A stretch of 63,901 nucleotides of DNA, the filler included, from Rhizaria sp. SCN 62-66 (Eukaryota): NCBI GenBank assembly GCA_001724265.1. It is 3 parts of 3 records of this genome, joined end to end, with 100 filler letters (N's around TTAATTAATTAA, not from the genome) between each part and the next. Parts side by side here need not be neighbours in the genome. Positions count along the whole stretch, not along the records: positions 1 to 21,641 come from MEDY01000445.1; positions 21,742 to 43,375 come from MEDY01000446.1; positions 43,476 to 63,901 come from MEDY01000456.1. The stretch is one strand, 5' to 3'. Position 1 is the stretch's first letter; each line of letters begins with the position of its first letter. Position numbers and translations under genes: made by a program. This document shows positions 1 through 63,901 of this stretch, piece by piece. The notes under the pieces are model-generated. The model did not search any database. It worked only from the letters and a program-made list of their open reading frames with translations, and was not told the DNA's origin.

Positions 1-1
1 G

Positions 2-271
2 CGTCTCATCTTCCAGGGCAAGCAGCTCGATGATGGCCGCACCCTCGCGGACTACAACGTCCAGAAGGAGTCCACCCTTCACCTCGTCCTCCGCCTCCGT
101 GGTGGTGTCATGGCCCCTGCCCTTGCCGAGCTTGCCAAGAAGACCAACGTCGACCGCAAGGTCTGCCGCAAGTGCTATGCCCGCCTCTCCCTGCGTGCCG
201 TTAACTGCCGCAAGAAGAAGTGCGGCCGCTCTGCGTCCCTCCGCCTCAAGAAGGTCCCCAAGTCCAAGTAA
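2..271 (+). CDS. UBA52: Ubiquitin-60S ribosomal protein L40 (eL40) fusion, 5'-truncated by window edge
   Basis: Frame 2 (absent from the ORF track) reads [35 protein letters not shown], then [54 protein letters not shown]. Stop TAA at 269-271. Confidence 0.97.
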
Positions 272-669
272 GCGCCTACTTTCGTAACGCGACTGCTCTG
301 GAACGTGGCTGTAAGTTGGGTCCTTGCTTGCTGTCACAAAATACAAAAATTTATCAAAAACAAACCCCTCTCTGCCTTTTCCTACGCCTCTTCTCTTGCT
401 CCTGATACCACTTTTATCTCTCGTGGTCCTCGTTATGCTCCTCAAAACCCCTGTTAATGTCAAACTCGAGTTAACCGCAATGCGTGACTGGGAAATCTCG
501 ACCAGATTGCAGTGTGTACCTTTCTTCAATCATGTGCTGTGAAGTGAACCGATCGTTACATACTCTGTACACTTAGATTCGAGTTAGCCATTAACTCACT
601 CATACTATTTTTTTCCCACTACCCCATTTTAGTTTGTTTAGTCTCTGAAATCTTGTCTGGCAAGTCCTG

Positions 670-3600
670 ATGTCGAAACGGCCAGGCGATGACTCGCTGG
701 CCGCGTCCCGGCTACGCAAGCTGCCCCAGGAAGAGCTCATTCAGATGCTTATTGCCGCGCAGGATGAAAATCACAAGCTCAAGCAGTGGCGTGAAGCCGC
801 CGTTGAGCTTTTGAACGACCAGGCCGTCGCCAGCCGCGCCCCTCCGAGTCCCCACCACGCCAGCCTCGGCCTGCCCGGTCAGAGCATCAGCGCGCACGGC
901 CAGTCGTCGTCGCTGAGCTCGTCCGCGCCCGTCGCGCGCCTGGGGAGCTCCGTCCTTGGGCGCAAGCCGGGGCAGCGCGACGTCAACCGGCTGCAGATCG
1001 AGCTCAACAAGAGCCGCCGCCTGATCCAGAACCTGGCGCTGCGCGTCTTCGTTCGCAACTGGCGCCTCAAGTCTTCGTTCCGTCAGCTCCGCAACAAGCT
1101 CACGCAGACGATGCAGGCCGTGTTGGGGATGCTCCTGGCGCAGCGCGCGCCGTCGGGCAGCCCCGACCGCGCGATCGCGACGCACTACACGGCCACGCAC
1201 GCCGCGGTGCTGCGCACGGCCTCGCTGCCGCCCTCGGCGCTGCAAAGCGAGCTCGCGCCCGTCCCCGTCTCGGCCGCAGCCGCAGCCGCCGCAGCGCACG
1301 CCGTCGCCGCAGCCGCATCGGGCTACGCCGCGTTCGCGGGCTCTGCTGACAGCAATAATGCAACTGCTCTTGCTGTGGGTGGATCTTCGGTTGCATACCC
1401 ATCCGTCGCCTCGCTCTTCGGCCCCAACGTCAACGCCTCTGGCGCCGCCGCGGGCTCCAACGGCGACGGCCCCGCCCCCGCCGGCTCTGCCGCCGCCGCG
1501 GCCGCCCAGGTAGGCCCGTCGTCGTTTTTCGTTCGTTTGCTCGACGCCGCCCCCGTCGGCCCCGCGGAGATCGCTGCCTGGCAGGAGCGCGATGTGCTCG
1601 ACTCGCAGGCCGTGCTGCTCGCAAAGAAGCTCTTCCGCGTCGGGCTCGCCCGCAAGCTTGACGGCAAGGCCTCGCACCTCAGCAACAACAGCCACAGCGC
1701 AAGTAGCGCCGCTGCCGGTAGCGCCGCTGCGGCTGCTGCGAGCGCGAACGTGAGCTCGCCTGTGACTGCGACAGAGCTGGTGCTGAGCGAGGGCGAAGAG
1801 TCCCTCTGGCGGGCCTATGCCTCACGCGGCATTGTCTCGGACTCGTTCGCGTCGCAGCTCAACGCGCAGACGCAGCATCTCTACGATGCGTGCGACCTCA
1901 TCGCCGCAGTGACGAGCTTCGAGGCCCTCAAGATCAGCGCGCTCAGGGACACCATCGACGCCTTCGCAGCGCGCACGGTGACGCTCTCGGCGCAGCTCGC
2001 GGCCGCCGCGGGGCGCGAGCAGGCGCTGCGCGCGATGCTGCAGCGGGCCTCGCACGCGGCCGCCGTCAGCGGCGTCGCGGCCTTCGGCGGCAATGGCAGC
2101 TCTAACAGCGGCAACGGCGGCGAGCACTTGGGCGCCACGAGCACGCTTACCGGCAGCTACAACAGCAGCGCCAATGCGGGTGGCGCTAACGCCGGGAACG
2201 CGGCCGTAAGCGCGAGCGGCAACGGCAGCGGCAGTGGCAGTGGCAGCGGCAGCGGCATGAGCGCCTCGACCCGGACGCTGCTGAGCCAGATCGACCGCGA
2301 CCTGGCAGAGTGCTCGATCAGGTCGCCGCCGCGGCCGGCGCACAGCCACTACCTCAGCCAGCACGCCTCGGGCACCGGCGCTACCGCGGGCTCCAGCACC
2401 GGCATGCCCGGCGTGAGCGGCAACGGTAACAACGGCGGCAGCGGCGGCAGCGGCGGCGGTAACGCGCCGAGCTACCTGGCCCCGACGGCGGCGTCCGACG
2501 CGTGGCGCCATGACAACGACGGCTCGGCCGCCAGCGACGCCTACAATGCGACTCTGAACCCTAACAACGCCGCGGCGAACGGCAATGGCAGCTACAACAG
2601 CTCTAGTAAGAGCACGGCTGTCGCCAAAGAGGGTACACCCAGCGTCTTGGCGGCGCAGCTCCACGCGCTCGAGGTCAAAAACGCGCGTCTCTCCGACCGG
2701 CTCCGCGAGTGCCATGCCGCGCTCACGGCGGCGGCCGCAGCGGCCGCGGCGGCCGCGCGGCGCAGCAACGGCGCGGTGGCCGGCACCGTGAGCGGCGAGC
2801 AGGCCACGAAGCAGGAGTTCCCCGTCGCGCGCTCACAGTACTTTCCTCACGTCAACGCTGCCAGCAGCAACAGCCACAGCGCTGGCCACAGCGCGCGTGG
2901 CGGCTCGGGCGCTGCGCAGAGCCAGAGCCAGAGCGCGCTGACGCTGGCCCGCAGCGGCAACTGCGGCCGCCTGCCCTCGCCCGCAACGGGGATGGCGCCC
3001 GAGCTCCTGGGCACGGTCCCCCTGGCCGGCCCGCACCCGTACCCGCTCGCTCTGCCCCACAGGCAGCAGCAGCAGCAGCAGGCCAGCTCCAGTGCCAGCG
3101 CGAGCGGCGGCGGCGGCGGCGGCGGTTATCCACTGTCTGCTCGCGACGCGCACAAGCTGCGCGCCACCGCGGCCACGACCGACGGGCTGCCCGCCACGGC
3201 AACGGTGGGCGGACGCGCGGGCGGCGGCGGCCCGGGGCCCGCGCTGCCGGGCACCAGCACCAGCGCGCCCGTGCCGTCGCTGTCCGCCGGCGCCACACAA
3301 ACTGGGCGCGGACAACGGGGCGGCAATGGCAACAGCAGCGGCAGTGCGGGTGCGCTGACGTGGGCAGGTCAGCACTCCGTCGCCGGCGGCTCGACCACTG
3401 CTGTGCCGCGCAATGTTGGCAACGACGGCGGCAGCGCGAGCTCTAGCAGGCCCAATAGCTCATCTCAGCAACAACAACAGCAGCAGCAACATCAGCTTCT
3501 CACAACAACGAACAGCAACGGCGCGGTTATTGCTGTGAGCAAAACAGGCGCCGCCACTCAGCGTCGACAGCAGCAGCATCAGCAGCATCCGCATCAGCCG

Positions 3601-4341
3601 CAGAGCCGGCAGCAGCAGCTGCAAGACCGCTCGCGCCGCTCTGCCGCCGTCTCCGCGTCGCTGGGCGTCGAGGCCTCGCTGGCGCAACTGCTTGTCGACA
3701 CACCCTTTGCGGCTGAGCTGGCGCCGCCGCCGCAGCCCTCGGCGCCGCAGTGGCCCGTGTCCACGCTCTGGCCCGGCCAGCCCCAGGGCTACAGCAGCAG
3801 CAGCGGCGGCGGCGGCGGCACGGCGGACGGGCGGGCCCAGTCGGCGGCCGGCGCGGCGAGCGCGGCGGTGGCGGCCGCGGCGGCGGAGGAAGAGGGCGAG
3901 ATGTGGGGCGGAATGCTCGGACAGCACGCGTTTCCGCTGCCGCCCAAAATCCCCGTCGGGCCCTACGCCACGCGCCCGGGGCTCTTCCCGCACTGCCGCC
4001 CCGACGCAGGCTCAGGGTCGGGCGCGGGCGTGGGTGCGGGCGCGGATCGGGGGAACGACGAGGCGGAAGCTGTGTTGTCGTCTCAAAGCGGCGGCGGCGG
4101 CGGTTCGTACGGGCTGCTGGCGGGGGCGCGGAAGGAGCACGCGGTGATGGGCCAGTTCCAACACGTCGTGATGCCCTCCGCGGGCGTCGTCGGCGCCGCG
4201 CGCGCGCAGCGGACTGAAACTGAGACGCAGGCTGCGGACGACGAGGAGGACGAGGAGGAGCGGAGCCGGGCGGGCGATGTGACGCGCGTCGTGATCCCTG
4301 CGGCCGCAGCGAGGTTGACGCAGCAGTGGGGCAGGGCGTGA
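670..4341 (+). CDS. Hypothetical 1223-aa low-complexity protein with coiled-coil segments
   Basis: Single long GC-rich ORF from ATG 670 to TGA 4341, flanked by AT-rich DNA. Coiled-coil-like patches (LQIELNKSRRLIQNL; LHALEVKNARLSDRLRE). No family recognised. Confidence 0.8.
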   Translation: MSKRPGDDSLAASRLRKLPQEELIQMLIAAQDENHKLKQWREAAVELLNDQAVASRAPPSPHHASLGLPGQSISAHGQSSSLSSSAPVARLGSSVLGRKPGQRDVNRLQIELNKSRRLIQNLALRVFVRNWRLKSSFRQLRNKLTQTMQAVLGMLLAQRAPSGSPDRAIATHYTATHAAVLRTASLPPSALQSELAPVPVSAAAAAAAAHAVAAAASGYAAFAGSADSNNATALAVGGSSVAYPSVASLFGPNVNASGAAAGSNGDGPAPAGSAAAAAAQVGPSSFFVRLLDAAPVGPAEIAAWQERDVLDSQAVLLAKKLFRVGLARKLDGKASHLSNNSHSASSAAAGSAAAAAASANVSSPVTATELVLSEGEESLWRAYASRGIVSDSFASQLNAQTQHLYDACDLIAAVTSFEALKISALRDTIDAFAARTVTLSAQLAAAAGREQALRAMLQRASHAAAVSGVAAFGGNGSSNSGNGGEHLGATSTLTGSYNSSANAGGANAGNAAVSASGNGSGSGSGSGSGMSASTRTLLSQIDRDLAECSIRSPPRPAHSHYLSQHASGTGATAGSSTGMPGVSGNGNNGGSGGSGGGNAPSYLAPTAASDAWRHDNDGSAASDAYNATLNPNNAAANGNGSYNSSSKSTAVAKEGTPSVLAAQLHALEVKNARLSDRLRECHAALTAAAAAAAAAARRSNGAVAGTVSGEQATKQEFPVARSQYFPHVNAASSNSHSAGHSARGGSGAAQSQSQSALTLARSGNCGRLPSPATGMAPELLGTVPLAGPHPYPLALPHRQQQQQQASSSASASGGGGGGGYPLSARDAHKLRATAATTDGLPATATVGGRAGGGGPGPALPGTSTSAPVPSLSAGATQTGRGQRGGNGNSSGSAGALTWAGQHSVAGGSTTAVPRNVGNDGGSASSSRPNSSSQQQQQQQQHQLLTTTNSNGAVIAVSKTGAATQRRQQQHQQHPHQPQSRQQQLQDRSRRSAAVSASLGVEASLAQLLVDTPFAAELAPPPQPSAPQWPVSTLWPGQPQGYSSSSGGGGGTADGRAQSAAGAASAAVAAAAAEEEGEMWGGMLGQHAFPLPPKIPVGPYATRPGLFPHCRPDAGSGSGAGVGAGADRGNDEAEAVLSSQSGGGGGSYGLLAGARKEHAVMGQFQHVVMPSAGVVGAARAQRTETETQAADDEEDEEERSRAGDVTRVVIPAAAARLTQQWGRA

Positions 4342-4660
4342 ATATGCCCGTGGGCTTGCATCGCAGTGACAGACAACGATCTGTGAAGCTTGCAGCGCTC
4401 TGATCTGTTCTGTTCAAGTGCTGCCCCGTCAAAGCCCCTTTTGTGTGATAGAACTTTCGACTACAAAGACCTTTTTTATGCGTTTATAACAACGAATATT
4501 ACATATATACACATATTTTATTTTCTAACAAACTGTTATTGTTTCCTAACCATTTGCAGAACTTGCTCGTTTCAAGTCGGAACTCAATTGCTAAGGAGTC
4601 TCGTTTATGTCCGACTGGGTTGGTCCTCGACCGACCAAGATCGGCGGTCGGACAAAGTTA

Positions 4661-4697
4661 AGCCGCGAGGTCCCCGGTCACTTTTAGCCGCGAGGTC
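4661..4697. repeat. Direct repeat AGCCGCGAGGTC x2 upstream of eIF3m (possible promoter element)
   Basis: Identical 12-mers at 4661-4672 and 4686-4697 in intergenic DNA. Function is inferred only. Confidence 0.4.
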
Positions 4698-5103
4698 ACA
4701 AACCGGCAATTATGACGATGAATGCTCCGACGGTAGCGATTTAAGTAATATGAGGGGGTAGATTTTTGTGTCAGACAAGTGCTAGTACTGTGAATTTTGG
4801 CGATGATATCATCACGGCTCAAACCAGACCTGGTGCCGCCGGCCTCTCAGCCACAGTCCGCGCTCGACTCTGCCGGTCACTCCTGGCTGCCTCTCTCGCC
4901 GCACAGACTTCCTTTTGCCCCATCATGCCACCTCCAAGGACCACCAAGCTCTTTGAACGTTCATAGGGACATCCAAGCCCTCATCTGCTCAACACCTTCT
5001 CCCTGTCAGCCTCTTTTCTTTCCCGCATTAGTCCGCCGTCTTATCTCACCCTTAATCTCCCCCATCTAACCTCTTTTTCGCGCGCTCTCCAGGCTCTTCC
5101 AGC

Positions 5104-6342
5104 ATGAGCACCAAGTTCGTCCTCTACACGACCCAGTCGCGCTACGTGACTCTGGCGGAGCTGCTCGACCAGGTCACGGCCTCGACCACCGCCTCGGCCG
5201 CCGCCAAGAAGGCTGCCCCCGTCGCCGTCTACGACGTCCTCCTCGCCAACATGGACAAGGTCTTCGCCCTCCCGGCCTCTGACGCTGAGGCGATCATCTC
5301 CCAGGCCTTCTCCGCGTTCCCCGAGCTGCCCGGCGACGCCGTGTCGGCTGTCGTGGCGCGCCTGGCCACGGCCATCGCGGCCCCCGCCTCCGCCTCGCAG
5401 GCCGCGCAGACCAAGCTGGGCCTGCTCGTCGTGCTCTACAACACGCTCGGCAGCGACTCGCTGCTCCGCTACGACGTCTTCCGCGCCATCCTCACGCTTG
5501 CGCGCGCGGCTTCGCTGGGCCGCCTCGTCGCCGCGCAGCTCGGCGACCTCGCCAAGCTCGCCGCCGGCTGGGCGCTGTCCCCCTCGCAGCTCGCCGAGCT
5601 CAACAAGCTGGCTGCCGACGCCGTGCTCGCCTCGGCCACGCCCGCCACCGCCGCGACCGCCGCCGCCGACGCGCAGGCCTTCCTCTACGCCTACCTGGAG
5701 AAGCTCACCCCCGAGACGGCGTCCGCGGCCGCCGAGGCCGGCGACTTCGCCCGCTTCGCCGCTCTCGCGCTCGCCTACGCGCTGCGCTCCCCCGCGCCCG
5801 CCGTGACTTCGTCCCCCGTAGCCGCCTACGACGCGCTCGCCGCGCTGCCCGTGCTGGCCGCCTCCGCCGCCTCCGCGGCCGCGCTTGCGGGCACCCCCGC
5901 CACTCTCCTGGCCGCCGTGCGCCTCCTCGCCACGGGCTCCGTGGCCGAGTACGTGGCCTTCGCCGCCGCTCCCGCCGTCGCCGAGGCCTACGCCGCGCAC
6001 GGCGTCGACGCCGAGGCCGTGCTGCTCAACGCGCGCGCCGTGAACCTCGCCGCCGCTGTCCGCGCGGGCAGCATCGTCAAGTACGACGACGCCGCCGCCG
6101 TGGCGTGCCCCGACGCCCCCGCAGAGGTCGAGGAGGTGCTCGTTGACATCATCGCGCTCGGTCAGATCGGCGGCCGCCTCAACCAGCAGACGCGCACTGT
6201 GCGCGTGGACCGCGTCGTCCCCCGCAGCTTCACTATGGGCGTGTGGAAGGAGCTTTCGGAGCGCGTGACGGCGTGGAGCGGCGCCGTCGGCAAGGCCATC
6301 GTCGAGGCCCCCGTCGAGATCGAGAAGAACACCATCGTCTGA
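5104..6342 (+). CDS. EIF3M: Translation initiation factor eIF3 subunit M (PCI domain)
   Basis: LYNTL...LRYDVFRAIL segment and a C-terminal PCI winged helix (EVEEVLVDIIALGQIGGRLNQQTRTVRVDRVVPRSFTMGVWKELSERVTAW) typical of eIF3m. Strong codon bias. Stop TGA. Confidence 0.85.
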   Translation: MSTKFVLYTTQSRYVTLAELLDQVTASTTASAAAKKAAPVAVYDVLLANMDKVFALPASDAEAIISQAFSAFPELPGDAVSAVVARLATAIAAPASASQAAQTKLGLLVVLYNTLGSDSLLRYDVFRAILTLARAASLGRLVAAQLGDLAKLAAGWALSPSQLAELNKLAADAVLASATPATAATAAADAQAFLYAYLEKLTPETASAAAEAGDFARFAALALAYALRSPAPAVTSSPVAAYDALAALPVLAASAASAAALAGTPATLLAAVRLLATGSVAEYVAFAAAPAVAEAYAAHGVDAEAVLLNARAVNLAAAVRAGSIVKYDDAAAVACPDAPAEVEEVLVDIIALGQIGGRLNQQTRTVRVDRVVPRSFTMGVWKELSERVTAWSGAVGKAIVEAPVEIEKNTIV

Positions 6343-7405
6343 GTGCTCTGATGTTCCTCGAAAACGAAGAAGAAGGGCAAACACGCGGTGGGCTATCTAT
6401 CTTGCTTGCTTGCTTGTTTGGTGAGTGAATGAGCGAGTGATGAAGTAATGTTATGCAGGGCCGCTGCAAGAATGGCCTGATGTAAAAAGAACACAAACCA
6501 AGCGAAATGATGCGATGATGTCGTATAAGCTCGCTTCTGCTGTTGTTAGTTGGGCGTTGGTACAATAGTATAGCATTATAATACACTAACCTAAACTCAT
6601 ACCTTATTTTGCCACCGCCTGCTAGTTACTTTAAATTAACACTGTTGTGCATGATGAGGAATGCGTAAACAGTAGTGAGTCAACGGCTGCCCGCCAGCCG
6701 ACGACCTTAAATGCTGTTGAGAGGCGAGGGACTAGTATTGTTTGAATCGTGTCTCTGTGACGAAGTGAAGCTTTGTTTGGCTGCTATTGTGATTAAATAT
6801 GTGTGTGTTGTAATATTTTAATTTTCGTTTTTGTTGAGAGGCGCGGGGATGTGTACCCGGCTTGACATTTTTTGAGGTCAGACTCACCGCACTGCGAGTC
6901 CCGGTTCACAAAACGAAATCGACTCGCATGCTATGCATGTCACTCCGCTAGAGCCGCGACACTTGCAGTTGCAAACTAGTGTTTTCGCTCTGTTATAACA
7001 TCGTGCTTGAGTGCTAATCCACTAGAACGATGCTGTGCATTTGCCTGTGAGTGCCCGTTGCGACCCAATGACCGTTGACCAGCTGCCAGACAGACCAATT
7101 TTGTTCTCTGCACTCTCACGCCTCAGAAGTCACGTGTTTAAGCTCCATACTTCTCTGGTACAGCTCTTACTTTTTTGTATTTCTCTCGCATCTTCTTTTT
7201 TTCTGCCTATGTCTTTTTGCTGGCTGATTTTCACATTGCAGTTGGTGGTACCACACCCATCTCTCAAGCCCCCGGCTCTAAATAGCAAGAGAACAAGAGT
7301 TCATTTCTTGTTTTCGACAGCCCTTCTCCCCGGCTTACTGCACCCTAGTGCTGAGGTGTTTAGCTCCTCTCCGCTTTGCCCCGTAGCTATTGGTCTTCTC
7401 CTATC

Positions 7406-10400
7406 ATGCCGCTGCGAGGCAACTCATCAACTTCGTCCTCGTCCACTTCCTCAACAACAACCCCTTCCACCACAACAAACACCGCCCCGACAACCGCGGC
7501 CGCTGTGTCGCATCTCCCGGTGCACGCCCTGCGCTCACAGCTCTCCGTGGACACCAACGCGGGCTCGATCACCGTCGTCGCCGGCCCGCGCGGCAGATCC
7601 TCCCCGCCCGCGCTCTCTTCCTCGAGCGCCAGCGAACACGGCCACGCCGGCAACAGCACGGGCACGGGCACGAGCACGGGTTCGTTGACGGGCACCAGCT
7701 CTACGGCCTCGGTTAACAGCGACAGCGCAGCGACTCCCGCGCTCTTCAATCCCGGCTCAGGCTCTGGACTCAGCTCAGGCGCTGACTCGGGCTACGGCAA
7801 CTTCGCACTCCGCCGCACCGCGTTTCCCGGCCTTAGTAACCATCATACCCAGGCGGGGAACAACCACGTCAGGATGAGTGACTACCCTCCCGCAACGCCT
7901 GCAGGTGCCACGCCCGTCAGCAACAACAACAACAACAACAGCAGCAGTAACAACAACGCGCAGTCTCAGTCTCAGTCCCAGACAGCACGGAATGGCAACT
8001 CCAATGCGGGCAACTACAACGACAACAACAATCACTGGCAGCGCCGCGGGTCCGTGACCGACGCCTCGCGCGCCGCCGCCGCCGCCGCCACGGCCCAGTT
8101 CTTGGCCCCACGCACCCCGGGCGCCCCCGCCCCCGCCAGTGCCAGCGCCAGTGCCGGGGCCGGTGCCGCTGGCACCGCCGCGAATGACGGCCACGGCGCG
8201 ATGACGTGGGGCGCCAACCTCGGTGGCGCGCCCCGAGGCGGCAGTGCGCGCGCGCAGCCGCCGCAGCCGGTGGAAATGGACGAGCGCCGTCGGCAGCTGG
8301 ATGAGCTAGTGTTAATGGCGCAGGACAATTACCGTCGGCAGCTGCGTATGCGTCCTCTGATGCTTCGCGCCATCATCAACGGCAGCAACAATGACAACAT
8401 CCGCCAGAACAATAACGATCAGAACAGCAACGACAGCAGTAGCAGTGGTAACGATGATGACGATGATGATGACAACGGCACGAACCGAGACGCCAACGCC
8501 AACAATGCTCCTGCCAACGACGACGACAACGGTAACGACGGTAACGACGGTAACAACAACACGCTTGCGTCTGGAATCCCGCCGCCGCCGCCACTGCCGC
8601 GCTCGCACTCGCACTCACTGCAGTCTCTGCAGGCGCAGGCGCAACCGCTATCACTGGCAGACCTGGCGCGCTACGAGCCCCGCGCCGCAGCCATCGCCGA
8701 GGCCGAGGCCGTGCGCACAGCCTTCGCGCAGGACGCCATCCCCGACGACGTGGGCCGCGCCGCTGTCGCGCGCGTGCTCTACCAGTCGGGCGCCACCGTG
8801 ACCGTATCGCCCAACCCCAATAACGCGAACAACAACAACGGCGCCGGCGCGGCGGGGACGGTGACCGTGAGCGGGGTTGGTGTCTCGACGCTGGCGCCAT
8901 GGGCCGGCCGCGAGGCGGGCTCAGCGGCCGCGTTCATCAACAGCGTCCTCGTCGCCGGCGCGCACGGCGCTGGCGGGCTCGCCGGCGGCGACCTCAGCGG
9001 CGTTGCCAGCGGCGCCAGCGGCAGAGCCGCCGCGGCGGAGGTGTACCGCTTCGCGCCGAGCGCGGACCCCAGTGCGTGGGCCGACGCCATGCTCGCCTAC
9101 ACGCCGTTGCCTGACGCCGTCACGGCCCTGCCCATCGCCGCGCAGGCCGCGGGCGCGGGGGCCGCGGCGGCCGCGGCGGCGTCTGCGGCCGCGGCCCGCG
9201 CCATTGCGGTTGCAGTCGCCAAGGCCACCGCGGCGTCGGCGCAGACGCCCTACGGCGGGGCTCCGGTCATTGCGTTCACGCCCATGACCCACCACGCACT
9301 CGGTAGCAACCAAATCGGTAACAGCGACGGTAATGGCAACGGCAACGGCAGCAAGGCAGGCTCAAGCACGAGCGCGAGCGCGAATGCGAGTACAAGTGAC
9401 AGCAGCATCAAGACCGAGGTGGCCTCCTCGACCGCGACCTCGGGTACCCGTGGCGGCCTAACTTCTCTCTCGGCGACCGCGAGCGCGCGCGCCTCGGGCG
9501 GCCTGGACGTGGGCGTGTTCCCCGAGGGCCCCGTGTCGGGTCAGCTGGCGGTGGTCCGGCGCTGGGCTCAGTACCGCGCCGCGGCGCTGGCGGCGGCGAC
9601 GGCGATGACGCACGCGCTGCATCTGCTCAACTGCGTCAACAGCAACGGCTGTGACAGCTACGATGACAGCATTACTACGAATAGCGGCAGCAGCAGCAGC
9701 AGCGGCAGTGGCGGTAACAAGGTGGTCGATGCCGCCGCCGTTTCCGCCGCCGTGGCCGACGCCCGCGCCGCGCTGGCCGCCTCCGACGCCCGCAGCGCCG
9801 CCCACGGCCTCCCTGCGCTGAGCCTCAAAACACTACCGCACTTCGCGGCCGCGCTGCGCCTGCCCGCGGCGCCCGCGCTGGCGCCCGTGTACGATGCCGT
9901 GCTCCTCGGCGTGTGCGGCGCATGTGACTGCGACGTGGGCCCCCAGGCCGGCCCGCAAACGCTCCCGCAGACCCGCAGCAACAGCAGCAACAACAGCATT
10001 AACAGCGTGCGGAGCAGCGACGGCAGCGACATTATCCCCGCCTGGGATGCTGACTCTGACGACGCTGCAGCGAGCGGCAGCGCCACCGCCGCCGCGGACG
10101 GCTGCGTGGTGGCCCGCGCCAAGCTGCTCTTTGCGCCTGCGACGACGCTGCGGCCTGCGCCGCCGTGCCGCTGCGCGGGACGCGCCGTGGCCGTGCCCGT
10201 CGTCGCCGCGGTCGTCGCGGAGCGCTCCCCCGTGCTCCGCGCGATGCTGCGCGCGCCCTTCGGCGAGCGCGGTGAAGTGGCGCGCCAGGAGCGCGCAGAG
10301 CGGCGCGCTGAGGCCGACCCCGACGCCGCGCTGACGCAACGCGTGCTCGGCCACGCCGCGGCCGGTGCGATCGCCGCTGGCGGCACCGATGCTGGTGTGG

Positions 10401-13400
10401 ATGTTGAGGCGCGGCTGCAAGCGGTCGCGGGCGCGCTCCTGGCGCGTGTGTGTGAGCTGAGCGCGGCGCTAGCGGGGCAAAACGTCGACGAGGACGCCAA
10501 TCACGGCCAATCGCACTCTGTTGACAACGATGTTGCCGATAACGACGGCGTCCACGTCATCACTCGCTCTCACACCAACGGCAACGGCAGCAGCAGCACT
10601 GGGCACAGCGTCGCGGCCGCCGGTCTGCATTGCACCGTGACTCACATGGACTACGTGTCGAGCATCCTGGCCTCGCTGCCCACGGCCAGCGCGTGCGCGC
10701 TGGGTGCGCCGCCGAAGCGCGCGTGCGTCGAGACGACCGCGCAGACGGACCTGGAGCTTGCGCTGGCATGCGCGCTCGTGCTGTTGCCGCTGCACCCCAC
10801 CCTCTCGCTCGACGCCATCGGCGGCGGCGACGGCGCCATGGGCGGCGCCATGGGCGACTGCGGCGACTCTGATGCTGGTGACGCTGCTGCTGCTGCTGCT
10901 GCACCGCAGCGAATTTCGTGCGACGCGCTGCCCGAGCCGGGCACTGTCGCTGCCTTGCTGAGCACGTTCTACAGGATCTCGCACTCCGGTAACGCGCCCA
11001 ACGTCGGCTCTAGCGTCAGCAATATCGGTGTCACTGCCCAGGCCCGCGCCCGTGGCCGTGGCCGTGGCCGTCAGGGGGACCGCATCGTCACGCAGCCCTA
11101 CTCGCAGCGCCTGGCCGCGGCGGCCGCGCTGCGCCGCGCCGCTACGCTCCCGCGCTACACGCTCGCGCTGCCGCTTGACGCGCCGCGCGCCGAGGCGGAC
11201 CCAGTGGACGCGGCCGCCGCGACCGTGGCCGCCGTGGCCGTCGACCGCCCCGGACCGGCCGGCGCAGCGGCGGGCGCGCTGGATGCCGTGCGGCTGCCGT
11301 GGTACGACGTCAGTCTGGCCGGAGACGACGACGATGCTGCGCTCGTCGACTCGGCCGCGCTCGCGGAAGACGCCAGCACCACTAGTCAGAGTCAAACGCA
11401 CAGCCTCGGCCACAGCCACGGTCGCGGTCACGGCCAAGGCCACGGTAGCAAAGCGCACTCCGCCAACGCCAACGCTGGGTCTAGCTCTAGCCTCGATGCC
11501 ATTGCCAGCAGCAGCTCCCGCCACAGCCAGGGTCACAGCTACAGCATCCACAGTGCCGGCAGCACGCAGCGCCTCGCCGGGATGCGCCGGGGCGGCTCCG
11601 TGTACTCGCACATCGCGCCGCACCGGCCCGCCGCGCGCGCGCTGACGGGCTTCCCCAGCGCCGCCGCGCTACACCTCGCGCTCGCCGTCACCGACGGCAC
11701 GACCCCAAGCGCCGCGGCGGGCTCCGCGGGCGCGGGCGGCGGCTCGGGCGGCGACGGCGAGTCCGCGGACGCCGCCGAGGCCGACACGGACTTCATGCTG
11801 GGTATCGGCTTCGGCGACCCGTCGGTCTCGGCGGCCAGCAGCAGCGCCAGCAGCAGCAGTCTGGCGCAGCTGAGCAACCCCACGGCGGTGTACGCGGCGG
11901 CGGACCAGGCGGCCATCCGCGCGCACAGCAGCACGACTGAGAGCAACACGAACCCGGCTGTGGCGTCGCTGGTCGAGTCCGCCACCTTTGCCTCGGCCGT
12001 CGCGGCCCGCTCCTCGGGCCTCTCGCTGTTTCCCATCTCCGGCGGCGGCCGTGACGCCGTCATCACCAACTACTATAAGGACGACGGCACGCTCATCGCC
12101 TCGCTCCCGCGCCCCAGCAGCATGAACGCCAGCAGTATCAACGGCAGCAGCAAGGGCGGCGCTCACATCAGCACGAGCACAAGCAGCTTTAGCGGTAGTC
12201 TCGCTGACCCGATCCGCGCCCCGCTGCGCGCGCGCTCCTCGCTGTCGCCCGTGGCGGCAGCCGCGGTGCGGCGCACGCAGCTCGCCGTGGCGGACCCGGG
12301 TATGCTGGTCGCGCTGGCCGAGTTCTGCCACCGCGGCGCCGCGCCCCTGCGCCGCGGCGGCATCGCCGAGGTGTTGTCGCTCTACTCGCTCGCCGACTGG
12401 CTACTCGTGCCCTCGCTGCCGCAGCAGTGCGAGGTCTGGCTCGGCGACTCGCTGTCGGCGACCTCGGTGTTGGCCACGCTGCAGCACCCCGTGGCGTCGC
12501 GGCTGCCCGATCTGCGCCAGCTTTGCCTCGAGTTCATCGACGACAACGCCGCCGCCGTGCTCGCGCACCCCCGGCTGGGCGCGCTGCCGCAGGGCGTCAT
12601 GTGCGACATCCTCGCGCGCGACTCGCTCGCCGTCGCCGAGCCCGTCGCGTTTAACGCCGCAAAGACCTGGGGCGTGGCGCAGCTCCAGCGTGTGGACGAG
12701 TACACGATGCTCGAGGCCATCGAGCTCTCGGTCGCCCCCGGCCTCCGCGGCGCTGGCGCAGGCTCGCGTGCGGGCCCTGTCGGGTCGCCTCCGGCCGCCG
12801 CCACCGCCGCAGCCGCTGCGGCTGCGGCGGCTGCGGCGGACTCTCGGACCGTGGTCAAGAACGTCGACCGTGTCATCTCCGCGCTCACCAAGACGTCCGC
12901 GCGCCGCAGCCACCACGACGCCGACGCCGACGCTGACGGTGACCCGGTCAAGAGCCAGTTCGACCAGCCAACCTTTTTCCACGCGCTCTTCACCGCGCTC
13001 AGCCACCGCGGCAACAGCAACGGCAACAATGGTAGCGGCAACGGCAATATCACTGGCGGGAACAAGGACGAGTTCGCCGACAACGCTGAGCAGCAGCTGG
13101 CGCGCAGCTCCGTGCGCCCGTCCTTCTCCCGCCGCTGCAGCGTCAGTGTGTCGGCCCCGCTCGCGCTGGCGCTGGCCACCACCACCGCAGCGGGCGCCGA
13201 CGCCGCCGCCGCGCTCGCCTCGGGCGCCACCGACACCGCCTCCGCCTCGGTCTCGGGCGCGGGCTCTGTGTCGGGGTCCGGCAGGCGCAGCCGGCGCGTT
13301 TCACTGTTGGCGCGCAGTGCAAGTCTGAGCATCAGCCCTAGTCGGCGCCTAGTGATGAACGACGACGGCGACGACGATGAGTCTGCGATCAAGGCCGAGG

Positions 13401-16161
13401 CTTCTGCTTCTGTCCCCAACGTAGATAAGAGCAAGTCTCGTGTCAGTGGCAGCGGCAGCAGCAGCAGCAGTGACAGTGAGGCTGAGGTCGAAGCTGATGT
13501 CGCGAGCTCTCGCGCCGGCAAGCGCCCGCGCCTCGCCACAGACGACTTCCCCGGCCTCTCTGCCCAGCTCTCACAGGCGCTGCCACTACCGCAGCGGCGC
13601 CAGAGCCTGCGCCGGCGCGAGGGCGTGGGCAGCACTGCCCAGCCTGGCGCGTTCATCGCCACGAGCAAGATGGCGCACGTGCGCCACGCCGCGCTCCGCC
13701 GTATCAGCCTGACTGCGGCCGCCGAAGACGCGGCCTCGGCCTGGGACAGCCTCGACCTCGAGAATGGGAGCGCGCTGATCGACGGCGACGGCGACGGCGA
13801 CGGCGGCGGCGGCGCGAATGGCGCTGACAACGAAGAGGAGGAAGAAGAGGAAGAGAGTGACGGTGCGGATGTTAACAGTGGCCGTGTCGGCTACCGTCGC
13901 AACGCACAGGGCGCCATTTTCCCCAACAATGACGACGAAGACAATGACGATGTAATTCACTTCGACAGCCTCATTCACGGTGGAATAGCCACCGACAGCG
14001 ACAACGACGACGACGTCGAGTTGCTGCCGCGCAACCCCGCCGTGGAGTCCCGCGTTCAGGCCTCGCTCGAGAACGACACCGCACACTCTGCTGACTCGAC
14101 AGGTGCTGCTGAAAACGGTCCTGTGGGTACTAGTCGCAAGCAAAAGCGCGGTTTATCCGCCGCGTCTTTCACTTCGCCCGTGAGCTCTCAGTCGCATCTG
14201 CAGCCGCATTCGCAGCCTCGCACAGCGGTGCAATTGCAGGCGCCGGCCGCGGCGGCCGCTGCCGCCGCTGCACGCGTTTATGCCAAGGCTGCGGCCGCTG
14301 TCGCTCTGCTCCGCCGGAACAACACTGCTGATGCTGCTGACGCTGACGCTGAGGCTGAGGCTAGCGCCACCGCTCCGTCTGCTCTCAGTCCCTCCCAGAG
14401 CACGAGTGGAGCCGGCGCCAGTGCCGGTGTGTCGCGCGGGCTGGAGAGGCGGCTCGGCCGGCTGCGGATGGAGCTACCGTGGCACACGGCGACCTACCAG
14501 ACGCACGTGCCGTACGCGTATAGCACGTGCACGGGCTCCAAGGCTGGGCGCGAGGCCGCGGTCGCCGTCGCCAGGATCCTAGTCGCGGGACACGAACACA
14601 CCCGAGACCTCGACCGCGACAGCATCAACAGCGGCAACGGCGGTGCGCAGGTGGTCGACGCGTGGCTGCCGATCCCGCTCGTGCGCGCTGCCCCCGGCGG
14701 CGACCGCGGCGGCGACCGTGACGGCGACCGTGACGGCGGCTGCTGTGGTGACCGAGGCGCCGTGTGCTTGCATATCCAGTCGCTGGGGCTGCGGCTGCAC
14801 CTCGAGACGTCGCTGGCGCGCGCGCTCATCGCCGAGACCGGCAACCAGTTCGAGCTCGACTGCGACGGCGACGGCGACGGCGACGGCAACGGTCAGATCC
14901 AAGGCAACGGTCACACCCAAGGTCACGGCCACGGCCGCGTAGGCGGCGCGCCTGCGAGCGCGAGTCTCGCGCTGTCGGGCGCAGGCCTCCGGCAGCTGAA
15001 CCGCAGCGTGCTTTCGGTGGGCTACAACCCTGCCCGCGGCTCGCTGCTCGTCGTGCGCGCGCATAGCATGCGAACTGCAGAGATCAGCGACTTCAGCTTC
15101 ATCAAAACGGTACGGCAACGACAGCGACGACGTAGCAATCTCAAGACCTCTCTAAATCTTGATATTTTTACTCACTTAACTGAAATGTCATTTTTCTCAC
15201 TTACTCACTCACACATCTTCTCTCTCCTTCATGTCTGTATTTGTCTTACAGATTGTGGCGCCGCTGATGCGCCACGTGCGCTTCCCGCTGATGGACCCCA
15301 GCTTCGTTTACAACACCATCCGCACGTCGCAGCTCGTCTCTGAGTCGGTCGTGACGGCCGCACTGGCCGTGCACGCCGACGCCGACGCCGCGCGCGCCTC
15401 GCTGCCGCCCGCGATGCTGCGCCAGCGCCGCCAGCGCTTCCTATTCGACGCGTCGCAGTACATCGAGGGCGAGTGGGAGGTCGACAAGGCGGGCCGCGCC
15501 TTCTCCAACGTCTCGGCCACCACCGAGGCCTCTCTCACGGTCAAGTGCCCGATCGTCCGCAAGGCGCAGGACAACCGCGTGATCCGCTTCTCGGTCGAAC
15601 TGGCCGGGCTGGACGACAACGGTGGGCCGCAGAAGGGTTTCTATGGCATCGGCGTCGTCGGCCACGCGCTCGTCCGCTGCAAGGAGGGCGTGACGTCGAA
15701 GCAAAAGGCGACGCTGTACTACAGCAACGGCTGGGTCTCTTCGTTCGGTGCGACGCTTGACAAGACGGGCAACTTGCCCAACTTCGGCGACGGTGACGTC
15801 ATCGGTATCGAGATCAGCTTTAAGCACAACAGCCTTCGGTTCATGATCAACGGGCGTTACGTCGGTCCCGTCGTCCAGCTGCACAGCGTACGTACTACAT
15901 CGAACCAAACAGCGCGCTTAACTTTACTAGAAACTTAACCGTATATCTCACTAAAATGAATGCATATCTGCTTTAAAATTGAATATTGCATAATTCTCAC
16001 ATTAAAGCGCACAATACTTACTTATTTAATTCCTCTGTTTCATTTGCTTCTTGTTTCTCTTTGCTTTTGTCGCGCAGTCGTTCATGGAAACTGGCAGCGA
16101 GATGTACCCTGTTGTGCGTCTCAAGGCACGCAGCAGCGTCAGCATTCGCGATGACTCATAA
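7406..16161 (+). CDS. Giant (~2800 aa) BTB/POZ-BACK-SPRY-like protein; exons 7406-15109, 15252-15887, 16078-16161
   Basis: BTB halves VVAERSPVLRAML...FGE and MLVALAEFCH...LYSLADWLLVPSLPQQCEVWL. BACK segments LRQLCLEFID...DILARDSL...FNAAKTW and LMRHVRFPLMD. SPRY-like FGDGDVIGIEISF...FMINGRYVG...MYPVVRL. Two GT-AG phase-0 introns keep the frame. Stop TAA. Confidence 0.8.
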
Positions 16162-16608
16162 GCGCAGCAATAGCTGAGTTTCAACAGAGCTAGCCAGAGT
16201 CAGCATATTCTTTTTTCATGCAACGGCGATCCCTCGCCATCGTGTTTATGTCATGGCGCGAGAGTGATCTTGACAACAAAAGAGGAACTTTAACTTGCAA
16301 TAATATCATTTTATGCAATAATACTAATTTATCTCAGTGTAAAACGTGAATTCATATTTATATCCGCGTTTTATTTTAATAAACCAGCTTCTTCAACCCG
16401 ACTTTATGATCGAAAACGTGATTACTCGCGAGCTCCCAGTGACCGTGAGAGGCGGCCTTCAATAAAGTCTAGCCGGGCTTGGGCACACCCTCGCACCGAA
16501 GGTGCGGGACCGAGCGCGGCTCGGACAAGTCATGTTGGGGTATTTCGAGAACGTGCAAAGGAATAGAAGTCATTTATTTGATTTCTGTATAACTTTTAGA
16601 GAACAACA

Positions 16609-18161
16609 ATGTCTGTTGCCGCTCTTGCTGCCCTCGCTGAGGACCCTATCTTCGGTCCCGCCCAGTACGCACTTCCCGCGGCTTCGACCGAGTCCGCGAG
16701 CGTGTCTTGCACTTCCTCGTGCCTCTCTGCGCTCACTGTCCGCAGTGGCCTTGAGCCCGTGGGTGCGGCGTACCACGCCCTCGTCTTCCCCGAGTCCGGC
16801 GATTCCGTCGACCTGGACGCTGTCGAGGCCGCTGAGGCCGCGGCGCAGGAGGACTACAAGATCTACCGCCGCGTCATGCGCGCGTCGCTCTACGACTACT
16901 ACGCTCTCCTCAACCTCTCTGAGAAGAACATCGAGGCCACCGAGGCCGAGATCCGTGCTTCCTACCGCAAGCTCTCCCTGCTTTGCCACCCTGACAAGGC
17001 CACCCCCGAGGACCGCGAGGACGCTGAGGCGCGCTTCAAGAGCATGCAGAAGGGTACGTCATCGTTCTTTCCTCACACTTTCTTGCACCATATTTTCTCT
17101 TTTGTAAAGAAAAAAACAAAAATTATGATGATTTCACACTACCTAGGACACCATTGTAGTCGATTTGAACGTCGGCAGTGAAAAAATCTATGTGTTTATC
17201 CGTCTGAGTGTTTTTGTTTACTTTACATCCTTCGAGAACCCGTCACGCACTGTGCTCTCTCTTGCACCTATGACTCACTCCTTCTCTTTGTTCTCTCATT
17301 TCTTTGCTCATTTTTTTAGGCTTTGACGTCCTGACCAACGAGTCTACCCGCATCGACTATGACTCGACCTACAAGGCGGACGACTCAATCCCCGGCCCCA
17401 AGGAGGGCGCTGGCGATGTCGAGAAGTTCCTCGCCGTCTATGGTCCCGTCTTTGCCCGCAACGCGCGCTACTCGATCGTCAAGCCCGTCCCTACCCTCGG
17501 CGACGCCAACACCCCGTACGCTGAGATCGACAAGTTCTACAACTTCTGGGCCGGCTTCAAGTCGTGGCGCGAGTTCTCCCGCGGCGACACCGAGCGCTGC
17601 GGTGACTCCGCGTCCCGCGACGAGCGCCGTCGCGCTGCGCAGAAGAACAAGAAGAACCGCGAGCTGCTCAAGAAGGAGGAGATCGCGCGCGTCGCCAACC
17701 TCGTCCGCCAGGCGCAGGCCGTCGACCCCCGTGTCGTGGCCTACAAGGCCAACATCCTCAACGCCAAGGCCAACGAGAAGCAGAGCGCCGCGGCCGCCAA
17801 GAAGGCCGCCGAGGACGCCAAGAAGGCTGCTGCCGACGCCATCAAGAAGGCCGCCGAGGACGCCGCCGCCGCTGCCAAGAAGGAGGCCGATGACGCCCGC
17901 CGCAAGGCCGCCGACCTGAGCGCCAAGATCAAGAAGTTCCGCGCCATGTTCAACCGCGACCCCGCGCTCGCGGGCGTCGAGGGCCTGGTCAACGCCATGC
18001 TCAAGATCATGGATCACCCCGAGGCCATCCTCATCGACAAGGCGCTGCGCCCCGCGGGCATCCAGGTCGACGCCAACGGCTTCGGCGACGACGTCGCGGG
18101 CAAGCTTATGGCGATCGACGGCATCAAGGCCCTCTCTGAGCGCGCCCGTGCCACCCTTTAA
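16609..18161 (+). CDS. DNAJC2: Zuotin/DNAJC2 ribosome-associated J-protein; exons 16609-17053, 17320-18161
   Basis: J domain DYYALL...YRKLSLLCHPDK; zuotin motifs GPVFARNARYS...PTLGD...FYNFWAGFKSWREFS and DPRV. Phase-1 intron GTACGT...TTTAG. Stop TAA. Confidence 0.92.
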
Positions 18162-18787
18162 GTGCCTCGTCGACACTCAGTCGTCGTTGAAGCACCTGCA
18201 GGGAGTGATGTGGGTGTGTGATTGCTGCGTGCGTGAAACACTACTTAGTCTTTTTCTGTGGAACGCAAAGTACACACACACACACTGTTTCTTTTTAGCT
18301 AGTTTTTGATTTGTAAATCTTTGTAAGGGACTTGCGTAATACAATCTTAGTCTCTTTATGCCAACTTCGTTATAATTTGCTTTGAGCAACACTTGACTTG
18401 AACTGAATTCAGTCATGATACTCAACAAAAACTATGTCACATGTGGTAATAATCACAAAGCTTTTTATCGCTTATCTGAAGGCATGTGTTAAAATCACTT
18501 CAGCTTAGCAGTATTAAAAAAGCATCTCCAAATATGGTCCGAATTTTCATGGAACAACTGACGAGGTATAAGTCCTCACGGTCATGACTCGGAAAACGTA
18601 TGCTCAGACTTTGGTACACTTAAGTATGAACAATACGGATCACATCAAAAATAAAACAAAAACAACTGACACCAATACCGTTTGATTCATTCGCCCATGC
18701 ATAGATCGCGATTCATGATCGATAGCTTTTGTGCCCTTGTGTCAACTACTGCGTACTTCGCAATGTGCACGCAGCTGAAGATAACGC

Positions 18788-21640
18788 TCACTCCGGAATG
18801 CGTCGTGCAACAGTCTGAAAATCAACTTCAATCAAGTTCCTCCTTGGGTTTAACGCGTGGTCAAAGTCTTGAAACACCGCAGGACAGCAGCACCCGTGCC
18901 CGTCGTCGAACTGTCTGTTAAACGCGTAAATCAGCCCTATGAATATTGGCACCATGTACAGATAGAGCGGGATGTTTGCGACTGCGAGAGAGGGCGCCCA
19001 TCGCGTATCCGCGGGGTTCCAGAGCTTGTTGACATACAGTGCAAGCAGCACAATCCAGATCAAAAGTGGCGCTAAAGCGCCGATCGTCAGAATGGCATGG
19101 AAAATGCCCTCCCTGTGGCGCATCACCGCCACGGCCGCGACGAACACGACGGCGGTGGCCAGGAACGGGGAGAACGCGGCGAGGCCCGAGATGCTGAAGC
19201 CTTCGAGCTTCGCATTAACAAGGGCGAAGAAGCAGAGGAACTGGCCCCAAACGAACCAAGCCACACAGAAGCGCATGAAAACGCGGTCGAAGAAAAAGTT
19301 GCCCAACTCCTCTGTTTCGCGATCTTGGAATGTGATAAAGGGTGGCAGACACTGCATTGCAAGAAAGGCGTAGACCGGAATAAAGCCAACGGTGTAGGAA
19401 ACAGATATCATGTTGGTGCAGATAAGGACGACCATGATGATTTGCGCAAAGAGGGCAAACACAGATGAAAAAAGCCAGCAGGCGCCGAAACAGCTGTCTT
19501 TGCCAACAACGGAAAGGCAGTGGATCCATTTCGGCATGAGACCGTGGAGGATGGGAAACTGAAAAATCCACACGCGAGAGTGCGGATGGAGGCGGGCACC
19601 GACAACATTTGCATTGGCAACGGGGGCGTCACAGCAAAAGAGCCGAAACCCATTCTAAGCAACACAAAAGAAATCGAGCAACAGTCAACAAACAAGCTGA
19701 TGAGGATATGACTAGCACTGACTGAGGTTCGTGAAACTCTGATATAATTCAATCAAAGAACATAGACACTACATCTTAAGCAACAAAAATCAAACAAAAC
19801 AATACGGAGTCAGCATAAGCACCTCACGTACCTAACTCTCCGAGATCGTCACCACATGCTCGAGTGAAACAGCCTCTTCGGTCGCGGTGGGACTCCCATA
19901 CAGCGCACGGAACGTGTCCGTCAGCGAAGCAAGGCTCACCAGGCAAGACAAAGTGACAATAATGACAAACACAACAGCAGGCCACATTTCGAATATGGAA
20001 TAACTCCCGCCAACGTGTTTGCGGTAGATAAGCAAGATCGGAAACACGATGAACAGCAGCAGGGTCGCGATGTGCACCACATGCAGCTGAAAACACCTGT
20101 ACAGCCGTTGTGCGAAGCTGCAGTGGTACGTCGCCTCGAGCGCTGCGCGGCTCACAGCCTCGTTGGCGGCCTGCGATAAAGATTGGAGCAGCATCTCCGG
20201 CTGCCGCGGCCGCTGCAGCAGTGACAGGGGGTGGACGACTGACGGCACGGAAAGCGCGTCGACACCAGAGAAGATGCCGAACGCAGGTGCTGCGGGCCAA
20301 TGGGACACGGCAGGGCCGAATGGGCTCACTTCCGAAGGCGCATTACGGCTTTCCGCGCTGCCATTGTGGCTGCTACTCTGTGAACTTGCACTGATACTCA
20401 CACTCGTGGTTGCAACCGCACTGTTCACGCTGTTATAATACATAAAAGGCTGGCGCAGCGGTTTTCCGGCCCTCGGCACCGACCCCAGCGCAATACGCGG
20501 CTGCATCGTCATCAGAAACGACTCCAGCGGCGACGGCGCGTACGTGCGGGCGCCACGTGTCGCAGCGGCGGACAAGACAGAGCCCGGTGGAGCAGGCACA
20601 GTGGCAGGCAGTAGGGCGGAATTGGGCACTGTGGAAGACAGACGAGTCGCAAAGCACATGCCGCTCAGAAGGGCGGACGCAGTCTCATTCAGGGCATCCA
20701 CGCCTGGCTCACCGGCGCTCGCACTCAAACTCGTTGTACTGTTGATACCGGTAGTAACCCGAGCGCCAGCTCTCGCGTTTGTGTCCGGGTCAATGGCGAC
20801 GTACTCTACAATGAACGGAAGACCAACCACGTGCGTTGCTGCACTCGACGCGCCGCCAACACCAGCACTGGCGCTGATGTCAGCCTTGCCGGAATCGGCG
20901 TCGGTGGACCCATGTGCGTGGTATCTAGATGCAACCGGGGGCAAAGGAGGGCCAGTTGACTCCAAAACATCACGGTTACTCGCAGTTGTACGATCTGTAG
21001 ATGTGCTGAAATGAATATCGTTTCCATTATGGTCCGCGTTGTGTACGGTTTTGTTGTCGATAAGGTGACGGTCAGCTGCTGCACGTTGCGCGTCCGCTCG
21101 CGCCCATTCGGCAGCCAGCGCCGTGCCGACCACCGGCGCGGGCCCCGCCGCCCCGACCGCGCTGGCGGGCAGCACCGAGCCCACCTCGGCCATGGCGCCG
21201 ACGCCGGGCGAGGCGGCGAACTCACTCCGCTGCATCCACGTATGCGACGTGTTTTGCGCGGCGACTTTTTCGGGCATGATGTTGCGGCCGAGCAAGTGTC
21301 CGGTTTTGTGCGAGGCCCGGCCGGCCCAGACTGGGTGCGCAGAGTAGTCGGCGCGCTGCACAGTTTTGAGCTCTAGCAGCGCAAGACGCTCTTCGGGGGT
21401 AAAGAGCGACGAAAAGGCAAAAGGAGCGAAGTCCTCGCGGCAATTGCCGTCACCAGCAGGAGAATTTGCAACGCTGTCATCACAATCTTCGCCAGTGCTA
21501 CTGATGTTTAAGGCAACGCTGTCAGGTTGGCGAGGTACTGTAACTGCGTTCAGCTCTGCAGTGGAGAAGACTTGAAAGCGGATTAGCGGCAGCAAATCCC
21601 AGAGCTCCAGCCTGACCAACCGGGGATCCTGGTCATCGAG
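18788..21640 (-). CDS. Multi-pass membrane protein, 5'-truncated at contig end; exons 21640-19832 (last codon TAG) and 19654-18788
   Basis: Exon ends ...ISES-TAG directly followed by donor GTACGT. Intron 19831-19655 ends TTGCTTAG, and the next exon (NGFRLFCCD...VWIFQFP) is in frame with the hydrophobic ORF ending TGA at 18788. N-terminal remnant LLPLIRFQVFSTAEL resembles the end of a BACK domain. Confidence 0.7.
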
Positions 21641-21641
21641 C

Positions 21642-21741
21642 NNNNNNNNNNNNNNNNNNNNNNNNNNNNNNNNNNNNNNNNNNNNTTAATTAATTAANNN
21701 NNNNNNNNNNNNNNNNNNNNNNNNNNNNNNNNNNNNNNNNN
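21642..21741. other. Artificial contig-joining linker (N run with TTAATTAATTAA)
   Basis: 100-nt block of Ns with TTAATTAATTAA at 21686-21697. Same design as 43376-43475. Confidence 0.95.
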
Positions 21742-22419
21742 GGATATCACATCGCGGATGAGTACGACCGATACCTAGTGTGCGGTGAGTTTGGAGCAGA
21801 GCAGTGATTACACTGGCGGAAACCCGTTCGATTGACTGACGAACTGACCTTCGTCAATTACTACTGAGCATAATGACTTTTTGTCGTTGATCGCTGCGTT
21901 AATACTGTCGCTCAGTTCATGATATCTGCCACAGTTCAGGTTGAAACAGAGATATCTGTCACGAGTAACAAAAGTGGTGTTACACATGTATTAGCATCTG
22001 CTAAAAGAAAAAACAACTTGTCAATGCATGTTAAACTGTTTCAAACGGTATATTTCATTTTAATTCATATATACACCGTTTTAGTCCATACTTCGAGTTA
22101 GATTTGAACTTTGTCGTGTGATAGTTGATTTGTGGTGGTGCGTGTGAGGCCATTCTTCATCGCAACGATACCTCTGTCAAGCTTCACAAACTCCGTTAAT
22201 TGGCGATTTGGAGTTAAAAATGGTATCTAAGTATATGTTCATGTGAATCAACTTAATTTTGTGATCAAAGATTGCGTATTCAGTGTGGAATGTACACTTT
22301 TGTACAACATTTTCCTTGACTCACCTCCATATTCTCGTTCGTTTCTCCCCGTGCCGAGCTAGTTCTGGACTTCTTGAACTCCCGTGCGCTGTACTACAGT
22401 GCTTGATTGTCTGGCATTG

Positions 22420-24993
22420 ATGGATCCGGCTGAGGCACGCACCTTTCACGAATCACTGGCGGCGGTCTTGTCGCTGTCACCGAGTGTTTCTGACTTGCGT
22501 TTCCTTCAAAGTCGGCTAGCACAAGTTCAACTTCAACAAAGTGAGCATGTGCCTGGATGCATTGAGCTTGACGCGTATTGGCTCTTGGTTAAGTGGCTTT
22601 GCTCATGCGGAGCCTTCGGGGACGACGTGTACTCAATGCGCTTTGCCAGTCTGTACGTGTTATGGCTGCTCCGCTCTTCCCCGGCCAGCTGCGCTGCGCT
22701 TGCCGCGCGCGGAGCCGCTGGGGCGCTCTACCGCTGCATCGAGTACGAAGACTTCTGTGTGCACTCGGAGCTGCTGATCAAGACCGCAAGCATGTTTGCC
22801 GACGCGCACCCCGCGGGCGTGTTGCCCGTGGGCGAGCGCGCCGCCAGCCTGAGCGCGCTGCTCGCCTTGGCCGGCGACCTCGTCAACGGGCTCGAGAGCC
22901 TCAACGATCCCTCGACGGACGATGACGACGACGATGCTGACGCCGACAGCGACTCCGACGACAACACCGACGAGGACGCTGACGAGGAGGACTCTCCCGC
23001 GGTTGCTGCGGTCAAGTCGGACCTCGTCGCCTGTCTGCTCGCGGCGGCGCGGCTGCTGCGGCACGGCCCGCCCCTGCCGCGCAAGACCGCGGGCGCGCTT
23101 CTTCTGCAGGTGCTGGGGCGCGCCGCTGCACAGTTTGCCTGCGACGCTGAGCGCCACCGCGCCATGCGTGGGGCGCTGGCGAGCACGCTGGCCAGCGCTG
23201 TTGGGGCCTGCGCGGTCCACTCGACTGACGCCGAGCCTCACGCTGACGCTGTCGCTGTTACCGAGGCTGACGTTGAAGCCATGTTTGAGAACGGTCTCTT
23301 TGACTTTGCGTGGCGCATGCTGTTCCGCAACCTCGACCTCGGCCACTACAAACTGGCTTCCCACCAGCAACCCACGCCCGACGCGCTCGTGGCAGTGATG
23401 ACACGCGTGGCCGCGCTGCCGACCGCGACGCTGGAGCGCGCCTTCACGCCGGCGCGCGTGGCGCTTGCGCACGCCGCGCCGAGCCGCTGGCGGCAACTGA
23501 GCGACGCCGCGCGGGCTGCACTCGGGGCCGCGCTCGTGCGGTTCGCGGCGGCCTCGCCCGCGCTTGCGGAACAGCTGCTGCGGAGCGGCGCTCTCCTTGC
23601 GGTGCTGCGGCGACTGGAGCACAACGTGCTGCCTTAGTACGCGCTCCAAGCCGGGCTCGCCGGGTGCGTCGCGCGGCACGCCGTGCGTCGGTTCGCTGCT
23701 GCAGGGGATCGCGCCGCGGCTGTTTGCGTTGCGGAGGAGCTACTGCAGCACGACGCGGTTAAGTGCTGCGTGGCGGGGCTGGCCGCAGTCGTCTTTGGGG
23801 GTGACGCTCTTGGTGGCGACAGCGATGAGTTTGTTGGCAATCTCACCGACATCTTGCGCGCACTGCGCGAACTTAGCGCTGCGGGCGGCGGGGCATTCTC
23901 GGCCTCGTTCGTGAAGGCGCGTGGGCCGCAGCTGCTCGATCTTGTGCGCTACAACACGCTCACGCAGCGAGATGGTCCCGCACTTCCGGAGCTCGCTCAT
24001 CTCCAGACACAGCTGGCGTTACGTGGTATCACGTTACCAGTGACTCTACCAGAGGAGCAGCGCTGCATTGCGGTGGAGGACCTGCGCGCCTTCACTAAGG
24101 ACGGCAGCGTGGACTGGGAGACGGCGTTCGACGCGCACCTGGCGTGCAGCCTCGAGGAAGGCGGCCACCCGCGCCGCGGGCGGAACATCGGGCGGGACGA
24201 CTGGGCCGCGGACCCGGCCCCCGAGCGCGCTGCCGGTGCGCCGTCCGCGGCGGCGCTGGCACTGCTGCAGACGCGCGCCCGCGAGCGCGTGCTTCTCAAC
24301 GCGCACTCCACGATGGATGTCACGGACGCGGTCTCGCTCGTGGCGCTGCAGACGGACATCTACGGCCCACCCGTCCACGGCCACATGATGTCTACGCTGC
24401 TGGTTGCGCCCGACGACGCGCGGCTGCCCAGCCACGCGATGCACTTTCGCGCGGGTATGGACCGCAGCTCCATCGGGTGGTACGTGCACCGCTGCTTCCG
24501 CCCGCCGGGGCAGCCCGCGGGGACCGCACTGCCGTATCTGGCGCTTCACAGCAAGCGTGCGCCCTGCGCTACGGGACCCATCGCGCCGGTGCCTGACGAC
24601 ATCGTCTACGGCGAGCACGCGCCCGCGGCGGCGGACGTTGAATACGCTCCCGGTACAGTGCTGGTGCGGCCATGGGCCGTGCGGCCGGCCCCCAGCGTTG
24701 ACGGCTGGGGCGCGAGCGACCTGCCCATGTTTCTCGTGTACCGTCCGTGCGCGGCGAGTCTGCTGCCGGGCGCGGTGCCCGTCGGCCGCGTGGTGTCATG
24801 CACAGCGATGCATGACTGGAGCGACGACGGTGAGAATCACGCAGACGCTCCTGACGGGGCCGAGAGGCCGCTGTTCGACGAGACAATGCTCGCATGCTTG
24901 ACTGCTCTCGCAGCGTGTGACCACTGCAGTCACGCCAATGGTGCAAATAGTCGGGCTCAGATTGGCATTCCATACTTTGAACCTCCGCCTTAA
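22420..24993 (+). CDS. Hypothetical ~857-aa protein (helical-repeat-like N-terminal part) with one in-frame TAG at 23635-23637
   Basis: ORFs 22384-23637 and 23683-24993 share a frame and are separated only by TAG plus 15 sense codons (EHNVLP*YALQAGLAGCVARHAVRRF). No AT-rich spacer. Final stop TAA. Start codon uncertain. Confidence 0.7.
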
Positions 24994-26752
24994 AAACTTT
25001 GGCCTCCGACGACAAAGCTCCATATGAGTATGTGTACCAACAGTACGTAATACATGTTTTAACGGAGCACGCCCTTCTCTTTTCGCTGTAATGAACGAAT
25101 ACATGTTGACATTGTTTTCATGAATAAATACACATTCATATTCATATTTCACAAACATGTCAGCAAGATAGCTTCTTTCGCAGAGTCGGAATTCATAACC
25201 AGGTCAAGATAATAATTCATCACAGTGTAGCAGATACTGATACAACTTATCGTATGTATGCTAATAAGACATGTGTTTTGTGATGACAAAGAGCCAGCAG
25301 TAAAAACGACATCAAACTTATGTTTTGGAAGTGAAACGAGGTACATGTAGTGGGCATGCCTGCGTTTGTGTGTGTGTGCGCGCGTGGCTTGAGAGCAAGA
25401 CACGAAGCTTGTGACAAGCGACACGAGTACACAACAGGCAATGGAGCTACTTGCACGGGAGGTAGTGGCAAGTTTTAAAAAGTAAAAATAAAAAAACATG
25501 ATTTGTTACAAAAATGCACATACTAGCAGCATGGGGAACGAAGGGGGAGATTATCCACGCATTGAGTGTTGAGGGAGCTGGTTGGGTGTGCCAATGCAAG
25601 TAAGCGTTGCATGATGCACACACCAGACGAGTCAAAACAATCACACAAAAAAGAAACAACAGCAAACAACAGCAAAGCAAAACAGTGTTTGATGGAGATC
25701 ACAAAGGATAATATGAAAAGAGAACAAAACAGAAGTGGTAGGAAAAAGAAAATGGAGACAAAGAAAGCTCCAATAACAACACGCGCGGATAACATCAACG
25801 TGTGAAGTACCAGTTACAAGCAGTGCACTGAAGAACAGAGGAAGTGTGTGTGTTCTAAGGATTAAACAAAAAAAAGCAAGCCAAAGCAACACAACAACCA
25901 CTGCTGACAACAGCGAGACGATAAACAAGCGAAATTTTGATTAGGCACAAAAGCAACAACACGCAAACAAGATGAATCAAGACGAAGAGGTGTTGACAAA
26001 GCACACAAATTTAACGCATGTCGTCGCGGGTTGTGCGACAACAAGTGTACTACGAATAAAGAGGCTGTAGCCAAGCAGGCGTTGCATACAGTTGCTGTTG
26101 CGACGCCCGTATAAAAACAGAGAAGAAACCGCGGTTCACGGAAGCGATTCACACGCACACACACACGCCGCCGCGGCGGTCCACGACCTGCGTTTACTCA
26201 GTCTGCCAGCCAGTCAGCTAGTCAGTCTGCCATTCGGCCTGAGAGTAAGTCTATCTGTCTGATGGTCAGGCCGCGGGCTTGCTCAGTCTCGGCGCCCGTG
26301 GCGCGCAACAACGAAGACAAGGACGCGGGCGATGCTAAGAAAACAGAAGTGGGAAAGCGGAAGGCAGACGACGGAGCAGACAAGGGCGAGATGGGTGTAG
26401 AGAGAGCGAGAGCGAGCAAGGGGCTGGGACACACACGCATAAACAGGCACGCGAGAGAGCACTCGCGCGCGCGGGGGAGTGTGATCTCACAACATAAGGG
26501 AAATTTGGGTGAAGGAATATAGTAATGAGGGAAATGGCATGAAGCCAAATCAGGATCAAATCTCAAAAACACACACACAAACACTCACAAAACATGCGGA
26601 CAGAACAGCACGAGAGCGTCGTCAGCTATCAGCTAGCTGTCTGCTCTTTACGCCGTCCGCCGCAGAGACGACGGTACGATGTTACATATTACATAGATCG
26701 CTCGCTCTGCGGAGTTTGTGGAGTCCGTGCGTGGCCTTTAAGTTAAGCTGCC

Positions 26753-28568
26753 TTAGGCCTGCTTAACCTCGACAACCTACTGGGCCTGCGCCTGTGCCTG
26801 AGCCGCGGACATTTGCGGCGCGGAGGCCGCAGCCCTGTGCGCGGAGACTGAGGCGTGGGATGCGTGGGACCCGTGGTATGCATGCTTGCCAGAGGACGGC
26901 AGCCGCTGCGCATGCTGGTGTTGATACTGCTGCTGCTGCTGCTGCTGGTGACTGTAGTGGCCGTGTTGCTGGTGGCTGTAGCTGTTGTGCTGCTGGTTGT
27001 AGTGGCCGTGTTGCTGCTGGTACTGGTTCTGGTAGCGCTGCACATGCTGCTGCTGCTGCACATGCTGCTGCTGCGGCTGCTCCTGATGCGCCGACAACGC
27101 GTCAGGGCTCACACCGGCACCGGCACCGGCACCAGCGGCGGCGGCAGCGATTTGCTGTTGCTGCTGCATGTTGTGGATGTGGTGCTGCACGGCCATGATC
27201 TCGTGCGGAATGCTCGTCACCACGCCCTGGCCACTGACGCCACCGAGGCCGTTAAGGCCGCCAAAGCCGCTGAGGGGCGCCAGCAGCGGCGAGCCCTGGC
27301 TGAGCGGCGACCCGCGGTTCAGAGGGGAGCTGTGCAGCGGCGAGCCGCCCTGGCCCCGGCCGGGGGACGGCACGGGCGACGGCGCAGACGACTGAGACTG
27401 AGACTGAGTAAGTGCAGAGTTGACTGTCGCAGCAGGGGGCGCGTCGCGGGGGCGGCGGATGCGCCCCGTGGCGACGAGCGCGCCGACGACCGAGAGCACG
27501 AGGTCCTCTGCGAGCGCGACGCAGCGCGGGGAGCCGTGGATCATCACGTGGTGCACGTAGGGGTCCGCGACGTCGGGCGCGACCGTGACGGCGCACAGCG
27601 CGGCGGTGCGCACGGCCTTCAGCCCGGCGCCCGCGCGGCCGATGACAGCGCCCACGGCCGCGGTAGGGATGCCAAAGCGGCGCACCGTGACCGTGGGCAT
27701 GGTGGGCACGCCGTTGACCACGAGCGCGGGCGGGTACGGCGCCGTCAGCGGCAGCGCGCCGTTGCCCGGCACGTAGGGCGCGAAGCGCTCGCCGCGCCGG
27801 TCGCGCTGCAGCGCCACGATCTCGGCCGTGATGCGCGGGATGAGGGTGAGTAGCGCGACGCGGACCGACGTGGGCGTGCCCGTGACCGTGACGCAGACCT
27901 CAGAGCTGTGCGGCAGCGGCTCCGTGCCCGTCTTAATCACCGCGCCCGTCTCGTACTGGATGCGCTGCACCGTGCTGCCGTCGCGGCCGATGATCGCGCC
28001 CACGGCGGGCCGGTGCACAAGCATGCAGAAGGACGCCATCGACGCGGGTGTCACCGCCTCGCCGCGCGCAGCCGCCTTGATGCTCATGCACATCGTCGCC
28101 ACGTGCACCGCGGCCTCGACCTGGTTGATCAGCGGTGCGTTGATCACCAGCACTCGGTCTTGGATGATGCGCGCAATCGTTTGGTTCTCGGGGGCTTTGA
28201 GCACACTCAACACGACACCGCAGGCGTCGCGCAACGCAGACACAGCGGCGCCGCGCTTGCCGATAACTGCACCGATGTGATCGCGGTCAACTGAAACAAA
28301 ACAAAACAAGTGGAAATAAAAGGATTGGTTAGATGGAGTTACAAAGATAGTATGCAAAATTGGCAGCACTAGTCATGTCAAAAAAGGGAAAGAAGCACGG
28401 GCCAAGGAGTTGCTTGCGGCAATCGCATGCCTCACAAAAGCAAGCATACAGGCTTAAAATAAAGGAGAGTTGACAAAAATTGAGTGGAATCAGATTTAAA
28501 AGCGTACCTAAAGCACGAATGCTGAAGTTAGTCTTGGGTGCGGCAGCAAACTGCGGGGTTATCGACAT
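26753..28568 (-). CDS. Triple-KH-domain RNA-binding protein (PCBP/hnRNP K-like); exons 28568-28508, 28290-26753
   Basis: Three GxxG KH motifs (IGAVIGKRG, VGAIIGRDG, VGAVIGRAG). A phase-1 intron joins MSITPQ...SIRAL to VDRDHIG. Gln/His-rich tail AQAQAQ-TAG-VVEVKQA-TAA. The end would be 26777 if TAG were a stop. Confidence 0.88.
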
Positions 28569-30343
28569 GTTTGATATTTTGCTTAGAGAAGCGACACGGA
28601 GTCTGCAGAAGAGGGAGACAAAAGAGAACAGTTAGCGCCTATCTCGAAAATCCCCATGCATAATTGAAAGATAAGATAGATTATTCGCTGGAATTACTCG
28701 GTAATGCTAAAATATGCATCCGGCGCGCGTGTTTAAAGCAGTATGCATCCGCAAAAGATGTTTACTTCTCGGCCTTCGCCGACCAGTACCCAGTTCCGAG
28801 GGCAGTGCTCACAGTCAGTTAGGTCGAAATTGTGGTGGAGCGCGGAAAGCAATCTTCAGAGACACAGCTAACTCATAGTGCAAATTAAGCAAGGGATTGT
28901 GGTATTATGTAATATTTCGTACCTAATTAAAAGATTGGATCTTTCCCGATTTCTCTGAATTACCTTCAAATCCCTACCGTAAGCTCAGCAGCAGAAATGT
29001 CCAAGAAAAATGCATACTGTCACGGTGTGGGGCACCAAAAGTAGATCACGCAGTTCATGAGGGAAAACCGTACACAAAGTGTGCTAGAATATGCTGAGGT
29101 CAAATTTCTTACCGTGATTACATGATCTTGTTAAGGTATGTGTGGTCAAAGTTCATCCCAAAAGAAGCGTTGCGACCGCATCTGCAGGCTGCATAGACGA
29201 GGCATAATCACACGAAGAAGTCTACGTGGCAATGTCTTAATAGCACCAAGACTCTTCGCATTCGTTAAACCGCACTCAGTGAATTGATATGGGAAAAAAG
29301 AGGTGCGTCTCTGGTTGATTAAGTGTAACAAGGCTAGTTCGAAGGTCTGACACTCAGCTTGAAGCAATGTCAATCGAAACTGTAATAAGATCGAATCGGA
29401 ATACAAATAAGTTATGGTATACATAACATGGGCATCAATGCTGGATTGCACTGAAAGATTGTCATTATGATGTTTACTTAAGATACACCAGTTCTAGATT
29501 TAGGATGTTAGTGGGTTTGAGCGACGAAGATGACGTGATGAAGGGTTAGAATCACAAAACGAAGAGCTTTGAAAACGAAATTGAAGATACAATCATTAAT
29601 CAAAGCTTGAATTGCACAACATATAATTGAGGCAAGTATACGCGCATGATTGACTGATTGTTGTAAGAGAAACATGCAGTGGGCCTCATGCTATAACCAC
29701 CAAGCGTTCCAGATGAACAGTATATAGAGTCACAGAACAGAAGCCATAAAATATGTCTTCAAAATATGTGTGTAATTAGCGCATTCTCATATCATGTTAT
29801 GCGTACGCATCATAATGGCATTGTTGTGCCGCACAAACCTTCCCAGTGTGTAGATGGAGGGAGTGAATCTTCTTATCGGCATGCCGATTTTAGTCGAAGC
29901 GATTTAAGAAAGAAAAGGCGCAATACTGGGACAAACAAGTTTTTGCTCAGAAATAAAAACACATCATTGAGCAAGAGTCAACGTCCAGCAGTGTTTTTCA
30001 ACGGCATGGGCGAGCGTAATCTAAACTTTCTTTTCCTCCGACAAGCCTCTTCTGTTTCTCCCTTTGCTCAGAGCCCGGGACCGTTGGGTGTGACTGACGT
30101 CAGTACAAAACAAGAGCTGGACGTGGCCGTGTTCATCAAGACGAAGCTGTACCACCCAGGCAGTATATCATTTGCGTTGGTGTACATAATACGTTTATTA
30201 TAGCTTCTGCAGATATCGTCTGCGCCCACTAACCTATGGTCCGTCAACACCCAAGTCTCCTTTGTTACTCCCCTTCTGCATGCTCGCCCAAAGCCCCCTA
30301 GCTCACACACAGCTCACTTTTCCTGTTCGTTTCTACCCCGTAG

Positions 30344-32216
30344 GGCAACACACACAACCCGTCTCCGGTCCTATTGTACGTCTGATCTCTGTCTCTGCTT
30401 CTGTCTCTGCCTCTCGCGTCTCTGAAAATGGCTCTGCCAGTCCGCCTCATGTCACAACTCATGTCTCGTCACTCACGCTTCACCCCTTTTACCCCGCTTG
30501 CACCCCGCCACAGGGCCGGCGACACCTTCATGGTGACGCCGATGTTTAACTCGTCGAAGCAGTCGAGCCTGGAGGCGTTCGACGAGGCCTTCGGCTCGGA
30601 CCACGAAGACGATGTCGCGCTCTCCGCCCGCGGTGACGGTGACGCCGCGGGCTCCCCAGGGGACGACCTCGACGGGCTCGGCGCAGCGGCTGCGGCTGGG
30701 GACATCGAGGAGGAGCGCAAGCAGGCACAGGCCGCCAAGGCCAAAGCAGAGGCGAAGGCGGAGGCCGACGCAAAGGCCAAGGCTAAGGCTGATACGAAGG
30801 CCGCGGCGGAGGCCAAAGAGAAGGCTGATGCCGACGCGAAGGCTAAGGCCAAGGCCGAAGCCAAGGTCAAGGCCGAGGCTGAGGAGAAGGCCAAAGACAA
30901 GGCCAAGGCCGACGCAAAGGCCGACGCAAAAGCCAAGGCCGAGACTGAGGAGAAGGCCAAGGCCCAGGCGAAGGCTGACGCGAAGGTCAAGGCAGACGCC
31001 GACACCAAGGCTGAAGCCGCCGCCAAAGCCAAGGCTAAGGCCGACGCCGCTGCCGATGCCAAGGCCGACGCCGCTGCTACTTCTGCTGCTGCGCCAGCGA
31101 ACGACAGCATGAGCGCCAGCGCCAGCGCCAGCGCGGACGGCACGGCGGCGCGCGACACGACGCGCGACTTGGTGCCGCTGCGGCTGGCCTCGACGGGCGC
31201 CGCCGCGGCCGCCGCGGGCGGCTTCGTGGAGCGTCTACCGCTGCGGCCCGTGGACTGCCCCGCACTCGCCGCGCTTGTCGGCGCTGAGGCCGCCGCCGCA
31301 TTCGACAAGCTCCTCGCCAGCGCCAGCGCCAGCGCCAGCGCCAACAGCGGCGCCGACGCCGACGCCGAGGCCGGCAAGGCTGCGGCCGAGGCTGCGGCTG
31401 CGGCTGCGGCTGCTGCTGCGCGGGCGGCGCGCGCGGCGCCGGTGTCCCCGCTGGCGGCGCCGCTGCGGCTGCGACTGCTTGTGCGCAACATGCGTCCGCT
31501 GGGCGGGCTCGCGCGTCCCGCCGTGGGGCTGTTTCTCCTCCGCGCGGCCGCGGGGGGCCGGCCCGCGGTGGCGGCCGTGGCGGCGGCGCCAGGGACGCCT
31601 GCGTTCCCGCTGCCAGGCGCGACCGGGCTGCTCTCAGAGCCCGCGCTCGCGGAGCCCGCCGCCGAGGCCTGGGCCAAGCTCAACGCGAGTAGCAGCGCCC
31701 CCAACGCCAGCGCGAGCGCCAGCGGCAGCGCGAGCGCTGGCGGCGACGAGCTGGCGGGGCTGACGTGGCTGCTGGCCGTGGTGTCGGAGCAGCGCGTGCT
31801 GGCCGTGGCGCGGGTGCCCGCGCGCGCGCTCGCCGACCGCGTCGGCGCAATCGCCGCCAAGACGCGCGAGCTGCGGGCTGCTGCGGCAGCCGCAGCGCCG
31901 CTCTCATTCAAGCGCGACTGCCAGGTACGCGAGATCACAGATGTCACACATGTGTGATGATTGATGATGCGATGATGATGTGTATTGTTCGTATTCGAGT
32001 GGAATCTTCGACTATTCGGATCATATCTTGATGTATTACGCCAACATGAAACGAAAGGATGATGTTATATTCACATTTAACTTTATTCGCTGTGTTATGT
32101 TTCTCCTTTTTCTTGTGTAGCACCCATCGAACGACACCGAGTGGGCTGGCATTTTCGCCGGCGAAGGGCTTCACTTCCTGATTGAGCCCGAGATCCCGGT
32201 CGATGACGCCGCCTAA
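30344..32216 (+). CDS. Hypothetical protein with Ala/Lys/Glu repeat; exons 30344-30375, 30514-31924, 32121-32216 (5' exons unresolved)
   Basis: Frame-compatible GTACG..AG introns. KAKAEA/KADA repeat at ~30720-31080. Last exon HPSNDTEWAGIFAGEGLHFLIEPEIPVDDAA-TAA. Confidence 0.65.
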
Positions 32217-32662
32217 TGAGGCCGCTGTCTCGGCTGTAGGACCGCTGGCGGCTGTGAACGACTGTGAACGGCTGCTTATGGGGGCGTCAAAGGGGCTGCC
32301 GGACCGTCACTGACGGCTTTCTCATGATATACTTAGACTATATGGAGTAAATTTCGCCAATAAATAGAATGTATTGTAGTTCTGTACTGATCATGTGAGA
32401 TACTCGCGTGCTGTCCGAATCTGATAGCATTTCATGTTGTGTAGTGCATGAGAACTAAGAATTGAGGCTGTTAAAGTTCTTTTTGAAGACTTTTGACTCA
32501 AAGCTCTTCACCACGGATGCTTGATCTGAGCGCGCATTACTTGTCATACGAGCCACAGTCTCCGTTAATTGCGCTGCCATATCTGTACACGTATCAATAG
32601 GGAATTATATATACTCACACTTTATTATTTGTTTATCCGTGTCGATCTTGGTCTGCTTTTAG

Positions 32663-35372
32663 ATGGAGCGTGAGAAGCAACGCAGTGGCCTTACCCGCCA
32701 GAAGCGTCGTGGTGCGCCCCTTGTCTTCAACGAAGACAGCCAAATGTACGTTTATATCCCGGAAGCTAGTCACATGATAGCTATGTATTATATTGATTTA
32801 TTCAGCATTGGCTTTGCTGTTTCACATCTCGACGCGCACTCCCTCTTTTCCTGCCCCTCACCCCTTCGGCTCTCTTTGCCTTCGCTGTATTTGACCTCTC
32901 ATTACTTCTTGCAGGGACTGGTGCCTGAACGCGCGCAAGCGCCGTCTGGAGCGCCAGTCGATCGGACACGCGGAGGTCGCGCGCAAGGAGAAGGAGACGC
33001 GCCGGCAGGACCGCAAGCAGCGTCGCGACGACGTGGACCGCCTGGTGAACAAGCAGTTCACCGAGATCATGATCGACGACGCGGACATGGACTCGGATAA
33101 CGAGGTGCTCCAGGTCTACCGCACTGCGCAGCAGGCCTTCAAGGACAAGGCCGCTCGCCGCCGCGAGCGCTCGGGCAAGGACGACGACGGCGAGGACGTC
33201 AGCGGCGACAGCGACGACGGCGTCGACGCAGAGTCGGCCGCGCTCGCCGTCGCCGCCGCAGACGACCTGGACGCCTACGGCTTCAACGACGACCTCCACG
33301 GCGGCGGCAGCGCTAACGGCCGCGTCCGCAAGCCGATTACCGGCGCCGGCGCGGGCAAGCGCGCGCGCGTCGCCGCTGCCGTGGCCGCCGCCACCGGCGC
33401 CGATGCCACCGGCGCCAATGCGGAGAGCGACGAGGGTGAGGCCGCGCTGCGGTTCGAGGACGACGCCGCGGTGGTCACGGTCGAGACCACGGACCTCAAG
33501 GGCCGCGCCGCACGCAAGAACCGCCGGGGCGGGGCCGCGGCCGCCGGGGGCGCGCTGGCCGCGCGCTCCGAGGTGTCCGACTCAGAGGAGGAGGAGGCGG
33601 CCGCCGCTGCAGCCGCCGCGGCTGCTACAGCGCGCAAGCAGGCCCAGCAGAAGAAGGCTACGAACAACGCCATCAACAACAAGAGCGCCAAGCAGAAAGC
33701 CGCTGCCGCTGCCCCCGCCCCTGTCTCCGAGTCTGAGCCTGAGGAGGAAGAGGAGGAGGAGGAAGAGAACGAGTCTAGCGCGGACGAGGCGCTGCTGGCG
33801 GCCAACCGGCGCGCTATGGCCTACGCCGCCAAGCAGCGCCGCACCGCGGCCGCCGCCGCCAGCGACGACGACGACGACGACGACGACGACAACAGTATGG
33901 AGTTTGACGACGAGGATGGCGAGGAAGAGGAGGATTCGGAGATGTACTTCGGCGAGGGCGACGACGACGACCTGCTCGCCTGGGAGGGCGACTCCGACGC
34001 AGAGGACGAGGACGCTGATGACTCTGAGGGCGCTGAGTTTGAGTTTGACGGCGAGCTGGCGAGCGACGACGACGGCGCGTGGCGCGCTGTGTGGGCGCAG
34101 GACGGGCTCCGCGACGAAGACGACGACCTCGACGAAGGACTCGCCATGCACCTCGATAGCAACATCGGCAACAATGATAGTGAGAGTGAGACCGCTGTTG
34201 TTGACGCCAAGGCACAGGCCAAGGCCGCACGCGCGGAGGCTGCGGCTGCGAAGAAGGCCGCTAAGGCCGCGGCCGAGCGCAAGGCCCCCGCGTCGCGCGC
34301 GGCGTCGACGGCGGACGACGACATGATGCGGCGGCTCGCGCGCGAGATGTCGCAGCGCATCGGGCGCGAGGACGCGATGCGCGACGGCGCCGTGGCCGCG
34401 GTGCCGCTGGCCGAGGCCGTGCGCACGGCGGGCGCCGACGGCGACAGCGCGCTGACGGCCGAGGACCGCGAGGCCGTGCTCGCCGCGCAGGGTCTGTTCC
34501 ACATGGCGCGGCCGGCGCACTGGGCCGCGGACCAGGAGCGCCGCGCCGAGGCCGTGCGCGCCAAGTGGGCGCGCGAGGGGGTGGAGCCGACGCCCGAGAT
34601 GGTGCGGCGCCTGCGCGACGACTTCCGCGTCTTCGTCGACGAGCGCGTGCTCGAGGGCCGTCGCCGCGTGCTCGCCGAGGGCGCGGCGTGCGAGAACCCG
34701 CTGGCCGTGGACGACGGCGACGACCGCGCTAAGGACTTCCGGCCCGTCTTCGGGCTGGGGCCGGCGTCGCTGCAGGGCCGGCACCGCAAGAAGCCGCTGT
34801 CGGGCAAGAACAAGGAGAAGAGCTCGCGCGGGCGCAAGGAGAAGAAGCTGGAGCGCGCTCAGGCGGCGGACCGCAATCGCGCCAACGAGGCGTGCGAGAA
34901 CCTGGCGTGGACGTACGACTCTGACGGCGAGGACGAGGACCTCATGCACATGGGTAAGCACAACAAGGATCGCAAGCGCGCCGAAGCTAAGCAGCGCGCC
35001 AAGGCGCAGGAGCGCGCGCGCCGCGACGGCGGGCCCGCACCGCGCGTCGGCGCCAAGAGCGGCGACTTCGACGGCGAAGGCAGCGGGTCCGAGGATGAGC
35101 ACGGCAACGCGCGCAACAGCACGCCCCGCGGCGGCGACCGCGGCGGCGGCTTTGGCCGTGGCGGCCGCGGCGGCGGCTTTGGCCGTGGCGGGGGCCGTGG
35201 CGGTGGCCGCGGCGGTGGCCGCGGCGGCTTCGGCGGCGACCGCGACCGTGGAGAGGGCGGTCGCGGTCGCGGCGGCGGTCGCGGCGGTGGTCGCGGCCGC
35301 GGCGGGCGTGGCGGCAGTCGCGGGCGCGCCGGCTACGACATGGGCGACCGCGCGGGCACCTTCACCTTCTGA
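32663..35372 (+). CDS. NOL12: NOL12/RRP17 (Nop25)-like nucleolar protein with acidic middle and C-terminal RGG box; exons 32663-32745, 32915-35372
   Basis: Spliced N-terminus PLVFNEDSQMDWCLNARKRRLERQ...ARKEKETRRQDRKQRR resembles the Nop25 family pattern (F-D-E...KRK..R...E.R...RK.RR). RGG repeats at ~35125-35330. Stop TGA. Confidence 0.65.
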
Positions 35373-35643
35373 GTCAGCTGACCGCTCACCGAGTGCGCTT
35401 GCAGTGTGCAGAGCGATCGCTGTTGTGATGAAGAGGGCCAGGTGCGGCGCCGTGCAAGTGCGAGGTGTTGTGGGGAGGGGGGTGGGGGTGACGGCACATC
35501 AGACGCGTATCAATAAATATCAACGCTATTGTTCCATGTTGTCCTGCTTTTATGAACGAATATATCTTCTTTGTATTCACGTTATGTCTATGATTCATTT
35601 CAGCGAAATCTTGCCTCACAGTGCGACGGTCACAGAGCCACGC

Positions 35644-36945
35644 TCACAGCGCGGCGGTCAGCTTGCGCGCGCGACTGGCCCTGGCCGCGCGCGCCGCCGC
35701 CGCCACGCGGGTCAGCGGCAGGTCCCTCTGCATGCGCGCAACGGTCTCTTTGCACTCGCGCTCGAGCTCACGCGTTGCCTCCACCTAATTTACTGCGACC
35801 GCTGCTGCAGCCTGAGCGACTGCGGCAGTGAGGGCGGCGGCGGTGGCGGCCAGCGCGGCGTCGAAACGCAGCAGAAACGGCCCGTTCCTTAGCATCGCCG
35901 CCGGAGCTGCGCAGAGCTCCGCAAACGCGCCGCCCAGCGCTAGCAGCGCCGCCGCGACGGGCTCTGCGACGGGCTGCTCTGCGACCGTGGACGCAGCGGC
36001 GGCAGATGATGGTAATGCATTGGGCGCTGTGGCGACGAGCGCGGGAAAGCGCGCCCGCGCGCCGAGGACGGCTGCGGCGAGCGCGGCGGTAACACATGCG
36101 TCCTCGAGCGCGCGGAAGGGCACCAGCGCGGCGGCCGCGGCGTCCCCGCGCATGGCCGCGGCCGCTGGAGCGAGAGCGGCGCGCAGAGTGAGCGTGGCGT
36201 GGGGCACCTCGGGGACGAAGGGCGGCGCGGCGGGCGCGGGCAACAGAGAGAGCCCCGGCGCGGCGCGCGGCAGCCACACCGCCACCAGCCGCGGCTTCTG
36301 CTGCTGCTGGGGCGTCGCAGTCGCAGTTGAGGCTGCAGAGACTGTGGTCGAAGCGGCGGCAGCGGCAGAGACGGCGGCAGAGATGCAGAGCCAGTCGGCC
36401 TCGGCGCCGCCGGTCACGAAAGACTTGAAGCCCGAGAGCGCCCACTGCTAAGCAGGCCGCACAGCTCTGCTGTCGATGTCGTCGTCATCGCCGGAGTCGG
36501 CTGCAGGAACGGGCACGGCGGTGGTCTTGATCGAGTCGCGGGTGGGCGGGCGGCGGCCCTCAGTGGAGCACAGGGCGCCGAACTTGAGCCAGTCGTGCCG
36601 CAGCGTGGCCTGCAGCGCCACGGGAGAGCCTTTACCGAAGGACTCATCGCCGCGGCCGCTGCGTTCGAGCTCGGTGGCGCGCGCGAGCGCCTTGAGCGCG
36701 GCCTGGTAGCCCGCGGCGAAGGCGTAGCCGAACCGGTCGCTGCGGTAGCCCGCCAGCAGCGACACCGAGAACGGGTCCAGCGCGGCGCCCAGCGCGGCGC
36801 CGGCGGCACTCTTCACGGTCAGGTCGGCAATAACGCCAGAAAACACTGTCTGACGCCATACAGAGTACGATGACGCCGGTGTACACGCCTCGGAAGCACT
36901 TAAATCAGATGTGATGTGCGTCAGAACGCTCCTCCAATCAGCCAT
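35644..36945 (-). CDS. Bacterial-type acyl-CoA dehydrogenase family protein (~433 aa) with two in-frame TAGs (36448-36450, 35785-35787)
   Basis: Reading through TAG gives DRFGYAFAAGYQAALKAL...ALCSTE...*QWALSGFKSFVTGGAEAD...PFVPEVPHA...GD...PFRALED...*...RMQRDLPLTRVAAAARAARASRARKLTAAL-TGA, the motif order of acyl-CoA dehydrogenase-like proteins. Confidence 0.8.
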
Positions 36946-37334
36946 TTGCCACAGCACTGAGAGAATTTGATCGTCAGTTGAGATGATAAGAAAGTATAAT
37001 ATGTATACTAACAATTAAATATCTGCGACCAAATGAATAGTCGTACAGATTCGCTTTGTTCGGAAATATCTTGTATATTTCAGGTTGACCACAAATGGTT
37101 TTTGGAGATCGGCACACGGTTCGTAAAAAATCAAGCAATTTGAGGCCGAGCGAGACTGTGGGCGAATCGATCGAGACAAGCGTTTAACAAGTTAACAGTG
37201 ACGTCGTCGGCCACAGTTGGGTGACATTACGATTTACTTCCAGTAGTTCCGCATTAGTTAATCACGTCTATCTAATTACACTGCCTCTTTTCCCTCAATA
37301 GCTCCTTCCGCAGCTAAGACTCGGTACACACACC

Positions 37335-40300
37335 ATGGAGCCACATCCCACACGCACAGGTCCGTTCTATGCACCGCCGAGTTTACCCTATTGCGGGCCA
37401 TGATTTCGAGAAAGACTTCTTTGCTCACATATGAAGATGTAAAAGATCTTCGTAGTCGAGAGATGGCGCGATCCCGCGTTACCATTGACGCATGCTGCAC
37501 CGCCGGACATACTGCACTCCACACTTTTCGAGTCAACGTTTCTACGGCCAATCTCACATGTTGAGCCAGATTCTCTCTGTTCCAGTGACTTTTTATTCGA
37601 TATCTGAGTATATTTTTACGTATGCACATTCTCATTCAAATCTTTTTCCTTCAAACGCCAATCTTCTCATCCTATACCTATCTTTTCCACCCCCTCAGGC
37701 TACACGTCTGATGCTAAGCTGCTTTTACACAAGGGCCGTAAGCACGCCCTAGAGGGCCCCCGCCGTCTGGCCCAACTTCACACAAAACTCAAGGTATGCA
37801 CGCGTTGCTGTCTTTTATATTTTTCACTTCTTGCCCTTCTTGTGGCTCTTTTTGACCTGAATCTCACCCGAAACACTCATCCACACACCCCTCCTCTTCT
37901 TCCCCCGCCCTTTCTGCGCTTGCTTGTACGCTTCATAATCCCACTACAATTTCGTCATATTAACCCCCACAACTTGCACGCACTTGTCTGCTTGATTGCA
38001 CACACGCATATGCAGGCGTCGGGCCTCGTTGAGCGCTGCGTGTCGCTGCCGGTGCGCGAGGCGACGGACGCCGAAGTGCTGACTACGCACACCGAGAAGC
38101 ACCTCTCAATGCTGCGGTCGCTGGCGACGTACAAGTACTCTACGACGCAGCCGTACGTGTTCCTGGACGACTACGAGGACACGTACGCGTGCCGCGAGAC
38201 GCCCACAGTTGCGCTCTCGGCCGCGGGTGCCGTCGTGGACCTCACGCTCGCGGTGGCGTCTGGCGAGCTGCGCAACGGCTTCGCGGCCGTGCGCCCACCC
38301 GGCCACCACTGCGGGCGCGAGGGCCCGCAGGGCTTCTGTCTGCTCAACAACGTTGCCATCGGCGTTAACGTTGCGCGCAAGCAGCTGCCCGACAAGATCA
38401 AGAAGGTGCTTGTGGTCGACTGGGACGTGCACCACGGCAACGGCACCGAGGAGGTCTTCCTCAACGATCCCGACGTGCTGTTCTTCTCCATGCACCGCCG
38501 CGAGAAGCACTTCTTCCCTGAGACGGGCGACTCGATAATCATCGGCGGTCAGCCCGTCCCCGCGCCCGCGGGCGTGCCCGGCGGCGCCCACCAGCCGCCC
38601 GAGGGGCCCGAATCGGCCTCTGTCGCCGCCGCCAAGCACGCCAACGCCGCCGTCAACGCGCTCTACGGCCCCGGCGCGTCCCCCGCGCCCTCACCCGCCG
38701 CGCGCGCCGCAGGCGCCACCCCCGCGCGCGCGGGCTCAGGCTCCGCGGGCGTCGCGGGCGTCGCCGGTGACAGCAGCGCCGGCGCCGGCGCCGGCGTCAA
38801 GATGGAGGACGACGGCGTCGCGGCCTCGGCGGCGGCGCTGCGTGCGGCGGCCGCGGCGGGCGGCGTCAAGGCCGAGGGCGGCGACGTGCCCTGGCTTACG
38901 GGCGCCGCCGCCGCCGCCGCCGGTGGTGCTGCTGCTGCTGCTGGCGACAGCAAGGTGGCCGCCGTGCCCACCGCGGCCTCCGGCGGCGGCAGCGGCGTCG
39001 ACGGCGACGCTGGCGCCGCTCTGCTGCCGAGCTCAGCGCTGGACGTGACTGCGTCGCCGCGGCCGCTCACCGCTGCGGGCCTCTCAAGCGCGGGCGCGAG
39101 CATGTCGCTGACCGCGCTGCGCGGGGCGGCCGCGCTGTCGTCCGACTCTGAGGACGAGGACGACGACGAGGCGCTCGACGGCGACGACCTCGACGAAGAC
39201 GACGAGGGCGACAGCGAGGACGGCGACGACCTCTCGCTCGTCGACGACAGCGGCGACGACGGTACCGTGGCCGCTCTGGCCGCCGACGACGCCGTGGTCG
39301 ACATGGAGTCGGGCGACGAGGCCGGGCTGCTCGCGTTGCTGTCGAGCGACGACGAGGGGCTCGTCAGCGAAGAGGAAGAGGAGGAGGACGCGGACGCCGA
39401 CGAGGACGAGGACGCGCGCCGCCACCGTCGCCGCCTCGCCGCGGCCCGCGAGCGCCTCGCTCTAGTGCGCCTCACGCGCGCGCGCAAGGACGCGCGCCGC
39501 CTCGAGCGCGCCAACGCGCGCCGCATTGCGCGCCGCAAGGCCCGCCGCGCCGCGCTGCGCGCCGCCGCCAACGCGGGTGACGCCGACAGCGTTGCGGGCG
39601 GCGCCGCGGGCGGCGGGCTGCGCGCGCGCGCGCTGATGGGTTCCCCGTCGGCGTCGATGTCCATGTCGATGCGCCGCGTGGGCTCGGGCATCAACTCGCC
39701 CGACGCCAGCAACGCCGCGGGCAGCAGCAACAGCAACGCCGCCATCGCGGGCGCGGTCGCGGGCGCGCCCACCGCCGCGGGCGCGGCCGCCGCGGTCGGG
39801 TCCCCCCGCGTGACCGGCGCCGCACGCGTGGCGGGCGCGGTCGGCGCGTCACCGCTGGCGGGCGGCGCGGCCGCGGCCACGGTCTCGGGCTCGGGCGTTG
39901 GCTACACGGCGGCCGGCGCGGCGCTCGAGGCGGGCCACTCGTCCATGGTGGGCGGCGCGCAGTCGCTGTCGCAGTCGTTGTCGAGCGGTGGCGGCGCGGG
40001 CGGCAAGAGCGGCGACACGCCCGTGCTGGAGGAGGCCAACCCTGCGGCGCGCGGGCGCACGATCAACGTACCGCTGCCGATCGCGCTGGGCGACTACGAC
40101 TACCTGCAGCTGGTCAAGACCACGCTCGTGCCTCTGGTGCTCGAGTTCAAGCCGGACCTGATCGTCGTGTCGGCGGGCTTCGACCCCTCGCCCAACGACC
40201 CGCTGGGCGGCGAGTCAGTCACGCCGGCCGGCTTTTACGCCTTCACGCGCCTGCTCATGGCGCTCAACCAGCGCCTCGTCGTCTGCCTCGAGGGCGGCTA

Positions 40301-43300
40301 CCACCCGCACGACGTCGCGGACTCGTCCGAGGCGTGTCTGCGCGCACTGCTGGACCTGCCGCTGACGCCGACGGAGCAGGAGCTGCAGCAGACGATGTTG
40401 GCGGCCGCCGCACAGGCCGCGCTGGCCGCGGGCGCGAGCATCACTCCGCAGCAGGAGGCCGCGCTGGCGGCCGTGGCGCAGCCGCCCGAGGTGCCGCCGT
40501 ACATGCCGTCGCTGCCGGCGCTGCAGGCGGCGCAGGAGCAGTGGGCGCCGCTGCGCGCGGTGTGGCCCGAGTTTGACGCGTGGGCCGAGCGCGACCCGGC
40601 GACTGTGTGGCCCGCGCTCTGCACGCCCGTCGACACGCGCGAGACGCTCGAGGCGCAGCTCTGGCCCGCCGCGCGCTCGCTGCTGCAGCGCCAGCAGCTG
40701 CTGCTGCAGCAGCGCGAGGCCGTGCTCGAGCGCCTCAACGACGTTCGCGCGCAGCTCGGGCTGCCCCCCGTCTCCAGCTCCAGCGCCGTCGCTGCGACTT
40801 CTGCGGCGGCGAGTGAGGAGACCAAGACTGAGGGCGCCGCGGGGGCCGCGATGGGCGACGGCGACGACGCCGCGGCCTCTGCATCTTCGTCCTCTGCGGC
40901 GGCGTCGGCGGGCAAGAGCGCGCAGCGGCGCGGGCGCGGCGCGGGCACCACCGAGACGAGCAACAGCGTCAACGTGCACGCGCTCAGTAGCGCGGCGGGC
41001 GACGGCGCGGCGGCGACATCTGCTCTGCTGCAGGCGGCCGAGGCGGCGAGCCAGGCCGCCGAGAACGAGCTCAGCACGGTACAGACCGAGGTCAACGCGG
41101 CGCTTGCGCGCGCGGTCGGCGCCGCGGGCGGCAACTCGGGCGGGTCCACCGGCGCGACGACGCGCGGCAGCTCCAACTCGAACGCGGCGGCCGCGGCGGC
41201 GGGCCACCCGCTGAACCCCATGGTCGGGCTCGCCATCCAGGCGGGCGAGTCGGAGACGGAGACGCGCACAATCGCGCTGGCGAGCCTCATCGAGGCCGCG
41301 CTCGACACGCTCGTGTGCCACCGGCCGTACTGGACCGTGCTGCAGCGCCACCACGACATCATCGAAGGCATGCTGCGCGCGTGCTACGAGCGCCCGCCCG
41401 CGGACCCCACGGTGTACTTCGGCGCGCTGCCGGCGCAGACGATGCGCGACCGCGAACGCGACCGCGAGCGCGTGACGCGGTCGCGCGACGGCTACTCGCG
41501 CGCGCTCGACGGGCTGGCCGCGCAGTTCGGCCCCGGCGAGGGCCCCGCCGCGTTCCAGAGCGCGCGCCTCAACTCGCGGCGCGAGCGCGACACGCGCGAC
41601 CGCGACCGCGACGGCGACGGCGCGCGCGCCGCGGACCGCGCGGCGGCCAAGCTGGCCAAGGACCTTAAGGCCGAGCGCGACCGCCTGCGCCGCACCAAGG
41701 GCCGCCCGGGGCGCTACTTCGAGTCGGCGCCGGCGCACCTGCAGCAGCAGGTGCAGGCGCAGCAGGCGGCGCAGCAGGCGGGCCGGCAGCGCGTGAAGCG
41801 CGCGCGGCAGGGCGCGGCGGGCGTGCGCGGCGCGGGCCACCCGGGCGCGGGCGGCGCGTACATGCACTACGGCGACCAGTGGGGTGGCTATGGTGGCGAG
41901 CAGGAGGCCGCGGCGGCCGAGGCGCTGTACGACCCCGCGCAGGCGCCGCAGCGCTTCCATTTCGACAACGCGTCGGCCGTGCAAGTGCTGGAGGAGCTGT
42001 TTCCCGATTCGGTGTGGGCCGATTTCCAGTCGCGCCACCCGTCGAAGCAGCAGCAGCTGCTCACCGAGCTCATGGACCTCGCGCAGACGCCGCTGGCCGC
42101 GCCCGCGCTGGCGTGTCTGTTCCCGCGCCTCGTGCGCTCCGACGGGCTCGACTTCGCGGTCGTGCTCGATGTGCTGACGGACCCCAACTCGGTGTACCTG
42201 CCGCAGGAGGTGGTCGTGAAGCTCGACGTGGGCCCGCGGCTGGAACACCTGCCCGAGACGGACCTGGACCTGCTGGTGCTCAACGAGCCCGTGCAGGGCT
42301 GCGAGCGCGCGGCGCTGGTGGCGGCGCCGCTGCACGAGCAGGTGGAGCTGCTCAACAACACGGCGCAGCAGGGCGTGACCAACGTTATGACAGTGGGCGA
42401 CGTCCCGCTCGCGCACGCCGTGGGTGACTTCGACCGCCGCTTCCCGAACCTCAACCCGCTGCTGCCGGTGTCGCCCGCAGCGATGCGGCTGCAGGCCGAG
42501 CTGCACTCGCTGCAGGCGTGGCACGCCACGGCCGTCGGCCACGAGGCGGCGCACGCCGCGCAGGCCGCGGCCGAGGGGCTGCCCGCGCCCGACCCGGCCG
42601 TGCCGGCGCCGGGGAACGTGTGCACGTCGGCCGAGGTGGAGCGCGCGTACCACGAGCGCGAGCAGCAGCTCGCGCAGCTCCAACTCGCCGCGCTCGAGGC
42701 GCAGCTCGAGGAGGTCGCTGCCATGCAGGCCAAGCGCGAGCGCGTGCGGCTCGTGCTGTACAACCGGCTGATGGAGATCCAGGCCGAGCGCGAGCAGGCG
42801 GAGCAGGAGCAGGAGGAGCTCATGCGTCGCCAGGCCGCCGCGCGCTACAACGCCATCGTCTCGCGCCTGGTCGCGGACCCGCTGGCCCTGACCGTGGACC
42901 AGGTCCCTGCGGGCGCGGAGCGCGGGCTCGCGCTCGAGGCGCAGACGCTGGTCGAGCAGGAATGTCTGGCGGAGCTGCAACAGTCGCAGCACGCCGACAC
43001 GATGGCGCTGTGGAGCGCGGCCGAGGCCCGCGAGCGGGCCGAGCTGGAGGACGCGCGCCGCCGCGAGGACAACGCGCTGCAGCGCCAGCACCTGCAGCTG
43101 CAGCGCCAGCAGCAGCAGCACGAGCAGCGCCAGCTCCAGCTCCAGCAGCAGCAGCAACAGCAGCAGCAGCTGCTGCTGCGCGGCGAGCACCGCGCGGAGC
43201 ACCACCGCGACCACCGCGACAAGCACCACAGCGAGCACAAGGACAGCTCGCCGGTGCGCGGCTCGACGCAGCGCCGGCCCTCGGCCGCGGCGGCGGCGTC

Positions 43301-43375
43301 GGCGATCACGGCCGCCGCCAACGCTAACACTCGCGAGCGCCGCGGCGGGCGCGCCTCGGCCGCGGCCGTGCGCCG
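37335..43375 (+). CDS. Class II histone deacetylase (HDA1/HDAC6-like) with large insertion and long C-terminal extension; exons 37335-37359, 37699-37793, 38016->43375 (3'-truncated)
   Basis: Spliced N-terminus MEPHPTRTGYTSDAKLLLH...HALEGPRRL...GLVERC. Motifs RPPGHH, GFCLLNN, DWDVHHGNGT, TINVPL, SAGFD and LEGGY all present. Confidence 0.92.
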
Positions 43376-43475
43376 NNNNNNNNNNNNNNNNNNNNNNNNN
43401 NNNNNNNNNNNNNNNNNNNTTAATTAATTAANNNNNNNNNNNNNNNNNNNNNNNNNNNNNNNNNNNNNNNNNNNN
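43376..43475. other. Artificial contig-joining linker (N run with TTAATTAATTAA)
   Basis: 100-nt block of Ns with TTAATTAATTAA at 43420-43431. Confidence 0.95.
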
Positions 43476-46400
43476 CCCGCGCCCGAGCTCGCGAAGCTCC
43501 GCCGCATCCCCGACATCGTGCAGGGCCTCAAGCCCTCGCCCGAGTGGGTCAACCCCACCACGGTCGCCCCCACCTTGGCCACCACCCTGCCGTTCTACTC
43601 CATGTCGGCCCCCAACGCCCCCGCCGCCGTCCCCGGCTCCGTCGCGGCCCCCACCTTCCCCATCCAGGCCTCTCTGATGGAGACTGAGGCGCAGTCCTGG
43701 TCCACCCTCAACTCCGGTGTCGCCTCCCTGCTCGAGGACTCGGTCAACTCCCACGAGGCTAACGTCCAGCTCCTCGCCGAGCTCTCCTCCTCGCTCGCCA
43801 GCGCCGTCGGCGCCGAGGCCGCCCCCGTGCTGCTCTCGGTCGACGAGTCGCTGCTCGCCGAGTCCGAGGCCGAGCTCTCCACCGAGGCCGAGGTCGCCGA
43901 GCACCACTCGGCCGCCGCCGCGCACGACATCCCCGCGCAGTTCGCCTTCGTCCGCGGCGCGCGCACGCTCGACAACTCCGTCGACGCGCTGGCCGCCGAG
44001 CAGGAGGCCCACGAGGAGCTCCTCGCCGACAAGATCTCCTTCCTCGAGCAGGCCATGGAGGTCGCCCAGGACGCCGCCGCCGAGACCGAGACTGAGGCCG
44101 ACCTCGAAGCCGAGCTCGACTCCGAGGCTGACTCTGAGGCCGAGGCTGACTCTGAGGCTGACGCCGACGCCGAGTCCGAGGCTGATGCCGAGTCCGAGGC
44201 CGAGGCCGAGAACGAGAACGAGGGCAACGACGCCAACATCGTGACCGTCGGCCCCTCGACCACCGTGTCGCAGCTCCGCGCGCACCTCGCCGCCTCCGGC
44301 GCGCTGCCCCTGTCGCCCCAGTTCGCCTGGTCGCAGTACGCCAGCTCGCCCTACCACCCCTACGTCGTCCGCTCGCTCGCGCACCGCCTCGCGGCCGTCC
44401 GCGCACGCCTCGCCTCCTACCGCCTCGACGCCGGCCTCTCGGTCCGCCGCCTCGCCGGCAAGGTCAACGGCTTCCTCAACAAGCTCGCCCGCGCCTCCGT
44501 CGTCGAGCGCCGCATCGTCGCCCGCGCGCTGTCCACCCGCGCGTCGGACCTCAAGTACCGCGCCTCCCGCCGCGCCATCGCCCGCCGCGCGCTGAAGAAG
44601 GCCCAGAAAGAGTACAAGTCGACTGCCGCCGAGGCCAACGCCGCCAAGTCCGAGCTCAAGAAGGAGATCAAGAAGCTCGCCGACTCCAAGGCCATCAAGG
44701 CCGAGGTTGAGATCGCCAAGAAGGCCACCGTCACCAAGGCTGCTGAGCCCACCAAGGCTGCTGCTGCGCCCGCCGCCAAGGTTGACAACGCCGCCATCGC
44801 CAAGGCTGCTGCCCAGGCCGTTGTTGAGCAGGTCAAGAAGAACACCGACAAGGCCGAGGCCGCCATCAAGGCCGCCGTCGCCGACCCCGACAACAAGGAG
44901 AAGGCCGCCGCCGCCGCTAAGGCCGTCGAGACCCAGTCCGCGGACAAGGCCAACGCCGTCAAGGTGATCGCCGCCGCCAAGGAGGCCGAGCAGGCCGCCG
45001 GCAACAGCACCACCGCGCAGGCCAAGATCGACAAGCTCAAGGCCTCTGTCGCCTCTTTCCTCGCCATCGACAACGCCACCGTCACCGTCGTCGCCAACGC
45101 CTCCGCCCCCGCGGCCGCCGGCAACAAGACCAACGCCACCGCCCCCGCCGTCGCCGCTCCCGTTGCCGCCGTCCAGAACCGCACCGTCACCGCCAACGCC
45201 TCTGCCACTGCCCCCGTCCCCGTCCGCAACGCCACTGCCACCAACGCCACCGCCCCCGTCAAGCCCGCCGCGCCCGCCGCCGGCAACTCGACTGCTGGCA
45301 ACGCCACCGCCAACGCCACCGCCCCCGTCAAGCCCGCTCCTGCTGCGAAGCCCACCAACGCCACCGCGAGCAACGCGACTGCCGCCGCCAAGCCTGCCGC
45401 TGCCGCCGTCGACGCCGTGAAGAAGGCCGAGGACGCCAAGAAGGCCGCCGACGCCGCCGCCAAGAAGGCCGCTGATGCCAAGGTCGCCGCGGACAAGAAG
45501 GCTGCTGAGGCCAAGGGCGATGCCGAGAAGAAGGCCGCTGAGACGGCCGCCAAGGCGAACCCCGTGTCCGCGCTGCAGGCGCTCAAGGACAAGATGGCCG
45601 GGCTCGAGAAGCTCGTCGGCGAGCTCTCCGCTCAGAACAAGGCCGCTGTTGACCAGATCAACAAGGCTGCGGAGGAGGAGCGCGTGCGCGTCGAGGCTGC
45701 CAAGCAGCTCGAGGAGGAGACCAAGAAGAAGGCTGCCGCCGAGGTCGCCGCCAAGGCCAAGGCCGAGGAGGACGCCAAGAAGAAGATCGCCGACGAGGAG
45801 GCCAAGAAGGCCGCCGACTCCAAGAAGGTCGCCGAGGACAAGGCCAAGGCTGACGAGGAAGCCAAGAAGAAGGCCGAGGAGACCCGCAAGGCCGTCGACG
45901 CCGAGAAGGCCCGTCTGCGCGCCGCCAAGGAGGCCGCCGACGCCAAGGAGGCTGCCCGCAAGCGCGAGGTGGAGCAGCAGGCCCGCAAGGAGCTCGCTGA
46001 GGAGGCCAACAAGGCCGCTGCCCTCGACGTCGTCGCCAACCGCAAGATCAACCAGCTCGACCGCGACAACGGCGTTGCCCCTGCCAAGGCCCAGGCCGCC
46101 AAGGCCGACAACGGCAAGAAGGTCGACGACGGCAAGAAGGCCGCCGCCACCGCTGCCAACGTCCGCACCGCGTGCGAGAACGCGTCCAAGTTCCACGCCC
46201 AGTGCGTCGCCAAGAAGGACACGTCGGACAAGTGCGAGCGTGCCATCGCGGCCATGAACAGCGACTCGTGCAAGCCCCTGCTCGCGGGCAACACCGCTGG
46301 CTCCTTCTTCGAGTCCGAGGCTGAGGCCGAGGTCGACGTCGAGGCAGAGTACGAGCTCGAGGCCGAGACCGAGGCTGAGACTGAGACTGAGGCTGAGGCC

Positions 46401-46736
46401 GAGATGGAGACCTACTCCGAGGCCGACGCCGACATCGACGCCGAGCACGCCGCGCTCGCCGAGGCCGACTCGGACTTGGGCTTCGCCGAGGAGGTCGACA
46501 TGGACGACGCCGAGTCGATGGCCAACGAGATCAACAACCTCGCTGCCGGCGCTCTCGCCGAGGATGCCCAGGAGCTCGCCGCTGAGACCCCCGTGGACCA
46601 CCTCCCCGTGACTCCCCGCTTCCGCGCCGCCGACGCCCCCGCGTACCGCGTCTCTGGCGCGCGCGCCTCGGCTGGCGTCAACATGATGGACAATGACGTC
46701 TTCTCCCAGATCGCCCGCGCTCTGGACCAGAACTAA
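43476..46736 (+). CDS. Repetitive, probably secreted or structural protein (E-x-E acidic blocks, NxT-rich stretch, Ala/Lys/Glu coiled coil); 5'-truncated
   Basis: Open from the contig start to TAA 46734-46736. Codon bias like the ribosomal protein genes. About 14 N-x-S/T sequons at ~45000-45390. Repeated S-[LF]-[LMF]-E motifs precede E-x-E runs. Confidence 0.8.
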   Translation, partial: PAPELAKLRRIPDIVQGLKPSPEWVNPTTVAPTLATTLPFYSMSAPNAPAAVPGSVAAPTFPIQASLMETEAQSWSTLNSGVASLLEDSVNSHEANVQLLAELSSSLASAVGAEAAPVLLSVDESLLAESEAELSTEAEVAEHHSAAAAHDIPAQFAFVRGARTLDNSVDALAAEQEAHEELLADKISFLEQAMEVAQDAAAETETEADLEAELDSEADSEAEADSEADADAESEADAESEAEAENENEGNDANIVTVGPSTTVSQLRAHLAASGALPLSPQFAWSQYASSPYHPYVVRSLAHRLAAVRARLASYRLDAGLSVRRLAGKVNGFLNKLARASVVERRIVARALSTRASDLKYRASRRAIARRALKKAQKEYKSTAAEANAAKSELKKEIKKLADSKAIKAEVEIAKKATVTKAAEPTKAAAAPAAKVDNAAIAKAAAQAVVEQVKKNTDKAEAAIKAAVADPDNKEKAAAAAKAVETQSADKANAVKVIAAAKEAEQAAGNSTTAQAKIDKLKASVASFLAIDNATVTVVANASAPAAAGNKTNATAPAVAAPVAAVQNRTVTANASATAPVPVRNATATNATAPVKPAAPAAGNSTAGNATANATAPVKPAPAAKPTNATASNATAAAKPAAAAVDAVKKAEDAKKAADAAAKKAADAKVAADKKAAEAKGDAEKKAAETAAKANPVSALQALKDKMAGLEKLVGELSAQNKAAVDQINKAAEEERVRVEAAKQLEEETKKKAAAEVAAKAKAEEDAKKKIADEEAKKAADSKKVAEDKAKADEEAKKKAEETRKAVDAEKARLRAAKEAADAKEAARKREVEQQARKELAEEANKAAALDVVANRKINQLDRDNGVAPAKAQAAKADNGKKVDDGKKAAATAANVRTACENASKFHAQCVAKKDTSDKCERAIAAMNSDSCKPLLAGNTAGSFFESEAEAEVDVEAEYELEAETEAETETEAEAEMETYSEADADIDAEHAALAEADSDLGFAEEVDMDDAESMANEINNLAAGALAEDAQELAAETPVDHLPVTPRFRAADAPAYRVSGARASAGVNMMDNDVFSQIARALDQN

Positions 46737-47651
46737 GTTGTTCTCGGTGAGTGACATCACTGTTCTCTCGGGCGGAAAAGGCTTGAGAGAAAAACAAAAC
46801 ACGCCTGTGTGGGAGGATGACAAATGACAGTTAGAGAACTGAACGAACTCGCGAGAAATCGTTGAGTGAGTGATGACACGTGTAAAGAAGCTTCTACTGC
46901 TGCTGATGCATGACAGGCGTTGTGTGTAAGAAGATGATGACGATTATGATGATCAAAGTTGTTACAATACAAAGGTACAACATGAACAAAACGCAATTAT
47001 ACTCACTAACAACATTTAGATAGTCAGTAGCCGAGAGTCGAGCAGCTATATCTCTTAATGGATTCAATTTAGAGATAACTGGGTGATGTTATTCTATAAA
47101 TCTTGTTTTAATGTAAATCATTTCTGTGTTTCATTTCATTTGGCGACTGTTATCATTATGAAATCCTGATGGAAATGTCCAAAATAGGCGAGTGAACGAG
47201 GTGCTCCAGCGGTGAAGACAAAAGTAAGCCGCAAGGTTTTGAATCATGATGAGCGGATTCAAACGAAAAGAAGTAGGCCATAATTGGAGTGTTGTGCTCT
47301 ATAATTAAACTGCATCCGTTTAGAGGTCTTATTTTCTCTTGGTGCATAATCGTCAATCGTGTTAACGGAGTCTACCACCACTTTTGAAGCGATCTTAGAG
47401 AGACTATTGGAGAAACACGTTAGACTTTGGTGTGTGTGTCAGACTCAAATCTACCTCGTCAGCCCTCCATCACTGCATCCTCAAGACACCTAAGCTGCAA
47501 GGACAGTGAAACGCTCTTATGGACTCATGAAATCTTTTAGCTTAAATCATCAAACCTGCTTATCCACCGATTTATTCGCGTTTTCCTTCCACGCCCCCAC
47601 GTTTCCCGCGCCCCTCGTCCTTGCCTGCCGTCCTGTCGTAGCCCGCTCGCG

Positions 47652-48272
47652 ATGCCTCCCAAGGCTTCCAACAAGGCCAAGACCCCCGCGAAGAAGGAGA
47701 CGCCGAAGAAGGCGGCGGCCAAGTCTTCTCCGGCGAAGAAGACCCCCGCCAAGTCCCCGGCCAAGAAGGCCGCGGCGGCGACGCCCCGCAAGACGCCCGC
47801 CAAGAAGGCGGCCGACGCCGACTCCGCCAAGCCGGTGAAGAAGTTTGAGCTCCCGGGCCAGAAGAAGGAGACGCCGCCCGAGCTGGACGTGCTGCGTATG
47901 TTCTACGAGTCCGCGTACAAGGAGAACCCCAACTCTGAGATGGCGGCGCGCTGGTGCGTCACCTATGGGCTGCTCCCGGCCAAGGTCGCCGAGCACTTCG
48001 TCGAGAAGGGCTACGGACACCTCAAGAACCCGAATGCCGCCAAGAAGTCCTCCGCAGCGGCCGCGGCGGCGACGGCGGCCGCGGCGGTGAAGCCGACGGG
48101 CAAGAAAGCCAAAAGTGCGTCGGGCAAGGCCGGCAAGGACGATGAGGACGAGGCCGAGGTGAAGCTCGAGGAGCCCAAGGCCGCCAAGGAGTCCAACTCC
48201 AACACGGCCACGCCGGCCAAGTCCAACGGCAAGAAACGACCGCAACTCGACAGCTCCGACAACGATGAGTGA
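47652..48272 (+). CDS. Small basic protein: histone H1-like K/A/P-rich N-terminus plus conserved uncharacterised domain
   Basis: TPAKK/SPAKK repeats. Core LPGQKKETPPELDVLRMFYESAYKENPNSEMAARWCVTYGLLP resembles an uncharacterised eukaryotic family recalled from plants and protists. Stop TGA. Confidence 0.8.
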   Translation: MPPKASNKAKTPAKKETPKKAAAKSSPAKKTPAKSPAKKAAAATPRKTPAKKAADADSAKPVKKFELPGQKKETPPELDVLRMFYESAYKENPNSEMAARWCVTYGLLPAKVAEHFVEKGYGHLKNPNAAKKSSAAAAAATAAAAVKPTGKKAKSASGKAGKDDEDEAEVKLEEPKAAKESNSNTATPAKSNGKKRPQLDSSDNDE

Positions 48273-49219
48273 ACGCCACGTCGGGAGACGACCGGGGCTC
48301 AGTGCAAGAGTGTTGCGAGAGACGATATAAACAATGACGCGCAGAAGCGGGCCTGCGAGAGATACAAAAGTGAACACGGCACGCGACGCATGCTGTCTGC
48401 GCGCGCCGATGCGAATTTTCGGACATAATATGAGTTTCAGCTTATACAGAATCCTTTACTAAATCTGTGTCTGCATTTGTCTTGATGCTCTTGTGTGCCG
48501 TTTCGCAACGTCACTCCCTCTGGGAGTGGTCTTGGATCTTATGCCTACCACTGCATCATGACTCATGTATAAGTTAAACAGGTATAAATACAAGTTGAAC
48601 CGGTGTATTATGGTATTGTTCTTATTTTCAGTTTGTAACATTTTGAAAACAATCCGAAGGTATGACTGTAGAAGTTATACTGCAGCGCTGACCACACGCT
48701 CTTCGCATGCCATCGCTGAAGTGTCGCCCCGTCGCCTTATGACCTACTGATAAGAATCGACTTTGCGCCAGCCTAATGCACGTGGACCGAATGACAGTTC
48801 AAGCCCCAGAGTGATACTGTGCTCTTGCTCTCTATTTATTTAGCCTGATCTTGGATGACGATCCCATCGCTTCGTTTAATGCCTCGCGTGGTCGACTCGA
48901 AGCTGGGACCAGCTCGTATCCAAGCGCGATGACCACCCCTGCCTCTACCATCTCTTCCCCTGGCTGAAGCGCCGAGTAACTGTTGTCTCGGGATTGCATT
49001 GGTGGTGTTTTTTCTATTCAATTTGTTTTCTGACGCTGTTGCGCTCATGGTGATCTGAGAATCTGCTTGGAATGCGCAGTAGACGTCACCCTCACAGCTC
49101 CCCCCATTCAACCGACCTCTCACATCCTCACTTTGTGTCTTCAATATCATCCTTCTCGCCCTCACTTTCCCACACCCGACTGCCTTCCCCACACCCGACT
49201 GCCTCCGCGCGCACAGCTC

Positions 49220-49888
49220 ATGTCTTCCGCTGCTCCCGCCGCCGAAGGCAACCAGGGCTGCGGCCCGTGCAAGTCCGCCGCCTTCCGCGGCACCGTGCGC
49301 ACGCTCGCCGTCGCGACCTCGATCGCCGTCGTCGTCGTCTCCATCTTCGGCCTCCTCGGCGCCGGCGTCAACATCAAGGCCGTCATCGCCTGCGTCTACC
49401 AGGTTTTCCTCGGCCTCATCCTCCTCCTCTCTGAGCTCAAGTTCAAGGTCGCGCTCAAATGGTTCCGCTTCGCCGCGCCCTACCGCGGACTCGGCGGGCT
49501 CTACCTCTTCATTGCCATCTTCACCATCCAGGAGGGCACGTGGTGGCAGATCCTCGTCGCGGCCGCCTGCGCCGTCGTGGGCGTGCTCTACTGCGCCTTC
49601 GGCTTCGCCGGCATGGACCGCGGCCTCAACATGGCCGAGATCGACGGCTTCGACGAGCGCGCCGAGGCCCAGAAGTACGCCGTCAAGAAGGCTGGCGAGA
49701 TGAACACCGCTGAGAACCGCGCCGTGGTGGCCGACCAGGCCACCAAGGCCGCCGCTGCGTCGCTCGCCGCCGACAACCACGGCGCGGCGCAGAACGGGAG
49801 CCGCCAGCCGCTGGTGGACAACCCGTTCGAGAACGACAACCCTTTCGAGTCGGGCAACAAGGTCCGCGGCGGTGGCGCCTACGCGTAA
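49220..49888 (+). CDS. COPI-associated / TVP15-like Golgi membrane protein
   Basis: About four hydrophobic segments with LILLLSEL...WFRF...YRGLGGLYLF pattern. C-terminal DNPF-E-N-DNPF. Stop TAA. Confidence 0.7.
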   Translation: MSSAAPAAEGNQGCGPCKSAAFRGTVRTLAVATSIAVVVVSIFGLLGAGVNIKAVIACVYQVFLGLILLLSELKFKVALKWFRFAAPYRGLGGLYLFIAIFTIQEGTWWQILVAAACAVVGVLYCAFGFAGMDRGLNMAEIDGFDERAEAQKYAVKKAGEMNTAENRAVVADQATKAAAASLAADNHGAAQNGSRQPLVDNPFENDNPFESGNKVRGGGAYA

Positions 49889-50324
49889 GAGGAAGCTCAA
49901 TTCGCGCAACTACAAACGCGCGTGCCTGTGCGCACTCCAAGCTGAGTAATAGCAGTAGTAGAGCGCAATGTGTGTGCGGTGTGTTGATCGGAGCCTCTGC
50001 TGTCGCTACTGTGTGTGTGCCTCTGAAAGGCGCGTAACAGTGCGTAACTTTGCCCCACCCTTTTATATTTTGTTGTCAGTTCTCCTTTTTCGTTTTTAAA
50101 TTTGTTTTACAATGTCATGTTACGAGTGATAGCTATAAATACGGCTTACTTTAGTTACGTGCTACAATACATCACGTTTTATCGTTTTTAAGTGCTTTTG
50201 TGGTCACGCCTACCAATCCTGAGAATCATGCCCGCCAGAGTCGAGACCTGTTGGAGAAGTGTATCTCGCTCAAAAGTCCGTTAAACAGCCAGAAACGCAT
50301 ATACCCAGTGATCCCGCGAAGGGA

Positions 50325-52433
50325 ATGTCATATTCTTCAAATAATAATCGCGCAGGTGCTGCTGGTGGGGCGGGACACGCCCCTCAGCGCGCCGTTAGTG
50401 CAGCCAACCAGCCTCTGCTTGACGAGTTGGGCACTTGGTTTGCGATCGAGGACTCGCGCGGCAACAACCACATGCTCACGTCTATCCGCAAGGTACGCAT
50501 GGATTCTACCTTTTACTCGCAGTATATCCCTTCACTTCAAGAATTCATGGCTACATCTACATTCTTAGGAACTTCTGACCGTTGATGGTTCTCACTCCCT
50601 CCTTAACTTCTCTTACACGGTCTGCTCTCTTTGCACTTCAACTCCATTGCTCTCTCAGACAATGGCCGGTGTGGCCGCCTTTGCGACGCCAATTACAGAC
50701 GGCCGCCAGTGCGCGTCGCTCGACGGCGTGGGCCCGCACACGGCGGCCAAGGTCACCGAGATCCTCAAGATCCTGGGCCTCTACGTGTCCGTATCTGCGG
50801 GGCCCTCGCTGACGACACCGCCGCGCCCGGCCGACGCGGCCCGCGCCACCGCGTCTACGCTCTCACTGGACGAGCTGGAGCGCGCGCACCCGGCCAGCGC
50901 GGCCAACGCGCCGCTGCTGCGCGTCGTCGTGTCGTGGCTGCGCGCCGCCACCGCGGCTGCCGCGACGGGCGCCGCGCTGGCCGCCGGCTGTAGCGCGCGC
51001 ACACTGCGCGTCGCGGCCGAGTCCGTCCGGCGCTACCCGGTCCCGCTTGTGCCCGAGGATGCGCGGTGCCTCAACGGCGTCACGGCACAGCTCGCCAAGC
51101 GCATGAGCGCGTTCCTCACTGACGGCGTCGGGGCAAGGTTCGTGAAGCTTATTTCTTTAATCAGTCGCTGTTCTATATTTTAGAGTATTTTATTGTTTAA
51201 TTTAATGAAAACTGCCTTATTTTAAAGATATTTTCCGCACTCTTGATATATCCCGACTTTTACCACCTTTGCACGACTGCATGTTAGGCGTGAGGCTGCA
51301 CTAGTCGGGCTCGCAAGCAAGGCCACCGGGGCCCCTGTCCCTGCGCCTGTGCCTGCTCCCGCGCCTGGCTCCGCGGCCGCCGCCGTTGCTGCTGCTGTGG
51401 GGGCACCTGCTGCGGCTGGAGTGGTGCCGCTGTCAGTGCAAGTGAAACAACAGTAGATTTACGAGCAAATTCAGCAACGGCAGTACCAGCAACAACTAAG
51501 GCAACAACAACAACAGCAGCAGTACAAAGACGAGGAGGGCGACAACTACGAGTGGATGTACGATTATGACGATGAGCAACCTAAGGCCGCCGCCGCCGCT
51601 GCTGCCGCTGCCGCCGCTGCCGCGGCCGACGCCGCCGCGGCCGCTCCTGCTGCTGGCGGAAACCGCGGCCGCAAGCGCACGGCGCCCGATTCCCCGGCCG
51701 CCGTGAAAGCCTCCCCCGGCCGGGCTAACACCAACGCGAGCGCCGTGGCCGTAGCCGCCCCGGGCCTCGCCCCCGCGCCGTCCGACCCTGCGGCCGACGC
51801 CGCGGCGGCCGCGGTGGCGTCCGGCCCCGGGGGCTCACGTGTGGTGCACCCCAAGTCGTTTCCGCCGCTCAAGTACATGCCGAAGCCTGCGTCGGGCGGC
51901 TACGCGCTGCTGATCGCGCTGTGGGAAGGCACGGCGGCGGCCTGGGAGCAGTGGACGCAGCGCCACAACGCGCCCGGCACAGAGGCCACGGCGCCTCTGC
52001 GCTGGTCGCGCGAGGTCCAGGGGTTGCCGTCGCTAACGCCTGCCGAGGCCGCCGCCGCGCTGCCGCCGCCGCCGCCGGGCGCGCGGAAGCCGCGGCGGCC
52101 GACCAAGGCCGAGATCAAGGCGGTTGGGCTAGCCACGCTCGAGATCTCCCCGCGCTTCAAGTACTACATGACCAGGCAGGCGCTGTTGTCGACCGCGCCG
52201 CGCTGGTGCCCGGGCGTGTGGCGCGCAAACGCAGCCGAGCGCTACACGGCCTGGTCCGCCATGGCGATGCTTGTTCGCAAGCGCTACGTCGTGTCTTACT
52301 ACCCGGCGGGCGCCTACTACATGGCTTACCAGCTCACGCCCGCCGGTGCCGTCGTGGCCAAGAGCCTGTGGCGCGCGGCGCACCCCGGCCGCGAGGCGCC
52401 CGCGCCGCGCTTTCGCGCGGGCGCGCACGGCCG

Positions 52434-52467
<34 letters not shown>

Positions 52468-55400
52468 CATAATGACGACGCGGGGGGCGAGGACGGAGAG
52501 GACCTGGCGGCCGTGCTGCAGCGGCAGCAGGCGCTGGCACACGCCAACCCCGGCGCGGGCCAGCAGGGCGCTATCGCGCGCGCCTACGACCGCAAGCGCG
52601 GCCGCCTCAGCTTTGGCGGCGGCGGCTACGGCGGGGCCAGGGCCGGCGGCGGCGGCCTCAGCCCCGGGCGGGCGCTGGCACTGGGCGGTCTCGGCCTCGG
52701 TCTCGGTGGTGGACTCGGACACGGGCTTGCGATGTCAGGCGGCAACGATGGCGCTAACGCCGGTGCTAAAGCGGGTGGTGGCCTCAGCGCCGAGCGCATC
52801 CAGTTGCTCACGAGTGCGGGTATGGGTCTGGGCATGGGCGTCGTCCCCAATCACGGCAACCGGAAGAGCGGCAACAGCTTTGCCGGTGGTTTTGCCGGCC
52901 TGGGCAAGGGCCACGTGCTGGGCGACGAGCCTCTCCCCCCAGCCCGCGGCCCCGGCGTCTCTCCGGTGCGCAGTCTCGCGGCGGCGGCCTCTCGTGCCCA
53001 TGGCCAGCAGCCGCTGTGGATGCAGCAGCAGCAGCAGGCACATGCGGCGCAGGCCGACGCCCGCGCGAACGCGCACGCCGAGGCCATCGCGGCCAAGATG
53101 GAGGCGATCACTGACGCGCACAACAGGCTTAAGGCCGACGTTGCAGCTGCTGCAGCCGCTGCGGCCGACAAGAAGCTCTTTGGGCCCGCGATCGCCTCGG
53201 ACTCTGTCTCTGCTCCATCGCTTGCGCCTGCGAGCTCCAGCGCTGCTGCTGCTGCTTCTTTGAAGGATGATTTCATTGAATATGACATCGACGACGATGA
53301 CGATGACGATGACGACGACGTGGGCGCCATCTTTTGCGCCATCGAGGACGATGACTTTGGCAGCGCCGAGGACGCGTACGGCAACGACCACCTGCTTGAC
53401 TACGACGACTACGTCGACAACGACAGCGACGCCTACGACGACGACCATTAGCTCGACTCGACGGGCTCGAAGAAGCGCCAGAACAAGACGCCGCGCGCCT
53501 CTCAGAATGCCGGCTCTAGTGCAAGTGCGAATGTGAGTGTATTTAACGTTGACGATGACGACGATGACGACGACGATCTCGAAGCTGTGCTGGTCGCTAT
53601 TGCGAAAGCCGAGGAAAACTACCGTCTCTCGCAGCAACAGCAGTATTCTTCTCGATACGGCAGCGGCAACAACAGCGATATTCAAATCCTCGGTGACGAC
53701 GATGGCGATGACGACTATCATTACCCGCAGCAGCAACGCCCCCGACAGCCGCCCGCATCCTCATCCTCCGCCTCAGCCTTAGCCCCCGCCTCCGCTTCCT
53801 CAAGCGACCGCTCGCTGGGGCGGTCGCCGAGCTTCTCCGAGGGCGCCGCGGCGGCTGCGGTGGCCGCCGACTGCAGTCTCGACGACGCGTTTAAACTCAT
53901 CTCGGCCGCGGAGGCCAAGGCGGCGGCCGCGGTGGACGTTGCTGCCGCCCCCGTCGCGAGTGTCAGTCGAAGCAACAGCGGCGGCAACGCCGCGCGGCGC
54001 AGCGAGGAGGACGAGGAGGAGGACCTGCAGCGCGCGCTGGCTGCCGTCGCCAAGGCCGAGGCGGAGGCCGAGCAGGCTGCGGCGGCGGCCGAGGCTGAGG
54101 CTGCTGCAATTGCCAGGGCCGTGGCCTTGGCTGATGCTGAGGAGGCCGAAAAGGCCGCAGCCAAAGCCAAAGCCCTGGCCAGTGCGAGCGCTGCCTCTCC
54201 TGCTCCTCGTATGAGTGCAAGTACGAGCACGGACGCGCGGAATGGTGCTGCAAACATTAGCGATGGCAGTGGTAATGACAGTGATTTCTCCATTGTTGAG
54301 ATTGTTTCATCTTCCTCATCATCATCGTCCTCTTCAGCGTCTTCAACGTCGTCTTCTTCAGCATTCGCGTCGAAACATGAGTTCAAGAGGTCGAACGATG
54401 ACTCGAGCAAGAGCAGTGCGAATACTGCGCCTGCTTTTGCTGCTGTTACTGCTACAACTGCGAGCCGCGATACGATGAATGACAGCGACGTCATCGTGCT
54501 CTCCGACACCAGCGCAGCCAACACGACTTGCGACAAAGACGACGACACCTATAGCTGCAGCCACAACCACAACAACGATGACGACGGTTATAACAACTAC
54601 GACTACGATAACTACTTGCTTGACGAAAGCTACAGCAACAGTACCAGCGCTCTCAACGACAGCAACGCTGGTGCCTACATTCACAGCAATGACAACAACA
54701 GCAGCAACAACAGCAGCAGCAGCAGCTCAGGGAGAACTGTGAGCGACAATACCCTTACGAGTGACAGTGCTGCCGGCGCAGCTTCTGCTGCTGCTGCAGC
54801 TGCGGCTTCGTCTTACAACGACTCCAAATCTAAGTATGATTACGACGACGATGACGGTGCCATTGATCTCTCTTGCTCGCAATCCTCGTCGTCATCGTCT
54901 TCATCGTTATTCTCTGCCTTTGTGCTTGCGTCAAAGACGACGCATGCATCAGAATCATCAGCAACAGTATCGGCATCGGCATCATCGTTGCGGCTTGCCA
55001 CGAACGCCAGTCTAAGCACCCCCATAGACACCGACGCAACCGCAGACTATGACGCCACCGCACTGCTCTTATTTCTCAGCGACCACAATAGCGCCGCCGC
55101 CGCAGCCCCGGCCCCGCTCGCTCTCTCCCGCGCCACACACCAGCAGCAGCGTCAGCAGCAGCAACGCTCGCAAGAGCAGCCCCCATCGGCGTCGCCGCTG
55201 CTGCTGTGCCCGCCGCCTCCGTACAAGCCGACGTTCATGGGCCCCCCGCCGTCGCTGTCGTCGGCCCCCGTGGCGGGCGCCTTCTCGCTCGCGCACTTCG
55301 ACATCGTGCTGCTGCTCGACCTCCGCGAGTCCTACTCGGGGCCTAACTCGGACGCTTGGCGCGCTGCGCAGAACCCCGCGCGCCGCGGCGGCCGTGGCGG

Positions 55401-56718
55401 CGCTGGCGCAAGCGGACGCGGCGGCCGCGGCGGTGCTTCTGCTGGCGGCGCCGGCGGCGGAGGCGGCTCGGGTGGCGGCGACCGGTCCCGCACGGCCGTG
55501 GAGGCGCTTGCGCGGATGCTCGCATCGCCGTCGCTGCGCGTCGAGGTCTCCACGCTGGCGCTGGGCGACGTGCTCTGGGTCGCTGAGCACCGCGCAACTG
55601 GCCGCCGCTGGGTACTGGACTGCGTGCTGGAGCGCAAGATGACGGCGGACCTGGTCGAGTCGATCCGCGACGGGCGCTACCACGAACAGCGCGACAGGCT
55701 GCGCGCTTCGGGGCTGCGCCGCGTCACCTATCTCATCGAGGGGCCAATCAAGGGCGAGAAAGGCCCCACGCTGCCGCGCTCCTCCACCGCCCACAGCGGC
55801 GGCGGCGGCGGGGGCAACGCGGCGGCTGGGGCGGCTGGCTGGAAGCCCGACTTCGGCAGCAAAGCCTTTTGGGCCAACAAGAACAAGCTCAAAAAAGCTG
55901 CCGCCGCCGCCGCGGTCAACGGCGCGAGCGCGGGCGGCATCGGCCCGCAGTCTGCGCTAGCGGCGCCGGGCGCGGACGCGGGGCTGGACCCGCTGCTGCC
56001 CAGCAACGGCGCCGCGGGCTTAGGCGGCTCGGGCGCCGCGGGCTCCGGCTTCCGACTCATCGACACGGCCGCGCTGGAAACCGCGCTGGCGACACTCGAG
56101 ACGTGCTTCGGCTTCGCGGTCTACAACAGCAGCGGCTTCGACGACACCAAGGCCTTTCTCGCGACCGTGCACGCCGAGCTCACGGCGTGGTACGGTGCGC
56201 CGGAGGTTGCGCGCCGCGTGCGGCTGCAGGACCCCGCCAGCTTCAGCCTCAGCCCCGTCGCGAAAGGCTCTACTGCAACAGCGGCGACGGCGGCGGCGGA
56301 GTCGGCTGCGATCCGCGGTGAGGGCGAGCTGTTGGAGGCGTTCAACGCGCGCATGCGCAAGCGCGGGCAGTTTTCGCACGCGACGCTGTTCCTCTCGCAG
56401 CTGCGGCAGGTCAAGGGCGTCGGCCCCAGCCAGGCTGCGGCGCTGGCGCGGCGCTTCCGCACCCCGGCGCGGCTGGCGGCCGCGCTCGAGGCCTGCGCCA
56501 CGCCGCGCCTGGCCGACGCCATGCTCGTAGAGGTCTGCGCGGCGGCCGCAGCGGCGGGCGAGCGCGCGGCCAAGAAGCTGGTGCCCGCGGCCGCGGCGCG
56601 CGTGCGCGAGGTGTGGATGGAAGCGAGCTACGCGAGCGCGCCAGCACAAGGACCTGCGACACAGAGGACTGTCACGATGGAGCCTGATATCGACGAAGAT
56701 GATTACGTTTTCGAGTGA
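50325..56718 (+). CDS. MUS81: Crossover junction endonuclease MUS81 (~2025 aa); exons 50325-50492, 50659-51137, 51288-56718; two in-frame TAGs (51454-51456, 53449-53451)
   Basis: N-terminal HhH (NQPLLDELGTW...SLDGVGPHTAAKV), winged helix (YMPKPASGGYALLIALW...YTAWSAMAMLVRK...YQLTPAG), ERCC4 nuclease (LLLDLRE...LGDVLWV...VLERKMTADLVESIRDGRYHEQRDRL...YLIEG) and C-terminal HhH (QLRQVKGVGP). All colinear in one spliced frame. Stop TGA. Confidence 0.92.
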
Positions 56719-57037
56719 TTTTTTGTTATAACAAGTATATTTGTTTATTATATAGTCTAATAGCGAGTTGATTTGCATACATAGAATTTTCAAGTCAGTC
56801 GATGTTCAAATGTCCCCTTTCGCGTGTTCCTCTCCTCCGCGCACCGCAACGAATCTTCAAAGCTTTGAAAATGGGCGGTAAAAAACGTCAACCTGCCCTA
56901 TAAGACGTCCGTTAATAGATGTGATGCCGCGTATCCTAACATTTCATATGTGTTTTGACATTATATCAAATTATTACCTTCATTTCACCCTGTTAATTTG
57001 TTGAAAATACCTCTTTTGATTTCACAGACTCCTCAGT

Positions 57038-58509
57038 ATGCCCCCTAAGAAGCGCGGAAACAATAACAACAATAAGAACGCGTCCTCGGCTGCTTCTGAT
57101 GACTCGATCTTTGCCACGCCGCCCGCCCCTGCGCCTGTTGCTGGTCCCACCGCTGCGGCCCCCGTCGCTGCGCCCCAGGCCGCTTTGACGTCCTCGTCGT
57201 CCTCCGCCGCGGGCGATTCCGCCGCCGACGCCGACGCTGAGGCCGCGGCCGCCACGGACGACACTGCTGAGCCTGCCCCGCGCGTGCGCACAGCCGAGGA
57301 GGAGCGCGAGCGCGAGCTGACCGCCACGCGCCAGAAGTTGCTGTCGGACCTGCGCCGCCTGGAGGCGATCGAGGGCGCCAACGCCCCCTCGGTGCTGCCC
57401 GGTTTCGACCCTGCGGCGTCGCGCAAGCACCAGTACAACGTCGCTACCACGCCCATCTTCAAGGCCGCGGGCGCGGAGGCGCAGCTGAAGCTCGCGCTTG
57501 CCGCCGTGGAGCGCTTTGTAGACGCCGCGGCCGAGGGCAAGGCGCGCGAGGCGTACTGGCAGTCCCGATGGCAGCGCGCCACGCGCATCTCCCAGCTCAC
57601 CGACCAGGTACGCAGGCAAATCATCGCAATACGGCGAACGCATAAAATATGATCATATAGCGTTGTGTGTTCAATGATAAGTGGATGATGTATGCTCTTA
57701 TTCTTTTGACTTGATGAACCTATCTCTCTCACAACGACTTCTTGTTGCTCATTTTGCAACCATGCACGCGCCGACTCACGCACGCACGCACATTCACACA
57801 GACTCTGGCGGACATGTCGAAGAACACGTCCGCGCTGTCTGCCATCTACGACGACTCGACGGCGGCTATGCGCGCACAGCTGGCGGCCGAGCGTGCGCGC
57901 AACGACGACCTGCAGGCGAAGCAACAGGCGATCCTGCACACGATCGACACGCAGGTTGCCGACATGCTCTCCAAGCAGCGGCTGCTGCTCGAGGAGAACG
58001 ACTCGCTGCGCGCGAAGCTGACGCAGGCGCTGGACGCGAGCCAGAAGCTGCAGCATGCGAGCCAGCAGGTTGAGCGCGCCTACGTCGCCGAGCGCGCGTC
58101 GCTGGCCGACTCGCTGGAGCAGGCCGCCGTGCTCGTCAAGGAGGAGCGCGCGAAGCGGCTCGCGAGCGAGGATGCGCACCGCGGGGACCTGCAGGGCTTT
58201 AGCGCGCAGTTCAAGGAGCAGGTGCGCGTGATGGAGGAGGCGCGCAAGACGGGCGAGCGCAAGGACAAGGTGCTGCGCGAGTGCCAGGAGACCTTCCAGG
58301 CCAAGCACGCGCTCGACGAGAAGCGCATCACAGAGCTATCGCTCAAATACGCCGAGCTCACGAAGCAGCACGAAAAGCTTAAGGTGGTCTTCGCGGCCTC
58401 GCTCAAGAAGCAACAGCAGCAGCAGCCGGGGACCGACGCGGCGGCTGCGGAGGCAGCGCCGGAACAGGCTGCCGAGTCTGCGGAGACTGCTGCTGCGGCT
58501 GCTGAGTGA
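57038..58509 (+). CDS. Coiled-coil protein (weakly taxilin-like); exons 57038-57607, 57802-58509
   Basis: Phase-0 intron GTACGC...CACAG joins QLTDQ to TLADMSK. Heptad-rich C-terminal half. Stop TGA. Confidence 0.75.
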
Positions 58510-58836
58510 TTGCGGAGTGTGTACGTAGTGGACTGACATTTTTTATGTGTGTCATCAGAAAGACACGCTCTGTGAGCGTTGCTTATGTTTTTGAATGACT
58601 TCGCGTGGTTCGAAGTTCCTTTTGTTATCCATAACAATCCAAAAATACAGGCCAATACCATTGACTTGAATACGGTTTGAAAAACAGCTAAATAGTGTAT
58701 TGGATACTCTACATAAGATATATCGTTTTCTCGAACTACTGTCGATGAAACTAAGTAAAATAAAGATGAATGGAAAACCAATCTCTCTGTTCAGAGTGGC
58801 TGTAACGTCTTGTAATAGTTCTTTTTGTTGACGTCC

Positions 58837-61800
58837 TTAATGTGTTGCGTTGGTGGCCTGCGCGGCCTCGGCGGCCCTGCCCGCGCGCGCCGCCATGGCC
58901 GCGCCAAAGGCGTCCGCGGCCGCGGCCACAGCGGCGTCGCTGGAGCCCGCCAATCCCGCGTGCCACACCGCGACAGCGTCGCTCGCGTGCGGGGAGTCGG
59001 ACGAGGAGGCAGACGAAGATATGGACGCAGTATCGCCTGCGGTGTCGCCGGTGCTGCCGCGGCCCAGGGTCGACGCAGTCTCGAAGCGGACCAGCGCCGC
59101 GTGCGCGCGGTGCGAGGCGGCGGCGGAGGCGACCAGCGCGGCCCACGGGACCGCGCGAGGCCTGCTCTGGCCGCTCTTGCTAGCGTCTGTCCGGCCGGCG
59201 GCCTTGTTGGTGCCCTCGACGGAATCAGCGGCGGCGGCACTGTCAGCTGTCGTTGTCGCTGCTGCTGCCGCTGTTGAGGCTGAGGCTGAGGATGCGTCAG
59301 TGCTCGTGCTCGAGGGCAAGCGCGCGCCGAACTCGTACATCTCGCGGTTAGCCCCGCTGCCGGCGACGGTGAGCCGCTTGCTCGTCCGGAACACCGCCCC
59401 GGTCCCCAGCACCGACGCTTGACTCTGACCCGCGCTCTGGCTGAGGCTGACGGTCTTGGCCTCGCTCTCCGCCCCGCTCTGGCTGGGGGCCCGGCTCACG
59501 CTGTGACTCGCACTCTGGCTCAGGGACAGCGACTGCGTCTGTGAGAGCGACTGTGCTAGCGTGGGCGTGCGCGCGTGCCCGCCGTCCTCGTCCGTCGCCG
59601 GTGGCTTGACCTCCCGCTGCGCCGCGAGCGCGCGCAGGGCCGCGGCGGGCGCCACGTCGTCGTCGTCGTCGCCGAGCGCGCTGAGCAGGTCGCTGTCGTC
59701 CGCGCTCAGCATCTCGCGGCTGCGCGCGCTGGCCGCAAGCGAGTGCGCGCTAGCGTGGCTGTGATGCGCTCCGTTGTGTGGCGCAGGCAGCGCCAGCGTC
59801 TTGGCGCCGCTGCGGCCCTCGGTGGTGGCGGCCAGCACAGTGGTGTTGGTCGCGGTGGCGGCGTTGGTGGCGGACCGGGGCGCGCGCCGGGGCCCGCTCT
59901 GTCCGCGCACTCTGCTGCCGCTACCGCCGCCGACGGCGCCGAAGCCGCCGCTGCTATTAGCGCTCTGCGGCATCGCAGTCAGACTGTACCGCCCGCTGCC
60001 GCCGCCGCTGCCACTGCCTGCGCTCGTGCTGTTGTTGATGTTGGTGTTAGTGCTGCTGCCGTTGCTCCCGGTACCCTTGCTGCCAGAGAGCCCGTGACTG
60101 TGTCCGCGACTGTGCGAGTGGCTCTGCGAGTGGCTCTGCGACGGCGCCAGCGAGTGGCTCTGCGAAAGCGCCGACGGGGACTCGGAGCGAGATTGCGAGC
60201 GAGAGTGCGAGTGCGAGGGCGCGTGCGAGTAACAGCCCTCCAGGTGGTCGATGTGCAGCGGGTACGTCCCGGGACCCAACGAGCGATGGCCGGCCTGCGC
60301 GGCGCTGTCGCCGTCGCCGTCGCCGCTCTGGTCCAGCTCCAGGTCGAACCCGCTGTGGTCGTCATTGTCGTGGTCGTTGTCCTCGTCGAAGCTCTTGTTC
60401 AGCCCGCTGCCGCTTGTGCTATTGTGGGCGCTCGCGTGCGCGTTCTGGGGGCCACGGGCAGCGGCACCGCGCCGCTGGGGCGCCGCCGCACTCTGCTGCT
60501 GCTGCTGCTGCTGTTGAGACTGCACACCGGCGTTAGCAGAGTGACCGTGGGCCCCAGGGTGGCCGTGGCCGTGGCTGTGGTCGTCAACACGAACGACGTC
60601 GTCAGTCTCGTTCAGCTCGGCCATGTCGTCGAAGTCAAGCCGCTGGTCGTCGCCGTCGTCGCCGCCGCCGAAGTTAAGCCGCGCCTCGTCCTCGTTGCCC
60701 GCAGTGACGGAGCGGCGCCGCCCGTGGCCGCTGCTCACAGTCACAGTCATCTTGCCCGCCTTGCCGTGGCCGTGACCGTGGGCGCGGTTGTGACCGGGGC
60801 TGTCGAGCGCGTTGAGTCCGAGACCGTGCAAAGGGTCCTTGTCCGCCTCCGTGTCAGCAAACCGCGACGGGCACACTGCACCGGTGCCCACTTTAGTAGC
60901 ATGATTAGCACTTGTGGTGGTGTTGTTGTTGTTGTTGTGAGGACTCGGGAAGTCGTCGATCGCGTCCAAGTCACCAAACGAGCCGTCCGCGTCATCGCCC
61001 TCGCCGTCAGCACTCGCATGCCCGTGTCCGTGAGCGTGTGCGTGTGCGTTGCGGGGGCGCGCGGCGGCGAGCAGCGCGGCGCCCAGCGCGGGGTCCGGCG
61101 GCGCCGAGATGCGGAAGAGTCCGCCGCGCTGCACCGTGATGCTCACGCCGACGCCAGCAGCCGCGCCCGCAGCAGCACTGGCGCCAGCGGCAGGGGGCTG
61201 CTGGGCGGGGGACGTGATCTTGGAGTTGTTATTCGTGTCGTTGTCGTCGGCGCATTCGTCGTCGCTAGTGAACCCACCGGCACAACCGTCGCTATGGTCG
61301 CCCTCGTCCTTGGTGCTCGCCTCCTTGTTCCCCTTGGAACCCTTGGTACCCTTGCCCTTGCCCTTGGCCTTGCCGTTGCCGTTGCCGCCCGCATCGTCGT
61401 CGTAGAGCGCCGTGGCCGAGAGCGGCGCGTCGGCCAGATCGTCGATGCTGAAGAGGTCGTCGACCGTGTCGTCGGCGGCGTCGTTGACCCAGCGCCCGCG
61501 CACAAACCGAGCCGCCACCGCGCCCGCCGGGTCGAACGGCGGCGACACCGGCACCGCAGAGACCTGCGCTGGCGCTGGCGACACCGGGACCTGCGCCGCC
61601 GGAGCGGGGCTCGACGGCGGCCCTGAACTGACACTGGCCCCTGCGGCACTGACCTCGGCGGCGATGGCGGCGGCCCCGGCGGTAGCGGCGGCGGCGGCGG
61701 TGGCGGCGGCGGCGCGACGGTCTGCTGCGCCGGCGCCGGTGCGCTTGGCAGCCGCGTCCTGGGTGAGGCTCTGAGTCGGGGTAAAGGCCGACGACGTGAG

Positions 61801-62697
61801 GCCCGTCCCCGGAGTTTTACTCACCTTGCCGGTCGCAGCACTCGGGCTTGCAGCAGCCGCAGCTGTGGTGTGAGCCCCGTCGGCGTCGTCGTTATCGCTC
61901 ATATCAGACAGGCCGTCGAGGGCGTCTGCGTCCGCGTACGCACCGGCTGAGCCCGCCAGCTGCTGCTGCTGCTGCTGCTGCGGCGGCGGCTGTGGTAGCT
62001 GATCGTGCTGATTCTGTTGCTTCGTTGCTGTCGGGTCAAAGTCAAAGTCGTCAATCTCACCGTCGACGTTGTCGTCGTGTGCGATGGGAGACACAGGGCT
62101 CAGCGGTCCGGTCCACGACGCCTGCTGCCGCTGCTGCTGCTGTTGTTGCTGCTGTTGCTGTTGCTGATGCGTCACTCGCTGTTGCGTGCCCGTCATGACA
62201 GCTATCCCCGCAGAAGCGCCATGACCGACAACCTTACTCTGAGGGCCGCCGGCGCCACCGCCGCGGGTGGCCGGCGCGTAGATGGCGTGGTGCACGGCCC
62301 GGATGGTTGCGTCGAAGGCCTCGACCGTGGCGGGGGGCGCGCTGCGCACTAGGTCGACCCACTGCAGCACCATCGCCAGCGCCTCGGGCATCGGCAGCGA
62401 CGCAGACGCGGAGCCAGCGGGCGCAGCAGAGGCAAAAGAAGACGCGGAGGTAGACGTTGGCGCGGGCTGCGCTGTGTGGGAAGCGGCTCTCGTTGTCTCT
62501 GTCGCCGAAGGGAGCGGGAAGGACAGACAGGGCAGGTCGGGGCCGTAGCGCGCGGCGGCGGGCGAGAACGCCGCCGTCGACGCCACGAGCGCGTCGCACT
62601 GGTCGCGGAGTGCGGCGATGCGCTTGCGCATGCTCTCCAGCGGCGCGCCAGCGGGCGACCGGTTGTCCGCCTGCGGCTTGCCGGGCGCGGACGACAT
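58837..62697 (-). CDS. Hypothetical ~1286-aa low-complexity, largely disordered protein
   Basis: Long ORF from ATG 62697 (MSSAPGK) to TAA 58837-58839. PolyQ, His/Ser and Asp-rich tracts with recurring D-D-[LF]-D-F-D-like motifs. Confidence 0.78.
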   Translation of the reverse strand: MSSAPGKPQADNRSPAGAPLESMRKRIAALRDQCDALVASTAAFSPAAARYGPDLPCLSFPLPSATETTRAASHTAQPAPTSTSASSFASAAPAGSASASLPMPEALAMVLQWVDLVRSAPPATVEAFDATIRAVHHAIYAPATRGGGAGGPQSKVVGHGASAGIAVMTGTQQRVTHQQQQQQQQQQQQRQQASWTGPLSPVSPIAHDDNVDGEIDDFDFDPTATKQQNQHDQLPQPPPQQQQQQQLAGSAGAYADADALDGLSDMSDNDDADGAHTTAAAAASPSAATGKVSKTPGTGLTSSAFTPTQSLTQDAAAKRTGAGAADRRAAAATAAAAATAGAAAIAAEVSAAGASVSSGPPSSPAPAAQVPVSPAPAQVSAVPVSPPFDPAGAVAARFVRGRWVNDAADDTVDDLFSIDDLADAPLSATALYDDDAGGNGNGKAKGKGKGTKGSKGNKEASTKDEGDHSDGCAGGFTSDDECADDNDTNNNSKITSPAQQPPAAGASAAAGAAAGVGVSITVQRGGLFRISAPPDPALGAALLAAARPRNAHAHAHGHGHASADGEGDDADGSFGDLDAIDDFPSPHNNNNNTTTSANHATKVGTGAVCPSRFADTEADKDPLHGLGLNALDSPGHNRAHGHGHGKAGKMTVTVSSGHGRRRSVTAGNEDEARLNFGGGDDGDDQRLDFDDMAELNETDDVVRVDDHSHGHGHPGAHGHSANAGVQSQQQQQQQQSAAAPQRRGAAARGPQNAHASAHNSTSGSGLNKSFDEDNDHDNDDHSGFDLELDQSGDGDGDSAAQAGHRSLGPGTYPLHIDHLEGCYSHAPSHSHSRSQSRSESPSALSQSHSLAPSQSHSQSHSHSRGHSHGLSGSKGTGSNGSSTNTNINNSTSAGSGSGGGSGRYSLTAMPQSANSSGGFGAVGGGSGSRVRGQSGPRRAPRSATNAATATNTTVLAATTEGRSGAKTLALPAPHNGAHHSHASAHSLAASARSREMLSADDSDLLSALGDDDDDVAPAAALRALAAQREVKPPATDEDGGHARTPTLAQSLSQTQSLSLSQSASHSVSRAPSQSGAESEAKTVSLSQSAGQSQASVLGTGAVFRTSKRLTVAGSGANREMYEFGARLPSSTSTDASSASASTAAAAATTTADSAAAADSVEGTNKAAGRTDASKSGQSRPRAVPWAALVASAAASHRAHAALVRFETASTLGRGSTGDTAGDTASISSSASSSDSPHASDAVAVWHAGLAGSSDAAVAAAADAFGAAMAARAGRAAEAAQATNATH

Positions 62698-63302
62698 AGA
62701 GAGAGTCTTTGGAAGCAGATTCGACGAACGACGTGGCAAGTGTGGCAACGAGCAAAGAAACTGATGTAGATGAGCAAGGTATGCGTGAAATCATATGATG
62801 TAGAGGTATGTGCAATATGATGTGTGATAAGACCGCTTGGCATCCGTCTTATCTGCGAATATGACTGATAGGAAGTGCACAAGGAACGCAACTATGTCCT
62901 ATCAACGGTCGCAAGCAAGTGTGCTTGACTTGAGCTTATTGCAGCCTTGTTCGATTCAAAGAAGAAGCTCAGGAAAAAATAATTTAAAACGTAAATACAT
63001 CATGGACTTTCAGTGGTCTGAGCTGACTCAGCATGCGGTGGAAACGAAGGAGAGGGTCAGTATTCACATGTTTTCCTAAGGCCAACGGCTACTTGAGCAC
63101 ACTGTAGAGAGCGAAAGAGTGTGCTTTTACAACATTTCAATCGATTAAGGATCAAATATGACTCACAAAGCGGACAAGGCGTGTTGTAGAAGATATGACA
63201 AGACGAGAGAAAGTGGAACAAGAAGACAATAAGCGAGGAATGTAGCGGATATGTTGGGAATTAGTTGCTCATATGTATTACTGCAGAACGAAGCCGGATT
63301 GC

Positions 63303-63901
63303 TTACTTCTTCTTGGAGATCTTACGAGTGTAGAACTCGAGCTCAGTGCCCTCGAGGATGTAGCCATCCGCGCGGCCGCACTGGCCGGGGCGGGAGGAGA
63401 TGCAGGCGAGGAGACGGCCAGAGGAGAACTGCTCCTTGAGGTTCTGGCAGAGCTCGATGGAGGCACCAGCCTTGGCAGCCTTCTCAGCAGCACGCTTGGA
63501 GGTGTGGGTGACGGTGGGGACCTCGCCGTTGACCTTCTTGCCGAGGGAGATGCCGTACTTCTTCTCGAAGTGAGCGCGGAAGGGGGCAGCATCGACCTGT
63601 AGTCGCGGACGGACGAAGCAAACGAAGATAAAGAGATAGTAGAGAGAAAGACACGAGGGGCAGGGCAAAGAAAGAGGAGTGCGCAGAGGGAAAGAGATGA
63701 GAGTTGTGAGGGATAATGAACAGGGAGGCGGCGATTATAGCAAATACTAGCTAGAGAATAGGCTGTGTCGTCGTGGTAAAGGCAGCAGAGAGGTGGAAAG
63801 CAACGTACGGAAACGATGGCGTTCTTGACGAGGGTCTTGGTGCGGACGAGCTCGTTGTTGGAGGAGTTGTAGACGGTGTCGAGGATGCGGGTCTTCTGCG
63901 A
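63303..63901 (-). CDS. RPS8: 40S ribosomal protein S8 (eS8), 5'-truncated; exons 63901-63809, 63596-63303
   Basis: [36 protein letters not shown]...[30 protein letters not shown]. Phase-0 intron GTACGT...CAG. Stop TAA. Confidence 0.97.

Follow-up and report, generated by a model that had tools for sequence, protein, structure and literature searches.

When a stop codon of a genetic code acquires a new meaning, UAA and UAG usually change together (PMC5304391). Codes that separate UAG from UAA have been reported for only a few lineages, namely a small number of ciliates and a single representative each of the rhizarians, the fornicates and the green algae (PMC5304391, PMC11687900). In the fornicate Iotanema spirale, UAG encodes glutamine and both UAA and UGA are stops, and in all of the 81 sequences in which UAG came first among the downstream stops, it was judged more likely to be sense (PMC5304391). 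The sainouroid rhizarian exLh reads UAG as leucine, and its bona fide stops are only UAA (56) or UGA (15) (PMC5304391). Three ciliates, Hartmannula sinica, Trochilia petrani and Protocruzia tuzeti, use UAG for glutamine and UAA as a stop, which corresponds to NCBI table 15 (PMC11687900). Finally, UAG encodes serine and UAA is a stop in the green alga Scotinosphaera (cited via PMC11687900).

The stretch of DNA considered here, referred to as the window, is 63,901 nucleotides long and consists of three contigs (positions 1-21641, 21742-43375 and 43476-63901) with runs of N between them. Its source is an uncultured, GC-rich microbial eukaryote from metagenomes of the wastewater type, and the organism is met again in runs from bioreactors and wastewater. 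The evidence comes from a small amount of DNA, this one 64-kb window and three short loci, and indicates, with a probability of roughly 0.75, that UAG is decoded as an amino acid and that UAA and UGA terminate translation in the nuclear genes of this organism and of one or more related species. The organism would thus be a further lineage joining the very short list of those with such a code. A full-text search of the literature found no paper that describes this code in a GC-rich wastewater organism outside the ciliates.

Like I. spirale, the organism would have a nuclear code outside the ciliates that assigns sense to UAG alone and keeps UAA and UGA as stops, and in both cases the code was noticed through in-frame UAGs in otherwise intact genes (PMC5304391). 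In I. spirale, however, UAG occupies conserved glutamine columns and is frequent enough for a likelihood test (PMC5304391), whereas here it is very rare and falls in no conserved column. The organism studied here also differs from I. spirale in being GC-rich and having AT-rich introns of ~150-270 nt. With exLh it shares a reassignment of UAG only and the status of an uncultured organism known from sequence alone, but 71 genes of exLh together contain 384 in-frame UAGs, most of them in conserved leucine columns (PMC5304391), and TAG is ~100-fold rarer per gene here. If the residue is glutamine, the codon table would be identical to that of the table-15 ciliates. Ciliate genomes are AT-rich and have tiny introns, and in this respect the window is unlike a ciliate genome, as its genes are 63-75% GC, its supported introns measure 142-266 nt and its contigs exceed 20 kb and carry several genes each. 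Scotinosphaera provides a parallel as a case of UAG-only reassignment outside the ciliates; no plastid-related genes were found among the window genes scanned, nor anything linking the organism to green algae.

Stop codon usage was counted in a confident coding set of 13,193 codons (~13,200) within the window. A preliminary description of this DNA held that the TAG-bearing frames contain no internal TAA or TGA, and both counts are zero in the set, the 4 TAA and 8 TGA counted there being ORF-terminal codons. It tallied 18 gene ends (10 TAA and 8 TGA); the present count gives 16 real gene ends, 7 TAA and 9 TGA, among 18 ORF ends, the other two of which (15343 and 57652) lie within introns. GC and GC3 fall behind the TAA and TGA gene ends, and within the window both UAA and UGA serve as true terminators. 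TAG is required by none of the 16 counted ends. In-frame TAG is depleted (3 occurrences per 13,193 codons versus 21 and 40 in the off-frames), and with 5-7 occurrences in ~15,000 codons of summed ORF length it is nearly as scarce as a true stop. It might be supposed that UAA and UAG have both been reassigned, leaving UGA as the only stop, and that TAA is rare through GC bias alone. Such a UAR code would agree with the usual joint shift of the two codons (PMC5304391) and with the rarity of A-ending codons in the coding set, where CAA occurs 59 times and CAG 500 times, but it is extremely improbable given that seven genes end in TAA with GC and GC3 falling behind it, that the 59 uses of CAA in 13,193 codons are accompanied by no internal TAA, and that one of these genes and its ortholog in a related species (see below) end in TAA at the same aligned residue.

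Seven in-frame TAG triplets had been reported, and all seven are TAG at the positions and on the strands given for them. The further statement that the frame continues in coding-like codons behind each of them holds for some sites and fails for others. Codon usage is coding-like in the same frame on either side of TAGs 23635, 35785, 36448 and 53449, with a strong score at 36448 and the highest scores of all seven sites at 53449, and both sides of 51454 are coding-like in frame, though more weakly than at the other four. With homology or domain support in addition, these five TAGs are clearly internal to coding sequence. The statement does not hold for 19832 and 26777, both of which could be sites of ordinary termination. 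TAG 19832 is nevertheless probably internal to coding sequence, and TAG 26777 is indistinguishable from an ordinary stop. The 3' contexts differ among the sites, as had been noted (TAC, CAG, GTG, CTC, ATT, GTT and GTA). Programmed stop-codon readthrough was rejected on account of these differing 3' neighbours and because five of the sites are located mid-gene with essential domains downstream.

One comparison comes from an 857-codon gene with no assigned function at 22420-24993 on the plus strand, which ends in TAA and carries TAG 23635-23637 as codon 406. Its protein has 80 database relatives (E<=0.001), the close ones of which provided a test of the TAG column. Four relatives' proteins cross this column colinearly and without a gap, and the residues facing the TAG are arginine (P0003/P0083), cysteine (P0005) and arginine (P0041). 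Identity to the ortholog at locus L002 is 214/383 aligned residues (56%) upstream of the TAG and rises to 309/449 (69%) downstream of it. Codons differ at 36% of the identical residues upstream and at 26% of those downstream, which indicates purifying selection on both sides of the TAG. The frame of the L002 ortholog is open and conserved over 837 codons and contains two in-frame TAGs of its own, at codons 4 and 161, positions that differ from that of the TAG in the window gene. It has no internal TAA or TGA, and its TAA is at the same aligned end as that of the window gene. TAG 23635 is also present in L001, and in L003, another relative, the reading frame of this gene shifts. A protein atlas search with the C-terminal half of the protein yielded no match that could be used, and scans of genome contigs and viral contigs for the relatives' loci found none.

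These comparisons bear on whether the code is standard and the TAGs are true premature stops, whether as nonsense alleles, as pseudogenes of recent origin or as genes that are truly split, in a genome that is polymorphic or in decay. The preliminary description had argued that pseudogenes or sequencing errors should also yield TAA and TGA, but this argument proved weak. Given the codon usage of this genome, TAG is the outcome for 2,088 of 2,797 one-step nonsense precursors (75%), and finding only TAG is therefore not significant by itself (P ~0.13 for seven of seven by chance, by arithmetic from the codon counts). Premature stops would also fit the location of all TAGs at unconserved positions and the frame change in L003. 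They would, however, have to affect four or five of ~17 genes, three of them twice when L002 is counted, with no frameshift and no TAA or TGA, and they do not agree with a second species' ortholog that has two other TAGs in a frame still open and conserved, with conservation that is higher downstream than upstream of 23635, or with the occurrence of the same alleles in several assemblies and in another study. A standard code is therefore very unlikely. As to recurrence, contigs from another study (X3) are identical over 26777, 35785 and 36448, and ORFs that end at a TAG or restart after one are found in 2-4 contigs each. Together with the presence of TAG 23635 in L001, these observations argue against assembly error and confirm the TAGs beyond a single assembly. 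Homology across the TAGs, the TAGs belonging to L002 itself and recurrence in independent assemblies all support the original proposal that UAG is sense and UAA and UGA are stops, and the sense reading of UAG is likely.

Two further genes carry the other clearly internal TAGs. An ACAD-like gene at 35644-36945 on the minus strand, which has a weak Acyl-CoA_dh_M match and ends in TGA, contains TAG 36448-36450 one residue before a W-x-L-S-G-x-K motif of the middle domain and TAG 35785-35787 located 47 codons before the TGA. The alignment with homologs P0001 and P0002 covers the stretch between the two TAGs as well as the sequence before and behind them, and the motif RD-PL-RVA--AR--R behind TAG 35785 matches their C-termini. 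Both TAGs sit in lineage-specific insertions relative to these homologs, which is also the look expected of a small in-frame intron, and a 66-nt GTAAAT..CAG segment coincides with the second insertion. The MUS81 gene (50662-56718, plus strand) consists of exon 1 (50662-51137), an AT-rich intron of 150 nt (51138-51287) that joins exon 1 in phase to the TAG-carrying frame, and exon 2 (51288-56718), which ends in TGA. Exon 1 includes an HHH_8 domain, and exon 2 holds the Pfam domains MUS81-like_WH, ERCC4 and EME1-MUS81_C (the C-terminal HhH), all of them downstream of 51454. Within exon 2, TAG 51454-51456 lies between the HhH domain encoded by exon 1 and the winged-helix domain, and TAG 53449-53451 lies between the winged-helix and ERCC4 nuclease domains in GC-rich, Asp/Ser-rich low-complexity sequence with nothing intron-like around it. 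The domain order of MUS81 continues across both TAGs, which supports the sense reading.

If the TAGs never reached the ribosome, because RNA editing or in-frame introns of small size or non-canonical type eliminated them, the insertions at both ACAD TAGs would find an explanation, and the 66-nt segment that matches the second insertion and the 15- or 18-nt GT..AG segments spanning TAG 36448 could be the introns in question. The five supported introns in the window are of another kind, being 142-266 nt long and AT-rich (GC 0.32-0.44) with the donor GTACG in four cases and GTTCG in one, and sequence resembling them is absent around the five internal TAGs. GTACG, the donor consensus, is infrequent in the window, at 0.00064 per position. 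The 66-nt candidate at 35785 was rejected because it has a GC content of 0.59, is coding-like, is too small and has a donor other than GTACG, and an intron over 36448 was rejected because the sole GT..AG pairs are 15 or 18 nt apart, far under the intron sizes of this genome. Removal is also opposed by the relatives that match residue for residue at 23635 with no difference in length and by the GC-rich coding sequence surrounding 53449, and it is highly improbable overall. No listed dataset containing this sequence is registered as RNA, and two runs labelled RNA-Seq (X8/X10) were flagged as probably DNA; among the pieces listed from them, which are short and located in GC-rich exons, none of the 16 spans a TAG site.

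The two remaining sites are less clear-cut. TAG 19832-19834 (minus strand) would be the last codon of an exon, as the sequence 3' of it scores as noncoding-like and begins directly with GTACGT, the donor consensus of the genome. The candidate intron, at 19559-19831 on the minus strand, is 273 nt long with a GC content of 0.44, and in phase with it is a 257-codon membrane-protein ORF that ends with TGA at 18788. A search for homologs that would confirm this splice found no longer protein joining both parts of the 18788-21640 gene, and Pfam yielded no family for either part. The KH gene (26753-28568, minus strand) has exon 1 at 28508-28568, an intron of 217 nt at 28291-28507 (GTACGC..TTTCAG, GC 0.39) and exon 2 from 28290 downward. 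Upstream of TAG 26777-26779 there are three KH_1 stretches; this TAG precedes the TAA of this gene by seven codons and could be a sense codon or a real stop, the seven codons scoring as noncoding. When C-termini of KH protein relatives were sought, 8,000 candidates were scored and all failed, the likely cause being the many low-complexity words that filled the list. The KH gene may end at TAG 26777, so TAG could serve as a terminator there.

It is conceivable from this last site that UAG has a dual role, being read through efficiently inside genes and terminating some genes such as the KH gene, as in the ambiguous codes of some ciliates and trypanosomatids or through a strong natural suppressor that competes with eRF1. 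The noncoding-looking codons between TAG 26777 and the TAA seven codons later are what such a role would leave, and both the great rarity of in-frame TAG and the lower codon-bias scores of TAG-bearing genes (4 versus 13 genes, Mann-Whitney one-sided p=0.012, post hoc) are expected from selection against a poorly decoded codon. Nonetheless, a dual UAG is unlikely, since 0/16 counted ends need TAG and 26777 is equally well explained as a sense codon with a short tail behind it. In the ambiguous codes known so far, every one of the three stops is affected (10.1101/2022.04.12.488043), whereas TAA and TGA are never internal here, which does not correspond to a context-dependent code in which every stop is both internal and terminal.

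With UAG taken as a sense codon distinct from UAA and UGA, a few aligned columns bear on the amino acid that it may specify. Glutamine had been proposed, partly from contexts such as AQAQAQ*, where the TAG in fact occupies an alanine position of an Ala-Gln repeat and not a glutamine position. No TAG lies in a conserved column, and the three alignable TAG columns are all variable, with the residues Cys/Arg/Arg, Glu/Glu and Ala, so the glutamine assignment finds no support in these comparisons and glutamine is only one of the candidates. BLOSUM62 sums over these three variable columns are 6 for R, 5 for E, 2 for K, 2 for Q, -2 for S, -12 for L, -12 for Y and -17 for W. Leucine, the meaning of UAG in exLh, is among the lowest, and a polar residue would suit the few aligned columns better than leucine, tyrosine or tryptophan. 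Serine, as in Scotinosphaera, is one anticodon step from CUA and would be compatible with these columns. By precedent, glutamine may be the most likely of the polar candidates, followed by glutamate, lysine and serine. Based on other UAG-only codes (PMC5304391), UAG would be decoded by a tRNA with the anticodon CUA, one anticodon change away from a standard tRNA, and eRF1 would have lost efficient recognition of UAG. ARAGORN and Rfam detected no tRNA genes in the window, and no eRF1 gene was found in the window or the three loci.

The very low frequency of TAG and its restriction to insertions or unconserved sites of genes whose codon bias is weak suggest that the reassignment is young, with codon capture in progress, or that decoding of UAG is inefficient. 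A broader and tentative interpretation is that the organism belongs to a hitherto unnoticed clade of GC-rich, uncultured eukaryotes in which the capture of UAG has only begun, and of which at least three related species (L001-L003) would be present in one metagenome. TAG would have disappeared as a terminator in this clade and would be sparse, confined to unconstrained sites of weakly expressed genes and differing in position between sister species; its meaning may be dual, and the residue may not be glutamine. If early capture is the correct reading, the clade would show codon capture under way in nature, in the nuclear genome of a non-ciliate. The organism is environmentally widespread although uncultured, and the great rarity of the codon and its different positions in sister species mean that reassignment may be seen here at an unusually early stage. 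Another independent case from a non-ciliate would add data on how UAG and UAA become decoupled despite a single eRF1. There is also a consequence for annotation, as public protein sets already contain these genes cut in two at the TAG by gene calling with the standard code or in prokaryotic style; gene calls in other assemblies end at TAG 23635 or restart behind it.

All seven triplets that the preliminary description reported as in-frame TAGs, at 19832(-), 23635(+), 26777(-), 35785(-), 36448(-), 51454(+) and 53449(+), are TAG on the strand given, and their 3' neighbours are also as it described. It had proposed that UAG is a sense codon, probably for Gln, and that UAA and UGA are stops. The observation is largely real and is best explained if UAG has a sense or read-through meaning, with a probability of roughly three in four; the main rival is a dual meaning of UAG. 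A codon-usage model trained on the confident genes of the window, with the gene under test excluded, found coding signal in the same frame on both sides of 23635, 35785, 36448 and 53449, weak signal upstream and clear signal downstream of 51454, and noncoding-like sequence downstream of 19832 and 26777. The claim that the frame continues with normal codons thus stands for the first five sites and fails for the last two.

As claimed, internal TAA and TGA are absent (0 of each in 13,193 confident window codons), and in these codons TAG occurs three times in frame versus 21 and 40 times in the two off-frames. The reported tally of 10 TAA and 8 TGA among 18 gene ends required revision. The ORF ends at 15343 and 57652 were dropped, as both lie within introns, and the 16 real gene ends, behind which GC and GC3 drop, comprise 7 TAA and 9 TGA. 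The argument that random damage should also have produced TAA and TGA is weak. Because codons in the window end in G or C, 2,088 of the 2,797 single-step nonsense precursors give TAG, and arithmetic from these codon counts gives a probability of ~0.13 that all seven nonsense codons would be TAG under random damage. A further TAG at 7361-7363(+) lies in the frame of a 2,662-codon ORF (7355-15343), 15 codons before its first ATG; it was taken as 5' UTR and left out of the count.

The 857-codon gene (22420-24993, +), which carries TAG 23635, matches 80 relatives in a representative library (E<=0.001). Among the database proteins, a 100%-identical fragment, P0006 (cluster member P0088), stops exactly at the TAG and another, P0004, restarts past it, showing that gene calling in other assemblies breaks the gene at this codon; each fragment is on record from 2-4 contigs. 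Closer relatives with 52-68% identity (P0003/P0083, P0005 and P0041) cross the TAG column without a gap, with Arg, Cys and Arg, respectively, and such colinearity excludes an intron at 23635. A metagenome scan recovered three loci: L001, which matches the window at 100% identity and contains the TAG; L002, the ortholog of a related species; and L003, a more distant relative. The L002 frame is open over 837 codons from its own ATG to a TAA that aligns with the TAA of the 857-codon gene, and has in-frame TAGs at codons 4 and 161 with no internal TAA or TGA. The window gene has Ala (GCT) and Glu (GAG), respectively, where these two TAGs align, P0003 likewise having Glu at the second, and TAG 23635 stands opposite TGC in L002 and CGC in L003. 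The window and L002 proteins are identical at 214/383 residues upstream of TAG 23635 and 309/449 downstream, and 36% and 26% of the identical residues, respectively, use different codons. Conservation of residues despite codon changes shows that the frame is under purifying selection on both sides of the TAG.

L001, L002 and L003, whose identities to the window are 100%, about 61-67% and about 53%, come from one metagenome, which suggests that several species of the clade live together. In L003 (1955-2677) the frame shifts inside the aligned part, which may reflect a sequencing error, an intron or decay of the copy. Downstream of the L002 ortholog, P-type-ATPase-like sequence (L002:2700-3530) carries a further in-frame TAG (L002:2848). 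Its two conserved blocks occupy different frames and are oddly near each other; the corresponding blocks of P-type ATPases are typically much farther apart.

The acyl-CoA-dehydrogenase-like (ACAD-like) gene (35644-36945, -; weak Pfam match) has only two relatives in a word-indexed search (300 and 323 residues). They align ahead of TAG 36448 (AFAAGYQAAL block), between TAGs 36448 and 35785 (FVPEVPHA and PFR-ED) and past TAG 35785 (RD-PL-RVA--AR at the extreme C-terminus), so the gene forms a single unit over the two TAGs. Each of them falls within an insertion that is missing from the two ~300-residue relatives. In MUS81, an upstream ORF with an HHH_8 domain (ATG at 50662) is linked in phase to the large ORF by a 150-nt AT-rich segment (51138-51287, GTTCGT...TTAG, GC 0.32). 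The resulting order is HhH, TAG 51454, winged helix, TAG 53449, ERCC4 nuclease and C-terminal HhH; under the standard code the protein could not include its nuclease domain.

Introns were considered as an explanation for the TAGs. Five are backed by frame or domain continuity: those of the KH gene (28291-28507), MUS81 (51138-51287) and zuotin, that joining the big gene to the SPRY exon, and that joining 57020 to 57718; by position, the last three lie in the regions 15037-15250, 17057-17322 and 57609-57802. They are 142-266 nt long with GC of 0.32-0.44, and their donors are GTACG (4/5) or GTTCG (1/5). Introns are few and AT-rich versus GC-rich exons, with an unusually uniform donor, and their size, GC and donor may help to place the organism. 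Nothing like them was found around the five internal TAGs (23635, 35785, 36448, 51454 and 53449). An in-frame 66-nt GTAAAT..CAG at 35785 was rejected, having GC of 0.59, coding-like sequence and no donor consensus, as were GT..AG pairs around 36448 spanning just 15 or 18 nt.

TAG 19832 is directly followed by GTACGT, a motif with a frequency of just 0.00064 per position, and the 273-nt AT-richer segment after it ends TTTTTCAG and is in phase with a membrane-protein ORF of 257 codons. This TAG is thus probably the codon that closes an exon at a predicted splice, for which no homolog support was found. Seven codons separate TAG 26777 of the KH gene from a TAA, and this TAG is indistinguishable from a normal stop; in a search for C-termini of KH protein relatives, none of 8,000 scored candidates passed.

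Sequencing error was weighed against independent assemblies. Contigs from run X3, of a different study, cover 26433-30004 and 35188-37202 with 0 differing letters, three TAGs included, and the fourth TAG of contig 21742-43375 (23635) is covered by L001; the comparison with X3 took in this middle contig of the three. In region 21742-41741, the RNA-Seq-labelled runs X8 and X10 have depth 0 over AT-rich 28412-29745, near 0 over 25077-26410, and short perfect pieces within GC-rich exons. This pattern would fit transcripts, although both runs are flagged as likely to be DNA and low-complexity sequence rich in GC draws foreign contigs.

None of the TAGs falls in a conserved column. BLOSUM62 sums over the three alignable columns (C/R/R, E/E, A), a tiny sample of non-independent relatives, are R 6, E 5, K 2, Q 2, S -2, L -12, Y -12 and W -17, and only weakly disfavour Leu, Tyr and Trp. 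Gln, Glu, Lys and Ser, with tRNAs one anticodon step from CUA, are possible. The Gln part of the original proposal is unproven and is favoured only by precedent and a single Q-rich context (51454); in AQAQAQ*, offered as a second such context, the TAG occupies an Ala position of the repeat. TAG is missing from the genes of highest codon-bias score and present in low scorers (0.45-0.65 versus a median of ~0.8; one-sided Mann-Whitney p 0.012, n=4 versus 13, a post hoc comparison with a model trained on the same genes). The four scored TAG genes (22420-24993, 26753-28568, 35644-36945 and 50662-56718) score below 10 of the 13 genes or exons that lack TAG. Taken with the scarcity of TAG and the fact that sister species carry it at different positions, low codon bias fits a sense codon that is young or decoded poorly.

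Among known UAG-only codes, the rhizarian exLh, in which 71 genes carry 384 in-frame UAGs and the stops are UAA (56) and UGA (15), reads UAG as Leu, whereas Iotanema spirale reads it as Gln (PMC5304391). UAG stands for Gln or Leu in phyllopharyngean ciliates and Protocruzia (NCBI table 15) and for Ser in Scotinosphaera, and UAG-only reassignment also occurs in an oligohymenophorean ciliate (PMC11687900, PMC10553269). The window organism shows the pattern that defines these codes, internal UAG with UAA and UGA at gene ends; unlike them, it has rare UAG, no TAG in a conserved column and a GC-rich host genome. The case is of high interest to the field, subject to confirmation across the genome and at the RNA or protein level.

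The contigs span 1-21641, 21742-43375 and 43476-63901, with N runs as joints. Exon GC is very high, with GC3 ~90% and CAG at 500 versus CAA at 59; intron and intergenic DNA is AT-richer. The DNA recurs in bioreactor and wastewater metagenome runs, three of which, one from a different study, contain at least 90% of the sampled words. Pfam also identified an eIF3m-like PCI protein, zuotin, the SPRY exon, the KH protein, a COPI-associated protein, MUS81, a ribosomal S8e fragment and a histone deacetylase, and no family for several long low-complexity ORFs. In the histone deacetylase gene (37608-43373, +), whose ORF is cut by the contig end, a long Ala/Gly/Asp/Ser-rich low-complexity insertion separates two stretches of the Hist_deacetyl match.

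Follow-up and report, generated by a model that had tools for sequence, protein, structure and literature searches.

Can a gene interrupted by two in-frame TAG codons still encode a single, intact protein? The question is raised by a MUS81 gene in the stretch of DNA analysed here (63,901 nucleotides, filler included; hereafter the window). Its structure, with two predicted introns, is as follows.

50325-56718, plus strand: MUS81 gene, three exons, 2026 codons, TGA end
50325..50492, plus strand: exon 1, 56 codons, first half of the N-terminal helix-hairpin-helix (HhH), from reading of the sequence
50493..50658, plus strand: predicted intron 1, 166 nt, GTACGC..CTCTCAG, GC 0.44, pyrimidine 0.67, phase 0
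50659..51137, plus strand: exon 2, two HHH_8-type HhH modules, from Pfam HHH_8 and translation
51138..51287, plus strand: predicted intron 2, 150 nt, GTTCGT..GTTAG, GC 0.32, phase 2, in-frame stops inside
51288..56718, plus strand: exon 3, 1810 codons in a single frame, two TAGs, TGA terminator, from translation and shuffling
51454..51456, plus strand: TAG1, Gln-rich linker between HhH and winged helix, from translation; also in the second assembly (L001)
53449..53451, plus strand: TAG2, acidic linker between winged helix and nuclease, from translation; also in L001 and in X6 and X10 contigs

Past an in-frame TGA at 50220, the next ATG is that at 50325, and exon 1 can be read up to a donor at 50493 (AAG/GTACGC). 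The splice joining exons 1 and 2 across intron 1 is predicted from the GT..AG borders, the composition and the frame. The splice at 51138-51287 is likewise predicted; this intron is in phase 2, as in the initial annotation, and connects exon 2 to the frame bearing the TAGs. Translation of exon 3 (51289-56718) meets exactly two internal stops, both TAG, before the terminator (TGA 56716-56718), with no further stop or frameshift along its 1810 codons. The remaining five frames of this stretch contain 21 to 56 stops apiece, and 2000 shuffles of the exon that preserved codon position gave 30 stops on average and never fewer than 15. Both TAGs thus lie, as proposed, in one otherwise open frame. Their surroundings also agree with the original description: TAG1 falls within a Gln-rich run (VKQQ*IYEQIQQ; codons CAA CAG TAG ATT) and TAG2 within YDDDH*LDSTG, where local GC3 is 0.90.

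Homology searches recovered the domain order that had been assigned to the gene (HhH, winged helix, ERCC4, HhH), the winged helix and the last HhH scoring below the Pfam cut-offs.

52144..52368, plus strand: MUS81-like winged-helix match (Pfam PF21136), below cut-off
55507..56163, plus strand: ERCC4 nuclease domain (Pfam PF02732) with GD...ERK...D motif
56389..56601, plus strand: C-terminal HhH2, EME1/MUS81_C (Pfam PF21292), below cut-off

Exon 2 matches HHH_8 over two stretches (E 2.7e-11, 44.1 bits, cut-off 30). In exon 3, PF21136 covers residues 286-360 (E 9e-5, 23.2 bits, cut-off 27), PF02732 residues 1407-1625 (E 6.2e-20, 72 bits, cut-off 24) and PF21292 residues 1701-1771 (20.6 bits, cut-off 27.4). 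The C-terminal HhH2 was also found by phmmer, which aligned query residues 380-445 to residues 213-278 of human MUS81 (35 bits). Neither the winged-helix segment nor the N-terminal HhH segment had a significant match among PDB sequences, and a single-sequence AlphaFold2 model of the winged-helix segment (pLDDT 40.4) was too poor for a structure search. On the Pfam matches, TAG1 separates the HhH from the putative winged helix, and TAG2 the putative winged helix from the nuclease.

The catalytic GDXn-ERKX3D motif is complete (LALGDVLWVAE...VLERKMTADL), as the initial annotation had noted: it aligns with human MUS81 and is invariant relative to P0002, the orthologue of a related organism. Beyond the two TAGs, the protein shares 58% identity with P0002, and the TGA lies a few residues from the P0002 C-terminus in a tail alignment that is gapped. 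A scan of genome contigs found no MUS81 relatives; a metagenome scan returned only L001, which represents the same contig, and 79 distant MUS81 loci whose best segments are 26-55% identical. The 37.5-kb contig encoding P0002 was not one of these loci. A second MUS81 copy was not encountered in the sequence covered. MUS81 proteins are usually about 550-650 residues long. Like human and zebrafish MUS81-EME1 (PDB 4p0p, 2zix, 2ziu), the present protein has the GDxxWVA...ERK..DL..DGR..EQ signature and the C-terminal HhH2, both of which align; it differs from them in its size (about 2025 residues), in the duplication of the N-terminal HhH module, in some 1000 residues of linker and in large insertions within the nuclease domain.

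A second metagenome assembly (L001, a contig of 8322 bp with two mismatches to the window) contains both MUS81 TAGs, and TAG2 is unchanged in contigs spanning 53329-53537 from two runs of other studies, X6 and X10. The TAGs are therefore not assembly errors. Three DNA runs (X1-X3) contain 99% of the stretch. The evidence from runs consists of Logan contigs, not raw reads; X6 and X10 are labelled RNA-Seq and were judged to be probably DNA. A poly(A) RNA run, X5, yielded exact pieces in the exons (50665-50907, 51807-52421, 53329-53430, 54744-54913, 55357-55530, 55579-55803, 56260-56453 and 56703-56867), although this material may include DNA carry-over. None of the X5 pieces listed crosses either MUS81 intron or either TAG. 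X5 depth is zero in bins 50200-50647 and 51096-51319, where X4 is present; this is missing cover and carries no evidence. Among the joints listed for the Logan contigs, none lies at a predicted MUS81 splice site. The listed joints have sides of 20-24 letters in low-complexity repeats and were treated as spurious. Four polymorphisms were noted in MUS81, at 50890 and 56207 (L001) and at 53507 and 54223 (run contigs). All four are nonsynonymous, and the one at 56207 alters a Val conserved in P0002.

In-frame TAGs also occur in two other genes of the window.

23635..23637, plus strand: in-frame TAG in a conserved gene lacking Pfam matches (ORF 22378-24990, TAA 24991), from orthologue alignment
35647-36945, minus strand: acyl-CoA-dehydrogenase-like gene
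36448..36450, minus strand: in-frame TAG (36450) in the acyl-CoA-dehydrogenase-like gene, flanked by homologous blocks in one frame
35785..35787, minus strand: second in-frame TAG (35787) in the same gene, from comparison of homologous blocks

ORF 22378 has 80 homologues at E<=0.001. Its orthologues P0004 and P0006 (67% identity) pass the TAG ungapped, and the corresponding column is variable, three relatives showing R, C and R. The window's own fragments in the database mirror the interruption, P0007 stopping exactly at the TAG (residue 419) and P0005 resuming at residue 466. Gene calls in public data are in fact broken at every TAG considered here (fragments P0001, P0005, P0007). A scan of viral contigs with the ORF-22378 family gave no match, and a search of the ESM Atlas with P0005 gave no usable one. 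In the acyl-CoA-dehydrogenase-like gene, the two TAGs delimit three pieces that are collinear with P0085 (E 3e-8, 1e-14 and 0.009), and both TAGs fall in insertions relative to distant homologues. A search with the whole protein returned two distant homologues only, being swamped by low-complexity words; for the same reason, a word-index search with the first 200 residues returned no match. Frame and homology thus continue through five TAGs, spread over three genes. The three TAGs in the two additional genes, each supported by homology, provide independent support for the way MUS81 is read.

These observations bear on whether the MUS81 TAGs might simply end translation, the winged-helix and nuclease parts being produced separately through reinitiation or internal transcripts. 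Solved structures do include a nuclease-only MUS81 fragment folded with its partner, and the matches to PDB chains of 306-311 residues are confined to the C-terminal part of the present protein. Separate products, however, would have no need for the approximately 660 and 1090 codons, with their low-complexity linker, that stay open in one frame without a further stop, and they would leave the recurrence of the pattern in two unrelated genes to be accounted for. We regard this arrangement as extremely improbable. The gene is probably intact and MUS81 a single protein of about 2025 residues.

A second possibility is that the TAGs are excised from the mRNA within introns that are short, GC-rich or defined by alternative acceptors and so escape recognition. 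In-frame GT..AG pairs can be drawn at every TAG. They include an alternative intron for TAG1 (51138-51500, 363 nt) using the donor of intron 2 and an acceptor at 51500, a 39-nt pair at 53413-53451 that, read by eye, ends at the AG of TAG2, and candidates that end at TAG 36450 (63-69 nt) and at TAG 23635 (36 nt). Moreover, T precedes four of six TAGs (the five in-frame ones and an ambiguous one described below), producing the TTAG seen in acceptors of confident introns, and the location of both acyl-CoA-dehydrogenase-like TAGs in insertions would suit excision. Yet the six introns that we could identify with confidence are of another kind (120-266 nt, GC 0.32-0.48, 60-68% pyrimidine, GTAYGY-type donors). 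The in-frame candidates around TAGs 53449, 23635, 36450 and 35787 all have a GC content of at least 0.55, none combining a matching donor with low GC. Judged by these features, introns like the confident six would be unable to excise four of the five TAGs. At 23635, the residues that would be lost with the 36-nt candidate are still present in close orthologues, and TAG2 is unspliced in the X6 and X10 contigs (the runs being probably DNA). On the removal of TAGs by introns, which the initial annotation had raised, the outcome is divided: no plausible intron exists for TAG2, and a weak alternative model of splicing is available for TAG1 only. Overall, we find excision a decidedly unlikely explanation.

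How genes end in the window provides a further line of evidence. Seventeen gene ends comprise nine TGA and eight TAA; there is no clear TAG and one ambiguous case. The seventeen are too small a sample to speak for the whole genome.

26777..26779, minus strand: ambiguous TAG ending a KH-domain gene; TAA 26755 follows 8 codons on

This TAG may be a sense codon, or else the sole TAG terminator of the window. UAA and UGA are kept as terminators. In the eS8 gene, a TAA follows YTRKISKKK at the conserved C-terminus (the eS8 fragment obtains similar scores against many PDB eS8 chains). Within genes, TAG usage amounts to about 5 per 16,000 ORF codons (about 0.03%). Neither tRNA genes nor Rfam matches were found in the window, and eRF1 is absent from it. 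GC content, measured in 2-kb windows, ranges from 0.45 to 0.76.

With a standard code, the TAGs would be true premature stops, and MUS81, the acyl-CoA-dehydrogenase-like gene and ORF 22378 would be pseudogenes or nonsense alleles. Several features fit such decay. The five TAGs are clumped (2+2+1) in three of approximately 17 genes, and every one occupies an unconstrained position, being unconserved or inserted (linkers, insertions, a variable column). TAG is also the likeliest result of random nonsense mutation in these genes (58-60%), so that finding five TAGs out of five has a p value of about 0.08, and the MUS81 polymorphisms are, as mentioned, nonsynonymous in four cases out of four. On the other hand, the three genes contain not a single frameshift or in-frame TAA or TGA in 3108 codons rich in slippage-prone repeats. 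The catalytic motif of MUS81 is intact, orthologue conservation extends downstream of the TAGs, and the TAGs are identical in the second assembly. Nor does decay account for the lack of TAG at 17 gene ends, eight of which are TAA. We conclude that decay is unlikely.

Finally, the frame could be restored at the RNA level by A-to-I editing, which converts UAG to UGG (Trp) in the sexual stage of filamentous ascomycetes. Two reports on fungi (PMC11156358, PMC10776026) document restorative editing of premature UAGs, with a preference for U at position -1 and for hairpin loops, and describe 71 such edited pseudogenes in Fusarium graminearum. Apart from this precedent, editing would be in keeping with the role of MUS81 in recombination. 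In several of the six minimum-energy folds the TAG appears, from the dot-bracket notation, to lie in or beside a hairpin loop, and the R, C and W codons relevant to the 23635 column would be one step apart. Nevertheless, folds around the six TAGs are no stabler than those of shuffled sequences (z from -0.5 to +1.25), and at 23635, the only site where the residue can be compared, relatives have R, C and R with no conserved Trp. No A-to-G change is listed at 51455 or 53450 in the contigs, RNA cover there being unproven. The lineage-specific gene family has metagenomic relatives alone in the ten homologue clusters examined, which argues against a well-sampled ascomycete. Editing would, besides, leave the absence of TAG from the 17 gene ends unexplained. 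It appears very unlikely here.

The explanation that we consider likely, from the sequence evidence as a whole, is that UAG alone has been reassigned from stop to sense and is used rarely (roughly 5 times in 16,000 codons). The initial proposal that the MUS81 TAGs be read as sense is supported by domain order, the open frame and downstream conservation. The source is an uncultured, GC-rich microbial eukaryote of bioreactor and wastewater metagenomes, in which UAG would no longer be a dedicated stop but a rare sense codon, genes being terminated by UAA and UGA. MUS81 would then be one chain of 2025 residues with two HhH modules, a winged helix, ERCC4 and HhH2 joined by long low-complexity linkers, in which both TAGs would be accommodated. 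A tRNA with anticodon CUA might insert the amino acid at TAG; alternatively, efficient near-cognate reading could be coupled to a release factor devoid of UAG recognition. All five sites being unconserved, they point to no particular amino acid for TAG. Glutamine is the residue most frequently encountered in UAG reassignments. For this reason, and because TAG1 lies in a poly-Gln run, glutamine is our guess, to which we would give even chances; leucine or another residue is possible.

More tentatively, and with some doubt on our part, the pattern could mean that UAG codon capture is at an early stage, with low usage, in an unsampled lineage recurring in wastewater and bioreactor metagenomes. 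UAG would have been lost as a terminator, and its return to genes would be confined to sites free of constraint (about 0.03% of codons), perhaps with a 5′ context effect favouring T before TAG. Most known stop codon reassignments are found in AT-rich genomes. If confirmed, the present reassignment would be a further case of the UAG-only type, found in an uncultured lineage that is GC-rich and uses UAG very sparsely, and would offer a natural test of codon capture versus an ambiguous intermediate as the way reassignments begin. It would also bear on the annotation of eukaryotic metagenome contigs and on which hosts are able to support viruses with a TAG-sense code. In practical terms, MUS81, a probably intact gene, is best annotated as encoding a single protein of about 2025 residues.

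The parallel with ascomycete A-to-I editing (PMC11156358, PMC10776026) is that DNA with the look of a TAG-interrupted pseudogene encodes a full-length protein. In those fungi, UAG is changed to UGG at the RNA level in the sexual stage only and TAG is still a normal terminator; the present locus differs in that we saw no TAG terminator, no conserved Trp at the testable site and nothing pointing to an ascomycete. Only a handful of eukaryotic lineages are reported to have reassigned UAG alone while retaining UAA as a stop (PMC5304391, PMC11687900). The former describes nuclear reassignments of this type, with UAA and UGA as stops, in the rhizarian exLh (UAG to Leu) and in Iotanema spirale (UAG to Gln), and counts 384 UAGs in 71 exLh genes, many on conserved Leu columns. 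The present window resembles both organisms in that in-frame stops are all UAG, its 17 gene ends, one of them ambiguous, are UAA or UGA, and gene callers split genes at UAG. It differs from exLh in having about 5 TAGs in some 17 genes, all at unconserved positions, and a GC-rich genome.

Chromosomes of phyllopharyngean ciliates are gene-sized and AT-rich. These ciliates (Leu, Gln) are listed in PMC11687900 with other UAG-only variants, Protocruzia tuzeti (Gln) and Scotinosphaera (Ser), and the present case is like all three in that UAG is apparently sense and UAA remains a stop. What sets it apart from the variants described there is its context: a 64-kb multi-gene contig of high GC content, with spliceosomal introns of 120-266 nt and giant low-complexity proteins.

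Two in-frame TAG codons (TAG1 at 51454-51456 and TAG2 at 53449-53451) split the MUS81 gene, as confirmed here; the description in the initial annotation was correct at every coordinate checked. The gene is modelled with three exons:

MUS81 gene model
50325-50492, + strand: exon 1, opening at ATG 50325, the first ATG past an in-frame TGA at 50220
50493-50658, + strand: intron 1, 166 nt
50659-51137, + strand: exon 2
51138-51287, + strand: intron 2, 150 nt, phase 2, with in-frame stops inside
51288-56718, + strand: exon 3, closed by TGA 56716

Exon 3 forms a single frame of 1810 codons whose only interruptions are the two TAGs. The other five frames of the same stretch contain 21 to 56 stops each, and shuffles preserving codon position gave a minimum of 15. 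Both introns were placed from GT..AG borders, composition and frame, and intron 2, so defined, leads into the TAG-bearing frame as previously claimed; no RNA joint at either intron was found in the run contigs compared with the window. Pfam identified two HHH_8 domains in exon 2, and ERCC4 and the EME1/MUS81 C-terminal HhH, both 3′ of TAG2. The proposed order of HhH, winged helix, ERCC4 and HhH was thus borne out, save that the MUS81-type winged helix, placed between TAG1 and TAG2, scored below cut-off. The N-terminal HhH is present as a tandem duplicate (50659-51137, + strand), with the 'N(Q/A)PLL...' unit occurring twice in the exon 2 translation. Human MUS81 aligns with the catalytic GD...ERK...D motif, said to be intact and found so, and with HhH2. 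An orthologue from a related organism (P0002, a 381-residue gene-call fragment on a 37.5-kb contig) shows 58% identity to the nuclease and HhH2 part, all catalytic residues being invariant.

Assembly error does not account for the MUS81 TAGs. A contig from a second metagenome (L001, 8322 bp) reproduces window 49979-58300 save for two substitutions, with both TAGs and the TGA present, and contigs from two runs of another study (X6 and X10) cover 53329-53537, and with it TAG2, differing from the window at a single other position. MUS81 varies among assemblies or runs at positions 50890, 53507, 54223 and 56207 (P>T, N>S, T>A and V>G); all four of these visible polymorphisms are nonsynonymous, and the approximately 1.9 kb of L001 flanking the gene contain none.

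Marking in-frame TAG and TAA codons across the long ORFs of the window yielded three more TAGs, all in GC-rich coding context in two other genes, which supports the earlier proposal that TAG is a sense codon. The KH gene carries a sixth at its end:

In-frame TAGs outside MUS81
23635-23637, + strand: TAG in ORF 22378-24990
36448-36450 and 35785-35787, - strand: TAGs in the acyl-CoA-dehydrogenase-like gene 35647-36945
26779 (window 26755-26779), - strand: TAG at the KH gene end, ...AQAQAQAQ TAG VVEVKQA TAA

Homology continues on both sides of the TAGs at 23635, 36450 and 35787, and this constitutes the main independent support for a sense TAG. An exhaustive HMMER search with ORF 22378-24990 returned 80 homologues at E<=0.001, 36 of them at E<=1e-30. 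Two relatives, P0004 and P0006 (67% identity), run across the TAG position in one unbroken stretch, and the window's own database fragments flank it, P0007 stopping one residue short and P0005 resuming at residue 466. The TAG column is ungapped, with R in P0004, C in P0006 and R in a third relative, P0042; at that point the alignment of the eight more distant sequences is unreliable. The family, though conserved, has no Pfam match, and all ten homologue clusters looked up are metagenomic, without an informative name. Conservation of the C-terminal half includes the motifs RGPQxLDLLRY and DIVYGE. In the acyl-CoA-dehydrogenase-like gene, the three pieces delimited by the two TAGs are collinear with residues 55-76, 113-230 and 292-304 of the homologue P0085 (E values 3e-8, 1e-14 and 0.009), both TAGs falling within insertions relative to two distant homologues. 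This gene, possibly of bacterial origin by transfer, has no obvious intron; its sole detectable relatives are two short proteins (300 and 323 residues; 39% identity in alignment).

Removal of the TAGs by unconventional splicing appears quite unlikely. The six confident introns measure 120-266 nt, with a GC content of 0.32-0.48, 60-68% pyrimidine and donors GTACGY, GTATGC, GTTCGT or GTAGCA. Enumeration of every in-frame GT..AG pair of 30-400 nt enclosing each TAG gave, at 53449, 23635, 36450 and 35787, only candidates with GC of at least 0.55, none combining a matching donor with intron-like composition; residues lost by the shortest 23635 candidate are retained in orthologues. The case is weakest for TAG1, which lies within a poly-Gln-coding island of 78 nt (42% GC) and could be skipped by tiny A/C-rich intron candidates or by an in-frame intron of 363 nt that pairs the intron 2 donor with an acceptor at 51500 (GC 0.51, without a pyrimidine tract). 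Comparable islands of higher AT content occur elsewhere in the window and plainly code for low-complexity runs.

Gene ends, scored as the first in-frame TAA or TGA (those of the histone deacetylase and PCI genes from in-frame stop marking), comprise nine TGA and eight TAA, none being clearly TAG (n = 17). Were TAG to account for 20-25% of stops, the chance of 0 in 17 would be about 0.01-0.02 in this small sample. TAA follows ...YTRKISKKK, the eS8 C-terminus in solved ribosomes, and therefore really terminates. The absence of TAG ends while TAA is common despite a GC-rich genome is suggestive of TAG being no longer a stop. The KH gene TAG is either a sense codon before the true TAA or the window's sole TAG terminator. 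The named genes are an ordinary eukaryotic set:

Other genes in the window
PCI-domain protein
BTB/BACK-SPRY protein
zuotin
KH protein
class-II-type histone deacetylase
COPI-associated protein
ribosomal protein eS8

The histone deacetylase gene (38016-46736, + strand, about 2900 codons) ends at TAA 46734, followed six codons later by TGA. Its catalytic domain appears as two Pfam stretches split by a low-complexity insertion of several hundred residues, and its long tail is Ala/Lys/Glu-rich. The filler blocks at 21642-21741 and 43376-43475 have an identical layout (44 N, 12 bases, 44 N); this ORF contains one of them and ORF 19790-21853 the other. GC varies from 0.45 to 0.76 in 2-kb windows, spacers and introns being AT-rich. 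A fraction of 0.99 of the window's words is present in three metagenome runs (bioreactor or wastewater), and part of them in eight further runs (seven studies in all).

Decay of the TAG-bearing genes is unlikely. Random nonsense changes in them would produce TAG 58-60% of the time, so that five TAGs out of five are unremarkable (p ~0.08); the clumped distribution over genes (2+2+1) and the nonsynonymous MUS81 polymorphisms also fit decay. However, 3108 repeat-rich codons are free of frameshifts and of TAA or TGA, the MUS81 catalytic residues are intact, orthologue conservation persists 3′ of the TAGs, and none of the 17 gene ends is clearly TAG. A-to-I editing of premature UAG to UGG is a stage-specific process described in filamentous ascomycetes (PMC11156358, PMC10776026, as far as the parts consulted go). 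Editing is very unlikely here, as the sole testable column (23635) lacks a conserved Trp, RNA folds around the TAGs are unremarkable, and a shortage of TAG terminators would not follow from it. Synthesis of the TAG-delimited parts as separate products is scarcely credible.

Our preferred reading is that UAG probably serves this organism as an infrequent sense codon: it would be decoded as an amino acid, with UAA and UGA ending genes. The independent sites in the same window strengthen this reading. The amino acid might be Gln, a guess that draws on precedent and on the poly-Gln run around TAG1. Within the window, no tRNA gene, Rfam family or eRF1 was found. The base preceding the TAG is T at four of six sites (CAT, CCT, GCT, AAT; sites 51454, 53449, 23635, 36450, 35787 and 26779) and never C, against third-position backgrounds of 14.5% T and 43% C in the same genes (post-hoc binomial p ~0.005). 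This bias could stem from a preference in decoding context, from avoidance of CTAG, from resemblance to splice acceptors or from chance.

In the portions of the literature consulted, codes with a sense UAG are described for the rhizarian exLh, where UAG encodes Leu, and for Iotanema, where it encodes Gln (PMC5304391); some ciliates and Scotinosphaera were added later (PMC11687900). As in exLh and Iotanema, UAG would be sense here, UAA and UGA being kept as stops. Usage differs, the cited account giving 384 UAGs in 71 genes of exLh (PMC5304391) as against about 5 in roughly 16,000 ORF codons tallied over this window. The high GC content of this genome is a further difference.
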